Part shown: positions 1 through 64,000 of the stretch, in pieces
How the letters are laid out: every line of letters starts with the position of its first letter
How positions within the stretch are numbered: the stretch's first letter is position 1
Origin: Candidatus Omnitrophota bacterium
GTDB lineage: Bacteria; Omnitrophota; Gorgyraeia; 2-01-FULL-45-10
DNA: 64,000 bases
Reading direction: 5' to 3'
Assembly: GCA_026387175.1 (NCBI GenBank)
Contig: JAPLME010000002.1
Span: forward strand, 12,780-76,779
The notes under the pieces: generated by a model
What the model saw: only the letters and a program-made list of their open reading frames with translations
What the model was told of the DNA's origin: nothing
Databases searched by the model: none
Position numbers and translations under genes: made by a program

Positions 1-2
1 CA

Positions 3-263
3 TTTACTTTGGCGCTTCACAAGATTTCTGGCTTTGAAGGGCCTCTATTAATAGATACGCCAGTTGCTAGAGTTGATGATGACAATCGAAAAAACATGGG
101 CAATGTGTTACTCTCAATCAGTTCTCAAAAACAAGTCATACTTCTTTTTACACCAGTTGAATATACTGGAAGTATAAAGACTGTGCTAGAACTCAAAACG
201 AATAATAAGTATAAATTGGTGATGGATGGCTCAGAAAGAGAAACCAAAATGGAGGCCTTGTAA
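3..263 (+). CDS. C-terminal fragment (5' end outside window) of a DndD/SbcC-like ATPase; motif LLIDTPVARVDDDNRKN resembles the IDTPlgRLD Walker-B/D-loop region of DndD-family ATPases
   Basis: Reading frame is open to the window edge. The stop codon is immediately followed by the ATG of the next gene. The motif match is from memory. Confidence 0.4.
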   Translation, partial: FTLALHKISGFEGPLLIDTPVARVDDDNRKNMGNVLLSISSQKQVILLFTPVEYTGSIKTVLELKTNNKYKLVMDGSERETKMEAL

Positions 264-686
264 ATGCCGGAAGACATCATTATAGGAATCGATAATGCAG
301 ATGTTCCGTTATATGAAAAACTTAAGAAAGAAGTATTGCTTTTTGGTGACCAGGGCAATACGGAATTGCTCATGTTTGCTATTGGCTATGGCTATAAACA
401 TAATAAGCCGCTTCCGTTACGTGCAAAATATAGTGGCTTCACAAGAACCAAATATTTAAAGCCAGATGATTTAGCATTATTAAAAGCGCTCGCTTTGCAA
501 GTTGGAGGGATAGAAACGCTTAAAGATCAGTCTAGGATGGTTGAAATTGCAGAAAAATATGCACATGGTGGAATTCAATTGCTCATGCAAGAGATTGGAT
601 CATCTTCTTTAGATTCCTTTGAAATTGACTTTGAATTAAGTCTATCGCAGCATTACGATACTATTACGAATGTGCAAAATAGCTAA
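264..686 (+). CDS. hypothetical 140-aa protein, translationally coupled to the upstream ATPase fragment
   Basis: TAA-ATG junction at 261-266. AT-rich island codon usage. Confidence 0.5.
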   Translation: MPEDIIIGIDNADVPLYEKLKKEVLLFGDQGNTELLMFAIGYGYKHNKPLPLRAKYSGFTRTKYLKPDDLALLKALALQVGGIETLKDQSRMVEIAEKYAHGGIQLLMQEIGSSSLDSFEIDFELSLSQHYDTITNVQNS

Positions 687-697
687 AATAAAATGTT

Positions 698-1192
698 ATG
701 GATGCTGAACTAATTCCACAATTTAGTAATTTTGATGATGGCACAGTTAAGGTCGTAGAAATTCTTTATAACGAAAATGATAGAGGATTAACTTTTAACG
801 AATTAGGATGGTTTCTTCAAAGAAGATTAAAAAAAGATGGTGCCCATAAAAAATACGGTGAAAATCACGCGAAATTAGCAAACTTGCTTGGGTTTGTTAA
901 AATTAATAACTCAAGACCTAGAAATGTATTTTTATCAGCAGTAGGGAAAGAACTTCACCTCGCTCGTAATGAACAAAAGAAATTAATAATTAAAAATCAG
1001 CTACTTAACATGGCATTAATAAAAGATATTTTATCAAATTACAACGATGTATTTGACCTGAGTTTGTATTTAAAGCAAACGCTTTCAACTAAAACAGCCG
1101 TGCGCCGAATGCCTAATATTAAAAAGTTAATTCGAATACTTGCCATTGATTATAAGGTTCCAATCTTCAATGATATTTACAATGCAATGTAA
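698..1192 (+). CDS. hypothetical 164-aa protein, third gene of the putative three-gene operon
   Basis: ATG 11 nt after the previous stop. Long ORF. Confidence 0.5.
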   Translation: MDAELIPQFSNFDDGTVKVVEILYNENDRGLTFNELGWFLQRRLKKDGAHKKYGENHAKLANLLGFVKINNSRPRNVFLSAVGKELHLARNEQKKLIIKNQLLNMALIKDILSNYNDVFDLSLYLKQTLSTKTAVRRMPNIKKLIRILAIDYKVPIFNDIYNAM

Positions 1193-1197
1193 TAAGT

Positions 1198-1256
1198 GGA
1201 CGGTCTAGAAAGTGCCAGCCCATAAAATTATAGGGTGGAACCAAATGGACCGTCCC
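1198..1256 (+). repeat. Intergenic repeat family 2, copy D: AGAAAGTGCCAGCCCATAAAATTATAGGG core flanked by the inverted repeat GGACGGTC / GACCGTCC
   Basis: Near-identical module recurs at 2273-2322. Confidence 0.6.
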
Positions 1257-1278
1257 TGATAAAACAAAAAGAATTTAT

Positions 1279-2160
1279 ATGATTAAAATCAAATATAAAC
1301 TAGCTAAAAAAAGAATCCCACCAATGTTATGGGACGAATATGTCCACATAGCAAAAAGTGAATATGAAACGCTCCTTAACAAACAAGAATCGGGCGAAGC
1401 AGTTTTTCATAAATTCTTTGAACGGCATCCCTCCTTTATTCCTGGAGGATGTGACCTTGATGATGGCTCGGGGCATGCGCCGTATGCGCTGTCTTTAATT
1501 TCAAAACCAGGGCTATCTGGATCCTTTGAGAGAATACCTGATTTTTTATGGCTGGCTTCTTATTCGGGAGTTTTTCATCCTATATTCATCGAAATAGAAT
1601 CGCCAGGTAAGAGGGTTTTTAATGTGGACGGTAGCGCAACGAAAAAATTTAATCAGGCCGTGGATCAGCTACGCTATTGGAAAATATGGATAGAAGAGCC
1701 TTCTAATATTAGCATTTTAATGAAAAAGTTCGGATTAGATAAAACATATTTAGCAGACAACAAGTTTGTGCCGAAATTTCTCCTGATCTATGGCAGGCGT
1801 GCCGAGTTTACGTCTAATAAAATGCGAAAGAAGCTAAGGGAAGAGTTTCTGTGTGGCATAGGGACGATTAGAAGTTATGACGGGCTCATACCTTCACATA
1901 AGTGTAAAGATTGTTTTAGCGTTAAAATTACTGAGAATGGGTATGAGGCTATAGAGGTAATGCCTACTATCGAAATCTGTCCGGCGTCCGCGGATAGTTA
2001 TAGCCTTATTACTGGTAAGGATCAGGCTATAAAGAAAAATAAATATATATCAAAGGCAAGAAAGGAATTCCTGATAGATCGTTTCAAATATTGGGATAAT
2101 TGGGTTATATCGACACCTTCCAGTGCGCGGGGCGTTTTTAATGGAAGAGATGTTGAGTGA
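1279..2160 (+). CDS. DUF4263/Shedu-like PD-(D/E)xK nuclease-fold protein (candidate)
   Basis: 293-aa ORF. IPDF...IEIESPGK matches the PD...ExK pattern. N-terminal FHKFFERHP region. The family call is from memory, not a search. Confidence 0.4.
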   Translation: MIKIKYKLAKKRIPPMLWDEYVHIAKSEYETLLNKQESGEAVFHKFFERHPSFIPGGCDLDDGSGHAPYALSLISKPGLSGSFERIPDFLWLASYSGVFHPIFIEIESPGKRVFNVDGSATKKFNQAVDQLRYWKIWIEEPSNISILMKKFGLDKTYLADNKFVPKFLLIYGRRAEFTSNKMRKKLREEFLCGIGTIRSYDGLIPSHKCKDCFSVKITENGYEAIEVMPTIEICPASADSYSLITGKDQAIKKNKYISKARKEFLIDRFKYWDNWVISTPSSARGVFNGRDVE

Positions 2161-2220
2161 GTTGGGAATAAAGAGTTTTTTTGTCGGAATTGTTTACGCT
2201 TAAGTTGGGAAATAGGAATT

Positions 2221-2322
2221 GTGCCACTCTCAAATCGCAGGTTGGCACTAAGTGTAAAATTGGGGAAGGCCCAGAAAGTGCCAGACCATAAAATTATAGG
2301 GGGCATCGAATGGATCGTCCCT
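2221..2322 (+). repeat. Intergenic repeat family 2, copy A: hairpin GTGCCACTCTCAAATCGCAGGTTGGCAC followed by AGAAAGTGCCAGACCATAAAATTATAGGG module
   Basis: Hairpin half is homologous to 3536-3563. Module half is homologous to 1207-1256. Confidence 0.6.
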
Positions 2323-2387
2323 AAGAGTACCTATACAGCATGCCGTCTCTAAAACGAAACAAACGGCATCGGCCCGTCAATTTATAG

Positions 2388-2906
2388 GTGAGCGCCATGA
2401 TTACAATAGACTCAAATATTATAACAGCTTGGGCCACTCTAATAGGTGTTTTGGTGGCTATTTGGGCTGTGATATATCAAAACAAAAGATCTACATTTGC
2501 ATTAGGCGTAGATTTAATTATGAAGCTAGACGATCGTTTTAATAGTGAGAAAATGCGTAAAGCCAGATGTGCAGCAGCTACATCATTACTTAATGGAAAT
2601 ATTTCTGATGCTACTGAAGTGTTAGATTTTTTTGAAACAATAGGATATTTTATTCGTAGAGGAGCGCTCGATAAGAAGACAGTATGGCAAATATTTTTTT
2701 ATTGGGCAAACAATTATTGGCATTCCGCAAAAGAATATATAGAGCAAGAAAGAAGAGGCGATCCCACAGTTTGGGCGAATATTCCCTATCTTCATTCTGT
2801 GCTTATGTTGATTGAAAAGCGTGAACGACGATGCGGGGATTCAGCTATATTGCTTACAAAAGAAAAGATTAATAACTTCCTTAATGAAGAAACTAGGCTA
2901 TCCTAA
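2388..2906 (+). CDS. hypothetical protein with N-terminal transmembrane anchor (172 aa)
   Basis: Hydrophobic segment ITAWATLIGVLVAIWAVIY. Long ORF. Confidence 0.5.
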   Translation: MSAMITIDSNIITAWATLIGVLVAIWAVIYQNKRSTFALGVDLIMKLDDRFNSEKMRKARCAAATSLLNGNISDATEVLDFFETIGYFIRRGALDKKTVWQIFFYWANNYWHSAKEYIEQERRGDPTVWANIPYLHSVLMLIEKRERRCGDSAILLTKEKINNFLNEETRLS

Positions 2907-2923
2907 AATAGCTGAAAATCATT

Positions 2924-3502
2924 ATGAACAATTTAAAAAAATATAGCAAAATTAGATCAAGAATGCAAAATGGAGACGTGATTGCTTTTCAGGGTACGGA
3001 TTTTCCTGCCATGGCTGTACAAAACACCACTGGAAGTCAATTTTCTCATGTTGGGTTAGTTATTAGAATTACAGATGTAGATATTGATAGAATTTTTATA
3101 ATAGAGTCAGTTCCATCGGCCGGAGTTGTGCTTCTCCCATTAAGCCGAAAGCTATATACATTTCCTGGTAGAGCATGGTGGGCTCCTTTACGGTTTTCTA
3201 AAATATCAAATAATATGTTACCGCAACTTAACGAACAAAAAGTACGTTCTATTATTTATAAATGGGCAATGTGCGAACTCGGTAAAGCATACGATTTTAC
3301 AATGATAGGATCTATTATAAAAAGCATTCTATTAAAGTGCAAAGCTTCAGAAGAAGATTGTCGGGAATATATTTGTTCGGAACTTGTTGCCCAAGCTTTT
3401 AAACAGGGCCAAATCTGGCCCAAAGGCATGAACATATCTAACATTACGCCTGTGGATATCATCAATTTGCCAATAATAGATGCGCTGGTCGAGCTTTACT
3501 AA
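2924..3502 (+). CDS. permuted papain-fold hydrolase candidate (YiiX/DUF830-like, NlpC/P60 superfamily)
   Basis: His in SHVGLVI precedes Cys in ICSELVAQAF, which is the permuted order. Only 18 nt after the previous gene. Confidence 0.4.
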   Translation: MNNLKKYSKIRSRMQNGDVIAFQGTDFPAMAVQNTTGSQFSHVGLVIRITDVDIDRIFIIESVPSAGVVLLPLSRKLYTFPGRAWWAPLRFSKISNNMLPQLNEQKVRSIIYKWAMCELGKAYDFTMIGSIIKSILLKCKASEEDCREYICSELVAQAFKQGQIWPKGMNISNITPVDIINLPIIDALVELY

Positions 3503-3519
3503 ACTAAATAAGAAAGAAT

Positions 3520-3563
3520 GGTGGCATATTCGAAGGTGCCACCCTCAAAGCGCAGACTGGCAC
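3520..3563 (+). repeat. Intergenic repeat family 2, copy B: nested hairpins GGTGGCA..TGCCACC and GTGCCACCCTCAAAGCGCAGACTGGCAC
   Basis: 25 of 28 nt identical to the hairpin at 2221-2248. Confidence 0.6.
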
Positions 3564-3607
3564 TAAGTAGCATGACACCAAAAGAACATAAAAAGAAGGA
3601 GGAGTAA

Positions 3608-3712
3608 ATGGGCGATAAAGGCAAGAAGGATAAGGATAAACACAACAAGCAAGCAGAGCAAGCAAAGAACGAAGCAAACAAGAAGAAACAGCCAACAATC
3701 AAGCATACTTGA
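3608..3712 (+). CDS. small lysine-rich peptide (34 aa, MGDKGKKDKDKHNKQAEQAKNEANKKKQPTIKHT)
   Basis: Strong SD AAGGAGGAG 5 nt upstream of the ATG. Below the 60-aa cutoff of the ORF track. Could be a low-complexity artefact. Confidence 0.3.
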   Translation: MGDKGKKDKDKHNKQAEQAKNEANKKKQPTIKHT

Positions 3713-3779
3713 GATTCGGCAAGCACTAAAGCTGAGGATCTGTTGAAGTAAGAGTCAAATAACAGACGTCCTATAAAGT

Positions 3780-3840
3780 GACACCCTGATAATAGGGTGC
3801 TACAAAGTAGGATGTCTACAAGATGCGTAGGCTGGCACTA
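3780..3840 (+). repeat. Intergenic repeat family 2, copy C: hairpin GACACCCTGATAATAGGGTGC plus a TGGCAC-containing segment
   Basis: Shares the GCTGGCACTA motif with copies A and B. Confidence 0.4.
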
Positions 3841-3872
3841 TTTAGGATGGTACCAAAAGAATTTAACATACA

Positions 3873-4625
3873 ATGCTTGAATTCTTAGCACCATTAATAT
3901 TTATCTGTATTATCTTCTTCCTATTCAGGATTCTTTTCCTCAGTTGGGTATCCGGCGAGGAGGGGGTAGCTAGGAAGCTTGAGTCCTTGCGAAGAATAAA
4001 CAAAGAATACCACCCATTCAATAATATCATATTGAAAACTCCAGATGGAACTACGCAGATCGATCATATATTAATATCTCCTTACGGAATATTTGTAATT
4101 GAAACTAAAGATTTTAAAGGATGGATTTTTGGTGATGCACATCAAAAGAAATGGACTCAATCTCTTTTTGGCTCCAGACGCTCTTCTATTAAGTACCAAT
4201 TTCAGAATCCGATCCGCCAAAATTATAAGCATGTAAAGGCCGCTCAAGACTTCCTAGATATTGATTCGAAATCCATATTTAATGTGGTCGTATTTACTGG
4301 AACGAGCGAATTTAAGACAGATATGCCAGAAAATGTTTTAAAATTGCATGATCTTCTCCCATGTATTAAACTCCAAACAAAAATATTATTTACTAGTGAA
4401 AAAGTAGAAGCGCTTTCGCAAAAACTTAGGGATTACGTTGAACACGCTTCCTATAATGAGGAAGATCATTTTAAAAACATTGTAAATAATATGATGCATC
4501 CAATCTGTCCCAGATGTGGCAAGCCGATGGTTCTTCGAAAGGCGAGAAAGGGGGCTGGGGCAGGTTCCGAATTTTGGGGATGCCCCAATTTTCCCGAATG
4601 CAGGATAACAAAGAACGTGGCCTAA
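3873..4625 (+). CDS. NERD (nuclease-related domain) protein with C-terminal topoisomerase-type C4 zinc ribbon
   Basis: DHILISPYGIFVIETKDFKG NERD core. CPRCG...GCPNFPEC zinc ribbon. Confidence 0.75.
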   Translation: MLEFLAPLIFICIIFFLFRILFLSWVSGEEGVARKLESLRRINKEYHPFNNIILKTPDGTTQIDHILISPYGIFVIETKDFKGWIFGDAHQKKWTQSLFGSRRSSIKYQFQNPIRQNYKHVKAAQDFLDIDSKSIFNVVVFTGTSEFKTDMPENVLKLHDLLPCIKLQTKILFTSEKVEALSQKLRDYVEHASYNEEDHFKNIVNNMMHPICPRCGKPMVLRKARKGAGAGSEFWGCPNFPECRITKNVA

Positions 4626-4675
4626 CGAAAACCAAGGAATAATTAGGCCAGCGCCCATTAAATAAAGGAGACCAC

Positions 4676-4747
4676 ATGCCCGAAGGAGGATTCTTAGTAA
4701 AGATTAACGGCAAGGAGCTGTGCCGTTGTTATGCGATAGCGTTCTGA
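4676..4747 (+). CDS. possible 23-aa peptide MPEGGFLVKINGKELCRCYAIAF
   Basis: AAGGAG SD 7 nt upstream of the ATG. Very short, so speculative. Confidence 0.15.
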   Translation: MPEGGFLVKINGKELCRCYAIAF

Positions 4748-4804
4748 AGATACCGAAAGCATAGCCATCGAAATTGAATAAACTATTAGGGCGGCCGTAA
4801 AAAT

Positions 4805-4856
4805 GGGACAGTCCCGACCTCGCTGAGATTACGGTCCCGGGACAGTCCCTATTTTT
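4805..4856 (+). terminator. Rho-independent terminator formed by two copies of the palindrome GGGACAGTCCC followed by TATTTTT
   Basis: Same GGGACWGTCCC pair occurs at 25969-26022. Confidence 0.5.
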
Positions 4857-4857
4857 C

Positions 4858-4954
4858 CACCGTAACCCGTGCTATGGCGCGGGTTTTTTATTGGAATTAT
4901 TTTAAAATAGTTTGCAACTATTTTGGCACTTTTAGCGTCTTTATATGTAGGGGG
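4858..4954 (+). repeat. Island repeat family 1, copy 1: CCCGTGCTAWGGCGCGGG hairpin + T-tract + TATTTTAAAATA palindrome + TTTGCAACNATTTTGGCACTTTTAGCGTCTTTATATGTAGGGGG
   Basis: About 90% identical to 5951-6048 and 12888-12983. Confidence 0.85.
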
Positions 4955-5011
4955 ATAGATTTTAGCTCACCAACAAGAGTTGTTAGGAACAAAAAAGTTT
5001 AAGTTAATGTA

Positions 5012-5040
5012 TTGACAATGTAACTACAAAATGATATTCT
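5012..5040 (+). promoter_or_regulatory. sigma70-like promoter TTGACA-N17-TATTCT upstream of the BrnA-like gene
   Basis: Consensus -35 box and 17-nt spacer. Confidence 0.45.
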
Positions 5041-5076
5041 ATCCAAAAGATATTATAAAGAAAGGCGGCGATAAAA

Positions 5077-5424
5077 ATGAGGAAGAAAATGCCGGAATTT
5101 AAATCAGAAGAAGAGGAGGCGCTTTTTTGGAGCAAACACAGCCCCCTCGATTACCCTGATGAAGCTAAAGCGGCAGAAAAACCTTTCGAATTTGCTATGT
5201 ATCTTCTTAAGCGCGCCGCAAAAGAACACAAAGAGAAAAAGCGTTTGCTGACATTTAGAATGGAGCAAAGCCAAATATTGCTGGCAAAGATTATTGCTAA
5301 AAAATATGGCGATAATTATCAAAGTTTGTTACGGAAATGGATCAGGGAACGAATTTATGAAGAGATAAAAGGAAATCCAAATATCGCAAAGGATGTTAGG
5401 AAGCAGAATTTGCGATTGGTATAA
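5077..5424 (+). CDS. BrnA-like antitoxin (RHH-type, type II TA antitoxin family); orphan, with no BrnT-like toxin upstream
   Basis: N-terminal MPEFKSEEEEALFWSKHSPLDY is the BrnA signature. 115 aa. Confidence 0.6.
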   Translation: MRKKMPEFKSEEEEALFWSKHSPLDYPDEAKAAEKPFEFAMYLLKRAAKEHKEKKRLLTFRMEQSQILLAKIIAKKYGDNYQSLLRKWIRERIYEEIKGNPNIAKDVRKQNLRLV

Positions 5425-5498
5425 GACAGAGAAATAGGTAATAACGGGGCCATCCTGCGCGGGGACACCCTAGATTGCAGGCTACCTCCAGATAACAT

Positions 5499-5918
5499 AT
5501 GAAAATACTAACCGAAAAGATCAGAGTAGATACTAAAGAAGCGAAGGATCTCGTAAATATAACGGGTGAGGTCGCGGATATCCTGAAGGGCTCGGGCCTT
5601 AAAAAGGGGAATGTCACAGTGTTTGTAGTCGGTTCGACCGCGGCCATAACGACATTCGAATACGAGAACGGCATGATAAAGGATATGCAGGATCTCTGCG
5701 AGAAGCTGGTGCCGTCAAATAAGCATTATAATCACGATGAGACCTGGGGAGACGCGAACGGATTCAGCCACCTTAGGGCCGCTCTCTTTGGCCCATCGCT
5801 CACGATACCGTTCGAAGGCGGCAAGCTGTCTCTCGGCACATGGCAGCAGGTGGTCCTGGCGGAATTCGATAACCGTCCGCGTAATCGCGAGATAATTGTT
5901 CAGATGATAGGGGAGTAA
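5499..5918 (+). CDS. yjbQ: YjbQ/UPF0047 family protein (secondary thiamine-phosphate synthase-like)
   Basis: Full-length similarity to YjbQ. Motifs NHDETWGD, HLRAALFGPSLTIPFEGGKLSLGTWQ. Confidence 0.85.
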   Translation: MKILTEKIRVDTKEAKDLVNITGEVADILKGSGLKKGNVTVFVVGSTAAITTFEYENGMIKDMQDLCEKLVPSNKHYNHDETWGDANGFSHLRAALFGPSLTIPFEGGKLSLGTWQQVVLAEFDNRPRNREIIVQMIGE

Positions 5919-5950
5919 CTTGTAAGAACCCGGAATTATAAACCGTGTAA

Positions 5951-6048
5951 GACCGCAACCCGTGCTAAGGCGCGGGTTTTTTATTTTGAACTATTTTAAA
6001 ATAGTTTGCAACAATTTTGGCACTTTTAGCGTCTTTATATGTAGGGGG
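5951..6048 (+). repeat. Island repeat family 1, copy 2
   Basis: See 4858-4954. Confidence 0.85.
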
Positions 6049-6134
6049 TATTATGGTGAATTCGCCATAATTAGAAGCCAGATTAGCCTGAATAAAACAG
6101 AAAGGTAGCAATATGAAGAATTTGAAAGGACCTA

Positions 6135-7157
6135 ATGCTTAATAATTACCACATTTTTTTATCGAGTTTAAAGGAAAAGATACGAAAAGAGCGCTTGCGG
6201 GTTGTTCTCGCAAGCAATGCGGCGTTAGTGATGTTGTATTGGGATATAGGCCGGAGTATATTGAAAAAACAAAATGAAGAAGGATGGGGCTCAAGGGTTA
6301 TTGACCGGCTTTCATCGGATTTAAGCAGAGAATTCCCGGATATGAAAGGATTTTCACCAAGAAATCTAAAATATATGCGCTCGTTCGGTATCGCATGGCC
6401 GGATAAGCTAATTGTGCAACGGGTCATTGCACAATTACCATGGCGCAGTAACATAGCTTTAATAGATAAGCTTAAAAAGCCCGAAGAACGTTTATGGTAT
6501 GCGATGAAAACCATAAAGCATGGCTGGTCGCAACCGATTCTTTGTTTACAGATAGAGGCACAAGCTCATAAGCGTGAGGGTAAGGCAACCAATAATTTTT
6601 CACTGGCACTTACATCGGTTGACTCGGATATGGCCAAAGAGGTATTCAAGGATCCATATTTATTCGATTTTTTAGGAACCGCCGATATACGCAGAGAAAA
6701 AGAAGTTGAACAGGCATTGGTGGATCATATACAACGATTCTTGCTGGAATTGGGGCAGGGATTCGCTTTTGTTGGCAGACAGGTTCATCTTGAGCTTGGT
6801 GGAAATGATTATTATATTGATTTGCTTTTTTATCACCTTAAATTGAGGTGCTACATAATTATTGAACTTAAGGCAGGAGATTTTGTCCCGGAATATGTGG
6901 GAAAGATGAACATGTATCTAAGCGTTGTGGATGATATTCTACGGCATCCTGATGATAACCCAAGCATTGGACTGTTGCTTGTAAAACGAAAAAACAAAAT
7001 GATCGCTGAATATGCTTTGAGTGGTTACACAAAACCTATAGGTGTAGCGCAGTGGGAAACAAAAATAACCAAAAGCTTACCTAAAGAACTTAAGTCGAAC
7101 CTTCCAGCTATTGAAGAGATCGAGAAAGAGTTAAGTAAGGGCAAATTTATGCCATAA
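6135..7157 (+). CDS. YhcG/DUF1016 family PD-(D/E)xK nuclease-like protein
   Basis: YIDLLFYHLKLRCYIIIELKAGDF is the characteristic DUF1016 core. Confidence 0.8.
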   Translation: MLNNYHIFLSSLKEKIRKERLRVVLASNAALVMLYWDIGRSILKKQNEEGWGSRVIDRLSSDLSREFPDMKGFSPRNLKYMRSFGIAWPDKLIVQRVIAQLPWRSNIALIDKLKKPEERLWYAMKTIKHGWSQPILCLQIEAQAHKREGKATNNFSLALTSVDSDMAKEVFKDPYLFDFLGTADIRREKEVEQALVDHIQRFLLELGQGFAFVGRQVHLELGGNDYYIDLLFYHLKLRCYIIIELKAGDFVPEYVGKMNMYLSVVDDILRHPDDNPSIGLLLVKRKNKMIAEYALSGYTKPIGVAQWETKITKSLPKELKSNLPAIEEIEKELSKGKFMP

Positions 7158-7163
7158 TTACCC

Positions 7164-7198
7164 CATGGCGCGGGTTTTTTATTGGAATTATTTTACAT
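7164..7198 (+). repeat. Island repeat family 1, truncated copy 3 (hairpin remnant GGCGCGGG + TTTTTTATTGGAATTATTTTA only)
   Basis: Matches the left third of the full repeat. Confidence 0.6.
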
Positions 7199-7250
7199 AT
7201 GGTGAACAGAATAAGGCAGGTTAAAGCGAAAAAAGCTAGATATCTTTCTA

Positions 7251-7278
7251 TTGACTTAACGGAATTCTGTGCTATAAT
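7251..7278 (+). promoter_or_regulatory. Consensus sigma70 promoter TTGACT-N16-TGnTATAAT; -10 ends 9 nt before ATG 7287
   Basis: Near-perfect -35/-10 boxes. No SD between the promoter and the start codon, which implies a leaderless transcript. Confidence 0.6.
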
Positions 7279-7286
7279 CATCTACA

Positions 7287-10200
7287 ATGATTACCTATAA
7301 GCATAGATATAACCTACTATTTAAAGCTATCGCAGCAGCTGTAGTGTTTCTATTTGTAGCTAATGACATAGCCTGGACTCAGCTTTCCAATTGTGACTCT
7401 TCGAAAAGTTCTACACTTGCCCCCCTTGCAGGTAATCCTCAAGTATATAGCGCAATGCGCCAGATGATGGAAGAAGAACGTGTTCTACACCGGGAAGACA
7501 TGGATGAGGTCATAGAACGGCACGCTAAGAATGCAAAGGATCTATTCGATGCTTCCTCTCTAGAAGATCTCAAGAAAGAGTTTATGGAGCGCATTGTTGA
7601 TTGCGGCGCTAATAACATGCTGTCAAGGCTAAAGGCAACACTAGCTTCCACGGGAGGACAGGTTCAGGTCATATTCGTGAAGAGTGAAGATGAGCTGCCG
7701 GTATTTGAAGGAAAGAAAGTGTGGGGGCATGCCGGCACTTCCGTTACAGCATTTGCATTAGAAAGCGAGAAGGATTCAAAAGAAGGAAGAAGAGAGATAA
7801 TCGCAAGGCTCTTTCACGAGATAAGGGCGAGATCGACCTTAGCCGGTGAATTCGCGAACCTTACTTTTGCCACCCATGTAAATGCCATTAATAGAATTCC
7901 GCCGGTTACGGAAGCGAAGCCCGTGCCGCAGGCTATCGATATTACTAAACCCCTCCTTGTAGTTTTTGATCTGCATGGAACCCTCCTTAAGCCGAGCTGG
8001 AAAGAAGCTCACGCCTTAGCCTATGCAAAAATAAAAGATGTAAGCCAGGAAGAAGCGCTCATATGGCTGGAGAACCTTCCGCTTAAGCGCCTAAGATATG
8101 AGTTCATACAATTACTTTCCCAGGCCACCGGTGTTTCGGAGGCCAAGGCGCGAGAATATCTGAAATGGGCCCAGAAACACTGCGCGAGGATAAAGACGCC
8201 TGAGGTTATGCCCGGAGCGTTGGAATTTATGGAGGCGTTATATAAAAAAGGCGTGCCTATGGTCATTATTAGCGGATCTAAGAGAGATGTTGTAATGGAT
8301 CAACTCAGAGAACGCGGGTTTCTCAAATTCATTCCTGCAGAGATGGTGGTCTCCAGGGATGATGTCGCGCTTTCCGCTCCTCGTGCTAAAAATGATTCAC
8401 GATTCCGTGAGGCCGCTATCGAAAGCTTAACATATAAATTTCAGGGTTACCGCCTCGCGCACTTTAATGACTGGGTCGGCGGCATCCGATCCGTGAAGAA
8501 GCGCGGGGGTATAGCCTTTGGCCTGCCACAGGGCGAAGGAGAGGAAAAGGATTTGAACAGCGCGGCTATGGAGAAAGAAGGCGCTGATTTAATGATAAAT
8601 GGATGGCATAACTGGAAGGAGATCCTGGCCGGTTTACAGATCAATGAGAAGTTACAAAAAGAAAATAGGCGAGTCCCGGTTTATCTTAAGAAGGCAAAGG
8701 AGCTGCAGCTTGTGCTTCCTGCCCGGCGGCCGGATAAGTTAACCCTATTTATCGATGTAAGCGATGACCTTAGAGAATTAACATATTATGAAGTGGAAGA
8801 TGACGACGGGGTGATGAGGTATGACGGCAGTATTGATTATGGCCGGCTTAAATTAAGAAAGATCTGCCGCTTACCTAGCTCTTATCTTATTTCTCCGGAA
8901 AGATACATGAATAAGCACCTTACCGGCGAGGCGAAGGCCAGTATTTACCGTGTCTGGCCTCAAGGTAAGCGCTATACGCGGTATCGTAATATCATTACCT
9001 CCTGGGACAAAGAGGTTGACAGAGATGTCTGGACGACAAATATCGATACTGTCTATCTGCACAAATGCATTGAAGATTCCGGACTTCTGGATTTCGGAGG
9101 TATCAGCCGCGCAATCGAAATAGGTACAGGCGGAGGGCATCTGTCTGTATTGCTTGCCTCCCGGATTCCCAACTTAAAAGAAATTATCATTACAGACATC
9201 AGCATGTACGCCCTAGAGGCAGCCAAGCGGGTTATCATGCCCTTCATGAATAAAGGCTTGCGCCTGCGGACCTATTTAGGCAAAGGTTTAGGCACGATAA
9301 GGGAGGCAAAAGCGGATCTGGTCGTTGTCAATCCGCCGTATATTCCCACCCCGCCATTTATACAAGGCCGGCACGTCGATCCTTACCGCGGCACCGGCCT
9401 GATCAGGGAAGTGCTGGAGAAAGGGATCTATAAACTCAATCCCAAAAATCCAAATGCCTGTATCGTTATGAATGTAAGTTCAATGGCGCAAAAACAATTT
9501 CAGGAATATACCCGGGAGTTCGGCGATAACCTTACGGTGGAGAAATTCGGCGAGCCGCTCAGGGTGCCTCTTAAAATCAGCGGTATCACCGATGAGTGGC
9601 GACAATGGCTGGTTAATGAGGGAGGATTGGAATATAGTCCGAATTGCGCGGAAGACGAAGAGCCGTATCATCACACGCTTCAGGCTTATATTATCAAGCC
9701 AAGATCGGGAGCGGTGAAGACCTGGGCGGTAAAAGAGAAGGATAAGATAGAGTCGAATATTTATACGGATACAGACGCAATGATCAGGCTATTCCGGCCG
9801 CTATTGAATCCGCAAGCCACCCCGGAAGAGAATGAATTAAAGTTAAGATTCCCCGAGATCTACGGCTATCTCCTGCTGCGCCCGGAGGAGATGAATTTTG
9901 ACGCCGCGCCGGCCCCACTCGCGCCGGAAAGAAATCTGACGTTTACCAATCATATCCTTAAGCGCGGGTTTGGCAGGAAATTACTTGGTTTAGAGAATGA
10001 GGATTTTGAACTATTTCAAAAGGGACTCGGGGTCCAGGAGGCAGAATTCACGCGCCTATGCCGGATCGTCAGCGCCCTAAAAGATACCGATATTCTTCCT
10101 TATATCCGCTGCGCATTTCTTTATCATGATGTGGCTAAGGCGCAGCTGCCGGAATTAAAGAAAGAGTGGGAAAAGCTTCCCGGAATCGATTTCCGTATTT

Positions 10201-12803
10201 CGAATAAGGCCTCGGCGATAATTTTGCGTAACTTGTCTTCTCGGGCAAGCCGGAGAAAGGGGCTGTTTGAAAATATCGATCTGTTTAACAAGCACCCACA
10301 CAATGAAATTTTAAATGAATTCTTCTATCGTATTATTGAGACCCGCGGTTTTGCCGGACAGCAAATAAGGGGGGAGCTTTCTTACGATGTGTTTGAGGAT
10401 TTCACCCGATGGATACGCGACAACTTTTCAGAACTTCAAACTGCGCTTGGGTTTGAAAATAGAGACGCTCAGGCATGCTCCGATGGGATAACAGATATAA
10501 TATATCTTTTCAATTTCATTGATGCGGCGAGTTTGCGCGAAGGCCTGATGACCACGCGGCTAAACGAGAAGTTCCGGGAATTCTTCGCTGATTTCCGGAA
10601 GGTGATCACACCTTCTGCCGGCAATTTACCGGTTAACTGGCGGAATATATTGTCCGACCGCTGGAATGACTTTAGGACGACCTATGACCAGCGCAATTAT
10701 TTGAAGGATCGCCTAGGCCGGTTCCGCCAGGAGAGGCGCGATCTGGGCGAGAATGAATCGGAATTAAATGAATTTATCGATTCGATGAGCCCCGAGGCAG
10801 TTAAAGTTTTGACGCGGGATCTACAGCATTTTCAGGGTTGGTATGTGGAGAGCGCAACCTTTGGACTGACCCCGGAGGCGATGCTGAAGATCGTAATGCT
10901 TTCCATTGTCCTGGCAAAGCGTAAAGGCGCGGATTTGACCCGGCCATTTCATGTTAATTTCTTTAATCTTATGCGCATGCTTTCATCCGACCGGCACGAT
11001 TTTGATTCTTACCGCATCCGGATGGTTGAAACATTAGTGCGCGACCTTGATCTCGACGATATCATCCTAAAACCGGAGGTTGCCGGCCGCTTAGATCTAG
11101 ACGCCGATGATCAGTCGCGAGCCCAGCCGTTATTGGGTGCCGTGAGCATGGCGGTTAACGGTACGAAGTCCATCTCTTTCGATTTCCATTTCAGCGAAGA
11201 GGCGGAACACCTCCTCCACCTGGTGCATAAATACGAAAAGAGCGATTCGGTGAAATTCCACCAGGTCTTAAAGTTGCTCCTGGACGCCTATGGTATCCGT
11301 AAAGATGAATTTGACCGTGTAAGCAATGAAGCCTCATATCTTAATACTATGGCCTTATCCAAAAATGACAAGACGCGCTTATTGCGTTACGGAAAAGGCC
11401 CAGTTTGGGTGGATATCGGACCGGCGGACGGGGTAACCCTGGAGATCGCCGAGATGATGAAAGAAGAGAAAGGCCTTGAGAATATCGTCGCGGTGGAAAA
11501 ATCGCAGGAAGCGATTAACGCCCTGCGAAGAAGAATAAAACTAAAGAGTCTCTCCGCCATGGCTTTAAAAGGGGATGCCCGCGATTTGACGGATATTTTG
11601 GAGAATGCCGGAATTAAGTCCTCGAATACTATCATTTTTTCCGCCGTGCTGCATGAGATTTTCAGTTACGCCGGTAAAGACGGCCGCAGTTTTAATATTG
11701 AGACGGTAAAAGATGTGTTGCGTGCCGCGCTGCGCTCTCTCGCGCCCGGCGGCCGGCTTTTAATCCGCGACGGGCTTATTCCCGAAGATGGCGAAGAGAC
11801 GCAGATCTTGGAGTTAAAAGGCAGGAACAATAAAGAGGTCTTTGACTATTATGTAAGGAACTTTGCCGGCAGGGACCTCTCCCGCGCGTATGAGGTAATC
11901 GACGAGGATACATCAGGCGAGATTTATCGCATTCGCATGAAACGCAAGGACGTGATGGAATTTCTCTTTACGCTTACCTGGTGCTATCGGCCGCAATTTA
12001 GCCCTGACAGCCTGCCATATGAGGTAAGGGAACAGTATGGTGTCTTAACGCGAAGCGGTTATATTAAACTTATTCAGGAACTTGCCCGCGAAGAGAATAT
12101 AGACATGCGCGAAGTCGAAATGCCGGAAGATGAACGAACCTATATTCAGCAGGGCTATGTCGATAACCTGAAAGGAATCGCCCGGCTGATGACGCTCGAT
12201 GGCAAGGAAGCCCCCTTGCCGCCCAGCAATATGATGATCGTTGTAGAAAAAACCGATAAGGCTATGCCGCCGCCGATCGCGTTTGAAAAAGAGTGGGAGG
12301 CGTCGCGGTTGGATGCCGGCCAATTCCTTTCGGCGCTGTCTCCTATACTTGGATTAGAAACGGTTATAGACCATAATAAACCGATATTTGTATTTTCGGA
12401 AAAAGTCGCGTTCGATAATAATCTGGTAAGATGTCTTCCGAAACTTGCGGAGAAAGATATAAAGGTAGCGGTAATAGTCAAGGCTGATAATTATAAGGCA
12501 AAGGCTTTGATAGACAAATTGAATGAGGGCAAGACTGAGGATAAAAAGATCCTCCAGGCCGACACAATTGATGGTATAAGAAAAGCGGCGGCAGACGCAA
12601 AGATCTCCGCGCCAAGATTTTATTATTTCAGGATAAAAGATAGCGAAGATCCGGCATTTGAAGGACGCAATATCACGATGTATGATTTGACGCCTGATAT
12701 GGTCAAAAGAATAATAGACGCTATCGGCACTGCTTGCGGCGTAGAAATTGAGAAACTCCCGCTCCTTCAAGAACTAGCGCATAAGTTTGCGGAAGCCGCA
12801 TAA
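7287..12803 (+). CDS. Giant 1838-aa multidomain protein with N-terminal hydrophobic anchor. Domains: HAD-like hydrolase (VVFDLHGTLL / ISGSKRD / FNDWVGG); gamma-class NPPY methyltransferase, HemK/PrmC-like (IEIGTGGGHLSVLL ... VVVNPPYIP); weak HD-like motif (AFLYHDVAK); second class-I SAM methyltransferase (VWVDIGPADGVTLEIAE ... IIFSAVLHEI ... LAPGGRLLIRD)
   Basis: Uninterrupted 5.5-kb ORF. Motifs read directly from the translation. Confidence 0.8.
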   Translation: MITYKHRYNLLFKAIAAAVVFLFVANDIAWTQLSNCDSSKSSTLAPLAGNPQVYSAMRQMMEEERVLHREDMDEVIERHAKNAKDLFDASSLEDLKKEFMERIVDCGANNMLSRLKATLASTGGQVQVIFVKSEDELPVFEGKKVWGHAGTSVTAFALESEKDSKEGRREIIARLFHEIRARSTLAGEFANLTFATHVNAINRIPPVTEAKPVPQAIDITKPLLVVFDLHGTLLKPSWKEAHALAYAKIKDVSQEEALIWLENLPLKRLRYEFIQLLSQATGVSEAKAREYLKWAQKHCARIKTPEVMPGALEFMEALYKKGVPMVIISGSKRDVVMDQLRERGFLKFIPAEMVVSRDDVALSAPRAKNDSRFREAAIESLTYKFQGYRLAHFNDWVGGIRSVKKRGGIAFGLPQGEGEEKDLNSAAMEKEGADLMINGWHNWKEILAGLQINEKLQKENRRVPVYLKKAKELQLVLPARRPDKLTLFIDVSDDLRELTYYEVEDDDGVMRYDGSIDYGRLKLRKICRLPSSYLISPERYMNKHLTGEAKASIYRVWPQGKRYTRYRNIITSWDKEVDRDVWTTNIDTVYLHKCIEDSGLLDFGGISRAIEIGTGGGHLSVLLASRIPNLKEIIITDISMYALEAAKRVIMPFMNKGLRLRTYLGKGLGTIREAKADLVVVNPPYIPTPPFIQGRHVDPYRGTGLIREVLEKGIYKLNPKNPNACIVMNVSSMAQKQFQEYTREFGDNLTVEKFGEPLRVPLKISGITDEWRQWLVNEGGLEYSPNCAEDEEPYHHTLQAYIIKPRSGAVKTWAVKEKDKIESNIYTDTDAMIRLFRPLLNPQATPEENELKLRFPEIYGYLLLRPEEMNFDAAPAPLAPERNLTFTNHILKRGFGRKLLGLENEDFELFQKGLGVQEAEFTRLCRIVSALKDTDILPYIRCAFLYHDVAKAQLPELKKEWEKLPGIDFRISNKASAIILRNLSSRASRRKGLFENIDLFNKHPHNEILNEFFYRIIETRGFAGQQIRGELSYDVFEDFTRWIRDNFSELQTALGFENRDAQACSDGITDIIYLFNFIDAASLREGLMTTRLNEKFREFFADFRKVITPSAGNLPVNWRNILSDRWNDFRTTYDQRNYLKDRLGRFRQERRDLGENESELNEFIDSMSPEAVKVLTRDLQHFQGWYVESATFGLTPEAMLKIVMLSIVLAKRKGADLTRPFHVNFFNLMRMLSSDRHDFDSYRIRMVETLVRDLDLDDIILKPEVAGRLDLDADDQSRAQPLLGAVSMAVNGTKSISFDFHFSEEAEHLLHLVHKYEKSDSVKFHQVLKLLLDAYGIRKDEFDRVSNEASYLNTMALSKNDKTRLLRYGKGPVWVDIGPADGVTLEIAEMMKEEKGLENIVAVEKSQEAINALRRRIKLKSLSAMALKGDARDLTDILENAGIKSSNTIIFSAVLHEIFSYAGKDGRSFNIETVKDVLRAALRSLAPGGRLLIRDGLIPEDGEETQILELKGRNNKEVFDYYVRNFAGRDLSRAYEVIDEDTSGEIYRIRMKRKDVMEFLFTLTWCYRPQFSPDSLPYEVREQYGVLTRSGYIKLIQELAREENIDMREVEMPEDERTYIQQGYVDNLKGIARLMTLDGKEAPLPPSNMMIVVEKTDKAMPPPIAFEKEWEASRLDAGQFLSALSPILGLETVIDHNKPIFVFSEKVAFDNNLVRCLPKLAEKDIKVAVIVKADNYKAKALIDKLNEGKTEDKKILQADTIDGIRKAAADAKISAPRFYYFRIKDSEDPAFEGRNITMYDLTPDMVKRIIDAIGTACGVEIEKLPLLQELAHKFAEAA

Positions 12804-12887
12804 TCTCCGGTCTTTAATCATCGGACGACAATTTATGTAATTTAGTTTTTTTGTTACATTTGCATAACATATAGGATGATGAGAGAA

Positions 12888-12983
12888 ACCGCAACCCGTG
12901 CTAAAGCGCGGGTTTTTTTATTGGAATTATTTTAAAATAGTTTGCAACAATTTTGGCACTTTTAGCGTCTTTATATGTAGGGG
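12888..12983 (+). repeat. Island repeat family 1, copy 4
   Basis: See 4858-4954. Confidence 0.85.
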
Positions 12984-13016
12984 ATGAAACGACTATATAT
13001 AAAAAAGGAGGCAAAT

Positions 13017-13520
13017 ATGAAGAATCTAATACCTCGGGAGGTTATTGAGAAGAAGATATATCTCATCAGAGGGCGAAATGTAATGCTGTCCAGTGATTTA
13101 GCAAATCTCTATGGCGTAGAAACAAAAAACCTGAATTTACAAGTTAAGAGAAACATAAAACGTTTTCCCAGGGATTTCATGTTTCAAGTGACTAAGGAAG
13201 AAAACTTGAGGTTGCAATTTGCAACCTCAAGTTATGGTGGACGCAGATATTTGCCATATGTATTTACGGAGCAGGGCATCGCGATGCTTTCAGGCATACT
13301 CAATAGCGAACGTGCTATCGAGGTGAATATAGCTATTATGCGGGCGTTTGTGCGATTGAGGGAGATTTTGCTGACACATAAGGACCTCGCCGATAAAATT
13401 GCAGCTCTTGAACTTAAGTATAAAAATCATGATCTGAGGCTTTCGGAATATGATAAGCACATAACGGCCATTTTTGATGCGATCCGACAGCTTATGGCAC
13501 CACCGTCAGAACTCCCTTAA
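13017..13520 (+). CDS. ORF6N/KilA-N domain protein (phage antirepressor-like DNA-binding domain)
   Basis: LQFATSSYGGRRYLPYVFTEQGIAMLSGIL ORF6N core. Start moved to ATG 13017, which has the AAAAAGGAGG SD. The track's start at 12984 lies inside the repeat. Confidence 0.8.
   Translation: MKNLIPREVIEKKIYLIRGRNVMLSSDLANLYGVETKNLNLQVKRNIKRFPRDFMFQVTKEENLRLQFATSSYGGRRYLPYVFTEQGIAMLSGILNSERAIEVNIAIMRAFVRLREILLTHKDLADKIAALELKYKNHDLRLSEYDKHITAIFDAIRQLMAPPSELP
13204..13230 (+). repeat. Perfect 13-1-13 palindrome CTTGAGGTTGCAA-T-TTGCAACCTCAAG inside the ORF6N coding sequence
   Basis: Second near-identical copy at 21930-21954. Confidence 0.7.
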
Positions 13521-13707
13521 TTCCACTACTCTTTGGGTTGTTTTTTGATATAATATGATACATAGACATGGCAATATTCTGGCCAAAGAAAGGTGATTAT
13601 GCGAATAATTGATGCCATATCATTAGGTATCGGTTCTTTCGGAGTCATTTAACTAAGATGAAGATAAGAAGCGGTGTTCTCGGAACCAAAAAGACGGCGG
13701 GCAATAT

Positions 13708-16620
13708 ATGAGCCGAAAGACGCCGCTCAGGACAGCCTTTTTAACCATTTCCATATTTCTCCTATGTTTTTCCGCCTGCGCCTACGAAGCCAAGACCCAC
13801 GGCAAGAGCGCGCGGTTGGCCTCAGAGCTTGTCCAGAGAACAGACTCCCTCAATATCTATAAAGAGCTTTACGACAGAGGTTACGCCAGCCAGATAATGG
13901 CGGGAGCCGAGGCAGGCGATTTCGGCAATGTCGACGGCAATAACCGTTCCTTCCGTCATTACTACGACCCCTACGCAAACACCTCCCAAAAAGGCCTCAA
14001 GTATTTCGATTATTATCAATTATGGGCCCATTTCGATGTCATAAAGAACCTTATCTGGCAGTCGCAGGGCAGGTGGATCGATGATATGGAGATCACGCCG
14101 CCCAAGAGCGGTTATTACGACGATGCGCTCGAGTGGGCCAGGAATAGCGCCGGCGCCGCCGATATGATGAACTGGGAAGGCGCGCTTCGCGTTTACGACT
14201 ATACGACGAGCTCGCGCGGCCAGGCCTATCGCAGGCTGGGCTATGTTTCGCATCTGGCGGCGGATATGGCGCAGCCGGACTACGTCTTTGGCTATCCCCA
14301 TCCGGGCTCGAGCTACCGCCGCGAGGAGGGAGGGAAAGTCTATTACGGCTTCGAAGCGCTGGTCGAGAATTACATCGACGATGTGGATTTTTCCGGGAAA
14401 GAGGTTAAGAAGCTCAGTTCTCTCGACGATTATTTTAACGAGATGGCGAGGGCCGCTAAGAGGACGGGCAGTCCCGCGCGTTACGTGCTTCCGCTGGGGC
14501 TTAAGACACAGACGCTTTCCGGCGCCAAGGATGTGGCCATTATCCCGGCGATAGACGACAGTAAACCGGGGGGACGTAAGAAATATCTGGATCTCGCCAG
14601 GGAACTTTTAGATCAAGCTGTCGAATATAATGCCGGCATACTGGAGCTATTTTACGATATCGTCAATCAGCCGCCTTATGTTGCGGACGTTACCGTTACC
14701 CAGAGCGGGGAAGGCCGCTATCATGGCTGGTATGAGGAGATGTATGACGATATCCGCGAACAGCTCGCGGGCGTGATCAATCCGGCGGTTTACAAGAGAG
14801 TATCCGCAAGGAGCCTGCGTAAAAAAGCCTCTCCGATAGATAGCGGCAAGAAAGCGCTTGTCCGCGTTACGTTCGGTCCGACTGAGGACATCGAAGAGCA
14901 TATCGATCCGGCGAGCGTTAAGGTCCTTGTCGGCGATATCGAGGTGCCAGGGGCCATGACCGGGCCGAGGACGTGGGAGGGCGAGTTCACTTATAATTTC
15001 GAATCCAAGGAGCCGGAGAAGACATTTCCCATAAAAATATCCGCCAAAGATATCCATAACCATTTTCCGCGCGCCGGCCTCTCCGCGCAAGGCTATGAAT
15101 TGGACTCGAATCCGGAAACACCGGCGAGGCTCTCCGGTTACGTGCCGCCCTATCCCTGGAAGGATTATGAGCCCGGGGCGGATGCTAACCATTCGATCGT
15201 GATACGGCAGATTGTCCCGCCTCCGATAGCGGAGTCGATAGAGGTATTTTCACAGGGCACATATTTTGTAAGATCGCGCTGGATAGCTCCCTCCGCGGCG
15301 GAAGCCCGAAAAGGCAAAGAGGCGCTCCTAGAAAAAGACTCTTCAGGCGTGAAGGACGGAGTGGAGCTCGGGAAGACCGACTCCGCGACGGTCAGGATCA
15401 CTTTTAGCCAGATAATGGACGATGGGACCCTGCGCCTTAAATTAGGCGGGGTCGATCTGCCGCTTTCCAAGACAGGTGAATTTACCTATGAAGCGATCAT
15501 CCCGCTGGAGGAATTTAACAGGCCCGGATCCGATCAGGCTTACAGATTTGAGATAACGGGTAAGGGGATATCGGGGCTTGAGCTTGACGCGCAGCCCGGG
15601 ACGGTCGCGGTCTTCAACGATAAAGCAAACCGTTGGATCGCCCTGGAATCCGGGCCGGATACGACGCATTCCCTGCGTATCTACGGGGAGTTCGGAAAGG
15701 CCGCACTTAAAGGCATCGTCCACGAGATGGAGCTCGTTTCTCCGTCCGGCCGCCCAGTGGCCGGCAAACCCCTCGCAGGATGGAACGTCGTCATATATGT
15801 CGGTTCGATAGAGGTCGATCAGTCTCTTTGCGAAGAGGCCCTGCGGCTCGCGCGTTTGGCGGGCATTGGGGAACATAAAGAAGACCCTAAGGCGTTAAAC
15901 CTCTTAAAGGATAAAGTGAAATCGTCGTGCCGCCTTCTTTACGGCACCATGCCGGGCTGGATCGTGAAGACCGACTCCGAAGGTAAATTTACGTTTCCTC
16001 TTTATAAGTATCCGGGGCTGGATGGAGTGATAGAGGCCTACTATACGTTCTTCGTATTTCCTCCCGATAATGTCGAAACCTACGATCCCCGTTCCATGGT
16101 TTCCGACACGCTGTCATGCGATATCTTTTTCCCGCGGGGCCGTTCGCGCAATTTAGACGACGTGTCTATCGAGATAGCGTTAACGGGAGAGAAGGGTGAT
16201 TATAAACAGTCGCCTGTTTTGAGCGTTTATGAGATAGGCGGGACGGTCTCCGGAGAGGAGATGGCCCCGCCGGTAAAAAACGGCTACACTACCGAAGTCC
16301 ATCTGATAAAACGCGGGCTCGATGAATCCAGGACCAAAGAGAGCGTAACTGCCTTAAGCGTCGATACGCATGACCGCCTTATCACAGGCGATCTCACCGA
16401 CCCGAAGAGCCATCAGCCGCCGTATAAGTTCAGGTTCAGCGAGAAGATCCCGGAGCACCTGGCGATCAACAGGTATGTGCGCATTTCCACCGGCAGCCTG
16501 GTGGTAAAGCCTGTAGGCGCGGGGCCTGTCTTATTCGAATTGAGCCCTAACGGGGACAGTAAAAAGTTCACGGACGAGGCCATAGATACATTGTGGAACA
16601 ATTTTACTGCGGGAAAATAA
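13708..16620 (+). CDS. large secreted protein or lipoprotein (970 aa), function unknown
   Basis: Signal peptide with LCFSAC lipobox-like site. Long ORF in the high-GC region. Confidence 0.7.
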   Translation: MSRKTPLRTAFLTISIFLLCFSACAYEAKTHGKSARLASELVQRTDSLNIYKELYDRGYASQIMAGAEAGDFGNVDGNNRSFRHYYDPYANTSQKGLKYFDYYQLWAHFDVIKNLIWQSQGRWIDDMEITPPKSGYYDDALEWARNSAGAADMMNWEGALRVYDYTTSSRGQAYRRLGYVSHLAADMAQPDYVFGYPHPGSSYRREEGGKVYYGFEALVENYIDDVDFSGKEVKKLSSLDDYFNEMARAAKRTGSPARYVLPLGLKTQTLSGAKDVAIIPAIDDSKPGGRKKYLDLARELLDQAVEYNAGILELFYDIVNQPPYVADVTVTQSGEGRYHGWYEEMYDDIREQLAGVINPAVYKRVSARSLRKKASPIDSGKKALVRVTFGPTEDIEEHIDPASVKVLVGDIEVPGAMTGPRTWEGEFTYNFESKEPEKTFPIKISAKDIHNHFPRAGLSAQGYELDSNPETPARLSGYVPPYPWKDYEPGADANHSIVIRQIVPPPIAESIEVFSQGTYFVRSRWIAPSAAEARKGKEALLEKDSSGVKDGVELGKTDSATVRITFSQIMDDGTLRLKLGGVDLPLSKTGEFTYEAIIPLEEFNRPGSDQAYRFEITGKGISGLELDAQPGTVAVFNDKANRWIALESGPDTTHSLRIYGEFGKAALKGIVHEMELVSPSGRPVAGKPLAGWNVVIYVGSIEVDQSLCEEALRLARLAGIGEHKEDPKALNLLKDKVKSSCRLLYGTMPGWIVKTDSEGKFTFPLYKYPGLDGVIEAYYTFFVFPPDNVETYDPRSMVSDTLSCDIFFPRGRSRNLDDVSIEIALTGEKGDYKQSPVLSVYEIGGTVSGEEMAPPVKNGYTTEVHLIKRGLDESRTKESVTALSVDTHDRLITGDLTDPKSHQPPYKFRFSEKIPEHLAINRYVRISTGSLVVKPVGAGPVLFELSPNGDSKKFTDEAIDTLWNNFTAGK

Positions 16621-16665
16621 GAATATGAAGAGATGGTCTGATGCCGTGACGAATATGTAATTGTT

Positions 16666-16694
16666 TTGCCTTGATGGCAAACATCCTGTATAAT
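16666..16694 (+). promoter_or_regulatory. Promoter with palindromic operator TTGCCTTGATGGCAA over the -35 box, 8 nt upstream of TGTATAAT
   Basis: Same architecture at 28329-28357. Confidence 0.55.
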
Positions 16695-16718
16695 ATTACT
16701 AAGGGATGGTGCGTGACC

Positions 16719-17102
16719 ATGAGTGAAAAGAAAAAAATATTAATTGTTGACGATGATATTGATTTTATGTTCCTTACTAAAAAGAAGCTTGAGTATGCAG
16801 GCTATGAAGTCTCCACTGCTGATAATGGCCGCATGTGTTTGAAGATGGCCTATCAGGCGAAACCCGACATTATACTATTAGATATAATGCTAGAGCATGA
16901 GGATGGATTTAATGTACGATCTCTTATCAGATCCGAATTGTCGTTCGCCAATATACCCATACTTTTCATAACCGCACATAAGGAATTAGAGCCGCTACTC
17001 AGGCTAAGACAGCAGTCTGTGCCAAGCCAGGAATTCATTTATAAGGGATGTTCTACGGGGGAGCTAATAAATAAGATCGAGTCGACCATGAATAAGAAGT
17101 AA
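16719..17102 (+). CDS. stand-alone receiver-domain response regulator (CheY-like)
   Basis: ILIVDDD...DIILLDIML motifs. Start set at ATG 16719; the track's TTG start lies inside the promoter. Confidence 0.8.
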   Translation: MSEKKKILIVDDDIDFMFLTKKKLEYAGYEVSTADNGRMCLKMAYQAKPDIILLDIMLEHEDGFNVRSLIRSELSFANIPILFITAHKELEPLLRLRQQSVPSQEFIYKGCSTGELINKIESTMNKK

Positions 17103-17150
17103 AATGGCAAACTGGGGCCGTCTCAGGGGCCCCAGAGGATCTTCAGATAT

Positions 17151-20100
17151 ATGCCGAATATGAGACGGTTTAAGAGGCATACAATAATTGACAAGTTTAT
17201 ACTTGTCGCTATTGTATGCCTCTTTTTATTCTCAGGCGTCTCATATGGTTTAGCTCCCGCACCGGGAACACAGTCGTTTCTGATCCGCTGGGAATCGAAG
17301 CTTTTGTATATGAGCCGGACGGGGTCTCTCGGGTTTGCCGGTAGCGAAGAGGACAATCTCCGGCTTCATCAAAACGACGCGCAGGTCCTGCTCTTATCTC
17401 CCGAAGGCAGGATACTTGCGGACAACAGCTTAAGGAACGACGTCGCGGGCCTTATAAGGGCTGTCGTCTATGAAGAGGTAAGGGCTGTTATACAAATAAT
17501 GGCCGAAGAAGATCCCTCAGGATATTCTCTCCTCGCGAAGGCGGTCAGTCCGGCAAATGAATCGCTTACGGATCATATTATCGCGAAATCCGTCGAGCTC
17601 ATCACGGCGAGGGATAACGGCCTTCTCTCCGGCGCTTTGACGGAAGAGGAAGCACGGCTCCTCGCGATAGTCGAGCCGATAATTAAATCCAACGCTCACG
17701 GCCGCTTTACGCGTCTCTTCTGGGACGACGCCGCGCGCGCCGATAGGATAAAGCTCGCGATAGCGAACGGCATACACTTTGATGCCGCTCCGGCGGAAGG
17801 CCTTCCCGCGTGGGAGACACGGACCACTCCAAGCCCTTTGCGGAAGGTAGATCCGCATACGTGGTATTATCACAAACGTCTCGTTACGTATCAGGTGCCG
17901 GTGTTTGCGGTCGCGACCGATCAGGGCATAGGCAAGCTTTTAAATCTGCCGGCGCTTGCGAAGAAGAAGAGGGCGGAATTGGGAGTGAACGCCTTCATGC
18001 TGAATCCCATCCATCCGACGATAGACAAGGAGCATTCGCCTTACGCATTTGTTTCCGGATATGCGATTAATGAGCTCTATATCGATTGGCTTGTGGAAGC
18101 GTCCAGGTTCTTCCCTGAACTGGCGGCTGACGAAGATATCCTGGCTCTTCGGCAGCCTGAGCTGGCAAATGCGGATTTCGTCAAATATGAAATACTGGAG
18201 CCGATAGAGAGAAAGGCCGCGGAGAAGGTCTATAGAACTTTTTTGAAGGACAGGAAGTCGGGGCCTGTCCGGCGCCTGGCCGAAGAGTTTGAACGTTTCA
18301 AGAAAAGCCCCGATATGTCCTGGCTCGAGAGTTACGCGGACTTTCGCGCGCTTCACGATATCTATGACAGCGAGCGTTGCAGAAAGACTATCTGGATGGA
18401 GTGGGACGATGACGATAGGATAAGGTCCGGTGCCCGGTATGGAGAATTGAAAGAGCTTTATAAGTTCATGCAATTCCGGGCATACAGCCATTGGTTTGAG
18501 GCAAGGCGCGGATGCGAAGATAGTGGTGTTGCTTTATTTTACGACCATCCATGGTATTGCGGCAGGGACAGCGTCGACGTACGGGATAATCAGAGGTACT
18601 TCAGGGTTCTTGAAAACCCCGGCGTGCATACAAGCACCGGTACGCAGCAATGGGACTGCCTTGTAAGGCACAATTATACGGAGCTTAGCAGGTCCGGATA
18701 CGAGCCGTTTCTCAAGTTCCACAGATATAAGATGGACGTGCTGGGGTTTGCCGGCGGCAGGATAGACGCCGGCCATATGGCTTATAACTGGATGTCGGAA
18801 AGGTACAGGTTCCTTCAGAACGGTGATGAGCCCGGCGATGCGCTCCTCTTGGCGATAAAGCGCGAATTCGATATCAGGAACGCATTTGTCGTAGTGGAAA
18901 ATCTCGGCGCCGCTATGTGGGTGAAAGATAGGATCCAGGCACTGGGATTGAAAACGATGATGGTACTGAGGTGGCCGGATTCGCCTGTCCCGGAGAACAC
19001 AATGGCGTTTCTTACCACACACGACCTGCCCCGGCCTCTCGTCGGATACCCGCAATTTTATCAGGATCGTGGAAGGGACTCAGATGCTCATAAAGAGCTG
19101 TTTAACTGGCTGGCGAATTGCGGCGCAAGAGATATATGCATCGCCGCAGGCGACGAGTACGGGGACTGGCATCGTATAAATGATCCCGGTCTCTCCGCAG
19201 AGCAAAGGATGGATCTGTGCTGGCGCTATATCTTGCCGCGCGACAGCAGTCCGAGGATGCAGTATAAGGATCTCCCCAGCCATATCAACTGGCTCAGTAA
19301 AAATTTCACCGGCTATAACTGGGAACATGTCGATGCGAAGGCTGCGCTCGTTAAAGGGAGAGAAGATGCCGCGAAGATGGTAAAAGAGCTTCGGGCCGTT
19401 TCAAAAGAGACACTCGACGATCTCGCCCAAGATACCGATTTTGACCTGAAGTATGACGAGGGATATAGAAGCCTGGTTCCCGGCGCGCATGGAAAGAGGA
19501 TGGATATTTTCCGGAAGATAATCAACAGGATATCGGAGAGCGGTGAAACGGGCACCTATACCATGTGGCATCATGCCATAATGGGCGACTTCTTCGATTA
19601 TAGCCGCGGCCTGCTTATGTCGATAAGAGGGCTCACCGTAAGCCGGGCGCCGGAAGTGTGGGGCTACATTAGGGAGTTGGAGGATAATATCCGGAGCAAT
19701 ATAAACAGGGAAGAGGCCAATTTCGTTCTTTTGGGATTCATGGCGGAGGTCCTCGAAGGCGCGGCCCTGCGGTCGCCGATGAATGGCGCGGATATTCCGC
19801 GGGACGGATTTAGCGCTACGGTGGCGGATCTTGACCGCAAAGCCGCCTGTTACGAAAGCCGGGGCCAGAGCCTTATCCTCTATGCCGACGATCTTTTAGA
19901 AAACGCGGTTATAGTGGACCTCGGAAATACGCTCAAGAATATCCTTGCCAAACACAATATATTGGAAGGCGGCCGTATAATATTATTCGCGCGTAACGGA
20001 GCGAACGCGAAGATAATGCGCGGGCTCATAAGCGCCGCGGCTCCTGCCATTGAAGTAATTGATATAACTCCCGATCAGCTGCAGGCCGGAAACGATGAAG

Positions 20101-20414
20101 TAAAAGAGGCGGAGGCGCTTCTCCGCCGGGCCCGGGCCAAAGGCGCGGGAGAGGTGCTGGCTTTGATCAGAGGGCCTGCGGCCGAATACGATGGGCTGGC
20201 CTCTTTCGCGAAGTCGGCTTCTCTGCCGATAATCCTGATAGGGAAGGACCATGGACCCTACTCGTTTGCGCTGGCTATAGCGCTTGCGCTCGAGGCCAAA
20301 TTCCGCGATGCGCCGCTTGGCTGGCTAATTTCATTATCGAGGATAGAATCCGATGATGCCGGTTCGCTGTATGAAAGATACCGGCTGTCTCTCCGAAGCC
20401 TTATTTCCGCATAA
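17151..20414 (+). CDS. membrane-anchored 1087-aa protein with central GH77 (4-alpha-glucanotransferase)-like region
   Basis: SPYAFVSGYAINELYIDW, DHPWYCGRDSVDV, VVENLG and FLTTHDLP align with the amylomaltase motifs SPY..SAFAGNPYLID, IGDMPIFVAEDSAEVW, AEDLG and YTGTHDND. The Asp of the RIDHF nucleophile motif may be absent. Confidence 0.6.
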   Translation: MPNMRRFKRHTIIDKFILVAIVCLFLFSGVSYGLAPAPGTQSFLIRWESKLLYMSRTGSLGFAGSEEDNLRLHQNDAQVLLLSPEGRILADNSLRNDVAGLIRAVVYEEVRAVIQIMAEEDPSGYSLLAKAVSPANESLTDHIIAKSVELITARDNGLLSGALTEEEARLLAIVEPIIKSNAHGRFTRLFWDDAARADRIKLAIANGIHFDAAPAEGLPAWETRTTPSPLRKVDPHTWYYHKRLVTYQVPVFAVATDQGIGKLLNLPALAKKKRAELGVNAFMLNPIHPTIDKEHSPYAFVSGYAINELYIDWLVEASRFFPELAADEDILALRQPELANADFVKYEILEPIERKAAEKVYRTFLKDRKSGPVRRLAEEFERFKKSPDMSWLESYADFRALHDIYDSERCRKTIWMEWDDDDRIRSGARYGELKELYKFMQFRAYSHWFEARRGCEDSGVALFYDHPWYCGRDSVDVRDNQRYFRVLENPGVHTSTGTQQWDCLVRHNYTELSRSGYEPFLKFHRYKMDVLGFAGGRIDAGHMAYNWMSERYRFLQNGDEPGDALLLAIKREFDIRNAFVVVENLGAAMWVKDRIQALGLKTMMVLRWPDSPVPENTMAFLTTHDLPRPLVGYPQFYQDRGRDSDAHKELFNWLANCGARDICIAAGDEYGDWHRINDPGLSAEQRMDLCWRYILPRDSSPRMQYKDLPSHINWLSKNFTGYNWEHVDAKAALVKGREDAAKMVKELRAVSKETLDDLAQDTDFDLKYDEGYRSLVPGAHGKRMDIFRKIINRISESGETGTYTMWHHAIMGDFFDYSRGLLMSIRGLTVSRAPEVWGYIRELEDNIRSNINREEANFVLLGFMAEVLEGAALRSPMNGADIPRDGFSATVADLDRKAACYESRGQSLILYADDLLENAVIVDLGNTLKNILAKHNILEGGRIILFARNGANAKIMRGLISAAAPAIEVIDITPDQLQAGNDEVKEAEALLRRARAKGAGEVLALIRGPAAEYDGLASFAKSASLPIILIGKDHGPYSFALAIALALEAKFRDAPLGWLISLSRIESDDAGSLYERYRLSLRSLISA

Positions 20415-21884
20415 ATGCGATCCATAAACTGGCCCGATAGAATTAACTTCCCCTTAGCCTTCTCGCTAGTCTTCCTTTTACTGGGCTTCATAGGCATCGT
20501 CCATCATGAAATGTGGCGCGACGAATTACAGGCATGGATGATCGCCAGAGACAACACATCCCTCGCCGGCCTCGTATCTACTGTCAGATACGAGGGCCAC
20601 CCGATATTCTGGTACCTGGGACTTTACGCGATAACGAGGTTCACTCATAACCCTTTCGCGATGCAGGTATTCCATATATTGATCGCATCCGCCGGCATAT
20701 GGGTCTTCGCCAGGTTCTCGCCGTTTACTAAATTGCAGAAGGCCCTCTTCGCCTTCGGGTTCTTCCCGTTTTATGAATACGCCATAAAAAGCAGGGGATA
20801 TGCGCTGGGGATCCTTCTACTCTTCCTCTTCTGCGTATTTTATAAAGACCGTTCAAAGAAATATATTCTGATTTCCTGCGTCCTGTTCATAATGTGCCAG
20901 ACGAGCGTTTTGGGCCTCTTAATAGCCATATCTCTTCAGGCAATGCTTATCTTCGAGCTTCTTTCCGACGGTGCTTTCAGAAAAAATATCAATAAATTAG
21001 CGGTAGCGGTCATGCTAATAATATTTTTAGCCGGAATAGCCGCATCCTTATGGCAGATCATGCCGCCCGGCGACAGCACTTTCGCCGCTAACTGGCACTT
21101 GCAATTTGACGGCCTCCGCATGGAAAGGATCTTTAGCCTCCTCTCCCGGGCATACCTCTGTTCGCCGTATTACTGGTGCTTCGATCTGAACTCCGGCGCA
21201 TATCAGGCGGAGACGTTATTTCCTAATCTATGCCTATCCGCGGCGCTATTTCTCTTTATCTCCATGCTCTTCCGCAGCAAGCCGAAGATCCTCTTCCTGT
21301 ATATTTGCGGCACGGCGGTATTTTTAACATTCTTTTATGTAAAATACGGCGGATTTTCATGGCACCATGGCCATCTCTATATTCTATTGATAGCGTGTTT
21401 CTGGCTGTCCGCCTTCTACCCCGATACGCCTATTCGCAAAAGATTAGGGACCATCTTCGTCACAATAATTTTAGCCATACACTTTTATCAGGGTGCCATG
21501 GTATATGCTAAGGATTACTCTTATCCGTTTTCCGCATCTAAGGATGCGGCGCGGTTCATCGAAGATAGCGGGCTCAAGAGCATGCTGATAGCCGGAGACC
21601 TGGATTATGCCGTCTCGCCTATAGCCGGATATCTAGATAAGAAGATTTACTATTTAAGGGAGGGGAGATTCGCCACATATGTCCAATGGGACGACACCTG
21701 CCGGAAAGATTATGATCCTGCAAAGCTTCGTGAAGAGCCCGCCCTGCAGAATAAGAAGTCCCTGCTAGTGGTAAATGAAGATTTAAAAGTCCTGCCCGGC
21801 TATATGACGAAAGTCAAAGAGTTCACCAGTTCCATGGTCCCGGACGAGAAATATTACCTCTACCTGCTGGATTTCGAGAAATAA
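20415..21884 (+). CDS. polytopic membrane protein (GT-C/ArnT/PMT-like glycosyltransferase fold candidate), translationally coupled to the upstream gene
   Basis: TAA-ATG junction. About 11 hydrophobic helices. Confidence 0.6.
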   Translation: MRSINWPDRINFPLAFSLVFLLLGFIGIVHHEMWRDELQAWMIARDNTSLAGLVSTVRYEGHPIFWYLGLYAITRFTHNPFAMQVFHILIASAGIWVFARFSPFTKLQKALFAFGFFPFYEYAIKSRGYALGILLLFLFCVFYKDRSKKYILISCVLFIMCQTSVLGLLIAISLQAMLIFELLSDGAFRKNINKLAVAVMLIIFLAGIAASLWQIMPPGDSTFAANWHLQFDGLRMERIFSLLSRAYLCSPYYWCFDLNSGAYQAETLFPNLCLSAALFLFISMLFRSKPKILFLYICGTAVFLTFFYVKYGGFSWHHGHLYILLIACFWLSAFYPDTPIRKRLGTIFVTIILAIHFYQGAMVYAKDYSYPFSASKDAARFIEDSGLKSMLIAGDLDYAVSPIAGYLDKKIYYLREGRFATYVQWDDTCRKDYDPAKLREEPALQNKKSLLVVNEDLKVLPGYMTKVKEFTSSMVPDEKYYLYLLDFEK

Positions 21885-21897
21885 TCCCCCTGACTTT

Positions 21898-22035
21898 ATG
21901 TTTCAGCTGAACGAAGAGGAGTATGAAATCTTGAAGTCGCAATTTGCGACCTCAAAATCCTTGACGATTGGTAGTTATGTGATAGAGTTTAGTAGGATAG
22001 CCCAAGAGAATGTTAAAATAAAAAGGAGGGAAGGT
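21898..22035 (+). pseudogene. ORF6N-like gene fragment (MFQLNEEEYEILKSQFATS matches MFQVTKEENLRLQFATS of 13017-13520), probably a remnant and not an independent gene
   Basis: About 60 nt of nucleotide homology ending just after the shared palindrome. Confidence 0.4.
21930..21954 (+). repeat. Near-perfect palindrome TTGAAGTCGCAA-T-TTGCGACCTCAA (copy 2)
   Basis: Homologous to 13204-13230. Confidence 0.7.
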
Positions 22036-22287
22036 ATGGCAGAAAATGAGAATGAAGTAAAAAATGCGGCAGGTGAAAGCAAAAGCGATAAGTTTAAAAG
22101 GCTTGCTTCAAAGAGGGTAGTAAACGCGATACAGAAGATCGAGCTTATAACGAATCTCGCGGCTTCCAGTTACGAATCGACCCCCGAGGAGGTGGCGAAG
22201 ATCCTGACCGCACTGCAGGGCTCAGTGGATAAGGTTAAGGCGGCATTTTCCAAGCAGAAGATCGACAAGACGACATTTAAGCTATAA
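22036..22287 (+). CDS. hypothetical 83-aa protein
   Basis: Strong SD AAAAGGAGGGAAGG before ATG 22036. Confidence 0.45.
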   Translation: MAENENEVKNAAGESKSDKFKRLASKRVVNAIQKIELITNLAASSYESTPEEVAKILTALQGSVDKVKAAFSKQKIDKTTFKL

Positions 22288-22317
22288 ATTATCATAGGAC
22301 ATGGAGCTGGAGGGCAA

Positions 22318-22701
22318 ATGGCTAAAAAGGTTTTAGTGGTAGATGATGAACCGGATATACTGGAAATGCTTGGGATCCGATTAGAAAGCAATGGTTATAC
22401 GGTTATTACGGCATTTAACAAAGAAGGGTGTTTTAAAAAAGCTACCGAGGAAAATCCGGATCTTATCTTGTTAGATGTTTTGTTGCCGGGGATAGGCGGG
22501 CTTGAAATATGCAAGCTTCTTAAAAAAGATGCTAAAATGAAAGATATCCCGGTTATTATTATAACGGCGTTGATCGGAGAATCGGCTGTTGAGGCAGGAT
22601 TAGAAAGCGGAGCGGTCTGCGTAATAAGTAAACCGTTTGATCCCGCAGATCTTTTAGAGAAAATAGCGGATGTTCTTAAATCCGATCATGAGATAGTGTA
22701 A
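22318..22701 (+). CDS. stand-alone receiver-domain response regulator
   Basis: VLVVDDEPDILE...DLILLDVLLPG. Confidence 0.85.
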   Translation: MAKKVLVVDDEPDILEMLGIRLESNGYTVITAFNKEGCFKKATEENPDLILLDVLLPGIGGLEICKLLKKDAKMKDIPVIIITALIGESAVEAGLESGAVCVISKPFDPADLLEKIADVLKSDHEIV

Positions 22702-22719
22702 TAAAAACGCAAGGAGGCA

Positions 22720-23079
22720 ATGATAATGATGAAGAAGGCGGTGGCGGCGCTATTGGTTTTCGTGGTAATAATTTTTAATGCGGCTCCGGGATATTGCGAA
22801 ACCCCGGCTTTCAGAAAATTCAGGCGGGGTTTTTGTAACATGCTGACTTTCCATATGGAGATCGGACAACAGATGGAAGCTGTAGGTGATGCACACGGCA
22901 ATGGCTGGGCCGTAACCGTTGGCCTGACAAGAGGCATTCTTATGTCTGCGGCAAGGCTGCTCACAGGGGTGTACGAGACGGTTACATTTCCGGTGCCTTT
23001 TCCTGCCGAGTATAAGCCGATAATGAAAAAACCTGAGTTTTTCTGGACGGAACCATTCGCGGAGGCGCCGGGTAAATAA
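22720..23079 (+). CDS. small secreted protein
   Basis: Signal peptide. Confidence 0.5.
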   Translation: MIMMKKAVAALLVFVVIIFNAAPGYCETPAFRKFRRGFCNMLTFHMEIGQQMEAVGDAHGNGWAVTVGLTRGILMSAARLLTGVYETVTFPVPFPAEYKPIMKKPEFFWTEPFAEAPGK

Positions 23080-23098
23080 ACTAAGCTAATTAGGCAAT

Positions 23099-24112
23099 AT
23101 GCAAAAAGTCCGATATGAGCTCGATCCGTATAACAGGCTCGTCCTCGCCGGCACCGGCGCGAAGAGCGATCTCCCGAAATTCCGGCAAGTCCTGGACGGC
23201 AAATTCAAGACGGATGAAAATAATAGCCTCTCCTACCACGTAAAAGCGCCCCTTTCGAAAGACGATAATATACCCAATCAGATCAAGCTCTCCGGCGAAT
23301 GGTCCCTCACGGATGACCATGAATTGCGCCTGACATTGGACAAGTCAGCCAGAGAGACTTTCGGCGATCAGGTAACCTTGCAGGGAGATATCTTAGATGT
23401 AGATAAAAATTCTCTCTTATTCGCCGTCACGACCGCCGCGAAAGAGGGTACGCGATCGACATATATCTTGAATATCGCCGGATCATGGAAGGCCGACGAG
23501 AATAACAGGATCTCTTTTCATGTAAAGAGGGAAGGCGGCAGATACGATATCCTCACCTTCGACGGCATGTGGGAGGCTAATAAAGATCATCAGATCGTAT
23601 ATCGATACGAGAAGGCGAAGCTTGCACGAAAAAAACGGCAAACCCACACGGTGATATTCAAAGGATATTGGGACATAAAGGATAAGGTCAGGCTCTCCTA
23701 TGCATTAAGCGGAGATACCGATTCCGTATTCGATTTCAAAACAAGCGCAGGCCTTTTTAAAAAAGACTACATCCAATACGAAGTGGGCATAGGTCTGACG
23801 GATCGTAAGAAACCGGCAACGCGAACCGTTAAATTATCGGGTAAATGGAACCTGAAAAAAGACGTCGGCCTGGTCTTTGAGATCGAGTATGAAGATAAGC
23901 CCGCAAAAGCGATAATCTTCGGCGCGGATATAAGGCTCGCCGGCAGAGACGCGATATCGTTCAGGCTCAAGAGCGGTGTCGGGAATAAAGACATGGGCAT
24001 CGACCTGGAACTGTCGCGCGAGATATTTAACGGCGAAGGCGAGGTTTTCTTGAAGGCCCTTGTGTCGGGAAGAGAATCGGCCATCTGCGCTGGAGCCGCG
24101 TGGAGGTGGTAG
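23099..24112 (+). CDS. hypothetical 337-aa protein with internally repeated beta-rich segments
   Basis: Long ORF with repeated W/K-rich motifs. Confidence 0.5.
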   Translation: MQKVRYELDPYNRLVLAGTGAKSDLPKFRQVLDGKFKTDENNSLSYHVKAPLSKDDNIPNQIKLSGEWSLTDDHELRLTLDKSARETFGDQVTLQGDILDVDKNSLLFAVTTAAKEGTRSTYILNIAGSWKADENNRISFHVKREGGRYDILTFDGMWEANKDHQIVYRYEKAKLARKKRQTHTVIFKGYWDIKDKVRLSYALSGDTDSVFDFKTSAGLFKKDYIQYEVGIGLTDRKKPATRTVKLSGKWNLKKDVGLVFEIEYEDKPAKAIIFGADIRLAGRDAISFRLKSGVGNKDMGIDLELSREIFNGEGEVFLKALVSGRESAICAGAAWRW

Positions 24113-24128
24113 TTGGAAGTGTAATTAC

Positions 24129-24158
24129 TTTGCCTTCCGGGCCGGCTTTTTGTATAAT
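24129..24158 (+). promoter_or_regulatory. sigma70 promoter TTGCCT-N18-TGTATAAT; ATG 10 nt after the -10 box (leaderless)
   Basis: -35/-10 boxes with extended TG. Confidence 0.5.
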
Positions 24159-24167
24159 GTTACAGGT

Positions 24168-24713
24168 ATGAGAAAGACCGTTCCATTAGATATCGCGTAC
24201 AGGCTGTTAGGTTCCGGGCCGGTGGTCCTGGTGAGTTCGCTATTGGGTAAAAGGGCCGCCCTTACTCCGATAGCCTGGAACATGCCGATATCTGACGATC
24301 CTCCGGTAGTGGCCCTCGAGATATGGAGGGACCATTTCGTATATAAGGCAATTCTCAAGACCGGCGATTTCGTAATCAATATACCTTCGAGCGATATGGC
24401 CGAGATCGTGCGCGGGCTCGGAAGCGTCTCCGGAGCTAAAGTCGATAAATTCGAGAAGTATGGCCTCGATAAAGAACCGTCGAAGAAAGTTAAATCACCC
24501 CGTCTTAGATCTGCCATAGGAATTCTTGAATGCAAGCTTCGCAGAGATAAGCATCTCCTTAATAAATACAATATAGTTGTCGGCGACGTGGTCTATGCCG
24601 AGGCCGAAAAGAGTATTTTTACAGACAGATGGCACCCTGAGAAGAAAGGGCCGAGACTGCTTCATCACCTCGGAGGCAGGATATTTTACGCTCCGGAAAG
24701 ACGTATAATCTAA
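24168..24713 (+). CDS. flavin reductase-like FMN-binding domain protein
   Basis: PVVLVSS...LTPIAWNMPIS...VVALEI core. Start at ATG 24168 rather than the overlapping upstream track start. Confidence 0.7.
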   Translation: MRKTVPLDIAYRLLGSGPVVLVSSLLGKRAALTPIAWNMPISDDPPVVALEIWRDHFVYKAILKTGDFVINIPSSDMAEIVRGLGSVSGAKVDKFEKYGLDKEPSKKVKSPRLRSAIGILECKLRRDKHLLNKYNIVVGDVVYAEAEKSIFTDRWHPEKKGPRLLHHLGGRIFYAPERRII

Positions 24714-24733
24714 ATTAACCAAAGGAGGATAGT

Positions 24734-25036
24734 GTGAATAGACGTATAGCAGTAGTGATATTAACGTTGTGCATATGCGCTGGAATCGCATGTGCGGCCG
24801 ATGATAGCACGAAGGCCGCGTCCGAAGATAAAGATCTCGGAACAAAGACCGTCAACACCGTCACCGATACCGCAAAATCCGCCGTGGACGGTACGACGAA
24901 TACAATAAAGACTTCCGTGAGCGATACGGCCGCCGCGCCGAAGACCGCCATTCAGGCCGTCAAGGATACCGCGAACACGGCTTTAAATCATGCCGACGCG
25001 GTTATGAAGACAATCACCGGCGAAGATACTAAGTAA
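24734..25036 (+). CDS. small secreted Thr/Ala-rich protein
   Basis: Signal peptide. SD GGAGGATAG upstream. Confidence 0.5.
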   Translation: MNRRIAVVILTLCICAGIACAADDSTKAASEDKDLGTKTVNTVTDTAKSAVDGTTNTIKTSVSDTAAAPKTAIQAVKDTANTALNHADAVMKTITGEDTK

Positions 25037-25056
25037 ATCGCAGTTCTGGCTCAAGT

Positions 25057-25085
25057 TTGACAACTAACTATTTATAGGATACAAT
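25057..25085 (+). promoter_or_regulatory. sigma70 promoter TTGACA-N17-TACAAT; ATG 25092 lies 7 nt after the -10 box (leaderless)
   Basis: Consensus boxes and spacing. Confidence 0.55.
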
Positions 25086-25091
25086 CTAAAC

Positions 25092-25625
25092 ATGATTAAT
25101 AAACAGATGAAATCAATCTATTACGGTATTATATTGGCAATGGGGTTATCTTTAGCGTGCGCCGCTTCTTCTTCAGCAGAAGAGAAAGGCGACGAGTCCA
25201 TATTTAAATACAAAAAAGAGCTCTCTATCACAGATAAGCAGGAGAAGAACCTTCGCGATATCCTTACAAAGTTCCAGGACTTTATGACGGCAAAGCAGAA
25301 AGAGGTCGATGCCCTTAGCGCTGACCTCAATAAGTTGGTCACGGAGAAAGGGGACCTGAGCAAAATAAAAGCAAAACTTCAGAGTATATCCCGTATCCAG
25401 GCGGACGCGACTTACCAGGATATAGTGAGCACCAGAGCCATAGAGAAAGAGCTCTCCGCGGACCAGATAAACAAGTGGCGCGCCATGCAGGAGGAATTCA
25501 GGAAGAGCCAGCAGCAAGCGCAGGCGATGGCGGCTAAAGCAAAAGAGGATGTGGCACAACCGAAAGCAGAACAGCCGAAAATAGAAGGAAAAGTGGAAGG
25601 GATTGTCCCTAAGAAAACTAAGTAA
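25092..25625 (+). CDS. periplasmic protein with coiled-coil / Spy-CpxP-like character
   Basis: Signal peptide and charged helical repeats. The family call is weak. Confidence 0.5.
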   Translation: MINKQMKSIYYGIILAMGLSLACAASSSAEEKGDESIFKYKKELSITDKQEKNLRDILTKFQDFMTAKQKEVDALSADLNKLVTEKGDLSKIKAKLQSISRIQADATYQDIVSTRAIEKELSADQINKWRAMQEEFRKSQQQAQAMAAKAKEDVAQPKAEQPKIEGKVEGIVPKKTK

Positions 25626-25648
25626 ACATAACGGAAGGAGGAAGTGAC

Positions 25649-25951
25649 GTGCAGAAAAACATAGTACCCGTATTAGTAGTCATATGCATAATTTTAATCA
25701 GCGTTCTCGTGATCAGTTCGAGCGCAAATGGGGTAAAGCTGAAAAAGGCCCAGGCACAGGTTATCGTATTAAACAATACGATTGTGCAGAAGGATGCGGA
25801 GATAATAAGGCTTAACAGTGTATTGCAGGTGAAGCAGCAGGCTCTCGACAGCATGAATAGAGAGATGGAGAATGTAAAGACGGAATTAAGTAATACCGTA
25901 ATAAGGCTCCAGGCCCTGCCTGCCGCGCAAAAAAGCGCCGCCACCAGATAG
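25649..25951 (+). CDS. membrane-anchored coiled-coil protein (100 aa)
   Basis: N-terminal TM helix. SD GGAAGGAGGAAG. Confidence 0.5.
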   Translation: MQKNIVPVLVVICIILISVLVISSSANGVKLKKAQAQVIVLNNTIVQKDAEIIRLNSVLQVKQQALDSMNREMENVKTELSNTVIRLQALPAAQKSAATR

Positions 25952-25968
25952 CGATAGTTTGAAAGGCA

Positions 25969-26022
25969 GGGACTGTCCCAACGTGTCTTCTAAGTGTTGA
26001 ATGGGACTGTCCCGCTTTTCTC
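25969..26022 (+). terminator. Terminator built from two GGGACTGTCCC palindromes plus a T-tract
   Basis: Same architecture as 4805-4856. Confidence 0.5.
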
Positions 26023-26041
26023 TATATGCGGAGGTGTCCAT

Positions 26042-26839
26042 ATGAAGAAATGGATATTTGCGGTAGTATGGATTTTAGCGATACTTTTGATATTAGGTAT
26101 GGCCAAAGATCTGGTCATAAAATTTGCGGTCGAGTCGGGGGCGCGGATAGTAACGGGCCTTAATCTGAAGATAGGGGTTTTCAGGGTCGGCATATTTAAC
26201 ACCCTTGTGGACATCAGGAACCTGCGTATATTAAATCCGGCGGGTTTCAAAGATAAGATGATGCTCGATATGCCTGAGATTTATGTTAAGTATGACCTTC
26301 CGGCTATCTTTAAAGGGAAGATATATTTAAAAGAAGTGCGTATAAATATGAAAGAGTTCGTCGTAGTTAAGAACGAGAAGGGCGAATTAAATCTCAACTC
26401 CCTTAGGGTGGTAAAAGCCCAGAAATCCGGCAGTTCACCCAAGGTTCAGGCCGGCGGGAAGGCTCCGGAAATACAAATAGATAAGTTGCGCCTCAAGGCA
26501 GGTAAGGTCATATATAAGGATTACTCCTCCGGCGGCGTTCCGCGTATAATAGAATATAATATTAATATAGACGAAGAATATCGGGATATAACCGATCCTT
26601 ATACTTTAGTGAGCCTTATCGTGGCGAGGTCCCTTATGAACACATCGATAGCGAACTTGACGAATTTCGATCTTAATGGTTTGAGCAGTTCAGTTTCCGG
26701 TGTTCTCGCGAATGCCCAGCAGGTTACCGATACGGCAAAAGCGGCGACTGAGGCCGTTAAGAATGTTCAGGGCACGGCATCGAAGGCTGCCAGTGCCGTG
26801 AGTGACGTGCTCGGTGATGTGTTTGGATCGAAGAAGTAG
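26042..26839 (+). CDS. hypothetical membrane-anchored protein (266 aa)
   Basis: SD GGAGGTG before ATG 26042. N-terminal TM helix. Confidence 0.55.
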   Translation: MKKWIFAVVWILAILLILGMAKDLVIKFAVESGARIVTGLNLKIGVFRVGIFNTLVDIRNLRILNPAGFKDKMMLDMPEIYVKYDLPAIFKGKIYLKEVRINMKEFVVVKNEKGELNLNSLRVVKAQKSGSSPKVQAGGKAPEIQIDKLRLKAGKVIYKDYSSGGVPRIIEYNINIDEEYRDITDPYTLVSLIVARSLMNTSIANLTNFDLNGLSSSVSGVLANAQQVTDTAKAATEAVKNVQGTASKAASAVSDVLGDVFGSKK

Positions 26840-26878
26840 CGGAATTATCCTCCCTTAAGACTAAACGCGGAAAATAAT

Positions 26879-27289
26879 ATGGGATTCGGTGTAAAGAGAG
26901 ACAAGGAGGAAGTCTTAAGGGTAAGGATGGTTACGCTAGGGATAAGAGAAGCGGACCTGGATGAACTTTTTATACGGGCGGGTGGAAAAGGCGGACAGAA
27001 GGTAAATAAAACCTCTGCGTGTGTTTATCTCAAACACAGGCCCACAGGCATCGAGGTCAAATGTCAGAAGGAGCGTTCTCAGGCCCTAAACCGGTTCTTT
27101 GCCAGAAGGATTCTCACCGATAAAATCGAATCGCTTATTCTGGGCCGGGAAGCCGCGGCCGAGAAGAAGATAGAGAAGATCAGGCGTCAGAAGCGGAAAC
27201 GCTCTCGCAGGGCCAAAGAGAAGATGCTTAGGAATAAAAAGATGCGTTCCGAAAAGAAAGAGTTGCGAAGGCCCCCTGCGGCCGAATGA
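26879..27289 (+). CDS. arfB: ArfB/YaeJ-type alternative ribosome rescue factor (GGQ peptidyl-tRNA hydrolase domain with basic C-tail)
   Basis: GGKGGQKVNKTS and KCQKERSQALNR match the ArfB motifs. Lys/Arg-rich C-terminus. Confidence 0.75.
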   Translation: MGFGVKRDKEEVLRVRMVTLGIREADLDELFIRAGGKGGQKVNKTSACVYLKHRPTGIEVKCQKERSQALNRFFARRILTDKIESLILGREAAAEKKIEKIRRQKRKRSRRAKEKMLRNKKMRSEKKELRRPPAAE

Positions 27290-27321
27290 GCTGAACGAAA
27301 TGTTTTGACTGAAAACCCTTT

Positions 27322-27411
27322 GGAGAGATGGCTGAGTGGTTGAAGGCGCACGCCTCGAAAGCGTGTGACCCTTTACAGGGTCCCTGGGTTCGAATCCCAG
27401 TCTCTCCGCCA
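27322..27411 (+). tRNA. tRNA-Ser (anticodon CGA), long variable arm, CCA encoded
   Basis: Hand-folded cloverleaf. Acceptor GGAGAGA/TCTCTCC. Anticodon loop CTCGAAA. T-loop GGTTCGAATCC. Confidence 0.85.
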
Positions 27412-27445
27412 GTTTTGATAATAGGTATATACAGGAATAATATTA

Positions 27446-28155
27446 TGGACAAAAAGACATTAGCATTGCTATTCTGTTTAACCATTACGTGTTCATTTGC
27501 TTTCGCGGAAGATAATACGGTAGAGCCAGCAGGAGTCTATGCTACAATCGACACCAAACCTTCCATCCAGGCAATAAATATATTGAGAACCGGTACGGAT
27601 AAAGAGAAGACGGCGATGGCAATGGTAATTGAATCGCATTCCGATAAATATTGTCCGGCCGTATTCTTTTCTTTGGCAGCGTATCTTTTTGATGTCGGCA
27701 AAACCGACGATGCTTTGTTCTGGTTATACGCGGGGCGGATACGAACACAATATGATATTAAGATATGTACCGATGAAACCGTTGCGGGTGGTTATGAGGA
27801 ATTAAATATGTCTGTGCCGGATCTACTTAAAGTAATACAGTTTGAAAATTTAAATAACACAAAAATAATTGTACAAAAAGCAATTAAATGGGATAAAGAA
27901 ACTCCGATCAATTATGATTCGCGCTGGATAGCTTTGCATGGAATGGGCGCCTTTACGAGGGCTATGGATAACAATAAAAAGAAACCCGTTCTGACTATAC
28001 CCGAAAAAGAGTGGAAGGATGTGGCTGAAAAAAACAGAAAAGAATATTGGGATGCATTCCAGGAAGACCTTAATACCATAACGCCCGAACAGTTCGAACA
28101 GATAAGAGCAAAAATAAAGTCTTTGAAGCAGGAAGCCGCCGCTGCAAAAAAGTGA
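27446..28155 (+). CDS. secreted hypothetical protein; start moved downstream of the tRNA
   Basis: The track ORF 27328 overlaps the tRNA. The first Met after the tRNA gives an MDKKTLALLFCLTITCSFAFA signal peptide. Confidence 0.6.
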
Positions 28156-28328
28156 AAGTAGAAGAATATTCTGGGTATCACTGGGACGGTTTACACGACA
28201 ATCCCCAAGCCTGTCCATGGGGCACAAGAGTTATTTTTCGTAATGACAGGCTTTTCGTGCCGTTTCTTGGCCGACTTTTAGAGACCTACCTATTGCTACA
28301 TACGTCATTCCTAATATATGCAATTGTT

Positions 28329-28357
28329 TTGCCCTGACGGCAAATATCTTGTATAAT
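28329..28357 (+). promoter_or_regulatory. Promoter with palindromic operator TTGCCCTGACGGCAA plus TGTATAAT (second copy of the 16666 architecture)
   Basis: Identical 8-nt spacing between the palindrome and the -10 box. Confidence 0.55.
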
Positions 28358-28363
28358 GCTACT

Positions 28364-28621
28364 GTTGTATTGACAGGAATCACTATGCGGGCAGTGAGCT
28401 CAGACGCGGTTCGAATTGGTTGCACTCGCGTCCGCCATATTTAGTCAGTCTTAGTCAGTTTTATATGGCAACGAGTTGGGGATTCGAAGCGAGGCCGCGC
28501 CGAGCGAATAGCGAGGAAAAGCGCTATGCGCGACAGCGGCCGAGCTGGCTACGCAGGCGAGCTCCGCGAGCCGAAGTAGCCGAATCCCCCAACGGCGCCG
28601 CCAAACAATCCTATTGAAACT
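28364..28621 (+). ncRNA. GC-rich highly structured 5' leader or ncRNA candidate with a long imperfect inverted repeat (GTTGGGGATTCG ... CGAATCCCCCAAC), a TAGTCAGT tandem and the 17-mer AACGGCGCCGCCAAACA
   Basis: Lies between the promoter and the ALDC-like gene. The only ORF is an Arg-rich 65-aa alt-frame artefact. Confidence 0.3.
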
Positions 28622-29338
28622 ATGAAACTATCCAAACTCACAAGCCTCTCCATTGTTCTCCTCGTCATCGCCGGGCTGATCATATCCGGCCAGCAGATCA
28701 AAGACAGGGATACCCTGTATCAGGTCTCCGTTTTGGATGCTCTCATGAAAGGTGATTACGACGGTAAAGTGACCTTGAATGAAATACGCAGGCACGGTGA
28801 TTTTGGCATCGGCACCTTTGACCGGCTCGACGGTGAAGCGATAGAATTAGACGGGATATTCTATCAGGTCAGATCGGATGGAACGGTCCGGCGCCCTTCA
28901 GGTGATATAAGATCCCCTTTCTCCATGGTTAAATTTTTTGGCGCTGATATAGAATTTTCTGTTCCCAGGGAATCCGATTACCTTTCGTTGCAGAAGTTTA
29001 TAGACAGCCGCCTGCCGACCAGGAATATTCCTTATGCGATCAAGGTTGAGGGTAGATTCAGTTATATTAAAACCAGGAGCGTTCCCGCGCAGAATAAGCC
29101 TTATTCTCCACTGTCCGAAGTTGTTAAAAATCAGAGCGTTTTCGAGTTTACTGATATAGCAGGCACCCTGGTAGGTTTCAGGATTCCGGATTATATGAAA
29201 GGTGTTAATATGCCTGGATATCATTTACATTTCATAAGCCGTGATAAAACAAAAGGCGGCCATGTCTTGGCATGCGTGATAGATAGCGCCAAAGCGAATG
29301 TCGATGATATCGATCGTTTCATAATGAGCTGCCCATAA
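28622..29338 (+). CDS. alpha-acetolactate decarboxylase (ALDC)-family protein with N-terminal signal/anchor
   Basis: YQVSVLDALMKGDYDGKVTLNEIRRHGDFGIGTF matches the ALDC core. Confidence 0.6.
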   Translation: MKLSKLTSLSIVLLVIAGLIISGQQIKDRDTLYQVSVLDALMKGDYDGKVTLNEIRRHGDFGIGTFDRLDGEAIELDGIFYQVRSDGTVRRPSGDIRSPFSMVKFFGADIEFSVPRESDYLSLQKFIDSRLPTRNIPYAIKVEGRFSYIKTRSVPAQNKPYSPLSEVVKNQSVFEFTDIAGTLVGFRIPDYMKGVNMPGYHLHFISRDKTKGGHVLACVIDSAKANVDDIDRFIMSCP

Positions 29339-29392
29339 TTTTTCTAATTTATATTGGCCCACTGGCGTATTCCATGATATTATTATTAGATA

Positions 29393-30916
29393 ATGGCAAA
29401 GCTTATTAATAGAAACAGCATTAAATTCAAGATACTGAGCATAGTGCTCTTCGCTCTGTTCCTGCTGACGTTCACTCTCGGCTATTTCTCTTTTCAATTT
29501 AGCAAGAACCGCATCATAGGCATGCTGGGGGATTCTCTCACCGGAATTGCAGCCTCCATAGCGAGCTTTATATCCGCTGAGGACGTTTACTATATTGTAA
29601 AGAATTCAGAAAATATCAAACGAGCCGCTACGTCTGAATATAACCGCCCTAAGGGACTTGATCTGCTTTCGCCCCGGACCCTCGATGAAAAGCCCGAACC
29701 GCCGCCTAAAGAGCCGGAAATAAACCCTAGGGCCATGTATGATAAATATTCGGCGATTTTGCAAAGAATAAAGAAATTAAATAATATAGACAGTTCGATC
29801 ACTGTATATCTGGCGTCAAGAAATCGTTTTTGGGCGTCACTGACAAGTGAGCCGGTCTATTTGGCGGGCACCGCTTATGTGATGAGGCAGGAAATTAAGG
29901 ATGTTCTCTTATCAGGCACAGCGCAGGCGACGGGTATTTACGAAGATAAGGACGGAACATGGATCTCGGCATATGCGCCGGGCACACCTCTTCTGCTTGA
30001 GGATAAGCGGGTCGTGGTAGAGGTGAATTACAGGATCGATGCTTATATAAAAATGCTGAATCAGGAGCTGGTCATTATAGTGATAATATGCGTTGTGGGA
30101 TATCTAATGGTGGCCTTTATAAGTTATCAGCTTGTCACCACTTTGGTGGGCGCGATAAAGAAGCTGGATGAGGCGATAGTCGATCTCGAACAGGAACGCT
30201 ATGACAAGCCGATCGATATAAAAACAAACGATGAGATAGGACACCTTGCTGCGGCATTTGAGCTATTGAGAGTATCTATCAGGAAGAAGATAGATGAGCT
30301 GCGCCAGTCACTTAAGCGAGAGAAGAAAGCGCATCTCGAATCAGTTGTAGCCCTGACGAACGCCATAGAGGAGAGGGATCCCTATACGAGAGAGCATGTA
30401 AGCAGGGTCCAGGAATACGCTCTCCTGATAGCTAAACATATGCATCTTCCCCATGATGACTTGATCCAGCTGCGGTACAGCTGCGTTTTGCATGATATAG
30501 GCAAGATTTACATCGAGAATGCGCTTCTTAAGAAGGTCAACCTCACTCATGAGGATTTCGAAGAGATCAAAAAGCATGCCGAGCGGGGCGCCAAGATAAT
30601 CGAGGGCATTGAGTTCCTGACGGATGTGAAGGAAGCGGTCCTGAGCCACCAGGAATGCTATGACGGTACAGGTTATCCGAGGGGATTAAAAGGCAACGAG
30701 ATCCCTCTCCTGGCGAGAATAGTTTCCGTGGCCGATGCTTTTGACGCGATGACCACCGACAGGCCCTATAGGCCGAAGATGAGTTTCAGCAAAGCGATGG
30801 ATGAGATTGAAAAAAAATCCGGGACCCAGTTTGACCCCGAGGTTTGCGCCGCTTTACTGGCATACAGGGATACGCTTGAACATATGGCGCATAAGCGGTT
30901 TACCGAGGACATATAA
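29393..30916 (+). CDS. membrane-bound HD-GYP domain c-di-GMP phosphodiesterase-type protein with HAMP-like linker
   Basis: HDIGKIYI ... HQECYDGTGYPRGL. Confidence 0.8.
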   Translation: MAKLINRNSIKFKILSIVLFALFLLTFTLGYFSFQFSKNRIIGMLGDSLTGIAASIASFISAEDVYYIVKNSENIKRAATSEYNRPKGLDLLSPRTLDEKPEPPPKEPEINPRAMYDKYSAILQRIKKLNNIDSSITVYLASRNRFWASLTSEPVYLAGTAYVMRQEIKDVLLSGTAQATGIYEDKDGTWISAYAPGTPLLLEDKRVVVEVNYRIDAYIKMLNQELVIIVIICVVGYLMVAFISYQLVTTLVGAIKKLDEAIVDLEQERYDKPIDIKTNDEIGHLAAAFELLRVSIRKKIDELRQSLKREKKAHLESVVALTNAIEERDPYTREHVSRVQEYALLIAKHMHLPHDDLIQLRYSCVLHDIGKIYIENALLKKVNLTHEDFEEIKKHAERGAKIIEGIEFLTDVKEAVLSHQECYDGTGYPRGLKGNEIPLLARIVSVADAFDAMTTDRPYRPKMSFSKAMDEIEKKSGTQFDPEVCAALLAYRDTLEHMAHKRFTEDI

Positions 30917-30918
30917 AG

Positions 30919-32148
30919 ATGCCTGATAAATTGCCTTTTCTGAAAGTGGACGGAAGGAATATAGTCGATGAGAAGGGTAAACCCATCGTGCTGAGAGGCG
31001 TTGCCCTCGGCGGATGGCTGATGATGGAAGGCTACATTCTCGGCGGCCGCAACTTCCCGGAAAAAATCTTCAGGCAGGAATTCGAGAAGGCGCTCGGCAG
31101 GGAGGCCTTGGAAGATTTCACAAGGTCTTTTCGCAAATCATTTGTCAGGGAGTATGATTTTGAGCTGATCAAAGAATGGGGAGCGAATTGCGTGCGGATC
31201 CCGTTCAATTATCGGCTCATCGAGTTCGAGGACAGGCCGTTCAGCTTGAACGAAGAGGGCCTGCGGGAGCTCGATAACGCGGTCAGATGGTGCCAGAGGA
31301 ACGGCCTGTATTGCATATTAGATATGCATGCCGCTCCCGGCGCGCAGAATCCCGACTGGCATTCGGATTGCGTCGGAAAGCCCGAACTATTCGCGAACGA
31401 TTTGAATAAAGACAGATTTGTGAAGCTTTGGTACTTTCTCGCGAGCCACTATAAAGATGTGAGCGCTGTGGCGGGTTACGATATACTGAATGAGCCGGTT
31501 ATAGAGATTGACAGGGAGAAGGAGCTGAAGGACCTTTACTGCCGGGTTACGAAAGAGATAAGGGATGTTGATTCGCGGCATATAATATTTCTTGAGGGCA
31601 ATATATTCAGCCAGAGACTTGATTTTATAGGTAAGCCCGAAGACAAGAATACGGCGCTCAGCATCCATACCTATCCGATCGCCGATTACGTCTTTAACTT
31701 CGAAAAAGACTTAACCTATCCCGGAAAAATATATAATATACCATGGTCGAAAAAGGCCCTCGACCTTATGTCTCTGCCGTATAGGATGCTGATCGATAAG
31801 ATCAATGTGCCTCTCTACGTAGGTGAGGTGGGAATAAACTGGCGAGGGGGCCATTATGGCGAGTTGAAGTGGGCAGAAGATATGCTGGATGTTCTTGAGC
31901 GTCATGGTATAAGCTGGACTTATTGGACCTATAAGAGCGTAGCGAATGCCATCCATCCGGATGGGATCTTTCGTTACGTGAAGAGCCCCGAATGGGTCAA
32001 CCATAAAGGGCCGCTGACCGGATTGGAGACCTATGCCTCTGCCTGGCCGAAGCACAAGAATAGCATGATCTCATCCTGGAAGACCGAGCATTTCAAACTC
32101 AATGAGCGGCTCGCGGCGCTGTTGGAAAAGTTATTTAGCAAGAATTAA
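30919..32148 (+). CDS. glycoside hydrolase family 5 (cellulase-like) protein
   Basis: VRIPFNY, DMHAAPG, ILNEPV (NEP acid/base motif). Confidence 0.75.
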   Translation: MPDKLPFLKVDGRNIVDEKGKPIVLRGVALGGWLMMEGYILGGRNFPEKIFRQEFEKALGREALEDFTRSFRKSFVREYDFELIKEWGANCVRIPFNYRLIEFEDRPFSLNEEGLRELDNAVRWCQRNGLYCILDMHAAPGAQNPDWHSDCVGKPELFANDLNKDRFVKLWYFLASHYKDVSAVAGYDILNEPVIEIDREKELKDLYCRVTKEIRDVDSRHIIFLEGNIFSQRLDFIGKPEDKNTALSIHTYPIADYVFNFEKDLTYPGKIYNIPWSKKALDLMSLPYRMLIDKINVPLYVGEVGINWRGGHYGELKWAEDMLDVLERHGISWTYWTYKSVANAIHPDGIFRYVKSPEWVNHKGPLTGLETYASAWPKHKNSMISSWKTEHFKLNERLAALLEKLFSKN

Positions 32149-32254
32149 TTAGGATTGTCGGAGAGATGCCCCAACGAACGGTTTTATGTTAGTCTGTCGA
32201 TTTGCTGTTGTGTTCGTCGGGACGAACAACACTTAGATTGTGGCTGAAATTATC

Positions 32255-32345
32255 GGAGAGATGCCGGAGCGGTTGAACGGGCGCGCCTGGAAAGTGCGTG
32301 ACCTCCAAAAGGGGTCCTAGGGTTCGAATCCCTATCTCTCCGCCA
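32255..32345 (+). tRNA. tRNA-Ser (anticodon GGA), CCA encoded
   Basis: Cloverleaf: GGAGAGA acceptor, CTGGAAA anticodon loop, long variable arm, GGTTCGAATCC T-loop. Confidence 0.85.
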
Positions 32346-32462
32346 ATTTTTCCGATAAGGAAAAAATGAGCGATGCCGTGAAAGCCCGAACGTCGCGATA
32401 AGCGACGTAGGCCGAAACGGCGCCGCCAAACATTACAACCTTTGGTATAAGTCAGAGATCAT

Positions 32463-33458
32463 ATGGGCAAGAAATATCGAGTAGTGACTGTAGCGATCAC
32501 CTTATTATTGACGGCGGTCGCTTTTGTTTTTGCGGAAGAGAACAAACCGCAAAAGGTCACCTTCATTACGCATTGGAGCCCTCAAGCGCAGTTTGCGGGC
32601 TATTACGTTGCGAAGGAAAAAGGGTTTTATAAGGAACGCGGGATAGACGTTGAGATCCTTTCCAGCGGGCCGAGTATCTCCGCCTCGCAGGCCCTTGCCG
32701 ACGGCAAGGCGGACTTTGCCGTGTTGTGGCTTTCGCAGGCCCTTCAGAACCGTTCCAAAGGCGTCAAGCTGATCAATATCGGCCAGATCATGCCGCGGTC
32801 CGGGCTGATGTTCGTCGCGAGGAAGTCTGCCGGCATACGTAAGCCCGAGGACCTCAACGGCAAAAAAGTGAGCCTATGGGACGGAGATCTGCGTCTTTCG
32901 GGGGAAGCGTTCATAAAAAAATACGGACTGAACGTCAGTAAGATCCATCAGTCTTACACGGTCAATCTCTTTCTTGCCGGGGGTGTCGATGCGGTTATGG
33001 CCATGTGGTATAACGAGTACCATACGATCATCAGCTCCGGGATGGATCCCGAGGAACTGTCGGTCTTTTTCTTCAAGGACCACGGTCTCAATGTTCCGGA
33101 AGACGGGCTATACACGCTCGAAGGTACATACCGCAAGGATCCAGCCCTTACTAAAGCGTTCGTCGAGGCTTCTATCAAAGGCTGGCTCTACGCGTTTAGC
33201 CATCCGGAGGAGGCGGTGGATATTGTGCTCGAACGTATGCGTACCGGCAATATCCCCGCCAACAGGGAGCATCAAAAATGGATGCTTAAGAGTGTCGAGC
33301 AGTTGATAACTACCAATGGTGGTATATCAAAGACAGTCGCTCTTTCGCCGGAAGATTATAGGGCCGTCTCCGGCATGCTTAAAGAGCACGGCCTGATCGA
33401 CAGTGTTACCGATTTCGACTCATTCTACGTCCCGGCGGTTACCTATGTTGAAAAATAA
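32463..33458 (+). CDS. ABC transporter substrate-binding protein, NMT1/SsuA-like
   Basis: Signal peptide. Periplasmic binding-protein fold motifs. Confidence 0.65.
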   Translation: MGKKYRVVTVAITLLLTAVAFVFAEENKPQKVTFITHWSPQAQFAGYYVAKEKGFYKERGIDVEILSSGPSISASQALADGKADFAVLWLSQALQNRSKGVKLINIGQIMPRSGLMFVARKSAGIRKPEDLNGKKVSLWDGDLRLSGEAFIKKYGLNVSKIHQSYTVNLFLAGGVDAVMAMWYNEYHTIISSGMDPEELSVFFFKDHGLNVPEDGLYTLEGTYRKDPALTKAFVEASIKGWLYAFSHPEEAVDIVLERMRTGNIPANREHQKWMLKSVEQLITTNGGISKTVALSPEDYRAVSGMLKEHGLIDSVTDFDSFYVPAVTYVEK

Positions 33459-35376
33459 AGGTATAACATTTAAGCTGATAGTGCTCTTTTCCGTATCGAG
33501 CGCGCTCATTCTCTCCGCCATCGTGGAGCTGAACTACGTATTTTCACGTAAGATGCTCGAGAAGAGCGTCGAGGAGGGCGCTCGAAATCTGACCATGAGC
33601 ACGGTCTACCGCATTGAAACGATACTTGCCGCCGCCCAAAAAGTACCCGAGAACTTCGCCTGCGCCATAGAAAGCGGCGCCTGCGGTGAAGACCGGCTTT
33701 TGCGCCTTCTCGAAGCCATGACCGCGCGGAACAACGAGGTCTATGGCATGGCCGCGGCCTTCGAACCGTTCGCTTTCGACCCATCGAAGAAATATTACGC
33801 GCCGTATTTCTACAAGAGCGGCGGAAAGACAAAATACGTCCTTCTGTCGGAAGGATCATATGACTACTTCTCGTGGGACTGGTACCAGATACCCAAAGAG
33901 ATGGACGCGCCGTACTGGACGGAGCCTTATTTTGACGAAGGCGGCGGGAATATCATGATGTCGACCTATTCTGTGCCTCTGTATGATACGGTTTCCGGCT
34001 CTAAAAAGTTCAGGGGTATAGTCACGGCGGACATTTCGCTGGAGTGGCTGCGCGGGATCATATCATCGATCAAGATACTTAAGACAGGATACGCGTTTCT
34101 GATATCGAAGAACGGTACCATCGTGACCCATCCGTCCGGCGAGATGATCATGAACGAAACGATCTTCAGTATGGCCGGGGCGCGGGGTGACAAGGCGCTT
34201 AGGGATATCGGCAGAAAAATGATAAAAGGGGAGTCCGGTTTCGCGCTTTCAAAGAGCGTTGTGGCGGGAAAGAAGTGCTGGATGTATTATGCTCCGGTCC
34301 CGTCGACAGGCTGGTCGCTGGCCGTGCTTTTCCCTCAGGACGAGCTTTTGGCCGACATCAGGAAGCTTCGCGACATATCGGCCCTGGCGGGGATCGCGGG
34401 TGTGGCCCTTCTGCTTCTGGTCGTGATCTTTATATCCCGCTCGATCACCCGGCCCATCAGAGCGATGGCGCGCGCCGCAGAGGTGATAGCTACGGGAAAC
34501 CTGGACGCGCCCTTGCCGGAGGTCGAATCGAAGGATGAAGTCGGCAAGCTGACCGAAGCATTTCGATACATGAGCCGGTCGCTTAAAGAGTATATCGAAC
34601 GGCTAACCGAGACCGTTGCGATCAAAGAGCGGATACAGAGCGAATTGAGCATTGCGCGCAGAATACAGATGAGCATTCTCCCGAAAAAATTTCCGGCGCT
34701 CGACGATAAGAATGGAGTCGACATATTTGCCATGATCAGCCCCGCAAAAGAAGTGGGCGGCGATTTTTACGATTTTCATTATATAGACAAGGACAGGATG
34801 TGTTTTGTGGTCGGCGACGTCTCGGGCAAAGGCGTGCCGGCATCGCTCTTCATGGCGGTTACCAAGACATTCCTGAAGGCGACGGTCATCAGGGAGGATT
34901 CTCCGGAGAAGGTCCTTGCTATCGTGAACAAGGAATTGAGCTCCGGCGAGGATCAGTCGCTCTTCGTGACAGTCTTTTTCGGGATCATCGATATACGGAC
35001 GGGAAATATCTTTTATACCAATGGCGGCCACAATAGTCCCCTTGTCGTCAAGAAGACCGGCGAATCGGTATTCGTCCAGCCTATCGGGGGGATGGTCATG
35101 GGGATAATTCATGACGCAAATTTCGATGTGGGGAACTTTGTCCTGGGCTCCGGCGAGCTCCTATTCCTATATACCGATGGTGTTACTGAAGCAATGAACG
35201 AAAAAAGAGAGCAATATTCAGAAGAGAGGTTAAAGCTTATTCTGAAAAAGTCGGTTGAACTTAATTGCAGAGAGACGATTGAAGCTGTGCTCGCGGATGT
35301 GAAGGCATTTACAGGAAAAGCGCCCCAGTCGGACGACATTACTATGCTGGCCATCAGGAAGTACTTTTGTAAGTAG
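33445..35376 (+). CDS. RsbU-like PP2C/SpoIIE serine phosphatase with N-terminal Cache-like sensor and HAMP
   Basis: GGDFYDF...VVGDVSGKGVPASLFM...YTDGVTE PP2C motifs. TM helix + HAMP. Start chosen at ATG 33445. Confidence 0.75.
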   Translation: MLKNKGITFKLIVLFSVSSALILSAIVELNYVFSRKMLEKSVEEGARNLTMSTVYRIETILAAAQKVPENFACAIESGACGEDRLLRLLEAMTARNNEVYGMAAAFEPFAFDPSKKYYAPYFYKSGGKTKYVLLSEGSYDYFSWDWYQIPKEMDAPYWTEPYFDEGGGNIMMSTYSVPLYDTVSGSKKFRGIVTADISLEWLRGIISSIKILKTGYAFLISKNGTIVTHPSGEMIMNETIFSMAGARGDKALRDIGRKMIKGESGFALSKSVVAGKKCWMYYAPVPSTGWSLAVLFPQDELLADIRKLRDISALAGIAGVALLLLVVIFISRSITRPIRAMARAAEVIATGNLDAPLPEVESKDEVGKLTEAFRYMSRSLKEYIERLTETVAIKERIQSELSIARRIQMSILPKKFPALDDKNGVDIFAMISPAKEVGGDFYDFHYIDKDRMCFVVGDVSGKGVPASLFMAVTKTFLKATVIREDSPEKVLAIVNKELSSGEDQSLFVTVFFGIIDIRTGNIFYTNGGHNSPLVVKKTGESVFVQPIGGMVMGIIHDANFDVGNFVLGSGELLFLYTDGVTEAMNEKREQYSEERLKLILKKSVELNCRETIEAVLADVKAFTGKAPQSDDITMLAIRKYFCK

Positions 35377-35424
35377 TTGACAAATAATAGTTAATGTTGT
35401 AACCTATTACCCGACGGAGGATCG

Positions 35425-36027
35425 ATGGATCTTAATAATCTGTTTCAGTCAACGCTCATACTTTTCGCTATTGTAAATCCCATAGGCAGCATCCCGCTGG
35501 TTTTGCAGCTTACAGACGGAATGCCTTTGAAGGCGCGCCGCCGTGTCTTCAATATGGCTGTTTACACCTCTGCCATCATTCTCTTTCTCTTCATCCTCGC
35601 CGGGAAATGGATACTTTCCAATTTTTTTCAGATACAGCTGCCTGATCTGATGGCCGCCGGAGGGCTCCTCCTCCTGATCATAGCTATAGATCACCTGATA
35701 TTCGGCGCGCTGGTGAAGAACGTCCGCGCCTCGAAAAAACAGGATACCCATCATGTTGGCGCTGTTCCGCTGGCCTGCCCCATCCTGGCCGGCCCCGGCG
35801 CTATGATGACCGTCCTTGTCATCTTCTCCGAGTATGGTTATTTGATAGCGGCCGGCTCTGTCGCTATAGTCCTTGGGATCACATGGATCATTATTTATTT
35901 CAGCGATGCTATATACCGTTTTCTGGGCGAGATAGTCTGTCTGGTACTTTCGAAGATACTATGCCTTTTCCTGGCAGCGATAGGAATACATCTTTTAATG
36001 CGGGGATTAAGCTATTATTTGAAATAG
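35425..36027 (+). CDS. MarC-family (UPF0056) integral membrane protein
   Basis: Six hydrophobic helices. MarC-like N-terminus. Confidence 0.7.
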   Translation: MDLNNLFQSTLILFAIVNPIGSIPLVLQLTDGMPLKARRRVFNMAVYTSAIILFLFILAGKWILSNFFQIQLPDLMAAGGLLLLIIAIDHLIFGALVKNVRASKKQDTHHVGAVPLACPILAGPGAMMTVLVIFSEYGYLIAAGSVAIVLGITWIIIYFSDAIYRFLGEIVCLVLSKILCLFLAAIGIHLLMRGLSYYLK

Positions 36028-36059
36028 CGATCCAGTTAAAAATAACATTAGGAGGGGAT

Positions 36060-36710
36060 ATGCTTATAAGGAGACTCGGTTTTGCCGCGGGATTAGGAGC
36101 GGCGCTATTTTTGTTAATGGTATCTATGTGTCTTACTAACACGTATGCCCAGGAAAAAGCAGCTGACTCTTCAGCTACGACGCTTGACAATCTCATGGCC
36201 GCCTATAAAGGCGAGAGCAATGCTCAGGCGCGATACCTGGCCTTTGCTAAAAAAGCTAACGAGGAAGGGTATGACATAGCTGCAAGTCTTTTCAGGGCCG
36301 TTGCGCTGGCGGAGCGGGTGCATTATGAGCGTTATGCCGGAATAATTAAGAAGCTCGGAGGAACGCTGAATGCCGCCGTTGAAATTCCGGTAGTGAAGAG
36401 CACTCCGGAGAATCTGAAAGCGGCATTCGAAGGGGAAACATACGAAAAGGATGTTATGTATCCCGCATTTCTCATTCAGGCCCAAAAGGAAGAGATGAAA
36501 GACGCGATCGACGCGTTTGAAGATACTATTGCCGCCGAAGGCGTTCACGCCGATCTGTACGCCAGAATGTCCAGTAACCTGGTGCTCTCCAGAGGCTTAT
36601 CGAAAGATTTTCTTGTGTGTCCGGTCTGCGGGAATGTTGTGGATGTCATTACCACCGAACTGTGTCCGATCTGCTCGACTGAGACGAGAAAATTTAAGAT
36701 GGTAAGATAG
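36060..36710 (+). CDS. rubrerythrin-like ferritin-fold protein with C-terminal CxxC...CxxC rubredoxin-like motif and signal peptide
   Basis: AQARYLAFAKKANEEGY...ERVHYERY. CPVCG/CPIC. SD AGGAGGGG before ATG 36060. Confidence 0.65.
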   Translation: MLIRRLGFAAGLGAALFLLMVSMCLTNTYAQEKAADSSATTLDNLMAAYKGESNAQARYLAFAKKANEEGYDIAASLFRAVALAERVHYERYAGIIKKLGGTLNAAVEIPVVKSTPENLKAAFEGETYEKDVMYPAFLIQAQKEEMKDAIDAFEDTIAAEGVHADLYARMSSNLVLSRGLSKDFLVCPVCGNVVDVITTELCPICSTETRKFKMVR

Positions 36711-36737
36711 AAAGCGAAAAACACCGGTTTTTTTAAG

Positions 36738-36775
36738 AGGCCTTCCCATATCTCGAAGGGAGGGCCTTCTTTTTA
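36738..36775 (+). terminator. Rho-independent terminator (GAGGCCTTCCC / GGGAGGGCCTT stem + CTTTTT)
   Basis: Hairpin followed by T-tract after the rubrerythrin-like gene. Confidence 0.6.
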
Positions 36776-36785
36776 AAGGAACTAG

Positions 36786-38699
36786 ATGATATCGATAAAG
36801 AATATAACTAAACAGTATGCCACCCGGGTGCTCTTCTCGGACGTGAGTTTTGATGTCCTTGCCGGTGAAAAGATCGGGCTCGTGGGCCGTAACGGCCACG
36901 GGAAGACCACGTTATTCAGAATGATTGCCGGAGAAGAAGAGCCCGATGAAGGTAAGATCTTCATGCCCAACAATTACTCCATAGGGTATCTCGCCCAGCA
37001 TCTCGAATTTACCAAGCCTACTGTGCTCGAGGAAGGGTGTCGGGGATTAAATCCTGAAGAGGCAGGCGCCGAATGGAAGGTGGAGAAGATCCTGTCCGGG
37101 CTCGGTTTCCGGGAAGAGGATTTCGCCCGCAGCCCTTCGGAATTTTCCGGAGGATTCCAGATGCGTATCGTTCTGGCCAAGGTTCTGGTCTCCGAGCCCA
37201 ATATGCTCCTTCTTGATGAGCCTACGAACTTCCTCGATATAGTCTCGATAAGATGGCTTGAGAAGTTTCTGCGATCATGGAAAGGCGAAATGATCGTGAT
37301 AAGCCACGATAGGGACCTTGTCGACAGCGTGACGACGCATATCGTGGGTATACACCGCGGGATGGTAAGGAAGATGAAGGGATCGACCGGGAAATATTAC
37401 GCTCAGCTCCAGGCGGACGAAGCTCTGCACGAGAAGAGGCGCGTGGAGGATGAGAAGAAGCGCGAGCAGATGATGGAGTATGTGAATAGGTTCCGCTCGA
37501 AGGCAAGCCATGCCAAGGGCGTCCAATCGAGCATCAAGAAGATCGAGAAGATGGACAAGCTTGACAAGCTCGAAGAGATCCGCACACTGTCGTTCTCGTT
37601 CAATTATGAGCCGTTTCGCGCCGCTCAGATCATGGACGTGAATGATCTTACGTTCTCATACGGCGGCAGGGAGCCGTATCTGATAAATGGCCTTAACTTT
37701 ACCGTGAACAGGCATGATAAGATCGGTATCGTAGGCAAGAACGGAAAAGGCAAGACCACGCTTTTAAAGTTATTATCCGGCAGGCTTAAACCTGTAAACG
37801 GCAGCATTAAGACGCACACAGCGGCTCTTCCGGCCTATTATGAGCAGGCGAATACGGCCGATCTTGATGATGAGCTTACAGTGGAAGAGGAGATATCCAG
37901 GTCCAGTGCTTCTATCGATAGATCGCGTGTGCGCGGGATATGCGGCGCGATGATGTTCTCGGGAGACGACGCCGAGAAGAAGGTCAAAGTCCTTTCCGGC
38001 GGCGAGCGCAGCCGCGTTCTTCTGGGAAAACTTCTCGTGGCGCCTTCCAATATCCTTTTCCTGGATGAGCCTACGCACCACCTTGACATCGAATCCTGCC
38101 AGGCGATGATGGACGCTGTCAGAGATTTCGAAGGCGCGGCTCTCGTGGTAGCGCACGACGAGCATTTTCTGAATGCGGTGGCGACGAAGCTCATTGTATT
38201 TAAGAATGACAAAGTCTTTCTATATCCCGGTACTTATGGAGAATTCCTGGATAGTATCGGATGGGAAGATGACGATGAGAATAAACCGGCCGCGAAACCC
38301 CATAGCCCTGCGGCTGCGGGTTCTTCAGTCCCGGGGCCTGTGGCCGTCTCATCCGGCGCGCCAGCCGCTATTCCGCAGCCGGCTAAGCCAATTCAGCATA
38401 AAAAAATGTCGAGAAAGGCCCGCGCGGAGTTTAACGCGATGAAATCGGGCATCTTAAAGCCTCTTAAAGAGAAGATTGAGAGCCTTGAGTATGATATAAT
38501 ATTATCCGAGGCCAGGGTGGCTGATATGAATGAGGAGCTTGCGAAGTCTTCGACAAGAGGCGGCCCCGGGGCTATCCGAAGGAGCGAGATCTCCAGAGAA
38601 TTAAAAGAACTGGCGGAAAAGATAGACTCCTGTTATTCCCAGCTTGACGCAGCGATGAAGACATACGATGCCGAGAAGATGAAATATAACGACGAATAG
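36786..38699 (+). CDS. ABC-F family ATPase (tandem ABC domains, no TMD; Uup/EttA-like)
   Basis: Two Walker A motifs (GRNGHGKTT, GKNGKGKTT). Two LSGG signatures. Confidence 0.85.
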   Translation: MISIKNITKQYATRVLFSDVSFDVLAGEKIGLVGRNGHGKTTLFRMIAGEEEPDEGKIFMPNNYSIGYLAQHLEFTKPTVLEEGCRGLNPEEAGAEWKVEKILSGLGFREEDFARSPSEFSGGFQMRIVLAKVLVSEPNMLLLDEPTNFLDIVSIRWLEKFLRSWKGEMIVISHDRDLVDSVTTHIVGIHRGMVRKMKGSTGKYYAQLQADEALHEKRRVEDEKKREQMMEYVNRFRSKASHAKGVQSSIKKIEKMDKLDKLEEIRTLSFSFNYEPFRAAQIMDVNDLTFSYGGREPYLINGLNFTVNRHDKIGIVGKNGKGKTTLLKLLSGRLKPVNGSIKTHTAALPAYYEQANTADLDDELTVEEEISRSSASIDRSRVRGICGAMMFSGDDAEKKVKVLSGGERSRVLLGKLLVAPSNILFLDEPTHHLDIESCQAMMDAVRDFEGAALVVAHDEHFLNAVATKLIVFKNDKVFLYPGTYGEFLDSIGWEDDDENKPAAKPHSPAAAGSSVPGPVAVSSGAPAAIPQPAKPIQHKKMSRKARAEFNAMKSGILKPLKEKIESLEYDIILSEARVADMNEELAKSSTRGGPGAIRRSEISRELKELAEKIDSCYSQLDAAMKTYDAEKMKYNDE

Positions 38700-38708
38700 G
38701 AGGGATAT

Positions 38709-40613
38709 ATGTTATCATTCCTAAATGTTCCGGCAAAGATAATAGGCATACTGGAGGCAAATATTACGCCGCGGGAGATCGCCTTTGGCGTATGCCTCGG
38801 GATGTTCTTGGGCTTCACACCGCTTAACGGGACGACAGCGCTTTTACTGGCGCTGTTTTTTTTCATATTCAAAGTCAACCGCATGGCGACATTATTGACT
38901 CTGCCTGCCTTCAAAGGATTATATCTTCTCGGGGTAAGCAAACTGGCCGACGCCTTCGGCGTATACCTTCTGGAAAAAGCGAATTATCTGACCGGGTTCT
39001 GGCGGGCGGTGACAAATTGTCCGGTGATTGCATACCTCGACATAAACAGGACGACAGTCGCCGGAGGCCTCTTCCTGTCGGCGGCGCTATCTGTACCCGT
39101 ATATTTCATCGTTAAGAGTATCAGCGCACCGCTTCTCGCAAAATATTCGAAGAAGATCAAAGATTCCGCTTTCTCGAAATGGGTCCAAAGGTTTAAGCTG
39201 GTATCACAGGCAGGCAATATCATAGGGCCGGATGTTTCCGCTACTCTCGGAAATGTTAAGGCCACATTGAAGCAGACCGTCATCAGTAAAGTAAAATCGG
39301 CCGTAATAAAACCCAAGCCGCCGAGAGAGAAGACGGGCATAATGAAGAGGCTGAACGTGAGTGGTATAGCCGTCATAATTGCCGTGCTCATCGTTGTCCA
39401 GGTCGGCGTGGGCCTTATCATAAGCCCGATAGTGAGCGCGTTCATAATAGACAGCCTTAACCGCAGCGGCAGCGCTAAGATAACGGTAGAGAGGATCAAT
39501 GTCTGGCCGCTTACGTTATCATTTTCGATGAAAGAGCTGAAGGTCTTCGATCCTCAGGCTCCTGATAAACGCGTTATAAGAGTAGGCTCTGCCTCCGTCC
39601 ATGTCAGCCCTCTGGCGCTGCTTTCGAAACGTCTCGTCTTCTCCACCATAAACATGAAAGGCGCCGAGTTGGATCTGGAGGGCGCGCCTGACGGCACTTT
39701 TAATATACAGCATCTTTCCTCATCCAAAGCCGAGGCCCAGAAGGCTAAAGGCGCGCCGGATCTCATGGCTTTATGGCGCGGAGCGCAAGAGAAGCGTGAC
39801 TTGTTCGGCATGGTGTATGGGAAGATAAAGAGTAATTTCTCGAAGCAGGGGAAGGAAGAAGCAAAGGCCAGCCGGAAGGTGGCGAGGGTTACGCAGGATC
39901 TTCCCAAGGGCAAGCTTGTAAGTTTTAAGACGCCCTCCGAGATGTATATGTTTGAGATAAAGGACCTGAACATCGACGGCAGGGTAAATATTGTTCCTCA
40001 TAATGCCGCTCCCGTAGAGCTGAAGAGCGCGAGGATCGCCCTGAAGCGCGTTGCTTTTGATCCGCAGAGCGGAGCCAGGCTTGACGGCATGAACATAAGA
40101 GGAGAATTATTTAAAAATAACGTTGCGGCCGGGAGGCTGGAGTTTTTATTTTCGAAGGGCTACACCGGCGCGGGACAGACAGCCGTTGTCAAAGCCGAAC
40201 TCGATAAGGTTGACCTTGATGCCGTGCGCTTCATCTATGAGGATTCGCTTCCTGTCCGTATAACCAAAGGGCGGCTGACGCTCAGCTCGAAGACTAAGAT
40301 AACCGGCGATGCGATAGATTCGAGAAACTCCCTCGTCCTGACAGGCCAGGCGTTGGAACCGAAGCAGGGAGGCGCTGCGGTAGTAGGGTTTATACCGATA
40401 GCAACTGTCTGCGAGGCGCTTAACCGTGTCGATCCGGCGTGCCTCAAATTCGATATAACAGGCACTATTGAAAAGCCCGAATTCGGAGGATTCCAGGAGA
40501 CGCTCATGAGCCTCATCAAACCGTATATCACCAACATCGGCGAGCAGGTGAAGACGCAGAGCATCCAGCAGGCCGTTAATTCTTTAAAATCATTATTAGG
40601 AGATAAGAAATAA
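38709..40613 (+). CDS. large membrane protein (DUF2062/AsmA-like candidate)
   Basis: N-terminal TM helices. Family uncertain. Confidence 0.5.
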   Translation: MLSFLNVPAKIIGILEANITPREIAFGVCLGMFLGFTPLNGTTALLLALFFFIFKVNRMATLLTLPAFKGLYLLGVSKLADAFGVYLLEKANYLTGFWRAVTNCPVIAYLDINRTTVAGGLFLSAALSVPVYFIVKSISAPLLAKYSKKIKDSAFSKWVQRFKLVSQAGNIIGPDVSATLGNVKATLKQTVISKVKSAVIKPKPPREKTGIMKRLNVSGIAVIIAVLIVVQVGVGLIISPIVSAFIIDSLNRSGSAKITVERINVWPLTLSFSMKELKVFDPQAPDKRVIRVGSASVHVSPLALLSKRLVFSTINMKGAELDLEGAPDGTFNIQHLSSSKAEAQKAKGAPDLMALWRGAQEKRDLFGMVYGKIKSNFSKQGKEEAKASRKVARVTQDLPKGKLVSFKTPSEMYMFEIKDLNIDGRVNIVPHNAAPVELKSARIALKRVAFDPQSGARLDGMNIRGELFKNNVAAGRLEFLFSKGYTGAGQTAVVKAELDKVDLDAVRFIYEDSLPVRITKGRLTLSSKTKITGDAIDSRNSLVLTGQALEPKQGGAAVVGFIPIATVCEALNRVDPACLKFDITGTIEKPEFGGFQETLMSLIKPYITNIGEQVKTQSIQQAVNSLKSLLGDKK

Positions 40614-40628
40614 AAAAAGGAGAGCAGA

Positions 40629-41660
40629 GTGAACCCGTTATTAAAAAGAATAATCGAAGCGGCAGGTATATCCGGTTATGAGAAAGAGATCGCGCATATC
40701 ATGCACGGCGAGCTTAAGAAATCGTGCGATGAAGCGCGGATAGATAACTTCGGCAACGTCATTGCTAAGAAGGGAAAGGGTAAACGGAAGATTATGCTTG
40801 CCGCGCACATGGACGAGATCGGGTTCATGGTAAAGCATATAACAAAGGAAGGCTACGTACATTTTATAAAGATCGGAGGCATAGACGACAGGGTGCTGCC
40901 GGCCCAGAGGGTGGTAATAAAAGCCAAGAAAGGCGACTGCGTCGGCATAATAGGGACCAAACCTCCTCATCTACAGAAAGAAGAGGATAAGAAGCAGCCA
41001 CTGAAATACGAAGATATGTTTATAGATATCGGGTGCTCCAGCAGAGAAGAGGCGAATAAAAGGATAGAGGTCGGAGATACCGCGGTATTCGAACCCAATT
41101 CCGGTGTGCTGAACGGCAAGCTCTATTATGGTAAGGCCATAGACGACAGGATAGGATGTTATGCGCTCATTAAGGTCATGGAAAAGCTGCAGGTGAATGC
41201 CGAAATTTATGCGGTAGCGACCGGCCAGGAAGAGGTCGGGCTGAAGGGCGCGCGCACTGCGGCATTCAATGTGAGCCCGGACTATGCCATCGCCATAGAT
41301 ACCAATATAGCCGGCGATACGCCCCAGATAACCGAGCGCGAATCTTCTCTTAAGCTGGGCGACGGCGTCGCGATCACCATCATAGAGGCATCGGGAAGAG
41401 GCGTGATAGTCAATGAAAAGATGAAAGACCTTTTAACGGATACTGCCAAGAAAAATAAGATCAAATATCAGATCGATGTCATCGAAGGCGGGATGACTGA
41501 CGGCGCGATCATATATATGAACAAGGAAGGCGTGCCGACAGGCGTATTGAGCATTCCTACGCGCTACATCCATTCGGCGACAGGGGTCTTTAATATAGAT
41601 GATGTGGATGCCGCCGTGAAATTGACCGTTAAGGCAGTTGAGCGTCTTGGTAAACAATAG
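40629..41660 (+). CDS. M42 family metallopeptidase (FrvX/glutamyl aminopeptidase-like)
   Basis: N-terminal and HMDEIGF motifs. Confidence 0.8.
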   Translation: MNPLLKRIIEAAGISGYEKEIAHIMHGELKKSCDEARIDNFGNVIAKKGKGKRKIMLAAHMDEIGFMVKHITKEGYVHFIKIGGIDDRVLPAQRVVIKAKKGDCVGIIGTKPPHLQKEEDKKQPLKYEDMFIDIGCSSREEANKRIEVGDTAVFEPNSGVLNGKLYYGKAIDDRIGCYALIKVMEKLQVNAEIYAVATGQEEVGLKGARTAAFNVSPDYAIAIDTNIAGDTPQITERESSLKLGDGVAITIIEASGRGVIVNEKMKDLLTDTAKKNKIKYQIDVIEGGMTDGAIIYMNKEGVPTGVLSIPTRYIHSATGVFNIDDVDAAVKLTVKAVERLGKQ

Positions 41661-41673
41661 TCAGGAGGAGAGT

Positions 41674-42483
41674 ATGGTCTCAAGAACGCGTATTACAGTG
41701 TTATTATTGTTGTCGTCTGTAGTCATCACAGGCGCCTCCGGGTGGGCGCAAGGTGCCGCCGGACAGGAACAGGTCCAGGCCGCGGTGAAGAATCCGCCGC
41801 CGGCGGCTGTTCCGATGATCGACCAGCGGGCTCTCGATGTATTGAAGAACATGAGCGATACCATTATTCAGGCAAAGACCATGGGCTTTCAATCGCGCAG
41901 CATGATCCCGATAAAAGGGCCTAATGGGATATGGATAAATCTTTTCGGCGTATCACGGGTCATGGTGCAGGGCCAGAACAAATTATTCGCTGAAACGCGC
42001 GGAGATTTTTTTCCGTACGATTTTTACTTTGACGGCACTACCGTGACGGCGTATGCCCCGACTAAAAATGTGTACGCGCAAAAAGAAGCGCCCGGGACGG
42101 TGGAGGAGTTGACGGACCGCGCCTACCGCGAAGAAGGCAGAACATTCCCGTATGCCGATATACTCACCTCGAATCCTTATGAGAAACTGACAAGCGGCCT
42201 GACGAAAGCCATATTTGTCGGACGGTCGACCATAGCGGGCGTAAAGACGGACCATCTTGCTTTTTCTAACGAAGGGGTAGAGTGGCAGATCTGGGTGGCC
42301 GAAGATGACCATCTGCCGCGTCTGGTCAGCGCGAGATATCTTGAGGATGTCAGTGAACCGGACTATACGATAGAGTTCTTTAACTGGAAACTGAATGAGC
42401 CTGTACCGGACGCTAATTTTGTATTCCAGAACACGTCAAATGCGGCCAAAGTCGATTTTCGTAAGCCGGATAAAACTATATAG
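41674..42483 (+). CDS. periplasmic LolA-like/DUF2092 protein
   Basis: SD AGGAGGAG before ATG 41674. Signal peptide. Confidence 0.55.
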   Translation: MVSRTRITVLLLLSSVVITGASGWAQGAAGQEQVQAAVKNPPPAAVPMIDQRALDVLKNMSDTIIQAKTMGFQSRSMIPIKGPNGIWINLFGVSRVMVQGQNKLFAETRGDFFPYDFYFDGTTVTAYAPTKNVYAQKEAPGTVEELTDRAYREEGRTFPYADILTSNPYEKLTSGLTKAIFVGRSTIAGVKTDHLAFSNEGVEWQIWVAEDDHLPRLVSARYLEDVSEPDYTIEFFNWKLNEPVPDANFVFQNTSNAAKVDFRKPDKTI

Positions 42484-42493
42484 GAGAACAGCT

Positions 42494-43111
42494 ATGAAAC
42501 AGTACAAAGTATGTATCTATATGATTGCGGTTGCGGCGATCGCGCTGTTGGTCATAAGCGATGTGGTAGCAGCGCGCGGAGGCGGCGGGTGGAGCGGCGG
42601 AGGCAGGGGCGGCGGAGGTTATAGCCGCGGAGGCGGGAGCGCTCCGGGTGGAGGCGGCAGAGGCCAGCAAAGGGATTTTCAACATTCCGACAGGGTACAC
42701 CCTGACCACAATCCCGACCATCGTCCCGATCACAGGCCCGATTGGCCGGATCATAATGGTACGATCACTAAAAATGTCAATGTTAACGCGCCGAACGGCG
42801 GATGGTATGGTTACGGAGCGGCGGATGACGCGCTTGCCGGTATGATGATGGTCACGGCGATGGGCGCGGTTGCGGCAAAGTCGTCCGAGTCCAACACTGT
42901 TATTATCGAACAGCCTGCTCAGCCCGCGGTTCAAGCCGCGCCGGTCATTCCGTCCATCGGAGCGCAGGTGCCAATGCTTCCGCAGGGTTGTCAGGCCAAG
43001 AATATCGGAGGAACTTTATATTACCAATCCGGTTCGGCATGGTATAGGCCTTATTTTGGCGCCAGCGGTGTATATTATCAGGTAGTGGAGCCGCCTGCTG
43101 CAACAAGTTAA
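42494..43111 (+). CDS. secreted Gly-rich protein with His/Asp-rich PDH(N/R)PDH repeats
   Basis: Signal peptide. GGGGWSGGGRGGGG. HPDHNPDHRPDHRPDWPDHN. Confidence 0.5.
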   Translation: MKQYKVCIYMIAVAAIALLVISDVVAARGGGGWSGGGRGGGGYSRGGGSAPGGGGRGQQRDFQHSDRVHPDHNPDHRPDHRPDWPDHNGTITKNVNVNAPNGGWYGYGAADDALAGMMMVTAMGAVAAKSSESNTVIIEQPAQPAVQAAPVIPSIGAQVPMLPQGCQAKNIGGTLYYQSGSAWYRPYFGASGVYYQVVEPPAATS

Positions 43112-43203
43112 TGTCCTTGGAAAAAAGACCGAAAAAAGCAGAATAAGATCATTCCTATTTTTCGTTTATGGTATAATATGGATATATCGAAAGGGGGTGT
43201 ATC

Positions 43204-43461
43204 ATGAAGGAAAGGATATTGGGAGTGGCCATCCTTGCCCTGGTTCTGTCAGCGGCTTCCGTGAATGCGGAGGAGACCGTATTTAATCAGGCAAAAAAGT
43301 GCGTAGAGGGCTGGAAGGCCCCATGCGTCTTTACGTCGACATGTGCGAAGGCCGAGCCGGCGAAAGGCACGGCAGAGAAGCCTATGCACAAGATGTGGAC
43401 GATGGATGTATTAGGGAATAAAATTCCTACCGGAACTATGAAAGAGTGCTGCACAAAATAA
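43204..43461 (+). CDS. small secreted cysteine-containing protein (85 aa)
   Basis: Signal peptide. SD AAAGGGGGTG. Confidence 0.5.
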   Translation: MKERILGVAILALVLSAASVNAEETVFNQAKKCVEGWKAPCVFTSTCAKAEPAKGTAEKPMHKMWTMDVLGNKIPTGTMKECCTK

Positions 43462-43535
43462 AGCGGTATTATTACGAAAAGGGCGTGTCAGAGATGGCAT
43501 GCCCTTTTTATGCTGAAAAAAATATTAAAAAGAAA

Positions 43536-44888
43536 ATGATCGGACTAATGGAATACCGTATGAAAAGAAACCCGCTCCCGCTCTATTTATCCCTGCTGTA
43601 TTTAATTCTATCCGCCGCGCTTTGTTTTGCCCAAAACATAAGCCCGATGAAAGGGTTCTCCGAAAGCGATAGGATATTGATTCTCGCCCCGCACCCGGAT
43701 GACGAGGTGATGGCCACCGGCGGCGTTATTCAGGAAGCGCTGAAAGCAAAGGCCAAGGTGAGAGTGCTATTCCTGACTAACGGCGATCATAACGAACCCG
43801 CTTTCATAGTGTACGAGAAACGGCTGACTGTAAGGAAGGGCGAATTTATACATATGGGGCAGGTGAGAAGAAAAGAATCGCTCGAGGCGCTGAAGATGTT
43901 AGGGCTGGAAGAAAAAGATTGCGTGTTTTTAGGCTATCCGGATTTTGGCACAATGGAGATACTGCTTAAATATTGGGGCGATACCAGGCCGTTCAGATAT
44001 ATACTGACGCGAATATCCAGGGTGCCTTATTCCAATTGCCTGTCGCCCGAAGCGCCTTATGTCGGCGAAAGCGTTTTAAATGATATAGAGAATATTATAA
44101 GAGATTTCAAACCGACCAGGATATTCGTCTCTCACCCTGTCGATGTTAACAGAGACCACCGTTCGCTATACCTGTTTTTGCGGATAGCTCTATGGGACCT
44201 GGAAAGCGAGATGGCCAGGCCGGATATATTGCCGTACCTTGTCCATGTAAAAGGATGGCCGGAGCCGAGAGGGTATCATCCGGAATTGGAGCTGGCGGTG
44301 CCCGATACGCTGAAAAGCGGTGAAATATCCTGGCTAAGTTTGGGATTGACGGATGCGGAAGTGAAGACGAAGCACGACGCTATGGAGTCTTATAAGAGTC
44401 AAAATGAATATAATCCGGCTTATCTGGTCACTTATGCAAGAAAGAACGAACTTACCGGTGATTATCCGGACGTTACACTGTCCAAAAAGAGCGTATGGTG
44501 CAGCGCCGGGGCAATTCTGGCATACGAACGCAAAGATAATAAGCTGCTTATAAAGCTGGCGTTAAAAAACAGGCTGGAGAAAGATTTGGGCATATCTATT
44601 TTTCTGCTGGGATATAGAAAAGATTCGGAATTTTCCGAAATGCCGAAGCTGATTATTAATATCGGGCTGAACACCCTGAGCGTAAAAGATCGAAGACGGA
44701 ATGTAAGCGCGGAAAAAGTTCAATTAACTTATGAAGGTAATAATTTAATTTTAAGGATACCTTTGTCTTTATTGAAAGACCCTGCCTATATATTGGCATG
44801 CGTGAAGGCGGGATCCATTGTTATGCCGTTTGAGGATACGGCCTGGCGCGCTATTCAAATAGTTGACAAAGACCCGGTAAAGTTGTAA
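43536..44888 (+). CDS. PIG-L/LmbE-family deacetylase with signal peptide and C-terminal extension
   Basis: LILAPHPDDEVMATGG motif. The start is ambiguous; 43536 was picked, with 43446, 43548 and 43560 as alternatives. Confidence 0.6.
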   Translation: MIGLMEYRMKRNPLPLYLSLLYLILSAALCFAQNISPMKGFSESDRILILAPHPDDEVMATGGVIQEALKAKAKVRVLFLTNGDHNEPAFIVYEKRLTVRKGEFIHMGQVRRKESLEALKMLGLEEKDCVFLGYPDFGTMEILLKYWGDTRPFRYILTRISRVPYSNCLSPEAPYVGESVLNDIENIIRDFKPTRIFVSHPVDVNRDHRSLYLFLRIALWDLESEMARPDILPYLVHVKGWPEPRGYHPELELAVPDTLKSGEISWLSLGLTDAEVKTKHDAMESYKSQNEYNPAYLVTYARKNELTGDYPDVTLSKKSVWCSAGAILAYERKDNKLLIKLALKNRLEKDLGISIFLLGYRKDSEFSEMPKLIINIGLNTLSVKDRRRNVSAEKVQLTYEGNNLILRIPLSLLKDPAYILACVKAGSIVMPFEDTAWRAIQIVDKDPVKL

Positions 44889-44928
44889 CTTATTTAATAG
44901 CGGCGCGTTATGAAGCTATAAATAGGAG

Positions 44929-45111
44929 ATGATAAATATGGCCGATAAAGATAATGAGTTTACAGGTGCGCTGTTTTTTAAGACCACCAGTTGTCCCGAA
45001 TGCGGAAGAGAGATAACGCGCGAAGAGGTGGAAGGCAACTTGTCTGATGACGCCGAGACCTTCACCTGCCCTTATTGCCATAAAGCGATCGATATCGGAC
45101 AATTGGAATAA
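44929..45111 (+). CDS. small zinc-ribbon protein (CPECG...CPYC)
   Basis: SD GGAGATG. Two CxxC pairs. Confidence 0.45.
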   Translation: MINMADKDNEFTGALFFKTTSCPECGREITREEVEGNLSDDAETFTCPYCHKAIDIGQLE

Positions 45112-45141
45112 CTAAAGAAAACAAATTTCACGGGAGGGAAA

Positions 45142-45519
45142 ATGGCTAAGAAGATTTTAGTGGTAGATGATGAACCCGGTATGGTAAGGCTGCTGAGAGA
45201 TATTTTAGAGGACGAAGGTTATGCGGTTATCGAAGCCTCTAACGGAGAAGAGTGTCTCGAAAAGGCGGCCAAAAAAATTCCCGACCTAATTTTGCTGGAC
45301 GTGATGCTGACCGGGCCCAGCGGCCTTTCGATATGCAAGCGTCTCAAAGATAATGCTGTAACGAAAGATATTCCTATCATTCTGGTAACGGCGCTATTGG
45401 GCGAAGGTATCCAGGAGAAAGGAGCGGAAAGCGGGGCGGCATATGTAATAAGCAAGCCCTATGACTCCAATGATCTCCTGTGGGAGATAGAGGACGCGAT
45501 CAAGAAAAGTAAGGTCTAG
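45142..45519 (+). CDS. stand-alone receiver-domain response regulator (paralog of 22318)
   Basis: KILVVDDEPGMV...DLILLDVML. Confidence 0.85.
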   Translation: MAKKILVVDDEPGMVRLLRDILEDEGYAVIEASNGEECLEKAAKKIPDLILLDVMLTGPSGLSICKRLKDNAVTKDIPIILVTALLGEGIQEKGAESGAAYVISKPYDSNDLLWEIEDAIKKSKV

Positions 45520-45582
45520 GCCCATATCTTCACTCCTGGCAAATTATCATTCTTGCCATCGGAAACTTTTAACGCTTAGCGG

Positions 45583-46926
45583 TTGTCTAACATAGTAAAA
45601 CACAATATGAGATACAGAAAACTATTCTTAGCGATCGCGATAAGCGTATGCGCCGTCTTCAGCGCTGCCGGGGCCGAAGAGACGATGTTGTGGAAGGATT
45701 GTGTCAAAGAAGCAAAGAATAATCATCCCGATCTGGTATCTGCCGCGGAAAAAGTAAAACAATCAAGGGCAACTAAAGAGATCACCAGGAGCGCTTATTT
45801 GCCTCAGATAACCGGCGAGGCAAGCGAGGTCACTTCCAAGGGGGCCACCTTTGGAAGTTCCGGTGGAGGAAGCCAGAGCGATATACAGACCGGCGCTGCC
45901 GCCCGCCATGAAACTACATCATACGATTACAGCGTTACGGGGCAGCAGCTTCTTTTCGATGGATTTAAAACATCATACGACCTGTCCGCCGCGGAACGAA
46001 ATATAATATCATCACGATATAATTACGATGTGGCGTCATCCAATGTGAGATTGAGGTTAAGGACCGCTTATGTCAACTTGTTGACCGCGCAGGATCTTTT
46101 GAAAATTTCAGAAGAGATAGAAGCCCGCCGGAAGCAGAACCTGGAGCTTGTCAAGCTGAGGTATGAGGGGGGCCGGGAACACAAAGGGTCGCTTCTTACT
46201 TCGGAAGCGGATCTGGCGCAGGCAACGTTTGATGTGAACCAGGCGGGAAGAAGCATATTCCTCGCGCAGCGGCAGCTTACAAAAGAATTGGGCAGGGAAA
46301 AATTTGTCCCAATGAAAGCCGAAGGCGATTTTGAAGTTGTAGATGCGGACCGGGACAGGCCGGATTTTGAAAAATTATGCCGCACCAATCCGCTTCTGCA
46401 GCAGCTCATTGCGCAAAAAGAGGCGGCAAAGTATGGGGTGAAATCCGCCAAAGCCGGGTTCTATCCTCAGGTCTTCGCTTCAGGAACTTTAGGCAATACA
46501 AATATAGATGCGTTTCCCGACAAGAATGAATGGTCGGTAGGGACGAGCCTGACATTCCCTTTCTTTGACGGCGGTAATACGATCGCGAACGTAGCGAAAG
46601 CCAGGGCGGTCCTTGGCCAGGCCGAGGCGGATGAGAGAAGCGGACGGGATGGTGTTATATATACGCTATCAAACACCTGGACGACATTGCAGGACGCTAT
46701 TGAAAAAGTCGGGGTAGCTAAAAAATCCCTGAATGCGGCGGAGGAGCGGGCGAAGATCGCGGAGGCGGAATATTCGATAGGACTGCTAATATACGACAAC
46801 TGGATAATTATAGAGAACAATCTGGTCACGGCAAAGAGGAGTTATCTGAGCGCCGAACGCGACGCATTGATCGCGGAAGCAAATTGGATCCAGGCAAAAG
46901 GAGAGACCCTAGACTATGGTAAATAA
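45583..46926 (+). CDS. TolC-like outer-membrane efflux channel
   Basis: Signal peptide. Two-repeat OEP structure. Confidence 0.75.
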   Translation: MSNIVKHNMRYRKLFLAIAISVCAVFSAAGAEETMLWKDCVKEAKNNHPDLVSAAEKVKQSRATKEITRSAYLPQITGEASEVTSKGATFGSSGGGSQSDIQTGAAARHETTSYDYSVTGQQLLFDGFKTSYDLSAAERNIISSRYNYDVASSNVRLRLRTAYVNLLTAQDLLKISEEIEARRKQNLELVKLRYEGGREHKGSLLTSEADLAQATFDVNQAGRSIFLAQRQLTKELGREKFVPMKAEGDFEVVDADRDRPDFEKLCRTNPLLQQLIAQKEAAKYGVKSAKAGFYPQVFASGTLGNTNIDAFPDKNEWSVGTSLTFPFFDGGNTIANVAKARAVLGQAEADERSGRDGVIYTLSNTWTTLQDAIEKVGVAKKSLNAAEERAKIAEAEYSIGLLIYDNWIIIENNLVTAKRSYLSAERDALIAEANWIQAKGETLDYGK

Positions 46927-47899
46927 GAAGAGATGGATAGTTGCTCTGGTTTTATTTACGGCCGGCGCCTTAGCTATAGCGCTTTTAAATACGGGAAATA
47001 AGCCGTCAGGGGAGGTCGCGCGGGAAGTGAAACCGGCTATAGGCAATATACAGACTACCATCACTTCCACCGCTACTGTGCAGCCGCAAAACAGGCTGGA
47101 GATAAAACCTCCGATCAACGGCCGTATAGATCAGGTATTGGTCGAGGAGGGTGATATTGTAAAAGCGGGACAGACCCTGGTGTGGATGAGCTCTACCGAG
47201 AGGGCTGCCCTTTTGGACGCCGCAAGGACGCGCGGCCCGGATGCCATGAAATACTGGGAAGAAGTGTATAAGCCGACCCCCCTGATATCCCCGCTCGACG
47301 GGGAAGTCATCGTAAGCCAGGATGAGCCGGGGCAGATAGTGACCTCATCGGATGCGGTGCTTGTCCTGTCCGACCGCTTGATCGTCCAGGCCCAGGTCGA
47401 TGAGACCGACATAGGCGGGATCCGCGTCGGCCAGGAAGTGATGATCAGTCTCGACGCTTATCCTAACATCAAAGTGAAAGGCAAGGTCGACCACATATAT
47501 TACGAATCCAAGATAGTGAATAATGTTACCATCTATCAGGTCGATATTCTCCCTGAAACCGTTCCGGAAGTTTTCCGATCGGGAATGACGGCCACTGTCG
47601 TAATTACAGAAAAGACGAAAGATAACATCGCTCTTATACCTCTTGAAGCCGTAAAGCGGAAAAAGGACGGCGCGTATGTCCTGATAAAGGAATCTCCGGG
47701 AGCGAAGCCGATCGAGCGAAAAATTGAGCTGGGTATCGCGGATGAAAAGAATGTGGAAGTGATCTCCGGTGTGTCGGAGGCGGATACTATCATAGTCGCA
47801 GGCCAGAAATATTCGCCATCGGTTAAGGCTAATAGCGGAACTAATCCTTTCATGCCTTTTAGAGGAAGGCCCAGCGGGCAATCGGCAAAATCAAAATGA
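46916..47899 (+). CDS. macA: HlyD/MacA-like periplasmic adaptor subunit
   Basis: N-terminal TM anchor. Lipoyl/beta-barrel MFP motifs. Overlaps the tolC-like stop. Confidence 0.75.
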   Translation: MVNKKRWIVALVLFTAGALAIALLNTGNKPSGEVAREVKPAIGNIQTTITSTATVQPQNRLEIKPPINGRIDQVLVEEGDIVKAGQTLVWMSSTERAALLDAARTRGPDAMKYWEEVYKPTPLISPLDGEVIVSQDEPGQIVTSSDAVLVLSDRLIVQAQVDETDIGGIRVGQEVMISLDAYPNIKVKGKVDHIYYESKIVNNVTIYQVDILPETVPEVFRSGMTATVVITEKTKDNIALIPLEAVKRKKDGAYVLIKESPGAKPIERKIELGIADEKNVEVISGVSEADTIIVAGQKYSPSVKANSGTNPFMPFRGRPSGQSAKSK

Positions 47900-47909
47900 T
47901 GGCTTTAAG

Positions 47910-49871
47910 ATGATAAAACTGGAGAACCTCTCCAAGACATACAAGATGGGCGAAGTCGGAGTGGCGGCCCTGCAGGGAGTGTCGCTTGATGTCAGGCCGG
48001 GAGAATTCGTAGCCATAATGGGGCCGTCGGGCTCCGGCAAGTCGACGCTTCTGCACCTATTGGGTTTTCTGGACTCACCCGATTCCGGCAAATATTATTT
48101 AATGGGTAATGATGTAACAAATTTAAGAGATGACAAGCTCTCAGTCCTCAGGAACAATTACATAGGCTTCGTCTTTCAACAATTCCATCTTTTGCCGCGG
48201 CTCTCCTCTCTAGAGAACACGGAACTTCCGCTCACCTATGCCGGCAAGCGCCATCTGAAAAAAATAGCTATGGAAAAGATCAAGGCCGTCGGGCTCCTCG
48301 AAAGAGGTTCCCATCGTCCCAATGAGCTCTCGGGCGGCGAACAGCAGCGCGTTGCCATAGCGCGTTCTTTGGTTAATGACCCCCCGCTTATCCTGGCCGA
48401 TGAGCCCACGGGAAATCTCGATTCAAAGAGCCAGAACGAAATAATGGCGATCCTGGTGGATCTTAACCGGCAGGGGAAGACGATCGTCATGGTCACTCAC
48501 GAGGAGGAAGTCGCGGAGTATGCTAAGAGGATCATCAAGATGCGTGACGGAAAGATAGTATCTGATGAAACCAGGACCGCCACTAAAGATATCGGGCCCG
48601 TGCAGACCGGCATATCGGTAGATAAGATATTGTCCGGGGAATCCTCCGGCATACGGCAGGCTGAACTCGCCGATCATTTGAAGCAGGCTTTCGGTTCGAT
48701 AGTTTCGCACAAGATGCGTTCCGCCCTTTCAATGCTAGGCATCCTGATCGGTGTCGCCGCCGTTATCGCTATGCTCGCCTTAGGCCAGGGGGCGAAAGAG
48801 TCTATCTCCCAAACGCTGGCGTCGTTAGGCTCAAACCTCTTAACGCTCAGATCGGGGTCGCAGAGAGTGCATGGTGTGGCTATGGAAGCGGGAGCGGTAA
48901 CACGCTTTACGTTTCAGGATGTGGACGCTATAGCAAAAATTCCGAATGTGAAAAGGGTCTCACCGACCGTTACCGGCAGAGGGCAGCTTGTCTATATGAA
49001 TAAAAACTGGAATACCCAGGTCCAGGGCACAGGCGTTAATTTCGCCGAGATGCGGGCATCCGTTCCCACGGCGGGCAAATTTTTTACAGAGGACGAATTA
49101 CGTTCCCGCGCCAGAGTGGCACTGCTGGGGACAACCGTCGTGAGGGAATTGTTCGGAAGCGAGAATCCCATAGATTCGATGATAAGGATAAACAAGGTCA
49201 GCTTTAAAGTGATAGGCATCTTACCGTCGAAGGGCACTAACATGTTCCACGACCAGGACGACCTGGTAGTTATTCCCGTCACCACGGCCATGTACCGGCT
49301 TTTAGGGAAACAGTATGTAGACACGGTGGATGCGGAAGTCAGCGATCAGTCGGCAATGGAAGAAGTGCAGAATAACATGAAAGATCTGATCATAAAGAGC
49401 CACCGTCTCAGCAAAGAAAATGAGGACTCGTTCGAGATACGGAACATGGCCGATATACAGCAGACATTGGCGCAGACGACCAAGACCATGACGCTGCTCC
49501 TAGGCGCCATAGCGGCCATCTCTCTCCTGGTCGGGGGTATAGGAATAATGAATATAATGCTTGTATCTGTCACGGAGAGGACCAGGGAAATCGGTTTAAG
49601 GAAAGCGATAGGCGCGCGCGGATCGGACATCATGACACAGTTTCTGATAGAGTCGGTGGTGATGACGTTTACCGGAGGAGCGATGGGTGTTTTGTGCGGT
49701 TCGGGAATAGCCGCGCTTCTGGCCCTGGTCGCGGGATGGGCGATAAAGGTTTCGATCTCTTCAGTCCTGCTCGCAACCACTTTTTCTATCGCCATCGGCA
49801 TAATATTCGGACTGTGGCCCGCGCGGCAAGCGGCCAGACTTAATCCGATCGAAGCGCTTAGATATGAATAA
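47910..49871 (+). CDS. macB: MacB-like fused ABC ATPase-permease (FtsX-type)
   Basis: Walker [19 protein letters not shown]-terminal four-helix FtsX permease. Confidence 0.85.
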
Positions 49872-49892
49872 CAAAGAGAAGGCCTTGCCTCT

Positions 49893-50657
49893 ATGCTGTT
49901 AAAAATAAGTTTAATTCGAGTTATTAACCTTCTGGGAATCTCGGGGATTTACCTATACTTCTGCAAGCGCCTGAAAATATTTCCGGTACAAGTAAAAGTG
50001 CCGATATTCGGAAAGATCCGGACATTTCATGAAGCGAGGAACATTTTTGATAATTTTGGCTCCTCAGGGCAATTAAGGGACGAGACGATAGAGCGCTATC
50101 TTTCGAAAAAATCGGCGCCATGTATAGTTGATTGCGGGGTAAACGTCGGCGTGACGGCGCGATGGTGGTTTCATCTTAATCGTCGATCAACAGTTTTTGG
50201 AATTGACATGATGAAAGAATCTCAGGAATTCACCGTAGAAACAATAAAGTCCATAGGCATAGCCCCGGACAGATATAGGCCCATTATAGCGGCGTTGTGG
50301 TCCGAAAACGGAAAAGAGTTCAAAATCGGCATAGGTGACCCGCTTTGCGGCGATTACGGTTTTTATCGATTCGATAAGGAAAAGAGCGAAAGAACTTTTG
50401 TGACCAGGACGCTCGATACTGTATTCGATTCCGAAAATATCGGCGATGTAGATCTTTTGAAAATCGATCTGGAAGGCGTGGGGGGCGAAGTTCTTAAGGA
50501 TGCGGCGAAACTTCTTAAAAAGACGAAACATATATTCCTGGAGACTCACTCCGAAGAGGAAAGTAAGCTGGCCGGCAGCATATTAACAAGTAATAAATTC
50601 CGCCTGAGAAAGACTGCTAGCAGGCATCAATGGTGGGAAAAATATGATATACAATAA
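49893..50657 (+). CDS. FkbM-family methyltransferase
   Basis: VDCGVNVGVTA matches the FkbM DxGANxG motif. Confidence 0.55.
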   Translation: MLLKISLIRVINLLGISGIYLYFCKRLKIFPVQVKVPIFGKIRTFHEARNIFDNFGSSGQLRDETIERYLSKKSAPCIVDCGVNVGVTARWWFHLNRRSTVFGIDMMKESQEFTVETIKSIGIAPDRYRPIIAALWSENGKEFKIGIGDPLCGDYGFYRFDKEKSERTFVTRTLDTVFDSENIGDVDLLKIDLEGVGGEVLKDAAKLLKKTKHIFLETHSEEESKLAGSILTSNKFRLRKTASRHQWWEKYDIQ

Positions 50658-52065
50658 ACTAAAAACTTTTCCGCGGTTAATAGCCCTGATTACAGGTATT
50701 TTTTTTATAGGGTTCTGCGTTATATTTGCTTTAGATATCTTTTTTCCCAAAATGCCTGCCCTGATCAACTCTCTTCTGGATAGCCTCCTCCTGGTGATCC
50801 TGGCCTTCCCCCTGATATCCCGATTTGATCTTTCCCGCATCGCCATGGAAAACAAGCGAAACTTTGATACCCAGGCGGCGCTCAACTCACTTTTGCGCCT
50901 GATGATCGAAGATATCTCTCTGGACGAGATCCTGAATAGAACGCTCGATACCATCTTTTCACTGCCATGGTTTACCGTGCAGCCGAGAGGGGCCATATTC
51001 CTGGTCGAGGATGAACTCGATGTCCTGGTGATGAAGGCGCAAAAAAATCTTTCCGAACCTATACGGCAGTTATGTTCAAGAGTCCCTTTCGGCAAGTGTC
51101 TTTGCGGAAGGACGGCCTTAACAAAAGATATGCAATTCGCGGACCGGCTTGACAGCCGCCATGAGATTATGTACGAAGGTATTAATCCTCACGGCCATTA
51201 TTGTGTGCCCATACTGCTCAAGGGCAAGGTGCTGGGAGTGGTTAACCTGTATTTAGATGAGAAATATGCCCGGGATAAGACGGACGAGGTATTTCTTCTT
51301 GCGGTAGCGGATCTTCTGGCCGGTATCATACAGGAGAAACGGTTTGAGGAGGGCCAGAGGAAGGCGCAGGAAAGGCTTATCCAGGCGAGCAAGATGGATG
51401 TGGTAGGCAGGCTTGCCGGCGGCGTTGCCCATGAGGTGAAGAACCCTCTTGCAATAGTGCTTATGGGAACGGATTATCTTTCAGGAAAGATTAACGCCGG
51501 CGATAAAAGGGTATTATCCACCCTTAATGATATGAAGGCCGCTATCAAAAGAGCCGATGACGTTATCAAGGACCTGTTAGATTTTTCCAGGGTCTCGGAG
51601 TTAAATATTACCGCGCAGGACATTAATTCCATACTGAATAACGCGCTCGTTTTAGTTAAATATCAAATCGACAGCGCCCATGTAGAGATACATAAAGACC
51701 TGAAGGAGGATATCCCCCGGGTTCAGGCGGATAGGAATAAGATAGAGCAGGTATTTGTAAATATCATACTTAATTCTATTCAGGCCATGCCGGATGGCGG
51801 GACATTGACGGTAAGGACTTACGCCAAAAAAGTAACAGGAGACACGAATGTAGTTATTGAAATAGAAGACACCGGCACCGGTATCTCCGAAGATAATTTA
51901 AATAATATATTCGAACCATTCTTCACCACGCGCCGCGATAAAGGAGGCACGGGCCTGGGCCTCTTTATAGTAAGAAACATAATCGAGATGCATAAAGGAA
52001 GGGTAGAGATTATTAATAAAAAAGACGGCCATGGCACAAAGACGACCATAACTCTTAAAGGATAA
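50644..52065 (+). CDS. sensor histidine kinase with N-terminal TM segments, GAF domain, HisKA and HATPase_c
   Basis: H-box AHEVKNPL. G-boxes DTGTGI and GGTGLGL. Confidence 0.8.
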   Translation: MIYNKLKTFPRLIALITGIFFIGFCVIFALDIFFPKMPALINSLLDSLLLVILAFPLISRFDLSRIAMENKRNFDTQAALNSLLRLMIEDISLDEILNRTLDTIFSLPWFTVQPRGAIFLVEDELDVLVMKAQKNLSEPIRQLCSRVPFGKCLCGRTALTKDMQFADRLDSRHEIMYEGINPHGHYCVPILLKGKVLGVVNLYLDEKYARDKTDEVFLLAVADLLAGIIQEKRFEEGQRKAQERLIQASKMDVVGRLAGGVAHEVKNPLAIVLMGTDYLSGKINAGDKRVLSTLNDMKAAIKRADDVIKDLLDFSRVSELNITAQDINSILNNALVLVKYQIDSAHVEIHKDLKEDIPRVQADRNKIEQVFVNIILNSIQAMPDGGTLTVRTYAKKVTGDTNVVIEIEDTGTGISEDNLNNIFEPFFTTRRDKGGTGLGLFIVRNIIEMHKGRVEIINKKDGHGTKTTITLKG

Positions 52066-52080
52066 AAAAGGAGAGGCTTT

Positions 52081-52452
52081 ATGGAAAAGAAGAAGATACT
52101 TATTATCGACGACGAAGCGGGCTTTACCAGAGTAGTGAAATTGGCTCTCGAAGAGACCGGCGACTATGAGGTCAGGATAGAGAATAAAGGCGAAAAAGGG
52201 CTCAGCACGGCCCTAGAATTTAACCCGGACCTGATTTTATTGGACGTGATAATGCCTGATATTTCAGGCGGCGAGGTATGCTCCCAGATACAATCCGCCG
52301 CGGGCCTGAAAGATACCCCTATAGTATTTTTAACCGCCATCGTAAAGGAAAAAGAAGTCGGGCCGGGAGTAAGCACTATCAGCGGCCATCCGTTTCTGGC
52401 CAAACCTGTAAGCAAGAAGAAGCTTATCGGAGCCATTGAAAGGTATATATGA
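52081..52452 (+). CDS. stand-alone receiver-domain response regulator, cognate partner candidate of the GAF kinase
   Basis: ILIIDDE...DLILLDVIMP. Confidence 0.85.
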   Translation: MEKKKILIIDDEAGFTRVVKLALEETGDYEVRIENKGEKGLSTALEFNPDLILLDVIMPDISGGEVCSQIQSAAGLKDTPIVFLTAIVKEKEVGPGVSTISGHPFLAKPVSKKKLIGAIERYI

Positions 52453-52608
52453 TAATAGTGCTGGGAATAATCGCCGTCCTGATACTTCTAAGCATTATAT
52501 ATTTACGGAAATTTATGCGCGATATGGCTGTTGTCGAAAGCGAGCTGATTAAAGAGCTTAGAGAAATAAAAAATTGCCTGATAAAGATAAATGAAAAACA
52601 GCTATAAT
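52450..52608 (+). CDS. 52-aa single-pass membrane peptide (MIIVLGIIAVLILLSIIYL...) overlapping the regulator stop in an ATGA junction
   Basis: Translational coupling geometry. Below the track size cutoff. Confidence 0.35.
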
Positions 52609-52681
52609 AATCTTGCAACTTTATGATGGTGCGTGTATACTTACCTATGACCAGTAACCAGTTGAAAGGGGGTATGCGATT

Positions 52682-52981
52682 ATGAGGAGATTAGCAGTGG
52701 TGTTAGTGATCGCGGCTATCGCGTTATACGCGATGCCTGTATTCGCTGGCGATGCGGCATCCGCGCCGAAGGCCGGAGAAAAGTCGATATTCCAGAGGCT
52801 GAGCAATGAAATCTGCGGCAGTAAGATGCCTGCCAGATTTGCTGTCAAACCGATTGCGAAAGATTCGGTTGAAGCGGTTAAGTACGTGGGTGATCGTAAA
52901 GTGAAGGTGTTCCAGGACGTGTCTGACGGTATCGCCCAGGGGTCCGCAAAGGCAAAGGGCGAGTCTCTGCGTACGAAATAA
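52682..52981 (+). CDS. small secreted protein (99 aa)
   Basis: SD AAAGGGGGT. Signal peptide. Confidence 0.5.
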   Translation: MRRLAVVLVIAAIALYAMPVFAGDAASAPKAGEKSIFQRLSNEICGSKMPARFAVKPIAKDSVEAVKYVGDRKVKVFQDVSDGIAQGSAKAKGESLRTK

Positions 52982-53007
52982 TTGGTTTTCAGCATTTAGT
53001 CTTCAAT

Positions 53008-53044
53008 AGGCCCTGTCTTTCGTGTACAGACAGGGCCTTTACTT
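53008..53044 (+). terminator. hairpin AGGCCCTGTCT-N9-AGACAGGGCCT + TTTACTT
   Basis: 10-bp perfect stem immediately before ATG 53045. Confidence 0.45.
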
Positions 53045-53644
53045 ATGAATAAGCTGAAAGGAAGAAGGGAGCTGACCCTCATTATGGTAAAAACATTATT
53101 TATCGTTTCTTTTTTATTATCCGCGCTTCTCGGAGCCGGCTATTATGGAGAACTCTGCGCTATGGAAAACCCGGTTGTCGTTTTAGAGACTACACAAGGC
53201 GTCATAGAACTTACGCTCAGGCCGGATGTCGCGCCTAAAGCGTGTGAAAATTTTGTAAAATTGGTTGAGAAAGGCTATTATAACGGCATTATCTTTCACC
53301 GTGTGATACCGCAATTTATGATCCAGGGGGGCGACCCCACCGGAACCGGCACCGGAGGGTCATCGATCTGGGGAAGGCCGTTCGGCGATGAATTACGCGC
53401 CGATGTCTGTTTTGACAAGCCAGGTATCCTGGCCATGGCAAATTCCGGGCCAAACACAAACGGCAGCCAATTCTTTATCACGACCGTCGAGACTTCATGG
53501 CTCAATATGCGCCACACGATATTCGGATATGTTTCGGCCGGGTATGATGTAGTGAAAAAGATAGAAAAGACGCCGACCGGCGCTGAAAATAAGCCTTTAG
53601 TCCCTCAAGAGATAATCAAGGCATATATAAAGACGAAACAATAA
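53045..53644 (+). CDS. cyclophilin-type peptidyl-prolyl cis-trans isomerase, secreted
   Basis: FHRVIPQFMIQGGD, MANSGPNTNGSQFFIT. Alternative start 53084. Confidence 0.85.
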   Translation: MNKLKGRRELTLIMVKTLFIVSFLLSALLGAGYYGELCAMENPVVVLETTQGVIELTLRPDVAPKACENFVKLVEKGYYNGIIFHRVIPQFMIQGGDPTGTGTGGSSIWGRPFGDELRADVCFDKPGILAMANSGPNTNGSQFFITTVETSWLNMRHTIFGYVSAGYDVVKKIEKTPTGAENKPLVPQEIIKAYIKTKQ

Positions 53645-53997
53645 TGCCGATCGTAAAGACGAACGATAGAAGAGGTTTCACGCTTGTCGAGATCATGACG
53701 GTCATCGGGATCATCGGCATACTGGCGGCTATAGCTATCGCCAATTTCATGGTGGCAAAGCGCGTCGCCCAGAAGAACGCCTGCATAGCTAACCTGAAAC
53801 AGATCCAGATAGTTGTCAATACATGGGCGCTGGATACGGACTCGAGTCCGAACGCGACATTCACAAAGGCGGACCTGGTGCCCAATTATATTAAGACATG
53901 GCCTAAGGAAGGCACGGCGGATTACCCTTTGCCGGCTAATGTAAATTCTACACCGGTTTGTCCGAATGCCGCCGTTAACACCGACCATACGATATAA
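53644..53997 (+). CDS. type IV pilin/pseudopilin with prepilin cleavage-methylation motif
   Basis: RRGFTLVEIMTVIGIIGILAAIAI. Confidence 0.75.
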   Translation: MPIVKTNDRRGFTLVEIMTVIGIIGILAAIAIANFMVAKRVAQKNACIANLKQIQIVVNTWALDTDSSPNATFTKADLVPNYIKTWPKEGTADYPLPANVNSTPVCPNAAVNTDHTI

Positions 53998-54008
53998 GCG
54001 GAAGATAT

Positions 54009-54737
54009 ATGAGATTGTTGGTATCGATATTGATATGGATAGTGGGCGCTCTCATTACCATGGCCACATTTCTGGCAAGCGTCCTCCTCTCTGTAATACT
54101 TTATCCGTTCCCATTCAGGAAAAAGATAGTTCATGCGCAGTGTTTCTGGTGGTCGGACGCGATAATAGCTTTAAATCCCTACTGGAAGATCAGCATAAAA
54201 GGCCTGCAGAATATAGACCCCTCTAAAACATATGTTATAGTGGCCAACCATCAGAGCCTGGCAGATATTGTTATAATATACCAGATACGTACGTATTTTA
54301 AATGGGTGGCGAAAGAAGAGCTTCTTAAAGTGCCGTTTATAGGCGGCCTGCTTTGGATTAATAATCATATTATGCTTTCCAGGGGGGATTTTAGCAGTGT
54401 AAAAGAAGTTTATAAAAAGGCGGCTGAGTACCTTAAAAGCGGCATATCGATGTTATTTTTCCCGGAGGGAACGCGCTCCAGCACCGATCAAATGGGTGAA
54501 TTTCAGAATGGAGCTTTTAAGCTGGCTATAAGGGAAGGCAAGAGCGTCCTTCCTATATTTATCGGCGGCACCAGGGAAGCGATACCTAAAGGCGGTTTTA
54601 TCTTTAAAACAAAGGTATCCGGAAAGCTTGTGGTGCTTCCGCCGATCGATACATCGAGTTTCAAGATTGCCGATTACGCGGTCTTGAGAGATATGGTGCG
54701 TGAGCAGTTGCAAAAAGTCGCTTCGGAAAAAGCTTAA
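54009..54737 (+). CDS. plsC: 1-acyl-sn-glycerol-3-phosphate acyltransferase
   Basis: NHQSLADI (HX4D) and FPEGTRS motifs. Confidence 0.8.
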   Translation: MRLLVSILIWIVGALITMATFLASVLLSVILYPFPFRKKIVHAQCFWWSDAIIALNPYWKISIKGLQNIDPSKTYVIVANHQSLADIVIIYQIRTYFKWVAKEELLKVPFIGGLLWINNHIMLSRGDFSSVKEVYKKAAEYLKSGISMLFFPEGTRSSTDQMGEFQNGAFKLAIREGKSVLPIFIGGTREAIPKGGFIFKTKVSGKLVVLPPIDTSSFKIADYAVLRDMVREQLQKVASEKA

Positions 54738-54809
54738 TCATTGGGCGGTTTTGTGTTAGAATAATTTTTGTGAAATAGACGGTTAAAGTTAATACGGGGA
54801 GCAATAATA

Positions 54810-55556
54810 ATGAAGAAGCTGGTGTTGCTGCGCCACGGCGAAAGCACGTGGAATAAGGAGAACAGGTTTACGGGCTGGACCGATGTCGATCTTTCCGATA
54901 AAGGCAGAGAAGAGGCCGCAAAGGCCGGCGAAGTGCTGAAGAAAGAAGGTTTCGTCTTCGATGTGGCCTATACCTCGGTATTGAAGAGGGCCGTATATAC
55001 ATTATGGACCGTCCTCGACAAGATGGATCTTGTGTGGATACCCGTGAATAATTCGTGGCGGCTCAATGAGCGCCATTACGGGGCCCTGCAGGGGCTCAAT
55101 AAGTCGGAGACCGCGGCAAAATTCGGCGAGAAACAGGTCCTTATATGGAGAAGAAGCTATGATATCCCGCCTCCGCCTCTTGAAAAGAACGATCCGAGAA
55201 GCCCCCGCAACGACCCGCGCTATAGGGACTTATCCGACAGCGAGATCCCGTTGACGGAATGCTTAAAAGATACGGTAAAGAGATTTTTGCCGTACTGGCA
55301 TGAAACCATAGCTCCGGTGGTCAAGTCGGGTAAATGTGTGATCATAGCCGCCCACGGTAATAGCTTGAGGGCGCTGGTTAAATACCTCGACAATATACCG
55401 GATGACAAGATAGTCGGAGTGAATATTCCTACCGGGCTGCCTCTTGTATACGAATTGTCGGACGATCTGAAGCCGATCAAAAGTTATTATCTCGGCGATC
55501 CGGAAGAGGTGAAGAAAGCGATGGAAGCGGTGGCCAACCAGGGCAAGGCGAAATGA
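54810..55556 (+). CDS. gpmA: 2,3-bisphosphoglycerate-dependent phosphoglycerate mutase
   Basis: [20 protein letters not shown]. Full-length similarity. Confidence 0.9.
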
Positions 55557-57130
55557 TCAAAGTAAGAAAAGCTCTTATAAGTGTATCCGATAAGACCGGA
55601 CTGGAAGACCTTGTGAAGGTTTTGCACAAATTTGCCGTTAAGATACTCTCCACAGGAGGGACGTCAAAAGCCATAATCCGTATGGGAGTCCCTGTGAAGG
55701 ATGTGTCCGATTACACCGGCTTTCCTGAGATGCTGGACGGCAGAGTGAAGACGCTCCACCCGAAGGTCCATGGCGCTCTCCTGGCTTTGCGCGATAATAA
55801 GGAACATATGGATGCCGTGAAAGAACACGGGATCTCCCTGATAGATATGGTGGTCGTGAATCTCTATCCTTTCGAAAAGACAGCCTCGAAACCGCAGATA
55901 GAGCCGGAGGAGGTCATCGAGAATATAGATATCGGAGGCCCTTCGATGCTGAGGAGCGCGGCAAAGAACTATAAATCGGTATGCGTTGTCTGCGATATCG
56001 CCGATTATAAGAGAGTTATCGAAGAGATGGAGAAGAATTCAGGTTGTATCTCGGAAGAGCTCCTTGCCTGGCTCGGAACAAAAGTGTTCGCCAGGACCTC
56101 GGCCTACGACGCGGCCATACATAATTATTTGAGATCGCAAGTGAAAGGAACGGCGGCCGGCGACGAGGAGCTTTTGCCGGAAACGCTCACGATAAATTGT
56201 AAAAAGATTCAGGACCTGCGGTACGGCGAGAACCCTCACCAGAAAGCGGCATTCTACAAGGACCTGTTATCCGACGAGCCGGGCGTCGCTTCCGCGGTCC
56301 AGCTCGGAGGGAAGGAGCTTTCGTTCAATAACATAGTAGATCTTAACGCGGCGCTGGAGATAGTGAAAGAATTCGCGCTTCCCGCGGCCGTTATAGTGAA
56401 ACATACTAATCCGTGCGGAGCGGCGGCGGCCGATACATTGAAACAGGCATATCTGGACGCCCTGGATTGTGACCGCATGAGCGCTTATGGAAGCATCGTC
56501 GGATTCAATGCCCCCGTAGATATCGTTGTCGCCAGGACGATCCTCAAAGAGGCCGATTTTGTCGAATGCATCATCGCGCCGTCTTATGAGGCGGATGTCG
56601 TCGAGGCATTAAGGAAGAAGAAGAACCTGAGGCTCCTGGAAGTGAAGAATTTTGGTATCAAGACCGCAAAGATCCGTCCCGACCTGAAGAAGGTCGTCGG
56701 GGGCGTTCTCATTCAGGATAGGGATATCCTCGGCCTGAAGGAATCAGACCTGAAATTCGTCACTAAAACAAGGCCGACGAAGGATGAGCTTAAGTCGCTT
56801 ATGTTCGGATGGCTGGTGGCGAAACATGTTAAGTCGAATGCGATCGTCCTGTCTCAGGGCACAAGGACCGTGGGCATTGGCGCGGGCCAGATGTCGAGAG
56901 TGGACTCTGTAATGATAGCCGCGCGGAAAGCGGGAGAGCGTTCTAAGGGCTCGACTCTTGCCAGCGACGCGTTCTTTCCCAAAGAGGACGGTATCGAGCA
57001 GGCGGCCCGGGCCGGCGTCAGGGCCATAATACAGCCGGGCGGATCTATAAGGGACGCCGAAGTTATCAGTAAGGCGGACTCGTTCGGTATCTCGATGGTC
57101 TTTACCGGAGTCAGGCACTTCAAACATTAA
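55553..57130 (+). CDS. purH: bifunctional AICAR transformylase / IMP cyclohydrolase
   Basis: MGS-like N-terminus [11 protein letters not shown]...LSTGGT and AICARFT domain. Confidence 0.9.
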
Positions 57131-57133
57131 TGC

Positions 57134-58447
57134 ATGACCTACCAGGAAGCTCTACAATATCTCGATAGCTTCATCAATTACGAAAAGAAGAATAACTACG
57201 ATTATAACCTCTCCTTTAAACTCGACAGAATGAAGAGGCTATGTTCTCTTTTGGGCGATCCCCAAAAGGAGATCAGGTCCATCCATGTGGCAGGCACCAA
57301 AGGAAAAGGCTCCACTTCCGCTATAATACAATCCATTCTGAAAAGCTCCGGTTTTAAGACGGGCCTTTACACGTCTCCGCACCTTGTATCTTTCTGCGAG
57401 AGGATAAAAATAAATGACGCTCTTATAACGGAAGAAGATGTGGGCGCTATACTCGATACGGTAAAAAGCGCGATAGATGAGATGGGCTCTGAGAAGCCCT
57501 CCTTTTTCGAAATATATACAGCGCTGGCATACCTTTATTTTAAGAGAGAGAATGTGGATTTCGCCGTATATGAGGCGGGATTAGGGGGGCGTCTCGACGC
57601 CACCAATGTAATAGACCCCCTGGTATGTGTCATCACTCCGATAAGCTATGAGCACACGCATATTCTCGGAGATACGCTTGCGAAGATCGCGTATGAGAAG
57701 GCCGGAATAATTAAGAGCGGCAGCATCTGCGTATCGGCCCCGCAGGAAGACGAAGCGCTCGCGGTTATAGGAAGCGTGTGCAAAGAGAGGGAGGCTGAAC
57801 TCGTGCTGGCGGGCCGCGATATTAAATTTAAGGAGATCGCCTCAAATGACGAAGAAGAGGTCTTTAACGTCTCTTCATTCTTCGATAAATACGATAGTTT
57901 GCATATGAAACTGCTTGGGTTCCATCAGGTGATAAACGCGAGCGTGGCCATAGGGGCCGTAGAGGCGCTTCGTTTGAGCGGGATCTCCATAGGAAAAGAT
58001 GCGGTAAGGAAAGGGATCGAGTTCGCCAGATGGCCGGGAAGGCTCGAGGTGGTGAGGAAGAGAAGCCCGCGCATAATTCTCGACGGCGCGCAAAATAGAG
58101 CCAGCGCAGATGCCCTGGCGCGCTCAGCGAAAAAGCTATTTAAATACAGGAAGCTTATTCTGGTCCTAGGAGTCTCTAAGGATAAGGATATAAAAGGGAT
58201 GCTAAAGGAACTGGTGCCTGTGTCGGATATCATCATTTTAACGAAGTCCGGAGTGGCCGAGCGGGCGATGGATCCCGAGTTTATAGGCGCTCTTATAACC
58301 CCTGAATCTAAAGTTGCGGGTATAACTCAAAGCGTTAAAGACGCGATCGATATGGCTCTCAGAAAAGCGGGAGCGTCCGACCTAGTGCTGGTTACAGGTT
58401 CTTTATTTGTGGTCGGTGAGGCGCGGCAGATCCTGGTGAAAGAGTGA
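57134..58447 (+). CDS. folC: folylpolyglutamate synthase / dihydrofolate synthase
   Basis: Mur-ligase P-loop VAGTKGKGST. Confidence 0.85.
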   Translation: MTYQEALQYLDSFINYEKKNNYDYNLSFKLDRMKRLCSLLGDPQKEIRSIHVAGTKGKGSTSAIIQSILKSSGFKTGLYTSPHLVSFCERIKINDALITEEDVGAILDTVKSAIDEMGSEKPSFFEIYTALAYLYFKRENVDFAVYEAGLGGRLDATNVIDPLVCVITPISYEHTHILGDTLAKIAYEKAGIIKSGSICVSAPQEDEALAVIGSVCKEREAELVLAGRDIKFKEIASNDEEEVFNVSSFFDKYDSLHMKLLGFHQVINASVAIGAVEALRLSGISIGKDAVRKGIEFARWPGRLEVVRKRSPRIILDGAQNRASADALARSAKKLFKYRKLILVLGVSKDKDIKGMLKELVPVSDIIILTKSGVAERAMDPEFIGALITPESKVAGITQSVKDAIDMALRKAGASDLVLVTGSLFVVGEARQILVKE

Positions 58448-58448
58448 T

Positions 58449-59846
58449 GTGATGGCTAAGATAAACACAGACGATACGATAGCGGCGATAGCAACTCCGG
58501 TAGGCGAGGGCGGGATAGGTATAGTGCGTTTAAGCGGCCCTTCAAGCCTTGCGATAGCGGATAAGATATTCGATTCCGCGTCCGGTGAGAAACTCTCCCG
58601 ATGCGCGGCATATACGACACATTACGGAAAGATCAAAGACCCTAAGACATCGGAGATCGTCGACGAGGTCATAGTTACGGTTATGCGCGCGCCTAAGAGC
58701 TATACCAGAGAAGATGTGGTGGAGATAAACTGCCATGGGGGGCTTCAGCCGGTAAAGAAGACGCTGGAGCTTACTTTGAAGAACGGCGCTCGTATCGCGG
58801 ATCCCGGAGAATTTACCAAGAGAGCGTTCCTGAACGGAAGGATAGACCTGGTCCAGGCTGAAGCCGTTCTGGATGTGATACGTTCGAAGACCGAAGCGTC
58901 GCTTAAGGTCGCGATGACCCAGCTCGAAGGCGAGCTTTCCGCAAGGATAAACGCTATTCGGGAAGAGATCATCGATATCACATCGGAACTGGAGGCGGAT
59001 ATAGATTTTTCCGAAGAAGAGGCGGGCGTATCCGACCGAAAGAAACTCTTCCTTCGCACAGGCAAAATAATTACGGATCTCGAAAAATTAATCAATACTT
59101 ACGATGGAGGTTCGATACTGAGGGAGGGAGTTCTGGCGGTAATATGCGGCAAACCCAATGTCGGAAAATCGAGCCTGATGAATCTCCTCTTAAAAAGGGA
59201 CAGAGTCATCGTATCTCCTATACCCGGCACGACCCGTGATACGATCGAGGAGATGATCAGTCTGAATGGCATTCCGATCCGCCTTGTGGATACGGCAGGG
59301 ATAACCGACACGAAGGATATGCTTGAGAAAGAAGGCGTTGCCCGAAGCAGGAAATATCTCGCGATGGCGGACATTGTGGTGCTCATCCTGGATCATTCCA
59401 CGAGGATAGACAGAGCCGACCGGGAGATCATAAAGATGTGCGCCGGCAAGAAGAAGATAGTGGCGCTGAATAAGACGGATCTTGCCGGAAAGATCGATGC
59501 GAAGGATATGCGGGCGCTCTTGAAGAAAGAGAAGTTCATAAAGATATCTGTCGGTAAGCGTAAAAATATAGATCTTCTGGAAAACGCGCTGACGGAGGCA
59601 GTATGGTCCGGCGGTTTTACCCAGGGCGAGCCGGCTATACTTAGCAACGCGCGTCACAAAGGGCTTCTTGACAAAGCTCTTGCAAATATGTTATCAGTTA
59701 AAGAGGCGTTTAAAGCGGATGAAGGGCCGGAGACCATTGCGATAGACCTGAAAGAGGCGATAGCGGCGCTGGGGCTCGTGATAGGCAAGACTATTTCAGA
59801 TGATATACTTGACAGGATCTTCGAACGGTTCTGCATAGGGAAATGA
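58449..59846 (+). CDS. mnmE: tRNA modification GTPase MnmE
   Basis: G-domain motifs GKPNVGKSS, DTAG. C-terminal CIGK. Confidence 0.9.
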   Translation: MMAKINTDDTIAAIATPVGEGGIGIVRLSGPSSLAIADKIFDSASGEKLSRCAAYTTHYGKIKDPKTSEIVDEVIVTVMRAPKSYTREDVVEINCHGGLQPVKKTLELTLKNGARIADPGEFTKRAFLNGRIDLVQAEAVLDVIRSKTEASLKVAMTQLEGELSARINAIREEIIDITSELEADIDFSEEEAGVSDRKKLFLRTGKIITDLEKLINTYDGGSILREGVLAVICGKPNVGKSSLMNLLLKRDRVIVSPIPGTTRDTIEEMISLNGIPIRLVDTAGITDTKDMLEKEGVARSRKYLAMADIVVLILDHSTRIDRADREIIKMCAGKKKIVALNKTDLAGKIDAKDMRALLKKEKFIKISVGKRKNIDLLENALTEAVWSGGFTQGEPAILSNARHKGLLDKALANMLSVKEAFKADEGPETIAIDLKEAIAALGLVIGKTISDDILDRIFERFCIGK

Positions 59847-59858
59847 CGGGAGAATCCG

Positions 59859-60416
59859 ATGGATAAAGCACGTATAGAAAAAGCGGTCAGGGAGATACTG
59901 CTGGCCATAGGAGAAGATGTAAAACGACATGACATAAAGGATACGCCCAGCCGGGTTGCCGACATGTATGAGGAGATATTGGGTGGCACCAAGGTTAACC
60001 CGGAAAAGGAGCTTGAGGTCGTATTCGAGAAAGAGCATGATGAGATAGTGCTGCTTAAAGGAATTCCGCTATATTCAATCTGTGAACATCATCTTTTGCC
60101 GTTCATAGGACGGGCGCACGTTGCCTATATTCCGAGCAATAACCGCGTAACGGGCTTGAGCAAGATCGCAAGGGTAGTAGACACATTTTCCAGGCGGTTG
60201 CAGGTCCAGGAGCGCCTGACTACCGATATTGCGGACCTGATAATGAGAAAATTAAAGCCGAAAGGCGTTCTGGTGGTTATAGAGGCCGAACATCTCTGCA
60301 TGAGCATGAGGGGCGTCAAGAAACCCGGTGTAATGACCATAACCAGCGCTGTCCGCGGTGTATTCAGAAAGAACGAAAAGACCCGGTCCGAGGCCCTCGC
60401 CCTTATCCGCGGTTGA
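59859..60416 (+). CDS. folE: GTP cyclohydrolase I
   Basis: [10 protein letters not shown] motif. Confidence 0.9.
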
Positions 60417-60479
60417 CGCTTAAGAGCCGCATATTATCGTTGAATTACCCTATTCCATATAATATAATATAAATCTATT

Positions 60480-60926
60480 ATGAACCCATTACTGGAATTC
60501 AGCAGAAATTATATATTCCTGACATCATTTGCGGCCTGGGCGATCGCCCAGACGATAAAGGTCATTCTGGGCGTAATAAGGGAGAAACGCTTTAACTTCA
60601 GATGGTTTGTCGGGACCGGCGGCATGCCCAGCGCGCATGCGGCGAGCGTATCGTCGCTATCCACATCGGTGGGCGTTACCTATGGCTTTGATTCCGCGTT
60701 ATTTGCCATCGTGCTCACATTCACTCTCATAATCATGTTCGATGCCCAGACGACAAGGCTTTCTACTGGGAGGCAGGCCGGTATATTGAATAAGATGATA
60801 GACGATATATACTGGAAGCACCAGTTCGACGACAAGAAGCTTAAAGAATTTTTAGGGCATACGCCGATAGAAGTGTTCGTCGGAGCGGGCCTGGGCATAG
60901 TGGTTTCGTTACTCCTCTATAAATAG
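60480..60926 (+). CDS. divergent PAP2 (DUF212) family membrane protein
   Basis: GGMPSAHAASVSSL motif. Confidence 0.7.
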   Translation: MNPLLEFSRNYIFLTSFAAWAIAQTIKVILGVIREKRFNFRWFVGTGGMPSAHAASVSSLSTSVGVTYGFDSALFAIVLTFTLIIMFDAQTTRLSTGRQAGILNKMIDDIYWKHQFDDKKLKEFLGHTPIEVFVGAGLGIVVSLLLYK

Positions 60927-60943
60927 AAAAGAAGGTATTCGCC

Positions 60944-61801
60944 GTGAATAAAAAGATCGCGGTTTTTGCGATATCGGCTGCACTGTCGATCATCTTCGTC
61001 GTTATGCTTTATCGGCTGATATTCGATATGGCCTCGCGGGCCCGAACGCCGGCGCCGGACATATCCAAAACCGCCGCCACAATCTCTAAACCCGCGGAAA
61101 GAGAGGATGCGTACTGGCGCCTTGCCTCGATCTGCGAAAAAAAACAGGATCTTTTAAAATTAAAAAATATCTATCAGCAGATACTGGAAGAGTTTCCCTC
61201 TTCCAATAATGTCCTGAAAGCCCAGGAGGCGCTGGAAAATACCAATGTAAGGCTCTTATTCTCAGATATTCAGGACCCCGACTCTTTTATCTATCGGGTA
61301 GAGAAAGGCGATGGGCTGGCCAAGATAGCTAAGAAATTCAATACGACCGTAGAGCTTATTTTAAGGGCCAATGGATTGAAGGACGGGGTATTGAGGTACG
61401 GCAGGAAGCTGAAGATCACGAAGCTCAGATTCAGCATAGTTGTGGACAAATCGCAAAATATATTGACCTTGAAAGCGGACGACAAGATATTCAAGACTTA
61501 CAGAGTATCCACAGGAAAGGATTCTTCAACACCGGTAGGCAGTTTTAAAATAATCACTAAGATAATAAATCCGCCATGGTATCCCGCTAAAGGTAAGGCG
61601 ATACCGTCCGGCGATCCGAAAAATGTCCTCGGGTCGAGGTGGCTGGGCATATCCAAACCCAGCTATGGCATACACGGCACCATAGATCCGGCCTCCATAG
61701 GTAAGAGTGTAACCGAAGGCTGTGTCAGGATGAAGAACATTGAGGTCGAGGAACTCTATTCGATAGTGCCTGAGGGCACAGAAGTGGTCATAGTCGATTG
61801 A
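60944..61801 (+). CDS. LysM domain + YkuD L,D-transpeptidase
   Basis: LysM YRVEKGDGLAKIAKKF. Catalytic HGT...GCVRM. Confidence 0.8.
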   Translation: MNKKIAVFAISAALSIIFVVMLYRLIFDMASRARTPAPDISKTAATISKPAEREDAYWRLASICEKKQDLLKLKNIYQQILEEFPSSNNVLKAQEALENTNVRLLFSDIQDPDSFIYRVEKGDGLAKIAKKFNTTVELILRANGLKDGVLRYGRKLKITKLRFSIVVDKSQNILTLKADDKIFKTYRVSTGKDSSTPVGSFKIITKIINPPWYPAKGKAIPSGDPKNVLGSRWLGISKPSYGIHGTIDPASIGKSVTEGCVRMKNIEVEELYSIVPEGTEVVIVD

Positions 61802-61816
61802 TCGAAGAAAGGTATT

Positions 61817-62779
61817 ATGGCGATGATGCCCGGGTTTGAATTCGAGAAACCCATCATAGAATTAGAGAGAAAGATAGAAGAGCTTAAAGGGCTCACCTCC
61901 CACAAGGATATAAATATTTCCGGCGAGATCAAGACCCTGGAAGGCAAACTCCTTCAGATAAAGACGGATGTATACGAAAATCTTACCCCATGGCAGCGAG
62001 TCCAGATAGCCCGCCATCCGAAAAGGCCGTACACACTTGACTACATCGAGATGATGATGACGGACTTTATCGAGATACACGGCGACAGGCATTTTTCCGA
62101 TGACAAGGCCATGATATGCGGCCTGGCGAAGATCGACGGGGAGAGCATAGTCGTGATCGGCCATCAGAAGGGAAGAGATACCAAAGAGAACCTCGAAAGG
62201 AATTTCGGCTGCGCCAACCCTGAGGGCTATAGGAAAGCGATGAGGGTGATGTATATGGCCGCCAAGTTCAACCTGCCCATCGTCACCTTCATAGATACGC
62301 CGGGCGCATACCCCGGAATAGGCGCCGAAGAGAGGGGCCAGGCTGAAGCGATCGCATATAACCTGAGAGAGATGGCGGACCTGAGGACGCCGATACTGAT
62401 CTTTGTAATAGGCGAGGGCGGTTCGGGCGGAGCGCTTGGCATAGGCGTTGGCGACAGAATCTATGTGATGGAGAACGCCTATTATTCGGTGATATCTCCC
62501 GAAGGCTGCGCGGCTATACTATGGAAAGAACGCTCCCGTTCGCCTGATGCCGCTATGGCGCTGAAGCTGACCGCGAAGGACCTGATCGAGATGAAGATAA
62601 TCGATGGTATGATAAAAGAGCCTCTCGGAGGAGCCCACAGGGATCCTCAGGGGACGGCCACTAGCCTGAAAAAAGTGATAAAGAAGGAACTGACGAGCCT
62701 GAAGGCCATTCCAAAAGACAAACTGATAAAAGCAAGATATGATAAAATCAGATCCGTTGGCGTTTTTAAAGAATCGTAA
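61817..62779 (+). CDS. accA: acetyl-CoA carboxylase carboxyltransferase alpha subunit
   Basis: Full-length similarity, [16 protein letters not shown]-terminus. Confidence 0.9.
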
Positions 62780-63188
62780 GAATCTATCCGGAAAGATCCT
62801 GATAAAAGTTCCGAGTGAGATGAGATACATAAGAAAAGTATCTTCCGGAGTATTGTCAGGGCTTAAGCATTATAATGTTGACGAAGGCAGGCTATTCGAT
62901 ATAAGACTTTGCGTCGAAGAGGCGGTAAGGAACGCGATGGTCCATGGAAACCATTCCGATAGCGCCCTTTCGGTCAAGATCGCGTATTGGGTCGATAATG
63001 GAGTTCTCAGCGTAGAGATAGAAGATGAAGGCTCAGGTTTTGACCATACTAATGTGGACGATCCCACTCTTGCGGGACATATTCTGAAAAATTCCGGCAG
63101 AGGGGTTTACCTGATTAAAAAGCTTATGGATAAAGTCGAATACAATGACAAGGGCAATAAAGTGGCCATGATAAAGAGGCTAAAGTAA
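62739..63188 (+). CDS. RsbW/SpoIIAB-like anti-sigma factor serine kinase (HATPase_c); start uncertain, since it overlaps the accA 3' end
   Basis: [15 protein letters not shown]-box. GSGF G-box. Confidence 0.6.
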
Positions 63189-63201
63189 GGGGGGTAAGGA
63201 T

Positions 63202-63537
63202 ATGCCGATGAAGGTAGAGACCAAAAATGGATTGACTGTCTGTTATGTCGAGGGCGAGATCGATATAAATACAAGCCCCGGCGTAAAGAAATCTTTCGAC
63301 AAATTGATAAGCTCGAAAACGCCGAAAATAATAATTAACCTGTCGAGGGTAACGTATGTCGATTCGTCGGGCCTGGCGACGCTTGTAGAGATATTAAAGA
63401 ACATGAGGTCGTATGGGGGCAGGCTCAGGTTATCGGACATGTCCTCGAAGGTAAAGAGCCTGTTCGAGATAACGAAACTTGAGAAGTTATTCGAGATAGT
63501 CGTCGATGAGAAAGAGGCCATTTCGACGTTCGTTTAG
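63202..63537 (+). CDS. STAS-domain anti-sigma factor antagonist
   Basis: INLSRVTYVDSSGLATLV. SD AAGGGGGGTAAGG. Confidence 0.75.
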   Translation: MPMKVETKNGLTVCYVEGEIDINTSPGVKKSFDKLISSKTPKIIINLSRVTYVDSSGLATLVEILKNMRSYGGRLRLSDMSSKVKSLFEITKLEKLFEIVVDEKEAISTFV

Positions 63538-63559
63538 TCTGTTTTTATAGGACGGTGAT

Positions 63560-64000
63560 ATGAATTTCTTCGAACGGATAGGCAGTATAGTACTGGGCGC
63601 GTACCGGCAGACCGTCGAGGCCCTGGCGTTATTTTTTGATACCATCGCCTGGCTGATCATCGGCCCTGCCAAGCATAAGTCGGCCAAGCGGTCCGGCATA
63701 TTCTACCAGATGGTATTTGTAGGCGCCGGTTCTCTCATAATAACTTTCTTCGTGGCTTTTTTCACCGGTATAGTGATCGCGATGCAGAGCGCTTATCAGC
63801 TCGGCAAGTTCGGCGCGAATATATATGTGGCTCCGATGGTCGCGGTGAGCCTTGCCAGAGAGCTCGCTCCTGTACTGACGGCGCTCGTTGTGGCCGGCAG
63901 GGTCGGAGCGGCAATCGCCGCTGAACTGGGGACGATGAAAGTCAGCGAGCAGATAGAAGCGCTCGAGACGATGGCCCTTAATCCGATCAGGTATCTGGTT
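63560..64000 (+). CDS. mlaE: MlaE-family ABC transporter permease, 3' end outside window
   Basis: ORF is open to the window end. MlaE-like N-terminus. Confidence 0.65.
   Translation, partial: MNFFERIGSIVLGAYRQTVEALALFFDTIAWLIIGPAKHKSAKRSGIFYQMVFVGAGSLIITFFVAFFTGIVIAMQSAYQLGKFGANIYVAPMVAVSLARELAPVLTALVVAGRVGAAIAAELGTMKVSEQIEALETMALNPIRYLV

What the first reader, a model, noticed from the sequence alone, without database searches (positions are those of the whole stretch)
1..13550. Low-GC accessory island organised as same-strand cassette-like units separated by a repeated 95-bp module (4 copies)
All twelve genes before 13.5 kb are on the + strand and most encode nuclease, toxin-antitoxin or phage-related functions. 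A highly conserved module lies 3' of the NERD, YjbQ, YhcG (truncated copy) and giant genes, at 4858-4954, 5951-6048, 7164-7198 and 12888-12983. It consists of a CCCGTGCTAAGGCGCGGG hairpin plus T-tract, a TATTTTAAAATA palindrome, and TTTGCAACAATTTTGGCACTTTTAGCGTCTTTATATGTAGGGGG. Repeats separating one-gene units recall integron attC cassette arrays or MITE-like terminator-promoter modules. GC content rises sharply after 13.6 kb.
Basis: seen in the sequence. Interest (0 to 1): 0.7.

Follow-up and report, generated by a model that had tools for sequence, protein, structure and literature searches.

The report
Reused terminator-promoter module in defence island
The 95-bp repeat is real, but it is not an integron site: it is a transcription stop signal joined to a conserved promoter-like region that uncultured Omnitrophota bacteria place in front of many small defence, toxin-antitoxin and ORF6N genes.

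Summary
There are three full copies (4858-4953, 5952-6047, 12888-12983) and one 31-nt remnant (7165-7195); none is expected by chance.

The integron reading fails. The repeat has no R''/R' boxes and no end-to-end fold on either strand. No integrase lies in the 9.3 kb recovered upstream. It also has no terminal inverted repeats or target duplications, so it is not a MITE.

The source is a Candidatus Omnitrophota genome assembled from a metagenome. The left third of the module is a lineage-specific intrinsic terminator. The right ~60 nt is conserved across Omnitrophota and always points at the next gene, 18-130 nt before its ATG.

Nineteen copies from about nine genomes (some copies are orthologous) share this pattern: an A/T tract, TGCAAY, exactly 17 nt with a variable centre, CRTCTT, then ATATA..GGGG. 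This matches an ECF-sigma-type promoter. It usually precedes ORF6N genes, but also HigBA-like and BrnA-like genes, a Fic-like gene, a YhcG nuclease, CopG-YjbQ and a RayT-like transposase. Another genome (L027) has four same-strand copies separating toxin-antitoxin cassettes.

The best reading is a portable terminator-promoter module reused throughout a low-GC defence island of at least 22.8 kb. Promoter activity and the mechanism of spread are inferred, not shown.

The parts
4858..4953 (+). Module copy 1. Terminator hairpin 4864-4885 plus T-run; A/T near-palindrome about 4895-4912; -35-like TGCAAC 4913-4918; 17-nt spacer; -10-like CGTCTT 4936-4941; ends in GTAGGGG. It lies after the NERD unit and before CopG-like plus YjbQ.
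5952..6047 (+). Module copy 2. Terminator 5957-5978; perfect palindrome AACTATTTTAAAATAGTT; TGCAAC 6007-6012; CGTCTT 6030-6035. It lies after YjbQ and before YhcG.
12888..12983 (+). Module copy 3. Terminator 12893-12914; TGCAAC 12943-12948; CGTCTT 12966-12971. It lies after the giant gene, 34 nt before the ORF6N start codon. Its sequence is a mosaic of copies 1 and 2.
7165..7195 (+). Decayed copy. It is 31 nt, identical to 4874-4904: the right arm of the terminator stem, the T-run and the left half of the A/T palindrome. It starts in the terminator loop and ends in the centre of the palindrome (..TTATTTTA|). The promoter-like half is missing.
3873..4625 (+). NERD nuclease domain plus topoisomerase-type zinc ribbon gene. 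It is followed by its own small hairpins (GGGACAGTCCC twice, 4805-4850) and then module copy 1.
5077..5918 (+). Two-gene unit: CopG-antitoxin-like (5077-5424) plus YjbQ/UPF0047 (5499-5918). It is bounded by copies 1 and 2 and also has its own sigma-70-like promoter at 5012-5040.
6135..7157 (+). YhcG/DUF1016 PD-(D/E)xK nuclease, matching the PADLOC candidate defence family PDC-S02. It is bounded by copy 2 and the 31-nt remnant.
7287..12803 (+). Gene for a 1838-aa protein with HAD hydrolase and two methyltransferase regions (mad2-like in PADLOC). It has its own strong sigma-70-like promoter at 7251-7278 (TTGACT, 16 nt, TGCTATAAT).
13017..13520 (+). ORF6N (KilA-N-like DNA-binding) gene, the usual partner of the module in Omnitrophota. 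The true start is 13017, behind the RBS AAAGGAGG. It is 9 aa shorter than its relatives and contains a perfect palindrome at 13203-13233.
1..3872 (+). Left part of the island inside the window: tail of a DndD-like ATPase (9-263), dnd-associated protein 4 (264-686), a 164-aa ORF, Shedu SduA (1279-2160), DUF4760 and a C92 amidase. These units are separated by a different, genome-specific repeat family (1198-1244/2264-2310, 2221-2253/3536-3568, 3550-3591/3825-3866).

Best explanation
Each copy is a composite intergenic control module, not a recombination site.

**Left third.** The stem AACCCGTGC/GCGCGGGTT plus a T-run is a Rho-independent terminator that ends transcription of the upstream unit. 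This part is specific to this genome.

**Right ~60 nt.** This is the promoter region that Omnitrophota normally place in front of ORF6N genes. It has an A/T-rich, UP-element-like tract (ACTATTTTAAAATA) that is often palindromic, so it may also serve as an operator. Next comes a two-box promoter: TGCAAY, exactly 17 nt, then CRTCTT. This is the ECF-sigma type. Transcription is predicted to start in the ATATA stretch, just before the final GGGG, which in some copies doubles as the ribosome-binding site.

**Effect (inferred).** The module would insulate each unit from its neighbour. It would put unrelated accessory genes under one alternative sigma factor. In this island those genes are CopG-YjbQ, the YhcG nuclease, ORF6N and, 7 kb upstream of the window, a Fic-like ATPase gene.

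**Origin (inferred).** The copies most likely arose by duplication and homologous recombination of ORF6N-type units derived from mobile elements, a case of promoter propagation. The 7165-7195 remnant is a decayed copy whose promoter half was replaced by the giant gene's own sigma-70 promoter.

**Shown versus inferred.** Shown: the repeat, the terminator anatomy, the box-like conservation, the orientation and distance to genes, and the recurrence in other genomes. Inferred: promoter activity, the sigma factor class, and how the copies spread.
For: - **Terminator.** All three full copies are called as intrinsic terminators (9-bp stem, 6 GC pairs, T-run) directly after coding regions.
- **Conservation pattern.** An alignment of 19 copies from about nine Omnitrophota genomes has invariant TGCAA, C.TCT and A/T-tract columns. 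There is no indel between the two boxes, so the spacing is always 17. The six central spacer bases vary freely (TGGCAC, AGCCCC, CACCTC, TGCCTT, GCCTCC...). The only length change lies after CRTCTT.
- **Literature match.** TGCAAC-N17-CGTCTT matches the form of Streptomyces sigma-E (ECF) target promoters in Table 1 of PMC6767563, most of them predicted from ChIP-seq peaks, e.g. GGCAAC-N17-CGTCTT.
- **Not the housekeeping promoter.** The housekeeping type in this genome is ordinary: TTGACT-16-TGCTATAAT at 7251-7278 and an extended -10 (TGATATAAT) at about 13545-13553, before the first core gene.
- **Orientation and distance.** Every copy points at the next gene and ends 18-130 nt before its ATG. 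This includes the one inverted copy, L012 1881-1909(-), which drives a minus-strand Fic-like gene. In L026 the final GGAGGG sits 7 nt before the ATG.
- **Specificity.** TGCAAY-N17-CGTCTT occurs 3 times in the window, all inside the module, against 0 expected. A profile search finds no copy in the 50 kb of core sequence.
- **Diverse downstream genes.** These are ORF6N (11 of the 19 copies), HigB/HigA-like, BrnA-like, small gene sets, Fic-like, YhcG, CopG-YjbQ and RayT-like.
- **Same layout elsewhere.** L027 has four same-strand copies separating toxin-antitoxin cassettes.
- **Homologous recombination.** Related strains L027 and L028 are 100% identical to the right of a point inside a gene, and diverged to the left of it, where they carry a different module variant.
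Against: - There are no transcript data, so promoter activity and the start site are inferred from sequence alone.
- The last base of the -35-like box varies (C, T or G), although the AAC triplet is normally critical for ECF promoters. Some copies have CATC instead of CGTC.
- No ECF sigma or anti-sigma gene lies next to any array. The one exception is a weak FecR hit in L031.
- The AATTT and TTTT blocks inside the spacer and the ATATA..GGGG block after the -10-like box are more conserved than a plain two-box promoter needs. Something else may bind there.
- All non-ORF6N units begin within a few bases of the same point, right after GGGG. Random promoter duplication would not obviously give this, and it leaves room for a site-directed insertion process.
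- Several instances are orthologous or close relatives, so the 19 copies are not independent.
Confidence: 0.6

Rival explanations
1. The module is a site for a site-specific recombinase, either Xer/dif-like or an unknown tyrosine recombinase acting in trans. Cassettes would enter as circles and leave one module copy on each side, as with IMEX elements or dif modules.
For: - The cassettes are flanked by direct copies.
- The upstream copy in L012 contains a perfect 28-bp palindrome with 11-6-11 geometry: TTGCAAACTAT-TTTAAA-ATAGTTTGCAA.
- In L011 both palindrome arms have changed together (TTGCAGATT...AATCTGCAA).
- The 31-nt remnant ends exactly in the centre of the palindrome.
- All non-ORF6N units start at the same point after GGGG.
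Against: - The palindrome is imperfect or absent in many copies (L018, L031, L032).
- Its sequence does not resemble the dif consensus (my own knowledge).
- No gene in the 10-kb flanks of the arrays has a recombinase-family Pfam hit on record.
- The only strain-to-strain breakpoint I could map lies inside a gene, not in the module.
- The best-conserved blocks lie outside the palindrome and are spaced like promoter boxes.
- The left edge of the duplicated segment differs between genomes: the terminator is included here but not in L027.
Confidence: 0.15
2. The island is an integron-type cassette array (sedentary chromosomal integron or CALIN), and the repeat is its attC site.
For: One- to two-gene units lie on the same strand, are rich in toxin-antitoxin and nuclease genes, and are separated by a highly similar repeat at the 3' end of each unit. 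This resembles VCR arrays.
Against: - No RYYYAAC/GTTRRRY boxes lie at the repeat ends. The only strict pair in the island is at 3861-3949, which is unrelated.
- Neither strand forms the R''-L''/L'-R' hairpin.
- There is no consensus structure across 19 copies.
- There is no intI within 9.3 kb upstream, and I saw none when reading the window's ORF translations.
- In other genomes the conserved part lies 5' of genes, without the terminator part.
Confidence: 0.03
3. The repeat is a non-autonomous transposable element (MITE, REP or Correia-like) that happens to carry a terminator and an outward-facing promoter.
For: It is a short element conserved between different genomes. One copy sits next to a RayT-like Y1 transposase that is flanked by REP hairpins (L010).
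Against: - It has no terminal inverted repeats and no target-site duplications.
- The left boundary differs between genomes.
- The element is always co-oriented with the downstream gene.
- No copy lies in 50 kb of core sequence.
- The REP hairpins around the L010 transposase are unrelated in sequence to the module.
Confidence: 0.05
4. The conserved right half is mainly an operator for a DNA-binding protein such as ORF6N itself. Transcription would start from another promoter, and the two 'boxes' are protein contact sites rather than sigma contacts.
For: - ORF6N is a KilA-N-like DNA-binding domain, and at least one ORF6N gene accompanies every array seen.
- ORF6N genes carry their own conserved palindromes, so the family is rich in cis sites.
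- The spacer flanks and the post-box ATATA..GGGG block are unusually conserved.
Against: - Several genes (ORF6N in W3, L018 and L026; the Fic-like gene in L012) have no other promoter-like sequence between the module and the ATG. Only 18-35 nt remain.
- The fixed 17-nt spacing with a free centre is the signature of sigma contacts.
- This reading is compatible with the best explanation (promoter plus operator) rather than exclusive of it.
Confidence: 0.15

Closest known systems
Putative mobile promoters / promoter propagation (Matus-Garcia et al. 2012, PMC3488235)
   Same: Nearly identical upstream regions sit in front of non-homologous genes, both within one genome and across genomes, and rewire the expression of accessory genes.
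   Different: Here the propagated unit is fused to a terminator. It forms ordered same-strand arrays inside defence and toxin-antitoxin islands. It is conserved across the Omnitrophota genomes sampled, has one consistent right-hand boundary, and has a recognisable home gene (ORF6N).
ECF sigma factor promoters (e.g. Streptomyces sigma-E, B. subtilis sigma-M/V/W/X)
   Same: The layout is the same: a -35 element ending in AAC (TGCAAC), a 17-nt spacer and a -10 element CGTCTT (PMC6767563).
   Different: No cognate sigma or anti-sigma gene has been identified. The -35-like box is sometimes AAT or AAG. The flanks are extra conserved. The target genes are mobile, defence and toxin-antitoxin genes rather than envelope genes.
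Integron cassette arrays with attC sites (Vibrio VCR-type sedentary integrons)
   Same: The array is same-strand, its small cassettes are rich in toxin-antitoxin genes, and they are separated by a highly similar repeat. As with Pc/attI, genes sit right after a promoter.
   Different: There are no R boxes, no attC fold and no intI. The repeat supplies a promoter to each unit, instead of one Pc promoter serving the whole array.
Correia elements (Neisseria) and other intergenic repeats that carry promoters or terminators
   Same: They are short intergenic repeats that provide a terminator and a promoter to neighbouring genes.
   Different: Correia elements have terminal inverted repeats and TA target duplications and are scattered genome-wide. 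This module has neither feature and is confined to accessory islands in the sequence examined.
CIMEs / tandem decayed integrative elements at tRNA genes
   Same: In L033 and L034, [module-ORF6N] units sit in tandem after tRNA-Ser(GGA). Each is preceded by a remnant that looks like a tRNA 3' end, and there is no integrase.
   Different: In the window the copies are not next to a tRNA gene or a tRNA fragment, and the repeated segment is the promoter region, not an att core.

Membership tests
Integron attC site / cassette array | R'' (RYYYAAC) and R' (GTTRRRY) core boxes at the two ends of the repeat | tested here: not met
   A regex scan finds one strict pair in the island (3861-3949), unrelated to the module. 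No single box lies at any copy's ends.
Integron attC site / cassette array | The single strand folds into an imperfect hairpin that pairs the two ends (R''-L''/L'-R') with extrahelical bases | tested here: not met
   DNA folds of both strands of all three copies give only the terminator stem and a 7-9-bp A/T hairpin; two of the three copies fold no better than shuffled sequence. RNAalifold on 19 copies predicts 0 pairs.
Integron attC site / cassette array | An integron integrase (intI) with attI next to the array | tested here: inconclusive
   No integrase is annotated in the 9.3 kb upstream (L012). I saw none when reading the window's ORF translations; genes beyond about 26 kb were not scanned with Pfam. 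No gene within 10 kb of the L027 array has a recombinase-family Pfam hit on record. The left edge of the island was not reached.
MITE / REP-type mobile repeat | Terminal inverted repeats and target-site duplications | tested here: not met
   The ends ACCGCAACCC... and ...ATGTAGGGG are not complementary, and the flanks of the three copies share no duplication.
MITE / REP-type mobile repeat | Many copies dispersed among ordinary genes | tested here: not met
   No copy lies in 50 kb of core sequence, and four lie in the 22.8-kb island. The whole genome was not available.
Intrinsic (Rho-independent) terminator | A G+C-rich hairpin directly followed by a T-run, downstream of a coding region | tested here: met
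   The 9-bp stem has 6 GC pairs and a 4-nt loop, followed by TTTTTT(T). It is present in all three full copies.
ECF-sigma-type promoter | A -35 element containing AAC, a 16-17-nt spacer and a -10 element CGTC, placed upstream of and co-oriented with a gene | tested here: met
   TGCAAC-N17-CGTCTT is present in all window copies. The spacing is 17 in 19 of 19 aligned copies, and the centre of the spacer varies. Variants include AAT, AAG and CATC. Published sigma-E target promoters have the same form.
ECF-sigma-type promoter | A cognate sigma factor and a mapped transcription start | not testable with these tools
   No sigma gene is annotated in the fetched loci, apart from a weak FecR hit in L031. 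No transcript data are available.
Putative mobile promoter (promoter propagation) | Highly similar upstream regions in front of non-homologous genes | tested here: met
   The same module precedes CopG-YjbQ, YhcG, ORF6N and a Fic-like gene in this genome. In other genomes it precedes HigBA-like, BrnA-like and RayT-like genes.
Xer/dif-type recombination site (IMEX, dif modules) | A 28-bp 11-6-11 site resembling dif, with insertion or excision junctions at its centre | tested here: inconclusive
   Only the L012 copy has perfect 11-6-11 geometry, and its sequence does not resemble dif (my own knowledge). The remnant ends in the palindrome centre. The only mapped strain breakpoint lies inside a gene.

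The most novel reading that the evidence does not exclude
The module marks a gene-capture system in Omnitrophota that has not been described. Foreign genes would be inserted at one fixed point just after a conserved promoter (after ..TAGGGG), in front of an ORF6N gene, and the promoter would be copied at each insertion. This would build expression-ready arrays of defence and toxin-antitoxin cassettes. It would do what an integron does, but without an integron integrase or attC sites. The ORF6N protein or the ORF6N-linked palindromes might take part.
Probability: 0.12. Interest if true: 0.8.

Novelty: new variant of a known kind. Interest (0 to 1): 0.42.

Why it matters
Omnitrophota are an uncultured phylum, and my literature searches found nothing about their promoters. 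A ~60-nt promoter-like motif shared across many of their genomes would be a first handle on regulation in the phylum. It almost always sits in front of mobile, toxin-antitoxin and defence genes.

- It predicts a regulon of accessory genes under one alternative sigma factor.
- It gives a simple sequence tag for finding accessory islands in genomes assembled from metagenomes.
- It shows how newly acquired genes can get ready-made expression and insulation signals.
- It is a caution for genome scans: a repeat-punctuated, same-strand cassette array can look like an integron without being one.

Tried and rejected
- **Known RNA families.** An Rfam scan of 1-14000 at E<=1 gave only sub-threshold hits on the terminator hairpin (Leu leader, MicX, OmrA-B). 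I rejected a known RNA family.
- **tRNA-derived att site.** The window has no tRNA gene or tRNA fragment near the copies.
- **Sigma-54 promoter.** The TGGCAC in the window's spacer suggested this, but the GG-to-GC distance is 8 nt rather than 10, and TGGCAC is absent from most other genomes' copies.
- **Sigma-70 promoter using TTGCAA and TATAGT/TATATG.** The spacing would be 23-24 nt and is not constant.
- **Genome scans.** A search of GTDB genomes for a 25-mer of the module and a search for relatives of the flanking 970-aa protein both returned nothing.
- **Viral contigs, phages and plasmids.** Neither the exact 25-mer nor the degenerate consensus matched, and BLAST found nothing. Viral ORF6N relatives (~50% identity) lack the module.
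- **ORF6N gene remnants beside copies 1 and 2.** None were found by tblastn. The left edge of the module (TTCCACCGTAA) resembles an ORF6N 3' end (TTCCATCCGTAA), but this is too weak to use.
- **YjbQ cassette boundaries.** The closest relative (L035) shares only the coding sequence at 76% identity and no flanks.
- **Logan contigs ending inside the module** (L001-L004, L012). These reflect the repeat breaking the assembly graph and are not evidence for alternative junctions.
Full report

Yes. The repeat finder reports a three-member family of 96 nt at 4858-4953, 5952-6047 and 12888-12983. The copies are 76-95% identical. A 31-nt segment at 7165-7195 is identical to 4874-4904.

The 43-nt right-hand block occurs three times with at most 1 mismatch. 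The 29-nt left-centre block occurs twice exactly. Shuffled sequence gives 0 matches in both cases.

All three full copies are called as intrinsic terminators: a 9-bp stem with 6 GC pairs, a 4-nt loop and a T-run.

Pfam confirms the flanking genes:
- NERD plus zinc ribbon (3873-4625)
- CopG-like (5077-5424) plus YjbQ (5499-5918)
- YhcG/DUF1016 (6135-7157)
- a 1838-aa HAD/methyltransferase protein (7287-12803)
- ORF6N, with its true start at 13017 behind an AAAGGAGG ribosome-binding site

Two statements need qualifying. Nearly every gene in the 64-kb window is on the + strand, so strand bias does not define the island. The GC step is uneven: 0.387 for 1-7200, 0.477 for the giant gene and 0.493 for the core.

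**2. Source and extent of the island**

The ORF6N protein is 100% identical to a protein from a Candidatus Omnitrophica genome assembled from a metagenome, on an 85-kb contig.

A Logan contig (L012) is identical to window 1-4903 and extends 9,303 nt further upstream at GC 0.389. That stretch encodes:
- a DUF4062-HATPase_c_4-Fic_C protein and a short ORF6N, both on the minus strand
- an HTH protein
- an NmeDI-type restriction enzyme
- a DEAD helicase
- a DndD/SMC-like ATPase and a dnd-associated protein

It contains no integrase. Inside the window, PADLOC adds Shedu SduA (1279-2160), the candidate defence family PDC-S02 (YhcG) and a mad2-like methyltransferase region in the giant protein. This is therefore a defence and toxin-antitoxin island of at least 22.8 kb. 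Its left end was not reached.

**3. Tests of the integron and MITE readings**

A regex for RYYYAAC, 35-150 nt, GTTRRRY finds one pair in the island (3861-3949), unrelated to the repeat. No single R box lies at a copy's ends.

Folding both strands of each copy as single-stranded DNA gives only the terminator stem and a short A/T hairpin. The two ends never pair, and two of the three copies fold no better than shuffled sequence. A 19-copy alignment has no consensus structure at all. Rfam has nothing above threshold.

The copies have no terminal inverted repeats and no target duplications. Both readings fail on their defining features.

**4. What the module is**

A metagenome scan with a 22-mer found two unrelated contigs. 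Only the right half of the module is present in them, directly upstream of a RayT-like Y1 transposase (L010) and of an ORF6N gene (L011).

Fetching contigs for ORF6N homologues gave many more copies. The family has thousands of members, and every named hit but one (Bacteroidota) is labelled Omnitrophota. A profile of the ~65-nt right part finds the following:
- a copy before almost every ORF6N gene
- an inverted copy in L012 that faces the minus-strand Fic-like gene
- four same-strand copies in L027

The four L027 copies (9001-9062, 9901-9961, 10544-10605, 11516-11569) separate a three-gene unit, ORF6N, a HigB/HigA-like pair and a BrnA-like unit. This is the same layout as in the window.

The terminator part is not shared with other genomes, so it is a local addition.

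**5. Anatomy of the conserved part**

The 19-copy alignment reads: an A/T tract (ACTATTTTAAAATA), TGCAA(C/T/G), AATTT, six free bases, TTTT, two free bases, C(G/A)TCTT, (T)ATATA, then GGGG.

No indel occurs between TGCAA and CRTCTT, so the spacing is 17 nt in all 19 copies. The only length change lies after CRTCTT. Two fixed boxes, a fixed distance and a free centre are the pattern expected of sigma-factor contacts.

TGCAAC-N17-CGTCTT has the same form as Streptomyces sigma-E (ECF) target promoters in Table 1 of PMC6767563, most of them predicted from ChIP-seq peaks, such as GGCAAC-N17-CGTCTT. The A/T tract sits where an UP element would sit (my own knowledge).

The genome's ordinary promoters look like standard sigma-70 sites. 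Examples are TTGACT-16-TGCTATAAT at 7251-7278, TTGACA-17-TATTCT at 5012-5040, and TGATATAAT at about 13545-13553, before the first core gene. The module would therefore serve an alternative sigma factor.

Every copy is co-oriented with the next gene and ends 18-130 nt before its ATG. In L026 the terminal GGAGGG lies 7 nt before the ATG, which suggests the final G-run can act as the ribosome-binding site.

The motif is specific. It occurs three times in the window, all within the module, against none expected. No copy lies in the 50 kb of core sequence. None was found in 2.9 million viral contigs, and BLAST found nothing in the phage or plasmid collections.

**6. How the copies spread**

Promoter function is inferred, and so is the mode of spread. 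Four observations bear on it.

- Related strains L027 and L028 are 100% identical to the right of a point inside an 83-aa gene. To the left they are diverged and carry a different module variant. That is homologous recombination, not a site-specific event.
- Window copy 3 is a mosaic. Its left edge and -35 flank resemble copy 2, and its centre resembles copy 1. This fits gene conversion.
- In L033 and L034, two tandem [module-ORF6N] units follow tRNA-Ser(GGA). Each is preceded by a remnant that looks like a tRNA 3' end. ORF6N units therefore appear to derive from decayed integrative elements.
- The 7165-7195 remnant keeps only the distal terminator arm, the T-run and half the palindrome. The giant gene brings its own sigma-70 promoter.

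**7. What keeps a more exotic reading alive**

- All non-ORF6N units begin within a few bases of the same point, just after GGGG.
- In L035 two small palindromes are inserted at exactly that point.
- The remnant ends in the centre of the A/T palindrome.
- The L012 copy holds a perfect 28-bp 11-6-11 palindrome, and in L011 the arms have changed together.

These points leave about 15% for a site-specific recombination site. They leave about 12% for a true promoter-linked gene-capture system, which overlaps that reading. No gene near the arrays has a recombinase-family Pfam hit on record.

**8. Comparison with known systems, and verdict**

The module works like a portable terminator-promoter. It fits the published idea of mobile promoters (PMC3488235), with an ECF-type box pattern (PMC6767563). 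It is not a member of the attC, MITE/REP or dif families on the features tested.

My literature searches found no description of this motif or of these arrays in Omnitrophota.

I rate it a new variant of a known kind. It is of moderate interest as the first candidate promoter and regulon motif for an uncultured phylum and as a marker of its accessory islands.

Noticed in passing
window 13203-13233; also L011 522-548, L018 10187-10217, L027 10193-10223, L031 10187-10217 and 15189-15215, L032 10187-10217, L034 2566-2596 and 3537-3563, L035 1575-1605 and 3101-3125: Every ORF6N gene has a perfect 11-13-bp-stem DNA palindrome inside its coding sequence, encoding LR(S/L)Q(I/F)(A/V)TS. The palindrome stays perfect while its sequence changes (GTTGC/GCAAC, GTCAC/GTGAC, GTGCC/GGCAC, GTCGC/GCGAC), including paired amino-acid changes. 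This points to selection on the DNA or RNA hairpin, possibly as an operator.
   Followed up: partly
L034 2913-2967; L035 3420-3473 and about 1302-1345; L027 11441-11475 and 11606-11634; L036-L043 just upstream of the ORF6N start: Copies of the same ORF6N-type palindrome also lie outside coding regions. They occur after ORF6N stop codons, beside a module copy, and inserted between a module and the ORF6N 5' UTR. In viral ORF6N relatives (~50% identity) they lie directly upstream of the start codon.
   Followed up: partly
L034 1887-3343 (same in L033); compare window 30919-32345: Two tandem [module-ORF6N] units follow tRNA-Ser(GGA). Each is preceded by a remnant resembling a tRNA 3' end (..TCCGCCA) and a conserved 60-nt stretch, and there is no integrase. 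They look like decayed tRNA-targeting integrative elements. The window has the same cellulase and tRNA-Ser(GGA) gene order, but the site is empty.
   Followed up: partly
window 1198-1244/2264-2310, 2221-2253/3536-3568, 3550-3591/3825-3866: A second family of intergenic repeats separates the units in the first 4 kb. It includes a GTGCCA...TGGCAC hairpin, a long GGACGGTC...GACCGTCC hairpin, and a TGGCACTNNNTAG block just before start codons. No match was found in any other fetched locus or in the rest of the window.
   Followed up: partly
window 3608-3712: A 34-aa lysine-rich ORF (MGDKGKKDKDKHNKQAEQAKNEANKKKQPTIKHT) with a strong ribosome-binding site lies between the C92 amidase and NERD genes. 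It is called as a gene in the Logan contigs.
   Followed up: no
window 21886-21954 (start of ORF 21898-22287): An ORF6N-like fragment (FQL..EYEILKSQFATS), containing the palindrome-encoding motif, lies at the start of a 129-aa ORF in the otherwise core part of the window.
   Followed up: no
window 7287-12803; L032 1-9810; L026 3747-9038: In three genomes an ORF6N gene lies at or near the 3' end of a giant gene (1838, more than 8000, and 1763 aa; in L026 two small genes lie between). The window's giant protein has a weak ORF6N-like stretch near its C-terminus (11772-12101, tblastn E=0.12).
   Followed up: no
L031 about 14750-14810 and 9860-9900: Tandem 52-nt repeats duplicate the left part of the module together with a GC-rich hairpin (GGCCTCGGCCGGAGACCTCGGC). 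They look like a small insertion with a duplication inside the module.
   Followed up: no
L010 150-200 and 968-1015: A RayT-like Y1 transposase gene is flanked by paired GC-rich REP hairpins (CCACCGCCCCGGTGGGAGCAAGCTAACCCACCGACTCGGTGGG), which is a REPtron layout. The module's right half appears to serve as its promoter.
   Followed up: no

What the first reader, a model, noticed from the sequence alone, without database searches (positions are those of the whole stretch)
7251..12803. Giant 1838-aa HAD + NPPY-methyltransferase + HD-like + SAM-methyltransferase fusion protein in a defence island, expressed leaderless from a consensus promoter
A single ORF fuses four things: a HAD-superfamily phosphatase-like domain with a variant motif I (DLHGT); a gamma-class methyltransferase carrying the NPPY motif of HemK/PrmC glutamine-N5 and N6-adenine methyltransferases; a second class-I SAM methyltransferase; and a weak HD-like YHDVAK motif. 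An N-terminal hydrophobic anchor precedes them. The gene is the largest in the accessory island, sits between nuclease and toxin-antitoxin-like cassettes, and is bounded on both sides by the island repeat. Its promoter is near-perfect (TTGACT-N16-TGnTATAAT) and sits 9 nt from the ATG. No combination of phosphatase plus two methyltransferases in one polypeptide is known to me. By analogy it could act on nucleic-acid ends, as in T4 Pnkp (HAD phosphatase) plus Hen1 (methyltransferase) RNA repair, or in cap-like 5' end processing. It could instead be a new modification or defence enzyme. ArfB, a GGQ protein of the class HemK enzymes methylate, is present elsewhere in the window, which is a loose alternative link. 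The domain hypothesis is unverified.
Basis: partly seen in the sequence, partly recalled or inferred. Interest (0 to 1): 0.85.

Follow-up and report, generated by a model that had tools for sequence, protein, structure and literature searches.

The report
Omnitrophota capped multi-enzyme export protein
The 1838-residue gene is real and does fuse a phosphatase-like domain to two methyltransferases, but its notable feature is that it belongs to a previously undescribed Omnitrophota family whose members share a promoter, an export signal and both protein ends while carrying unrelated enzymes in the middle.

Summary
The ORF (7287-12803, 1838 aa) is confirmed. So are the HAD domain (motif I DLHGT), the NPPY methyltransferase, a second class-I methyltransferase, a single N-terminal hydrophobic segment and the near-consensus promoter 8 nt from the ATG. 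The HD-like call is not supported by HMMs.

The genome is a Candidatus Omnitrophota MAG. Homologues share only the first ~200 and last ~175 residues. Between these "caps" sit unrelated cargoes: SecA-like, MutS, GHKL ATPase, IMPase, radical SAM, CheR, GT4, GH77 and Fic. Caps can be 72-91% identical where the cargo cannot be aligned.

The 70 nt upstream are conserved at DNA level in 28 loci: GTTA-N6-AAAAAG-N15-TTGACTTAAC-N11/12-TATAAT-N6-11-ATG, with no SD. The N-terminus is a Sec-type signal with an AxA site. Proteins carrying this C-cap end in -[EQ][AS]A-COOH, with two exceptions (-VAA, -IAA).

The cargo (aa 485-1657) is itself a recurrent unit containing a PRK06922-like module.

Best reading: a co-regulated, leaderless, Sec-exported modular enzyme carrier of an episymbiotic or predatory phylum, a mid-size relative of the described Omnitrophota giant multi-enzyme proteins. 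It is not a defence or RNA-repair enzyme. The flanking low-GC Shedu/NERD/YhcG/ORF6N cassettes are compositionally distinct from it. Substrate and localisation remain inferred.

The parts
7220..7250 (+). Conserved upstream element (GTTAaag-cgAAAAAAG-ctAGaTATCTTTCTA) directly 5' of the -35 hexamer. It has partial dyad symmetry and is a candidate regulator-binding site.
   Evidence: The spacing GTTA-N6-AAAAAG-N15-TTG is the same in 9-10 loci found by protein similarity. In the 28-locus consensus, columns not fixed by the search pattern (G, T, TTT) carry 1.8-2.0 bits. The dyad-symmetry score is only about 0.65.
7251..7278 (+). Sigma-70-type promoter: TTGACT, 16-nt spacer, TGc-TATAAT. There are 8 nt to the ATG and no Shine-Dalgarno, so the mRNA is predicted to be leaderless or nearly so.
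   Evidence: It is the best of 12 promoter-like sites in the region (11/12 plus TG), although the total count of such sites is no higher than in shuffled sequence. The sequence is shown. The same promoter lies 6-11 nt (5-12 allowed by the search) from the ATG in 28 loci.
7287..12803 (+). Coding sequence of the 1838-aa capped-cargo protein.
7287..7379 (+). Extended Sec-type signal peptide or signal anchor (aa 1-31). It has a K/R-rich n-region (MITYKHRYNLLFK), an h-region (AIAAAVVFLFVA) and an A-W-T site aligned with the AWA/AFA/SFA/VLA sites of relatives.
   Evidence: It is the only strongly hydrophobic stretch, with net charge +3 before it and 0 after it. The same style of signal is found in 20 or more metagenome loci.
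7380..7907 (+). N-cap (aa ~32-207), with invariant WGHAG (aa 146-150) and HEIRARST (aa 177-184).
7956..8489 (+). HAD-superfamily domain (aa 224-401) with motif I DLHGT.
   Evidence: PF00702, PF13419 and PF12710 score above their cut-offs. The D-x-H-G-[TV] variant is conserved in P0083 and P0016.
9099..9569 (+). NPPY (gamma-type) SAM methyltransferase core (aa 605-761), with EIGTGGGH at aa 611 and NPPY at aa 682.
   Evidence: PF05175 matches at E 2e-9. PrmC/HemK models match only at 30-37 bits, far below their cut-offs. The PADLOC mad2 model matches at E 1e-19.
9702..10706 (+). Helical region (aa ~806-1140) containing YHDVAK. It is the N-terminal part of the conserved PRK06922-like unit, and its HD-fold status is unresolved.
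10704..12251 (+). PRK06922-like module (aa 1140-1655) with a class-I SAM methyltransferase core (aa 1376-1491; motif DIGPADG).
   Evidence: NF005379 matches at E 3e-79. PF08242 matches. It aligns with stand-alone proteins of ~690 aa from Firmicutes and ends at the same point they do.
12276..12800 (+). C-cap (aa 1664-1838): an alpha/beta Rossmannoid domain. The sequence FVFSEKVAF occupies the place of HAD motif I, and the protein ends in -KFAEAA-COOH.
12893..12914 (+). Intrinsic-terminator-like hairpin followed by a T-run, downstream of the gene. It is the first part of the 96-nt island repeat copy at 12888-12983.

Best explanation
The gene encodes one member of an Omnitrophota-restricted family of 'capped cargo' proteins.

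Every member has the same frame:
1. A conserved 5' cassette: an upstream element, a near-consensus sigma-70 promoter and an ATG 6-11 nt after the -10 hexamer with no SD, which implies leaderless translation.
2. An extended Sec-type signal peptide with an AxA site.
3. An N-cap with invariant WGHAG and HEIRARST motifs.
4. A variable block of enzymes.
5. A C-cap: a HAD-like Rossmannoid domain that lacks the catalytic Asp and ends in a free -[EQ][AS]A carboxy-terminus.

In this member the cargo is a HAD phosphatase-like domain (DxHxT), an NPPY amino-group methyltransferase and a PRK06922-type module (a helical domain plus a class-I methyltransferase).

Inferred mechanism: the family is co-regulated through the shared promoter and upstream element. 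The proteins are exported through Sec. The caps act as common handles for sorting, processing or docking, while the cargo acts outside the producer's cytoplasm, on or in the host or prey cell. Omnitrophota are reported to be episymbionts or predators.

What is shown: the ORF, the domains, the caps, the cargo swapping, the promoter conservation and the taxonomic restriction.

What is inferred: leaderless expression, export, cap function and site of action.

What is unknown: the substrate. Fusions of the same HAD and PRK06922-like units with NAPRTase and other NAD enzymes hint at a nucleotide or pyridine-nucleotide substrate.
For: Caps. Homologues P0002-P0015 match the query only at aa 1-~195 (49-61% identity) and aa ~1665-1838 (34-83% identity). 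HMMs place both caps at the termini in 27 proteins.

Cargo. It is unrelated between members: SecA, MutS_V, HATPase_c with a PEP-utilizer domain, IMPase, RsmB/PCMT, TrmB, and B12-radical SAM, CheR, TreT/GT4, GH77 and Fic. Caps are 72-91% identical where the cargo cannot be aligned.

Paralogues. Several occur within one MAG.

Distribution. The N-cap profile finds only 71 representatives among 1.84 billion proteins. All 14 genome loci are Omnitrophota MAGs, two of them labelled Planctomycetia.

5' cassette. It is conserved with fixed spacing in loci found by protein similarity. A DNA-pattern scan of metagenomes gave 53 hits. Of these, 26 have an ATG-initiated ORF 6-15 nt after the -10. Of those 26, 20 match the family signal and 11 carry the whole N-cap.

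Export. The protein has a single N-terminal hydrophobic segment, a positive n-region and conserved AxA-type sites.

C-terminus. 46 of 60 large family proteins end in Ala, against 4 of 33 window proteins.

Literature. Omnitrophota giant proteins carry the same domain pool (methyltransferase, HATPase, HAD, HD, radical SAM, divergent SecA), and 94% have a signal peptide or TM helices. They are discussed as secreted or membrane effectors (10.1101/2023.11.21.568195; 10.64898/2026.06.07.730766).
Against: - No signal-peptide or topology predictor was available, so export rests on sequence rules.
- The query's own site is A-W-T, not a canonical AxA.
- SAM- and ATP-dependent enzymes would lack cofactors in a periplasm, so export requires a further delivery step for which there is no direct evidence.
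- No secretion genes lie next to this gene. Only one of four homologue contexts has a secretin nearby.
- No transcript data support the transcription start site.
Confidence: 0.45

Rival explanations
1. It is a membrane-tethered, cytoplasm-facing enzyme scaffold. The N-terminal segment is an uncleaved anchor and the enzymes work in the producer's own cytoplasm at the inner membrane. The caps mediate oligomerisation or regulated turnover, for example with the C-terminal -AA acting as a ClpXP-type degron.
For: The cargo enzymes need SAM or ATP. One preprint reads 46% of giant Omnitrophota proteins as TM-only with cytoplasmic domains. The query's cleavage site is non-canonical (A-W-T). C-terminal Ala-Ala resembles ssrA-type degrons; this is my own knowledge and was not tested.
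Against: The positive n-region and the neutral to acidic flank after the single hydrophobic segment predict an N-in, C-out orientation. The h-region is 12-14 residues long, which is signal-peptide length. AxA-type sites are conserved at a fixed position across the family.
Confidence: 0.25
2. It is an anti-phage defence or modification enzyme that belongs functionally to the surrounding island, for example a DNA N6-adenine methyltransferase with accessory phosphatase activity.
For: The flanking genes match Shedu SduA (E 3e-82), PDC-S02 (E 9e-147) and PDC-S05 (E 2e-57). The NPPY region matches the MADS mad2 model at E 1e-19; Mad2 is the predicted N6 DNA methylase of MADS (10.1101/2023.03.30.534895). 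One homologue (MutS cargo) sits among recombinases, Dcm/Vsr and an RT.
Against: Only 142 of the 492 positions of the mad2 profile are matched, and no other mad genes are present. The gene's GC and GC3 differ from the island cassettes. Other family members lie next to LeuRS/ComEC, LptFG or polysaccharide genes. An exported protein could not methylate the cell's own DNA. The cargo is only one of many interchangeable cargoes.
Confidence: 0.1
3. It is an RNA-end repair or cap-like processing enzyme, or a PrmC-like methylase of GGQ release factors such as ArfB.
For: It combines a HAD-type phosphatase domain with methyltransferases. The NPPY motif is shared with PrmC/HemK.
Against: There is no kinase, ligase or Hen1-type domain in any search. 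The PrmC equivalog scores 36.6 bits against a cut-off of 199, and the L3 Gln methylase 30.6 against 230. The predicted export signal is incompatible with a cytoplasmic RNA or ribosome-factor substrate. Homologous units are fused to NAPRTase rather than to RNA enzymes.
Confidence: 0.05

Closest known systems
Omnitrophota giant multi-enzyme proteins (West-Roberts et al. 2023 preprint, 10.1101/2023.11.21.568195; Nielsen & Lui 2026 preprint, 10.64898/2026.06.07.730766)
   Same: Same phylum and same pool of enzyme domains: methyltransferase, HAD, HD, HATPase_c, radical SAM, divergent SecA and glycosyltransferases. Both have an N-terminal signal peptide or TM helices. Both raise the same puzzle of cytoplasm-type enzymes on an exported or membrane protein.
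   Different: Those studies treat proteins of >=10-30 kAA, whereas this one is 1.8 kAA. The text searched in those papers does not mention the conserved N-cap, the C-cap, the -AA carboxy-terminus or the shared promoter/leaderless cassette.
Type IX secretion cargo (Sec signal plus conserved C-terminal sorting domain)
   Same: The logic is the same: unrelated enzymes framed by an N-terminal Sec signal and a conserved C-terminal domain at the very end of the protein.
   Different: T9SS CTDs are ~80-100-aa Ig-like beta-sandwiches in Bacteroidota (PMC11285876 abstract). This C-cap is a ~175-aa alpha/beta Rossmannoid domain. No T9SS genes were seen. The resemblance is by analogy only.
Polymorphic toxin / modular effector families
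   Same: Constant trafficking modules are combined with swapped enzymatic modules. Paralogues with different payloads occur in one genome.
   Different: In polymorphic toxins the variable part is the C-terminal tip and is followed by an immunity gene. Here both ends are constant, the variable part is internal, and no conserved downstream gene exists (the 3' flanks are not conserved).
PRK06922 / NF005379 class-I SAM-dependent methyltransferase family (Bacillus/Paenibacillus, ~690 aa, function unknown)
   Same: aa 1140-1655 match the profile at E 3e-79. The match ends at the same C-terminal motif (LP[DP]S..[IL]V.EK) as the stand-alone proteins.
   Different: The score (267 bits) is below the equivalog cut-off (602). 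The Omnitrophota form has an extra ~330-aa N-terminal helical part with H...HD...D residues that the Firmicutes proteins lack. Here the unit is embedded in a capped, signal-bearing protein.
PrmC/HemK and gamma-class N6-adenine methyltransferases (e.g. MADS Mad2)
   Same: It has a SAM motif I plus the NPPY catalytic motif, as in amino-group methyltransferases.
   Different: It scores far below the PrmC and L3-methylase cut-offs. Only the catalytic core of Mad2 is matched. There are no partner genes and the substrate is unknown.

Membership tests
HAD superfamily (PF00702) | Profile match above the curated cut-off over the Rossmannoid core. | tested here: met
   PF00702 scores 39.4 bits (cut-off 26.4), PF13419 32.6 (23.8) and PF12710 28.3 (27), all at aa 224-401.
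HAD phosphatases (canonical phosphomonoesterases) | Motif I DxDx[TV], with the second Asp acting as general acid/base. | tested here: not met
   Motif I is D-L-H-G-T. The nucleophile Asp is present but the Asp+2 position is His. The variant is conserved in P0083 (DVHGT) and P0016 (DTHGV).
PrmC/HemK release-factor glutamine methyltransferase (TIGR03534) | Equivalog score above the cut-off; NPPY motif. | tested here: not met
   NPPY is present at aa 682, but the score is 36.6 bits against a cut-off of 199.1. Only profile positions 91-169 are matched.
MADS defence system (Mad2 N6 DNA methylase) | A full-length Mad2 match plus the other mad genes in the locus. | tested here: not met
   The PADLOC mad2 model matches at E 1e-19 but only over profile positions 291-432 of 492. 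No other mad hits occur among the neighbours.
PRK06922 (NF005379) methyltransferase | Equivalog score >=602 bits over the 677-position profile. | tested here: not met
   The score is 267 bits over profile positions 216-676. The region is homologous (26-32% identity to P0091-P0094) but is not an equivalog.
HD-domain phosphohydrolases (PF01966) | Profile match and an H...HD...D metal-binding pattern. | tested here: inconclusive
   Pfam gives no hit at E<=10 on aa 691-1140, and a profile search of the PDB gives nothing. In the Omnitrophota and Elusimicrobiota forms, H(NHILKR)...HD(YHDVAK)...D(NFIDAAS) are all kept. They are lost together in the Firmicutes forms, where HD becomes SE.
Omnitrophota capped-cargo family (defined here) | N-cap with WGHAG/HEIRARST directly after the signal peptide. 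| tested here: met
   A local HMM built from A1 matches aa 1-207 at E 2e-89. The invariant residues are present.
Omnitrophota capped-cargo family (defined here) | C-cap at the extreme C-terminus, ending in -[EQ][AS]A. | tested here: met
   A local HMM built from A2 matches aa 1664-1838 at E 5e-72. The protein ends in -KFAEAA.
Omnitrophota capped-cargo family (defined here) | Conserved 5' cassette: GTTA-N6-AAAAAG-N15-TTGACTTAAC-N11/12-TATAAT-N6-11-ATG. | tested here: met
   Window positions 7220-7289 fit the pattern with the same spacing as 27 other loci.
Omnitrophota giant proteins (>=10 kAA class of the preprints) | Length >=10,000 aa. | tested here: not met
   The protein is 1838 aa. The family ranges from ~450 to ~6000 aa.
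Sec-exported proteins | Cleavable signal peptide and extracytoplasmic location. | not testable with these tools
   Only rule-based evidence is available: net charge +3 in the n-region, a 12-aa h-region and an A-W-T site, with AxA in relatives. No SignalP or DeepTMHMM was available and there are no experimental data.
Zincin-like metallopeptidases (as a fold for the N-cap) | HExxH (or a variant) on the active-site helix, plus a significant fold match. | tested here: inconclusive

The most novel reading that the evidence does not exclude
The shared promoter/upstream element, the extended signal peptide, the N-cap and the C-terminal Rossmannoid cap with its invariant free -AA end together define a previously undescribed export and sorting pathway of Omnitrophota. 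The pathway would deliver interchangeable, cytoplasm-type (SAM/ATP-dependent) enzymes into or onto host cells. The capped units would be the building blocks, or small relatives, of the phylum's giant multi-enzyme proteins.
Probability: 0.2. Interest if true: 0.85.

Novelty: new variant of a known kind. Interest (0 to 1): 0.6.

Why it matters
Omnitrophota are abundant, ultra-small, host-dependent bacteria. Their large and giant multi-enzyme proteins are a recognised puzzle, because cytoplasm-type enzymes sit behind signal peptides.

This gene exposes a tractable, mid-size version of that puzzle. It has a clear grammar: one promoter cassette, one signal type, two constant caps and swappable enzyme cargo.

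That grammar provides:
- a search handle, as both a DNA pattern and two HMMs, for cataloguing the whole regulon in complete genomes;
- a candidate regulator-binding site;
- two small domains (the N-cap and the C-cap) that can be tested for sorting, docking or processing functions without handling 10-100-kAA proteins.

It also corrects the database annotation, which reads 'methyltransferase' and starts 56 codons too late.

Tried and rejected
- A word-index search with the N-cap alignment returned only short fragments. The exhaustive representative search replaced it.
- The AFDB50 Foldseek library was not available.
- HD domain: Pfam on sub-segments at E<=10, phmmer of aa 691-1668 against the PDB and a profile of the helical region against the PDB all found nothing.
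- A second copy of either cap in the 64-kb window: none by tblastn or by HMM.
- The window's GH77 protein (17151-20414) looked like a distant member because of its N-terminal signal style and its -LISA end. BLAST against all collected family proteins matched only the GH77 core, so I keep it as a weak lead.
- Giant proteins as fusions of capped units: I looked for C-cap remnants in front of internal N-caps (P0046, P0048, P0053, P0071) and found none.
- A hairpin reading of the upstream element: dyad complementarity averages only ~0.65 over 28 loci, so I describe it as a conserved element with partial symmetry.
- 3' flanks of family genes are not conserved.
- Contexts of PRK06922-like homologues in Paenibacillus, an unplaced contig and another Omnitrophota MAG gave no pathway clue.
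- Sigma-54 reading of the island repeat: the GG-GC spacing is wrong (checked by eye) and the idea was dropped.

Full report
OBSERVATION

The ORF is real: 7287..12803 on the + strand, ATG start, 1838 aa. It is 100% identical to an NCBI protein of a Candidatus Omnitrophica MAG annotated 'methyltransferase'. That entry starts at M57 (1782 aa). Homologues align from residue 1 at 49-59% identity, so the ATG at 7287 is the better start.

Domain searches confirm three of the four proposed domains.
- HAD: PF00702 matches aa 224-401 at E 1e-9, above its cut-off. PF13419 and PF12710 also score above their cut-offs.
- NPPY methyltransferase: PF05175 matches aa 608-688 at E 2e-9. The motifs EIGTGGGH and VVVNPPYIP are present.
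- Second class-I methyltransferase: PF08242 matches aa 1376-1491. It lies inside a larger match to NCBIfam NF005379 (PRK06922), aa 1140-1655, E 3e-79.

Motif I of the HAD domain is D-L-H-G-T. The same D-x-H-G-[TV] variant is kept in two other Omnitrophota proteins, so it is a conserved variant and not decay.

The 'HD-like' YHDVAK is not supported by HMMs. Pfam gives no hit at E<=10 on aa 691-1140, and neither PDB sequence search finds anything. An alignment shows that H...HD...D is kept in the Omnitrophota and Elusimicrobiota forms and lost together in the Firmicutes forms. I leave this unresolved.

The promoter is as described: TTGACT 7251-7256, a 16-nt spacer, TGc-TATAAT 7273-7278, then 8 nt to the ATG and no SD.

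The island repeat exists. Full copies lie at 4858, 5952 and 12888. Upstream of this gene only its 31-nt terminator part is present, at 7165-7195.

The neighbours are Shedu SduA, DUF4760, a C92 amidase, NERD, CopG, UPF0047, a YhcG nuclease and ORF6N.

WHAT IT REALLY IS

The decisive result came from the homologues. Apart from the identical database entry, the 14 best hits (P0002-P0015) match the query in only two places: aa 1-~195 (49-61% identity) and aa ~1665-1838 (34-83% identity).

Between these two 'caps' the proteins are unrelated. Cargoes include:
- SecA DEAD/PPXD, MutS_V, HATPase_c with a PEP-utilizer domain and a receiver, inositol monophosphatase, RsmB/PCMT-type and TrmB-type methyltransferases;
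- B12-radical SAM, CheR, TreT/GT4, GH77 and Fic.

Local HMMs built from the two caps place the N-cap at the start and the C-cap at the very end of 27 proteins. Cap pairs are 72-91% identical in proteins whose cargo cannot be aligned. For example P0005 (MutS cargo) against P0006 (GHKL ATPase cargo) gives N-cap 80% and C-cap 87%.

Single MAGs carry several paralogues with different cargo. The N-caps of L004/L006 are 71% identical and those of L008/L013 are 53% identical. L011 holds two adjacent members.

The family is small and restricted. An exhaustive profile search of 1.84 billion representatives found 71 proteins, of ~450-6000 aa apart from short fragments. All 14 loci in species-representative genomes are Omnitrophota MAGs, two of them labelled Planctomycetia. 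Neither cap has a Pfam or NCBIfam model.

THE 5' CASSETTE

The 70 nt upstream of the ATG are conserved at DNA level in family loci from different genomes. The pattern is GTTA-N6-AAAAAG-N15-TTGACTTAAC-N11/12-TATAAT-N6-11-ATG, with strictly fixed spacing and no SD. The 3' flanks are not conserved.

I used this pattern to scan metagenome contigs, which gave 53 hits.
- 26 have an ATG-initiated ORF of at least 50 aa starting 6-15 nt after the -10.
- 20 of those 26 match the family's N-terminal signal.
- 11 of them carry the whole N-cap.
- About nine, plus roughly four more judged by eye, have the same style of signal (MxxYKxxYSxLxKAIAxxLVCLFxxNDIAWA) followed by different domains.

In 28 non-redundant cassettes, positions not fixed by the pattern are nearly invariant...taGcTatcTTTcTa... 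and TG before the -10.

The trait extends to a wider superfamily that shares the signal peptide. The conserved element upstream of the -35 is a candidate regulator site. Its dyad symmetry is only moderate.

THE ENDS OF THE PROTEIN

The N-terminus has a K/R-rich n-region, a 12-14-residue h-region and small residues at positions -3 and -1 (VLA, SFA, ALA, AWA, AFA). The query has A-W-T. This is followed by the conserved xxDTLAPxxGNP.

This is the only strongly hydrophobic stretch in the protein (a borderline window near aa 1192 lies inside the methyltransferase module). The flanking charges predict an N-in, C-out orientation. By sequence rules this is a Sec signal peptide or a type II anchor. No predictor was available to test it.

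All 27 C-caps end in Ala; 25 fit -[EQ][AS]A, and two end in -VAA or -IAA. Of the 33 other large N-cap proteins, 19 also end in Ala, many with a second type of tail (LTG...ILP...L..L.xA). In the window only 4 of 33 proteins end in Ala. A free small-residue carboxy-terminus therefore looks like a recognised feature, for a sorting factor or a protease. That reading is inference.

THE CARGO OF THIS MEMBER

Residues 485-1657 are themselves a recurrent unit.
- P0089 (700 aa) matches aa 485-1182 at 61% identity. P0088 matches aa 539-1232.
- P0083 and P0086 combine the DxHxT HAD domain with aa ~820-1656 and lack the NPPY domain.
- P0085 (Omnitrophota, with its own signal peptide), P0087 (Elusimicrobiota) and P0090 carry aa ~800-1657.
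- The stand-alone Firmicutes PRK06922 proteins (~690 aa) cover aa ~1085-1655. They end at the same motif, exactly where the C-cap begins.

The NPPY domain is not a PrmC orthologue: it scores 36.6 bits against a cut-off of 199. Its best match anywhere is the catalytic core of the MADS Mad2 N6 methylase model at E 1e-19, covering only positions 291-432 of 492. Mad2's role comes from 10.1101/2023.03.30.534895.

The substrate is unknown. The only lead comes from fusions. The PRK06922-like unit is fused to NAPRTase in P0084. The DxHxT HAD domain sits in P0016 among nicotinamidase, QRPTase/NAPRTase, NAD synthase and NUDIX domains. This hints at a nucleotide or pyridine-nucleotide substrate and remains unverified.

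RELATION TO THE ISLAND

The flanking cassettes are defence-type: SduA at E 3e-82, PDC-S02 at E 9e-147 and PDC-S05 at E 2e-57. They are low in GC (38.7%, GC3 0.36-0.42). The giant gene has 47.7% GC and GC3 0.52, which is closer to the rest of the window (49%, GC3 0.61-0.65).

Homologues lie in varied contexts:
- next to a secretin, an AAA ATPase and TPR genes;
- between a polysaccharide cluster and LptFG;
- between LeuRS/ComEA and ComEC/PilZ;
- among serine recombinases, Dcm/Vsr and an RT.

Island association is therefore not a family property.

MECHANISM AND RIVALS

Best reading (about 0.45): this is a co-regulated, leaderless, Sec-exported modular enzyme carrier. The caps serve as common handles and the cargo acts outside the producer's cytoplasm, on or in the host. 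This fits what two preprints report for the phylum's giant proteins: the same domain pool, 94% with a signal peptide or TM helices, and nearby secretion or pilus genes.

The weak point is that SAM- and ATP-dependent enzymes need a cytoplasm. Export therefore implies a further delivery step that nothing here demonstrates.

The main rival (0.25) is a membrane-tethered, cytoplasm-facing scaffold whose -AA end might be a degron. The defence reading (0.1) and the RNA-repair or PrmC readings (0.05) have little support.

NOVELTY

Large multi-enzyme Omnitrophota proteins are known from preprints. The capped architecture, the invariant carboxy-terminus and the shared promoter/leaderless/signal cassette are not mentioned in the texts I searched. 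I therefore rate this as a new variant of a known kind, with interest 0.6.

Noticed in passing
window 4858-4953, 5952-6047, 12888-12983 (full copies) and 7165-7195 (partial): This is a 96-nt repeat made of a terminator-like hairpin (AACCCGTGCTAAGGCGCGGGTT plus a T-run) followed by ~60 conserved nt that run up to the start codons of small island genes (CopG-like, YhcG, ORF6N). It looks like a shared terminator-plus-leader unit between the defence cassettes.
   Followed up: partly
window 1279-7157 and 12984-13520: This is a low-GC (38.7%) block of defence-type genes. It holds Shedu SduA (PADLOC E 3e-82), DUF4760, a C92 amidase, NERD with a Top1 zinc ribbon, CopG, UPF0047, YhcG/DUF1016 (PDC-S02, E 9e-147) and ORF6N (PDC-S05, E 2e-57).
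   Followed up: partly
window 17151-20414: This 1087-aa GH77 (4-alpha-glucanotransferase) protein has an N-terminus (DKFILVAIVCLFLFSGVSYGLAPAPG) that resembles the family signal, and it ends in -LISA. A true family member (P0076) also carries GH77 cargo. BLAST found only the GH77 core in common, and the gene lacks the promoter cassette.
   Followed up: partly
window 16666-16694 and 28329-28357: A second repeated promoter-like element with an internal palindrome occurs twice in the window: TTGCCYTGAYGGCAAAYATCYTGTATAAT. The first copy overlaps the start of the response-regulator ORF (16671).
   Followed up: no
window 13708-16620: This 970-aa protein has no Pfam or PADLOC hit. Its N-terminus looks like a signal peptide or lipoprotein signal (MSRKTPLRTAFLTISIFLLCFSAC). 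It lies directly downstream of ORF6N and has core-like GC (54%).
   Followed up: no
window 7287-7454 (codons 1-56): The public annotation of the identical protein starts at M57. That start removes the signal peptide and the beginning of the N-cap. Homologues and the conserved promoter support the ATG at 7287.
   Followed up: yes
L011 2738-16078 and 16274-20236; proteins P0017, P0038, P0043, P0046, P0055, P0071: There is a second, 'type-B' conserved C-terminal tail (..LTG..F...ILP.....L..L.xA-COOH) on N-cap proteins that lack the type-A C-cap. Two adjacent paralogues in L011 both carry it. In some proteins the N-cap globular domain is internal (P0046 aa 2388-2543, P0048, P0053, P0071).
   Followed up: partly
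proteins P0084, P0083 and P0016 (homologues, not in the window): The PRK06922-like unit is fused to NAPRTase domains. The DxHxT HAD domain occurs in a 2961-aa protein full of NAD-biosynthesis domains (nicotinamidase, QRPTase/NAPRTase, NAD synthase, NUDIX). This is a possible clue to the substrate.
   Followed up: no
window 1198-1244 / 2264-2310 and 2221-2253 / 3536-3568: Two further short repeat pairs lie in the low-GC block. One is a GTGCCAC...TGGCAC hairpin-like unit between cassettes.
   Followed up: no
L075 (contig of P0085), 9660-16365: Another Omnitrophota protein carrying the PRK06922-like unit lies about 1.3 kb upstream of SpvB and TcdB/RHS toxin-complex-type genes.
   Followed up: no

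Follow-up and report, generated by a model that had tools for sequence, protein, structure and literature searches.

The window, the whole 64-kb stretch of DNA that was analysed, comes from a Candidatus Omnitrophica MAG. On its plus strand, a tRNA-Ser(CGA) gene (27322-27411; found by ARAGORN and scoring 57 bits with Rfam) is followed by ORF236, which encodes a signal-peptide protein (27445-28155), a 48-nt promoter box (28316-28363) and the gene for an alpha-acetolactate decarboxylase (ALDC; 28622-29338, Pfam PF03306, E 6e-79). Farther downstream on the same strand, a tRNA-Ser(GGA) gene (32255-32345; ARAGORN) precedes an SsuA-like gene. The promoter box contains a near-consensus promoter, TTGCCC-17-TATAAT, with the -35 hexamer at 28329-28334 and the -10 hexamer at 28352-28357. 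An earlier note on this DNA had described the roughly 250 nt between the box and ALDC as a transcribed region, and the promoter at 28329-28357 supports this, as it would direct plus-strand transcription through the 138-nt element described below into ALDC. Two further copies of the 48-nt box, at 16653 and 24117, each have a start codon about 20 nt downstream, which makes the ALDC leader of about 260 nt an anomaly. ORF236 and the promoter box lie between the tRNA-Ser(CGA) gene and the element in the window genome only. We considered ORF236 together with the element as a mobile cassette; this idea was unsupported because the ORF236 homologues in loci L133, L134, L137 and L138 occur in other contexts without a tRNA or an element alongside.

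The leader contains the sequence features that the earlier note had listed. Its long inverted repeat is formed by GTTGGGGATTCG (28475-28486) and CGAATCCCCCAAC (28581-28593) on the plus strand, GGTTCGAAT (28408-28416) lies inside the hairpin of GACGCG (28403-28408) and CGCGTC (28427-28432), thus within 28403-28432, and TAGTCAGT is present in tandem at 28442-28449 and 28452-28459. The only overlapping reading frame is a mechanical 65-aa ORF starting with TTG (28420-28617), for which we found no support as a coding sequence, in agreement with the note's view that the leader has no credible ORF. The 267-nt leader folds more stably than shuffled sequences (z -2.95), and the 138-nt element by itself (28466-28603) does so more clearly (z -4.86). 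There is no terminator-like site on the plus strand between 28364 and 28621 and no Shine-Dalgarno sequence before the ALDC ATG, hence none that the leader could sequester. These absences speak against an attenuator. A scan of the leader against Rfam, which the note had suggested, returned nothing at any threshold.

A family of structured elements linked to tRNA genes

We searched metagenomes with a pattern taken from the apex of the long hairpin, CGAATAG-N3-6-AAAAG-N-GCTATGC. The scan gave 27 loci, 14 of which contained the whole element. A first alignment of 15 copies had a consensus of 33 base pairs, 19 of them with compensatory changes, and served to build the covariance model R1. With R1 we obtained 26 strong copies (92-152 bits) across 19 loci, and 703 kb of unrelated control loci gave no match. 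For the covariation test we used a 28-row alignment of R1 matches with 26 distinct sequences. Standard pairs filled 97.7% of the cells, compared with 25-42% when the partners were slid by 1-3 columns, and 20 of the 33 pairs changed on both sides; the observed values were reached by none of 500 shuffles. By these results the central 138 nt form a conserved structured element with strong covariation. The candidate structured RNA of the earlier note thus stood as a conserved, covarying 138-nt fold, while the functions proposed for it (riboswitch, attenuator or shared control element) did not find support.

The window sequence 28466-28603 (+) matched R1 over the full model length with 140 bits and an E value of 3e-37 (cmsearch). 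It was the only copy that R1 detected in the 64 kb, and blastn-short likewise revealed no further copies in the window; a direct-repeat family, D5, consisted of chance matches within genes. The analysis thereby shows that 28466-28603 belongs, as a single copy, to a family of 126-138-nt elements whose normal place is 3' of tRNA genes.

In the consensus structure each copy adopts a three-way junction. The closing helix P0 is formed by a 5' arm and a 3' arm and covaries with the 3' arm across tRNA types. P1-P2 carries the invariant single strands GAAGC, GAGGAAAAG and CGACAG, and P3 is a variable helix with a 7-bp tip and a triloop of UCC, UAU or ACC. The window copy has the same arrangement of helices, and after them comes a pseudo-tRNA 3' tail with CCA at its end. 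Two main core subtypes can be distinguished, A, which includes the window copy, and B, which includes that of locus L128; diverged genomes share about 60 nt of the type A core with 100% identity. G.U pairs occupied only 1 of 729 cells, as against 8 for A.C, which hints, in few independent lineages, at a constraint at the DNA level or on both strands. We also considered inferring the strand of function from the wobble pairs, for which the non-Watson-Crick cells are too few and the A.C cells lie mostly at the P0 end.

Rfam 15 gave no match over the element in the window or in seven family loci, at either gathering or E-value thresholds. Viral contigs scanned with two core patterns produced no matches. 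We found no description of such an element in the literature; the family is apparently undescribed, and an earlier description is possible given that full-text searching was limited.

Most copies of the family lie directly 3' of a tRNA gene. In 13 loci ARAGORN identified a tRNA (Gln, Val, Met, Leu(gag), Leu(cag), His, Ser(tga), Glu or Ala) immediately before the copies, so that the element follows at least nine tRNA species, always on the same strand as the tRNA. A full unit consists of the tRNA ending in CCA, a spacer of 19-50 nt that in most copies contains the motif AGTCAG or GACAG, the 5' arm, the conserved core and the 3' arm. Eleven copies have a 3' arm that repeats the segment C56-A76 of the neighbouring tRNA perfectly over 20-23 nt and always ends at CCA. 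The reverse complement of the T-loop/T-stem 3' strand forms the 5' arm, which covaries with the tRNA type (GGGATTTG, GGACTTG, GGGAGTTG, GAGTCG, GGATTCG). An unpaired tail of about 12-13 nt comprises the 3' strand of the acceptor and NCCA, and terminator hairpins follow the distal CCA. The genes around the family loci are ordinary chromosomal ones, for example rpoD, dnaG and those for biotin synthesis.

Units also occur in tandem, with two in L143, four in L158 (one of them beyond the terminator of tRNA-Glu) and a type A unit followed by a type B unit after tRNA-Ser(TGA) in L164. Locus L165 holds two orphans without an adjacent tRNA (1689-1820 and 2757-2888), which have a foreign, His-like 3' arm and enclose a HigB/HigA-like pair and a DUF4136 gene. 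The distal repeat in L145 differs from its tRNA at one base (C66 versus T66), and that base is the one found in tRNA-Met of L149 and L151. The distal-most 3' arm of L143 is not the end of tRNA-Gln. The core subtype differs within the same flanks between the window and L128, between L148 and L166, and between the two units of L143.

By analogy with the family, the parts of the ALDC leader may be read as the promoter box, a hairpin ending in TCCGCCA, a serine-type spacer, a type A unit and an 18-nt trailer up to the ALDC ATG. The hairpin (28386-28437, +) carries GGTTCGAAT, ends in what looks like a pseudo tRNA-Ser 3' end, and is placed where other arrays have a tRNA or the 3' arm of a previous unit (compare L156 and L164); it may be a decayed remnant. 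We rejected it as a truncated element, since its similarity to P3 plus the 3' arm was equalled by 106-162 of 2000 shuffles. The covariance model gave no match to it, and its relation to the family is positional only. The spacer (28438-28465, +) contains two TTAGTCAGT repeats and the AGTCAG/GACAG motif common to the family. When it was compared with the spacers of L156, L164, L165, L145, L143, L160 and L161, an 18-nt match of 94% was found with L156. The TAGTCAGT tandem is the serine-type version of the spacer motif, as in L156 and L164.

The P0 5' arm of the window copy (28475-28486, +) is GTTGGGGATTCG, the reverse complement of a T-loop/T-stem 3' segment. Its 3' arm (28581-28603, +) is CGAATCCCCCAACGGCGCCGCCA, which has 23 nt where 21 nt are canonical. 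Good pairing with the 5' arm extends over its first 13 nt, and the sequence differs from the corresponding ends of both tRNA-Ser genes in the window. The T-loop-class repeat found in 11 copies of the family was accordingly not found at the window copy. The arm could derive from a tRNA gene outside the window, whose product might have an acceptor stem of 9 bp; a Sec-like or allo-tRNA of this kind with the 3' end CGAATCCCCCAACGGCGCC-G-CCA would explain the 23-nt length. Alternatively, the arm could have arisen by a deletion that fused GAATCCC to the trailer module of a tRNA-Ser gene, which is described in the next section.

The 17-mer and the loci of ALDC and SsuA orthologues

The earlier note had pointed to a 17-mer, AACGGCGCCGCCAAACA, shared by the leaders of two secreted-protein genes. 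It occurs at 28591-28607 (copy 1, +) and 32416-32432 (copy 2, +), ending 14 nt before the ATG of ALDC and 30 nt before that of the SsuA-like gene, which bears out the claimed closeness to both start codons. These are the only two matches in the 64-kb window even when three mismatches are allowed, and none of 100 dinucleotide shuffles yielded two or more. Copy 1 is composed of the last 13 nt of the 3' arm of the element (AAC-GGCGCC-G-CCA) and an AACA trailer. Copy 2 is found 70 nt downstream of tRNA-Ser(GGA), where a GC-rich hairpin with a fold z score of -4.9 ends. It terminates a trailer module (32346-32432, +) that begins with an A/T hairpin at the CCA, continues with a GC-rich, P3-like hairpin (32368-32428), and ends in GTAGGCCGAAACGGCGCCGCCA and then AACA. 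The match between the two copies extends upstream as CGA(A/C)GTA(G)GCCGA...AACGGCGCCGCCAAACA, with a score of 37 that none of 2000 shuffles attained.

We compared these leaders with those of relatives. In L140, which has the orthologous SsuA-like leader, the 17-mer is kept at 15 of 17 positions, and tRNA-Ser(GGA) is followed by an A/T hairpin including the CCA, by a P3-like hairpin with a perfect 8-bp stem and a UCC triloop, and by CGGCGCCGCCAAACATTAC. In L128 the 17-mer is recognisable, and the 64 nt after the tRNA-Ser(CGA) copy correspond to the trailer module (score 84, 0/2000 shuffles). The SsuA orthologue in L139 has neither the tRNA nor the 17-mer, and the stretch of the trailer module is absent from L131, as is the 17-mer. 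The 17-mer is thus conserved in L140 and L128 and missing from L139 and L131. Since the module is kept in L140 and has a paralogue in the L128 trailer, and L139 lacks the tRNA as well as the 17-mer, the 17-mer belongs to the tRNA-Ser trailer module. This module, ending in a pseudo-tRNA 3' end, is common to both tRNA-Ser loci of a genome. The SsuA trailer as a detectable family member was rejected, because R1 missed it; only its 3' end of about 30 nt aligns. Because R1 does not see the module, calling it a decayed unit is our interpretation. Both copies of the 17-mer are therefore explained as the ends of tRNA-Ser-linked repeat units, and the 17-mer is not a signal tied to secreted-protein genes; this answers the note's suggestion of a shared regulatory or translation-control element. 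When genome contigs were scanned with the bare 17-mer, at least 120 matches were found. The matches listed were chance occurrences in coding regions of unrelated phyla, apart from an IS-like repeat that belongs to an alphaproteobacterial MAG; none of those listed shares flanks with the window, and the genome of the window itself is not among them.

The loci of five ALDC orthologues (L128, L129, L130, L131 and L132) were examined, and only L128 has an element upstream of ALDC. The ALDC of L128 is 80% identical to that of the window and lies in the same ALDC/HD-GYP/cellulase synteny. Its long hairpin is homologous to that of the window, and its 3' arm continues directly into GAATCCCAGTCTCTCCGCCA, which is the exact 3' end of the window tRNA-Ser(CGA), whose gene lies 1.2 kb upstream in the window (27322-27411). 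The unit in L128 is of type B and ends in a tRNA-Ser(CGA) 3' end; the window unit is of type A. The two share the 5' flank CAAC(G/C)AG(T/G)TGGGGATTCGAAGC, and in one stem GGCCGC/GCGGCC of the window is replaced by AATTGC/GCAATT, a compensatory block. In L131 (82% identity) the genuine 3' half of tRNA-Ser(CGA) ends 37 nt before the ATG, and the upstream region has no GC-rich hairpin and no 17-mer. The alignments with L131 and L128 show that in these relatives tRNA-Ser(CGA) or its 3' end lies directly upstream of ALDC. The more distant orthologues in L129, L130 and L132 have short unrelated spacers. The site before ALDC is therefore empty in L131 and occupied in L128 and the window, a comparison between different species (80-82% protein identity) that is limited by the left junction of L128 lying beyond the contig end. 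Structural conservation in relatives, in which the note had placed its test, was consequently found as covariation in the family and not as an element before ALDC in L129, L130, L131 and L132.

Seven of seven Logan assemblies with an identical ALDC protein break inside the hairpin, in the invariant type A core. The breaks in seven independent assemblies argue for an element that would be multi-copy in the host population.

The earlier reading of the leader, a riboswitch or attenuator for ALDC with the 17-mer as an operator or translation-control site shared by two secreted-protein genes, can be weighed on this basis. The region is a 5' UTR from a strong promoter with a stable fold, the 17-mer stands 14 and 30 nt before two start codons and is kept in L140, and the minimum-free-energy fold, and that fold only, pairs the spacer segment 28455-28464 with the region of the ALDC start codon. 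Against these points, the element is absent from four of the five ALDC loci (L129, L130, L131, L132) and the 17-mer from the SsuA orthologue L139; 25 other copies lie after tRNA genes or in unrelated contexts, whatever gene follows; the leader lacks a terminator, a Shine-Dalgarno sequence that could be sequestered and any match in Rfam; and every instance of the 17-mer is the 3' boundary of a tRNA-Ser-linked unit. The comparison of orthologues largely refutes this reading, which we regard as highly improbable. In the window the element is an orphan left behind within the 5' UTR of ALDC, and ALDC lies downstream of it without a functional tie. It would be a decayed passenger transcribed as part of the ALDC 5' UTR, at most a stable 5' structure that would not sense a ligand. 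No effect on ALDC beyond that of a stable 5' UTR structure is expected, and the consequence for the gene is probably small.

Mobile element or cellular RNA

The explanation that we favour, with a probability of roughly 0.55, is that the family consists of miniature, non-autonomous mobile elements whose target is the stretch of tRNA genes from the T-loop to CCA. With every insertion a copy of C56-A76 would be left or brought in, so that the tRNA would stay intact and a fresh target would be regenerated, which would explain the growth of tandem arrays. The three-way junction and the spacer motif would constitute a cis-acting module, read as folded DNA or RNA and recognised by a putative trans-acting enzyme. 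Signs of turnover speak for mobility, namely the empty site in L131 compared with the occupied sites in L128 and the window, the swaps of core subtype, the orphans in L165 and the mismatch in L145. In integrative elements that cross over in the T-loop, the identity block likewise runs to the 3' end of the tRNA, as in the 26-nt attP core of Ms6 (PMC1762012), and partial tRNA copies are the usual product of integration at tRNA genes (PMC9897764).

Several observations weigh against a mobile element of this kind. A classical integrase is specific for one tRNA, and here the same core follows at least nine species, always with the matching repeat. That the repeat stops precisely where the mature tRNA ends argues against a conventional integrase, and simple integration at the T-loop predicts a tRNA-Gln end on the distal-most arm of L143, which is not so. 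The spacer and arms follow the locus and the core subtype can differ, which no simple insertion model predicts. The 3' arm of the window copy, with 2 nt more than a canonical one, matches neither tRNA-Ser gene in the window. The units carry no ORF; no gene for a recombinase, transposase or reverse transcriptase was found inside them or consistently beside them, and the 23 flanking ORFs that were scanned, those of the window and L165, include no integrase domain. Neither an excision product nor a circular form was observed, nor any polymorphism within a species. Moreover, single-stranded core segments that are very strongly conserved, next to stems that covary, are just as characteristic of a cellular RNA with a function.

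The main alternative is that the units are small RNA genes co-transcribed with tRNAs, which spread by duplication and were kept identical to the neighbouring tRNA through selection or gene conversion. Through its invariant GAGGAAAAG and CGACAG strands the junction would serve in protein binding or catalysis, the tail would mimic a tRNA 3' end as a decoy, as a processing or repair substrate, or as a guide, and the window copy would have been displaced from its tRNA and would now form part of an mRNA leader. The covariation, the variable P3 and the invariant loops are classic for a functional RNA and fit equally well, as do the full identity of the type A core over about 60 nt between diverged genomes, the constant orientation with the tRNA, the terminator hairpins after the distal CCA and the housekeeping chromosomal contexts at rpoD/dnaG and biotin genes. 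However, exact copies of the 3' ends of at least nine tRNAs would still need a copying mechanism, and the tandem arrays, the swapping of subtypes and the empty orthologous sites indicate turnover. The single G.U cell among 729, against eight A.C cells, would be unusual under a constraint at the RNA level, one copy in L158 lies past the tRNA-Glu terminator, and the element matches no known RNA family. We regard the small-RNA explanation as possible but less likely than the mobile element.

It has also to be asked whether the leader is functionless debris, made of stacked attL/attR scars that integrase-bearing islands left at tRNA-Ser genes as direct and inverted tRNA 3' fragments through repeated integration, excision and inversion, with an incidental GC-rich interior. 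Three fragments resembling tRNA 3' ends do lie within 240 nt of the leader (28408-28437 on the plus, 28466-28488 on the minus and 28581-28603 on the plus strand), tRNA genes are hot spots of integration (PMC9897764), and a HigBA-like pair sits between the two copies in L165. The interior, though, is a conserved family with 20 covarying pairs at many tRNA types in many genomes, and random scars would not preserve a three-way junction. No integrase was seen near any array, and the differing tRNAs and flanks rule out a single recent set of duplicates. Debris is accordingly a very unlikely account of the locus.

Within the mobile-element explanation, a more far-reaching version would see a new class of tRNA-targeting elements whose insertion is dictated directly by the three-way-junction RNA or by the folded single strand. 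Guidance to the T-loop/T-stem would come from the 5' arm, in a programmable way, and the duplication of C56-A76 would result from an RNA-guided, ribozyme-assisted or Cas1-like staggered integration instead of a conventional integrase. We consider this version doubtful, and that the mechanism is categorically new appears similarly improbable.

Comparison with known systems

The element shares its defining repeat with the integrative elements of the T-loop class and lacks their integrase, size and specificity for a single tRNA. Those that use a tyrosine integrase, such as Ms6 and the P4-like islands, also have a direct repeat from the start of the T-loop to the 3' end of the tRNA, keep the tRNA intact, accrete in tandem and leave partial tRNA copies behind (PMC1762012, PMC9897764). 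Unlike them, the units measure about 150-190 bp, have neither an ORF nor an integrase, place one core at no fewer than nine tRNA species, carry a 5' arm complementary to the repeat and have a covarying three-way junction as their interior.

The attC sites of integrons are comparable in being structured imperfect palindromes of about 60-140 nt with conserved folding, both form arrays with small genes in between, among them the toxin-antitoxin pair in L165, and the scarcity of wobble pairs would fit a folded single-stranded DNA substrate. In contrast to attC, the element has no R''/R' core sites (RYYYAAC...GTTRRRY), is anchored at a tRNA 3' end and has a core sequence that is highly conserved between genomes; no IntI or attI was seen. 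On inspection of the alignment for attC core sites, GTT/AAC appeared in the window copy only and in the opposite order.

MITEs and REP/BIME sequences resemble the family as small, non-coding, repeated, hairpin-forming intergenic elements that can land in 5' UTRs. Although the P0 arms recall the terminal inverted repeats of a MITE, there is no flanking target-site duplication, the sites are tRNA 3' ends instead of random dispersed positions, and one of the two supposed inverted repeats is a duplicated tRNA end. Unlike REP/BIME, the element has no GTAG-head palindrome (GTAGCC occurs inside P3 in some copies only) and no RAYT, is present once in 64 kb, and is a 126-138-nt unit linked to tRNAs.

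RNAs linked to tRNAs, such as the sRNAs from 3' external transcribed spacers, tmRNA and tRNA-like domains, share the strand, the position directly 3' and the CCA end. HDV-like theta ribozymes downstream of phage tRNAs are a further tRNA-linked RNA with which the element can be compared. The element differs from tRNA-linked RNAs in containing a duplicated tRNA segment and in matching neither Rfam nor ARAGORN models. A tmRNA, a permuted tmRNA or a tRNA pseudogene was rejected, as ARAGORN and Rfam find only the two real tRNAs. The element contains no mimic of an acceptor/T-arm, because the T-loop half is buried in helix P0, where C56-C63 are paired with the 5' arm.

Riboswitches and attenuators, finally, similarly fill the stretch from promoter to start codon as long structured 5' UTRs, but the element is not kept together with the gene that follows it, lacks an expression platform and belongs to a family defined by its linkage to tRNAs. 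The claim of a riboswitch is contradicted by the presence of the element in only one of five ALDC loci, the lack of an Rfam match and the position of copies after tRNAs. The element fails the tests for a riboswitch or attenuator, a MITE, REP/BIME, attC, and a tRNA, tmRNA or tRNA-like domain.

If the favoured explanation as a tRNA-targeting mobile element is true, an uncultured bacterial lineage would have many small structured elements decorating its tRNA genes, with the last 21 bases of the tRNA copied at single-base precision. The choice of target would be set by two tRNA landmarks, C56 and the CCA end, which known tRNA-specific integrases hardly explain. As a covarying family missing from Rfam, the element adds to the uncharacterised non-coding elements and is a candidate ribozyme or guide. 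For annotation, the units call for caution, because short-read assemblies break at them, they give rise to pseudo-tRNA 3' ends, and copies left stranded within a 5' UTR can mimic riboswitch leaders. Further copies occurred in freshwater and sediment metagenomes.

Core subtypes in a constant frame and assembly breaks

The element is a folded unit of ~135 nt with a three-way junction, usually found 3' of tRNA genes and present in the window at 28466-28603 with a type A core. In the family alignments A4 and A5, the core differs between subtypes A and B while the spacer and both arms remain nearly identical, and this difference within a constant frame is seen at the same locus or between adjacent tandem units. 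The pairs are window 28466-28491 versus positions 1-25 of L128, a close locus of the alpha-acetolactate decarboxylase (ALDC) gene; 18-295 of L143; and 1402-1537 of L148 versus 935-1064 of L166. From these alignments, it looks as if element cores have been exchanged within the constant frame. Among the 729 paired cells of A5, there were one G.T pair, eight A.C pairs and nine other mismatches. Wobble pairs are nearly missing from A5, which is unusual for a constraint acting on RNA only.

All seven Logan contigs bearing the identical ALDC protein (L001-L007) begin within the invariant type A core, at window 28492-28531, as would be expected if those metagenomes held the core in several copies. 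Assemblies break systematically at the element.

Element copies and tRNA-linked frames at other loci

Three element copies lie inside 2.6 kb of locus L165 (271-2888). The first follows tRNA-His. The second and third are orphan copies that carry another His-like 3' arm, and an ...ACCCCA remnant precedes each. A Gp49/HigB-like and HTH/HigA-like gene pair and a DUF4136 gene are located between the copies, and the layout resembles a cassette array. After the tRNA-Glu terminator of L166, a 14-nt inverted repeat (405-518) has T-loop-like arms, CTGTCGAAGGATTT and AAATCCTTCGGCAG, enclosing an unrelated A/T-rich interior of 86 nt, indicating that a frame of the element type can hold a different core. 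L166 405-518 may represent another family of tRNA-linked hairpin units.

An IS-like, apparently coding repeat with at least 10 identical copies in an uncultured alphaproteobacterial MAG (contigs CAWJPD01...; L008, L010, L019, L042, L051, L062, L082, L085, L094 and L116) includes the 17-mer of the ALDC leader by chance and is unrelated to the element.

Start region of the ALDC gene

ALDC lacks a Shine-Dalgarno sequence in all three close species. In the relative L131 (1-100), tRNA-Ser(CGA) ends 37 nt before the ALDC start codon, and the sole feature between them is a hairpin taking in the CCA. This arrangement suggests a tRNA-mRNA co-transcript, in which the 5' end of the mRNA would be generated by tRNA 3' processing.

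The mechanically called ORF at 27328-28155 in the window starts within tRNA-Ser(CGA). The plausible protein start is the ATG at 27445, giving MDKKTLALLF... with a signal-peptide-like N-terminus.

Other repeats in the window

A 48-nt promoter box (direct-repeat family D3) occurs three times in the window (16653-16700, 24117-24164 and 28316-28363; 69-85% identity), with a small hairpin, TTTGCC..GGCAAA, placed between a -35-like TTGCC and TGTATAAT, and a start codon follows ~20 nt downstream in two of the three copies. As a promoter module, the box may be mobile or specific to one regulon.

A 96-nt intergenic repeat (families D1/D2) is found at 4858-4953, 5952-6047 and 12888-12983 (76-95% identity), with a partial copy at 7165-7195. 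It opens with a terminator-like hairpin, after which comes a conserved block rich in A/T that ends in TATATGTAGGGG. Its copies lie between individual genes whose products have domains of nuclease or defence type (Shedu SduA_C, NERD, YhcG PDDEXK and ORF6N), along with an 1838-aa ORF. In layout, the region resembles an array of cassettes, or a defence island in which the junction is repeated.

A 50-nt repeat (family D6; 22309-22358 and 45133-45182, 90% identity) covers an RBS and the first codons (GGAGGG.AAATGGCTAA.AAG.TTTTAGTGGTAGATGATGAACC), and its two copies probably correspond to the N-termini of response regulators that are paralogues of each other.
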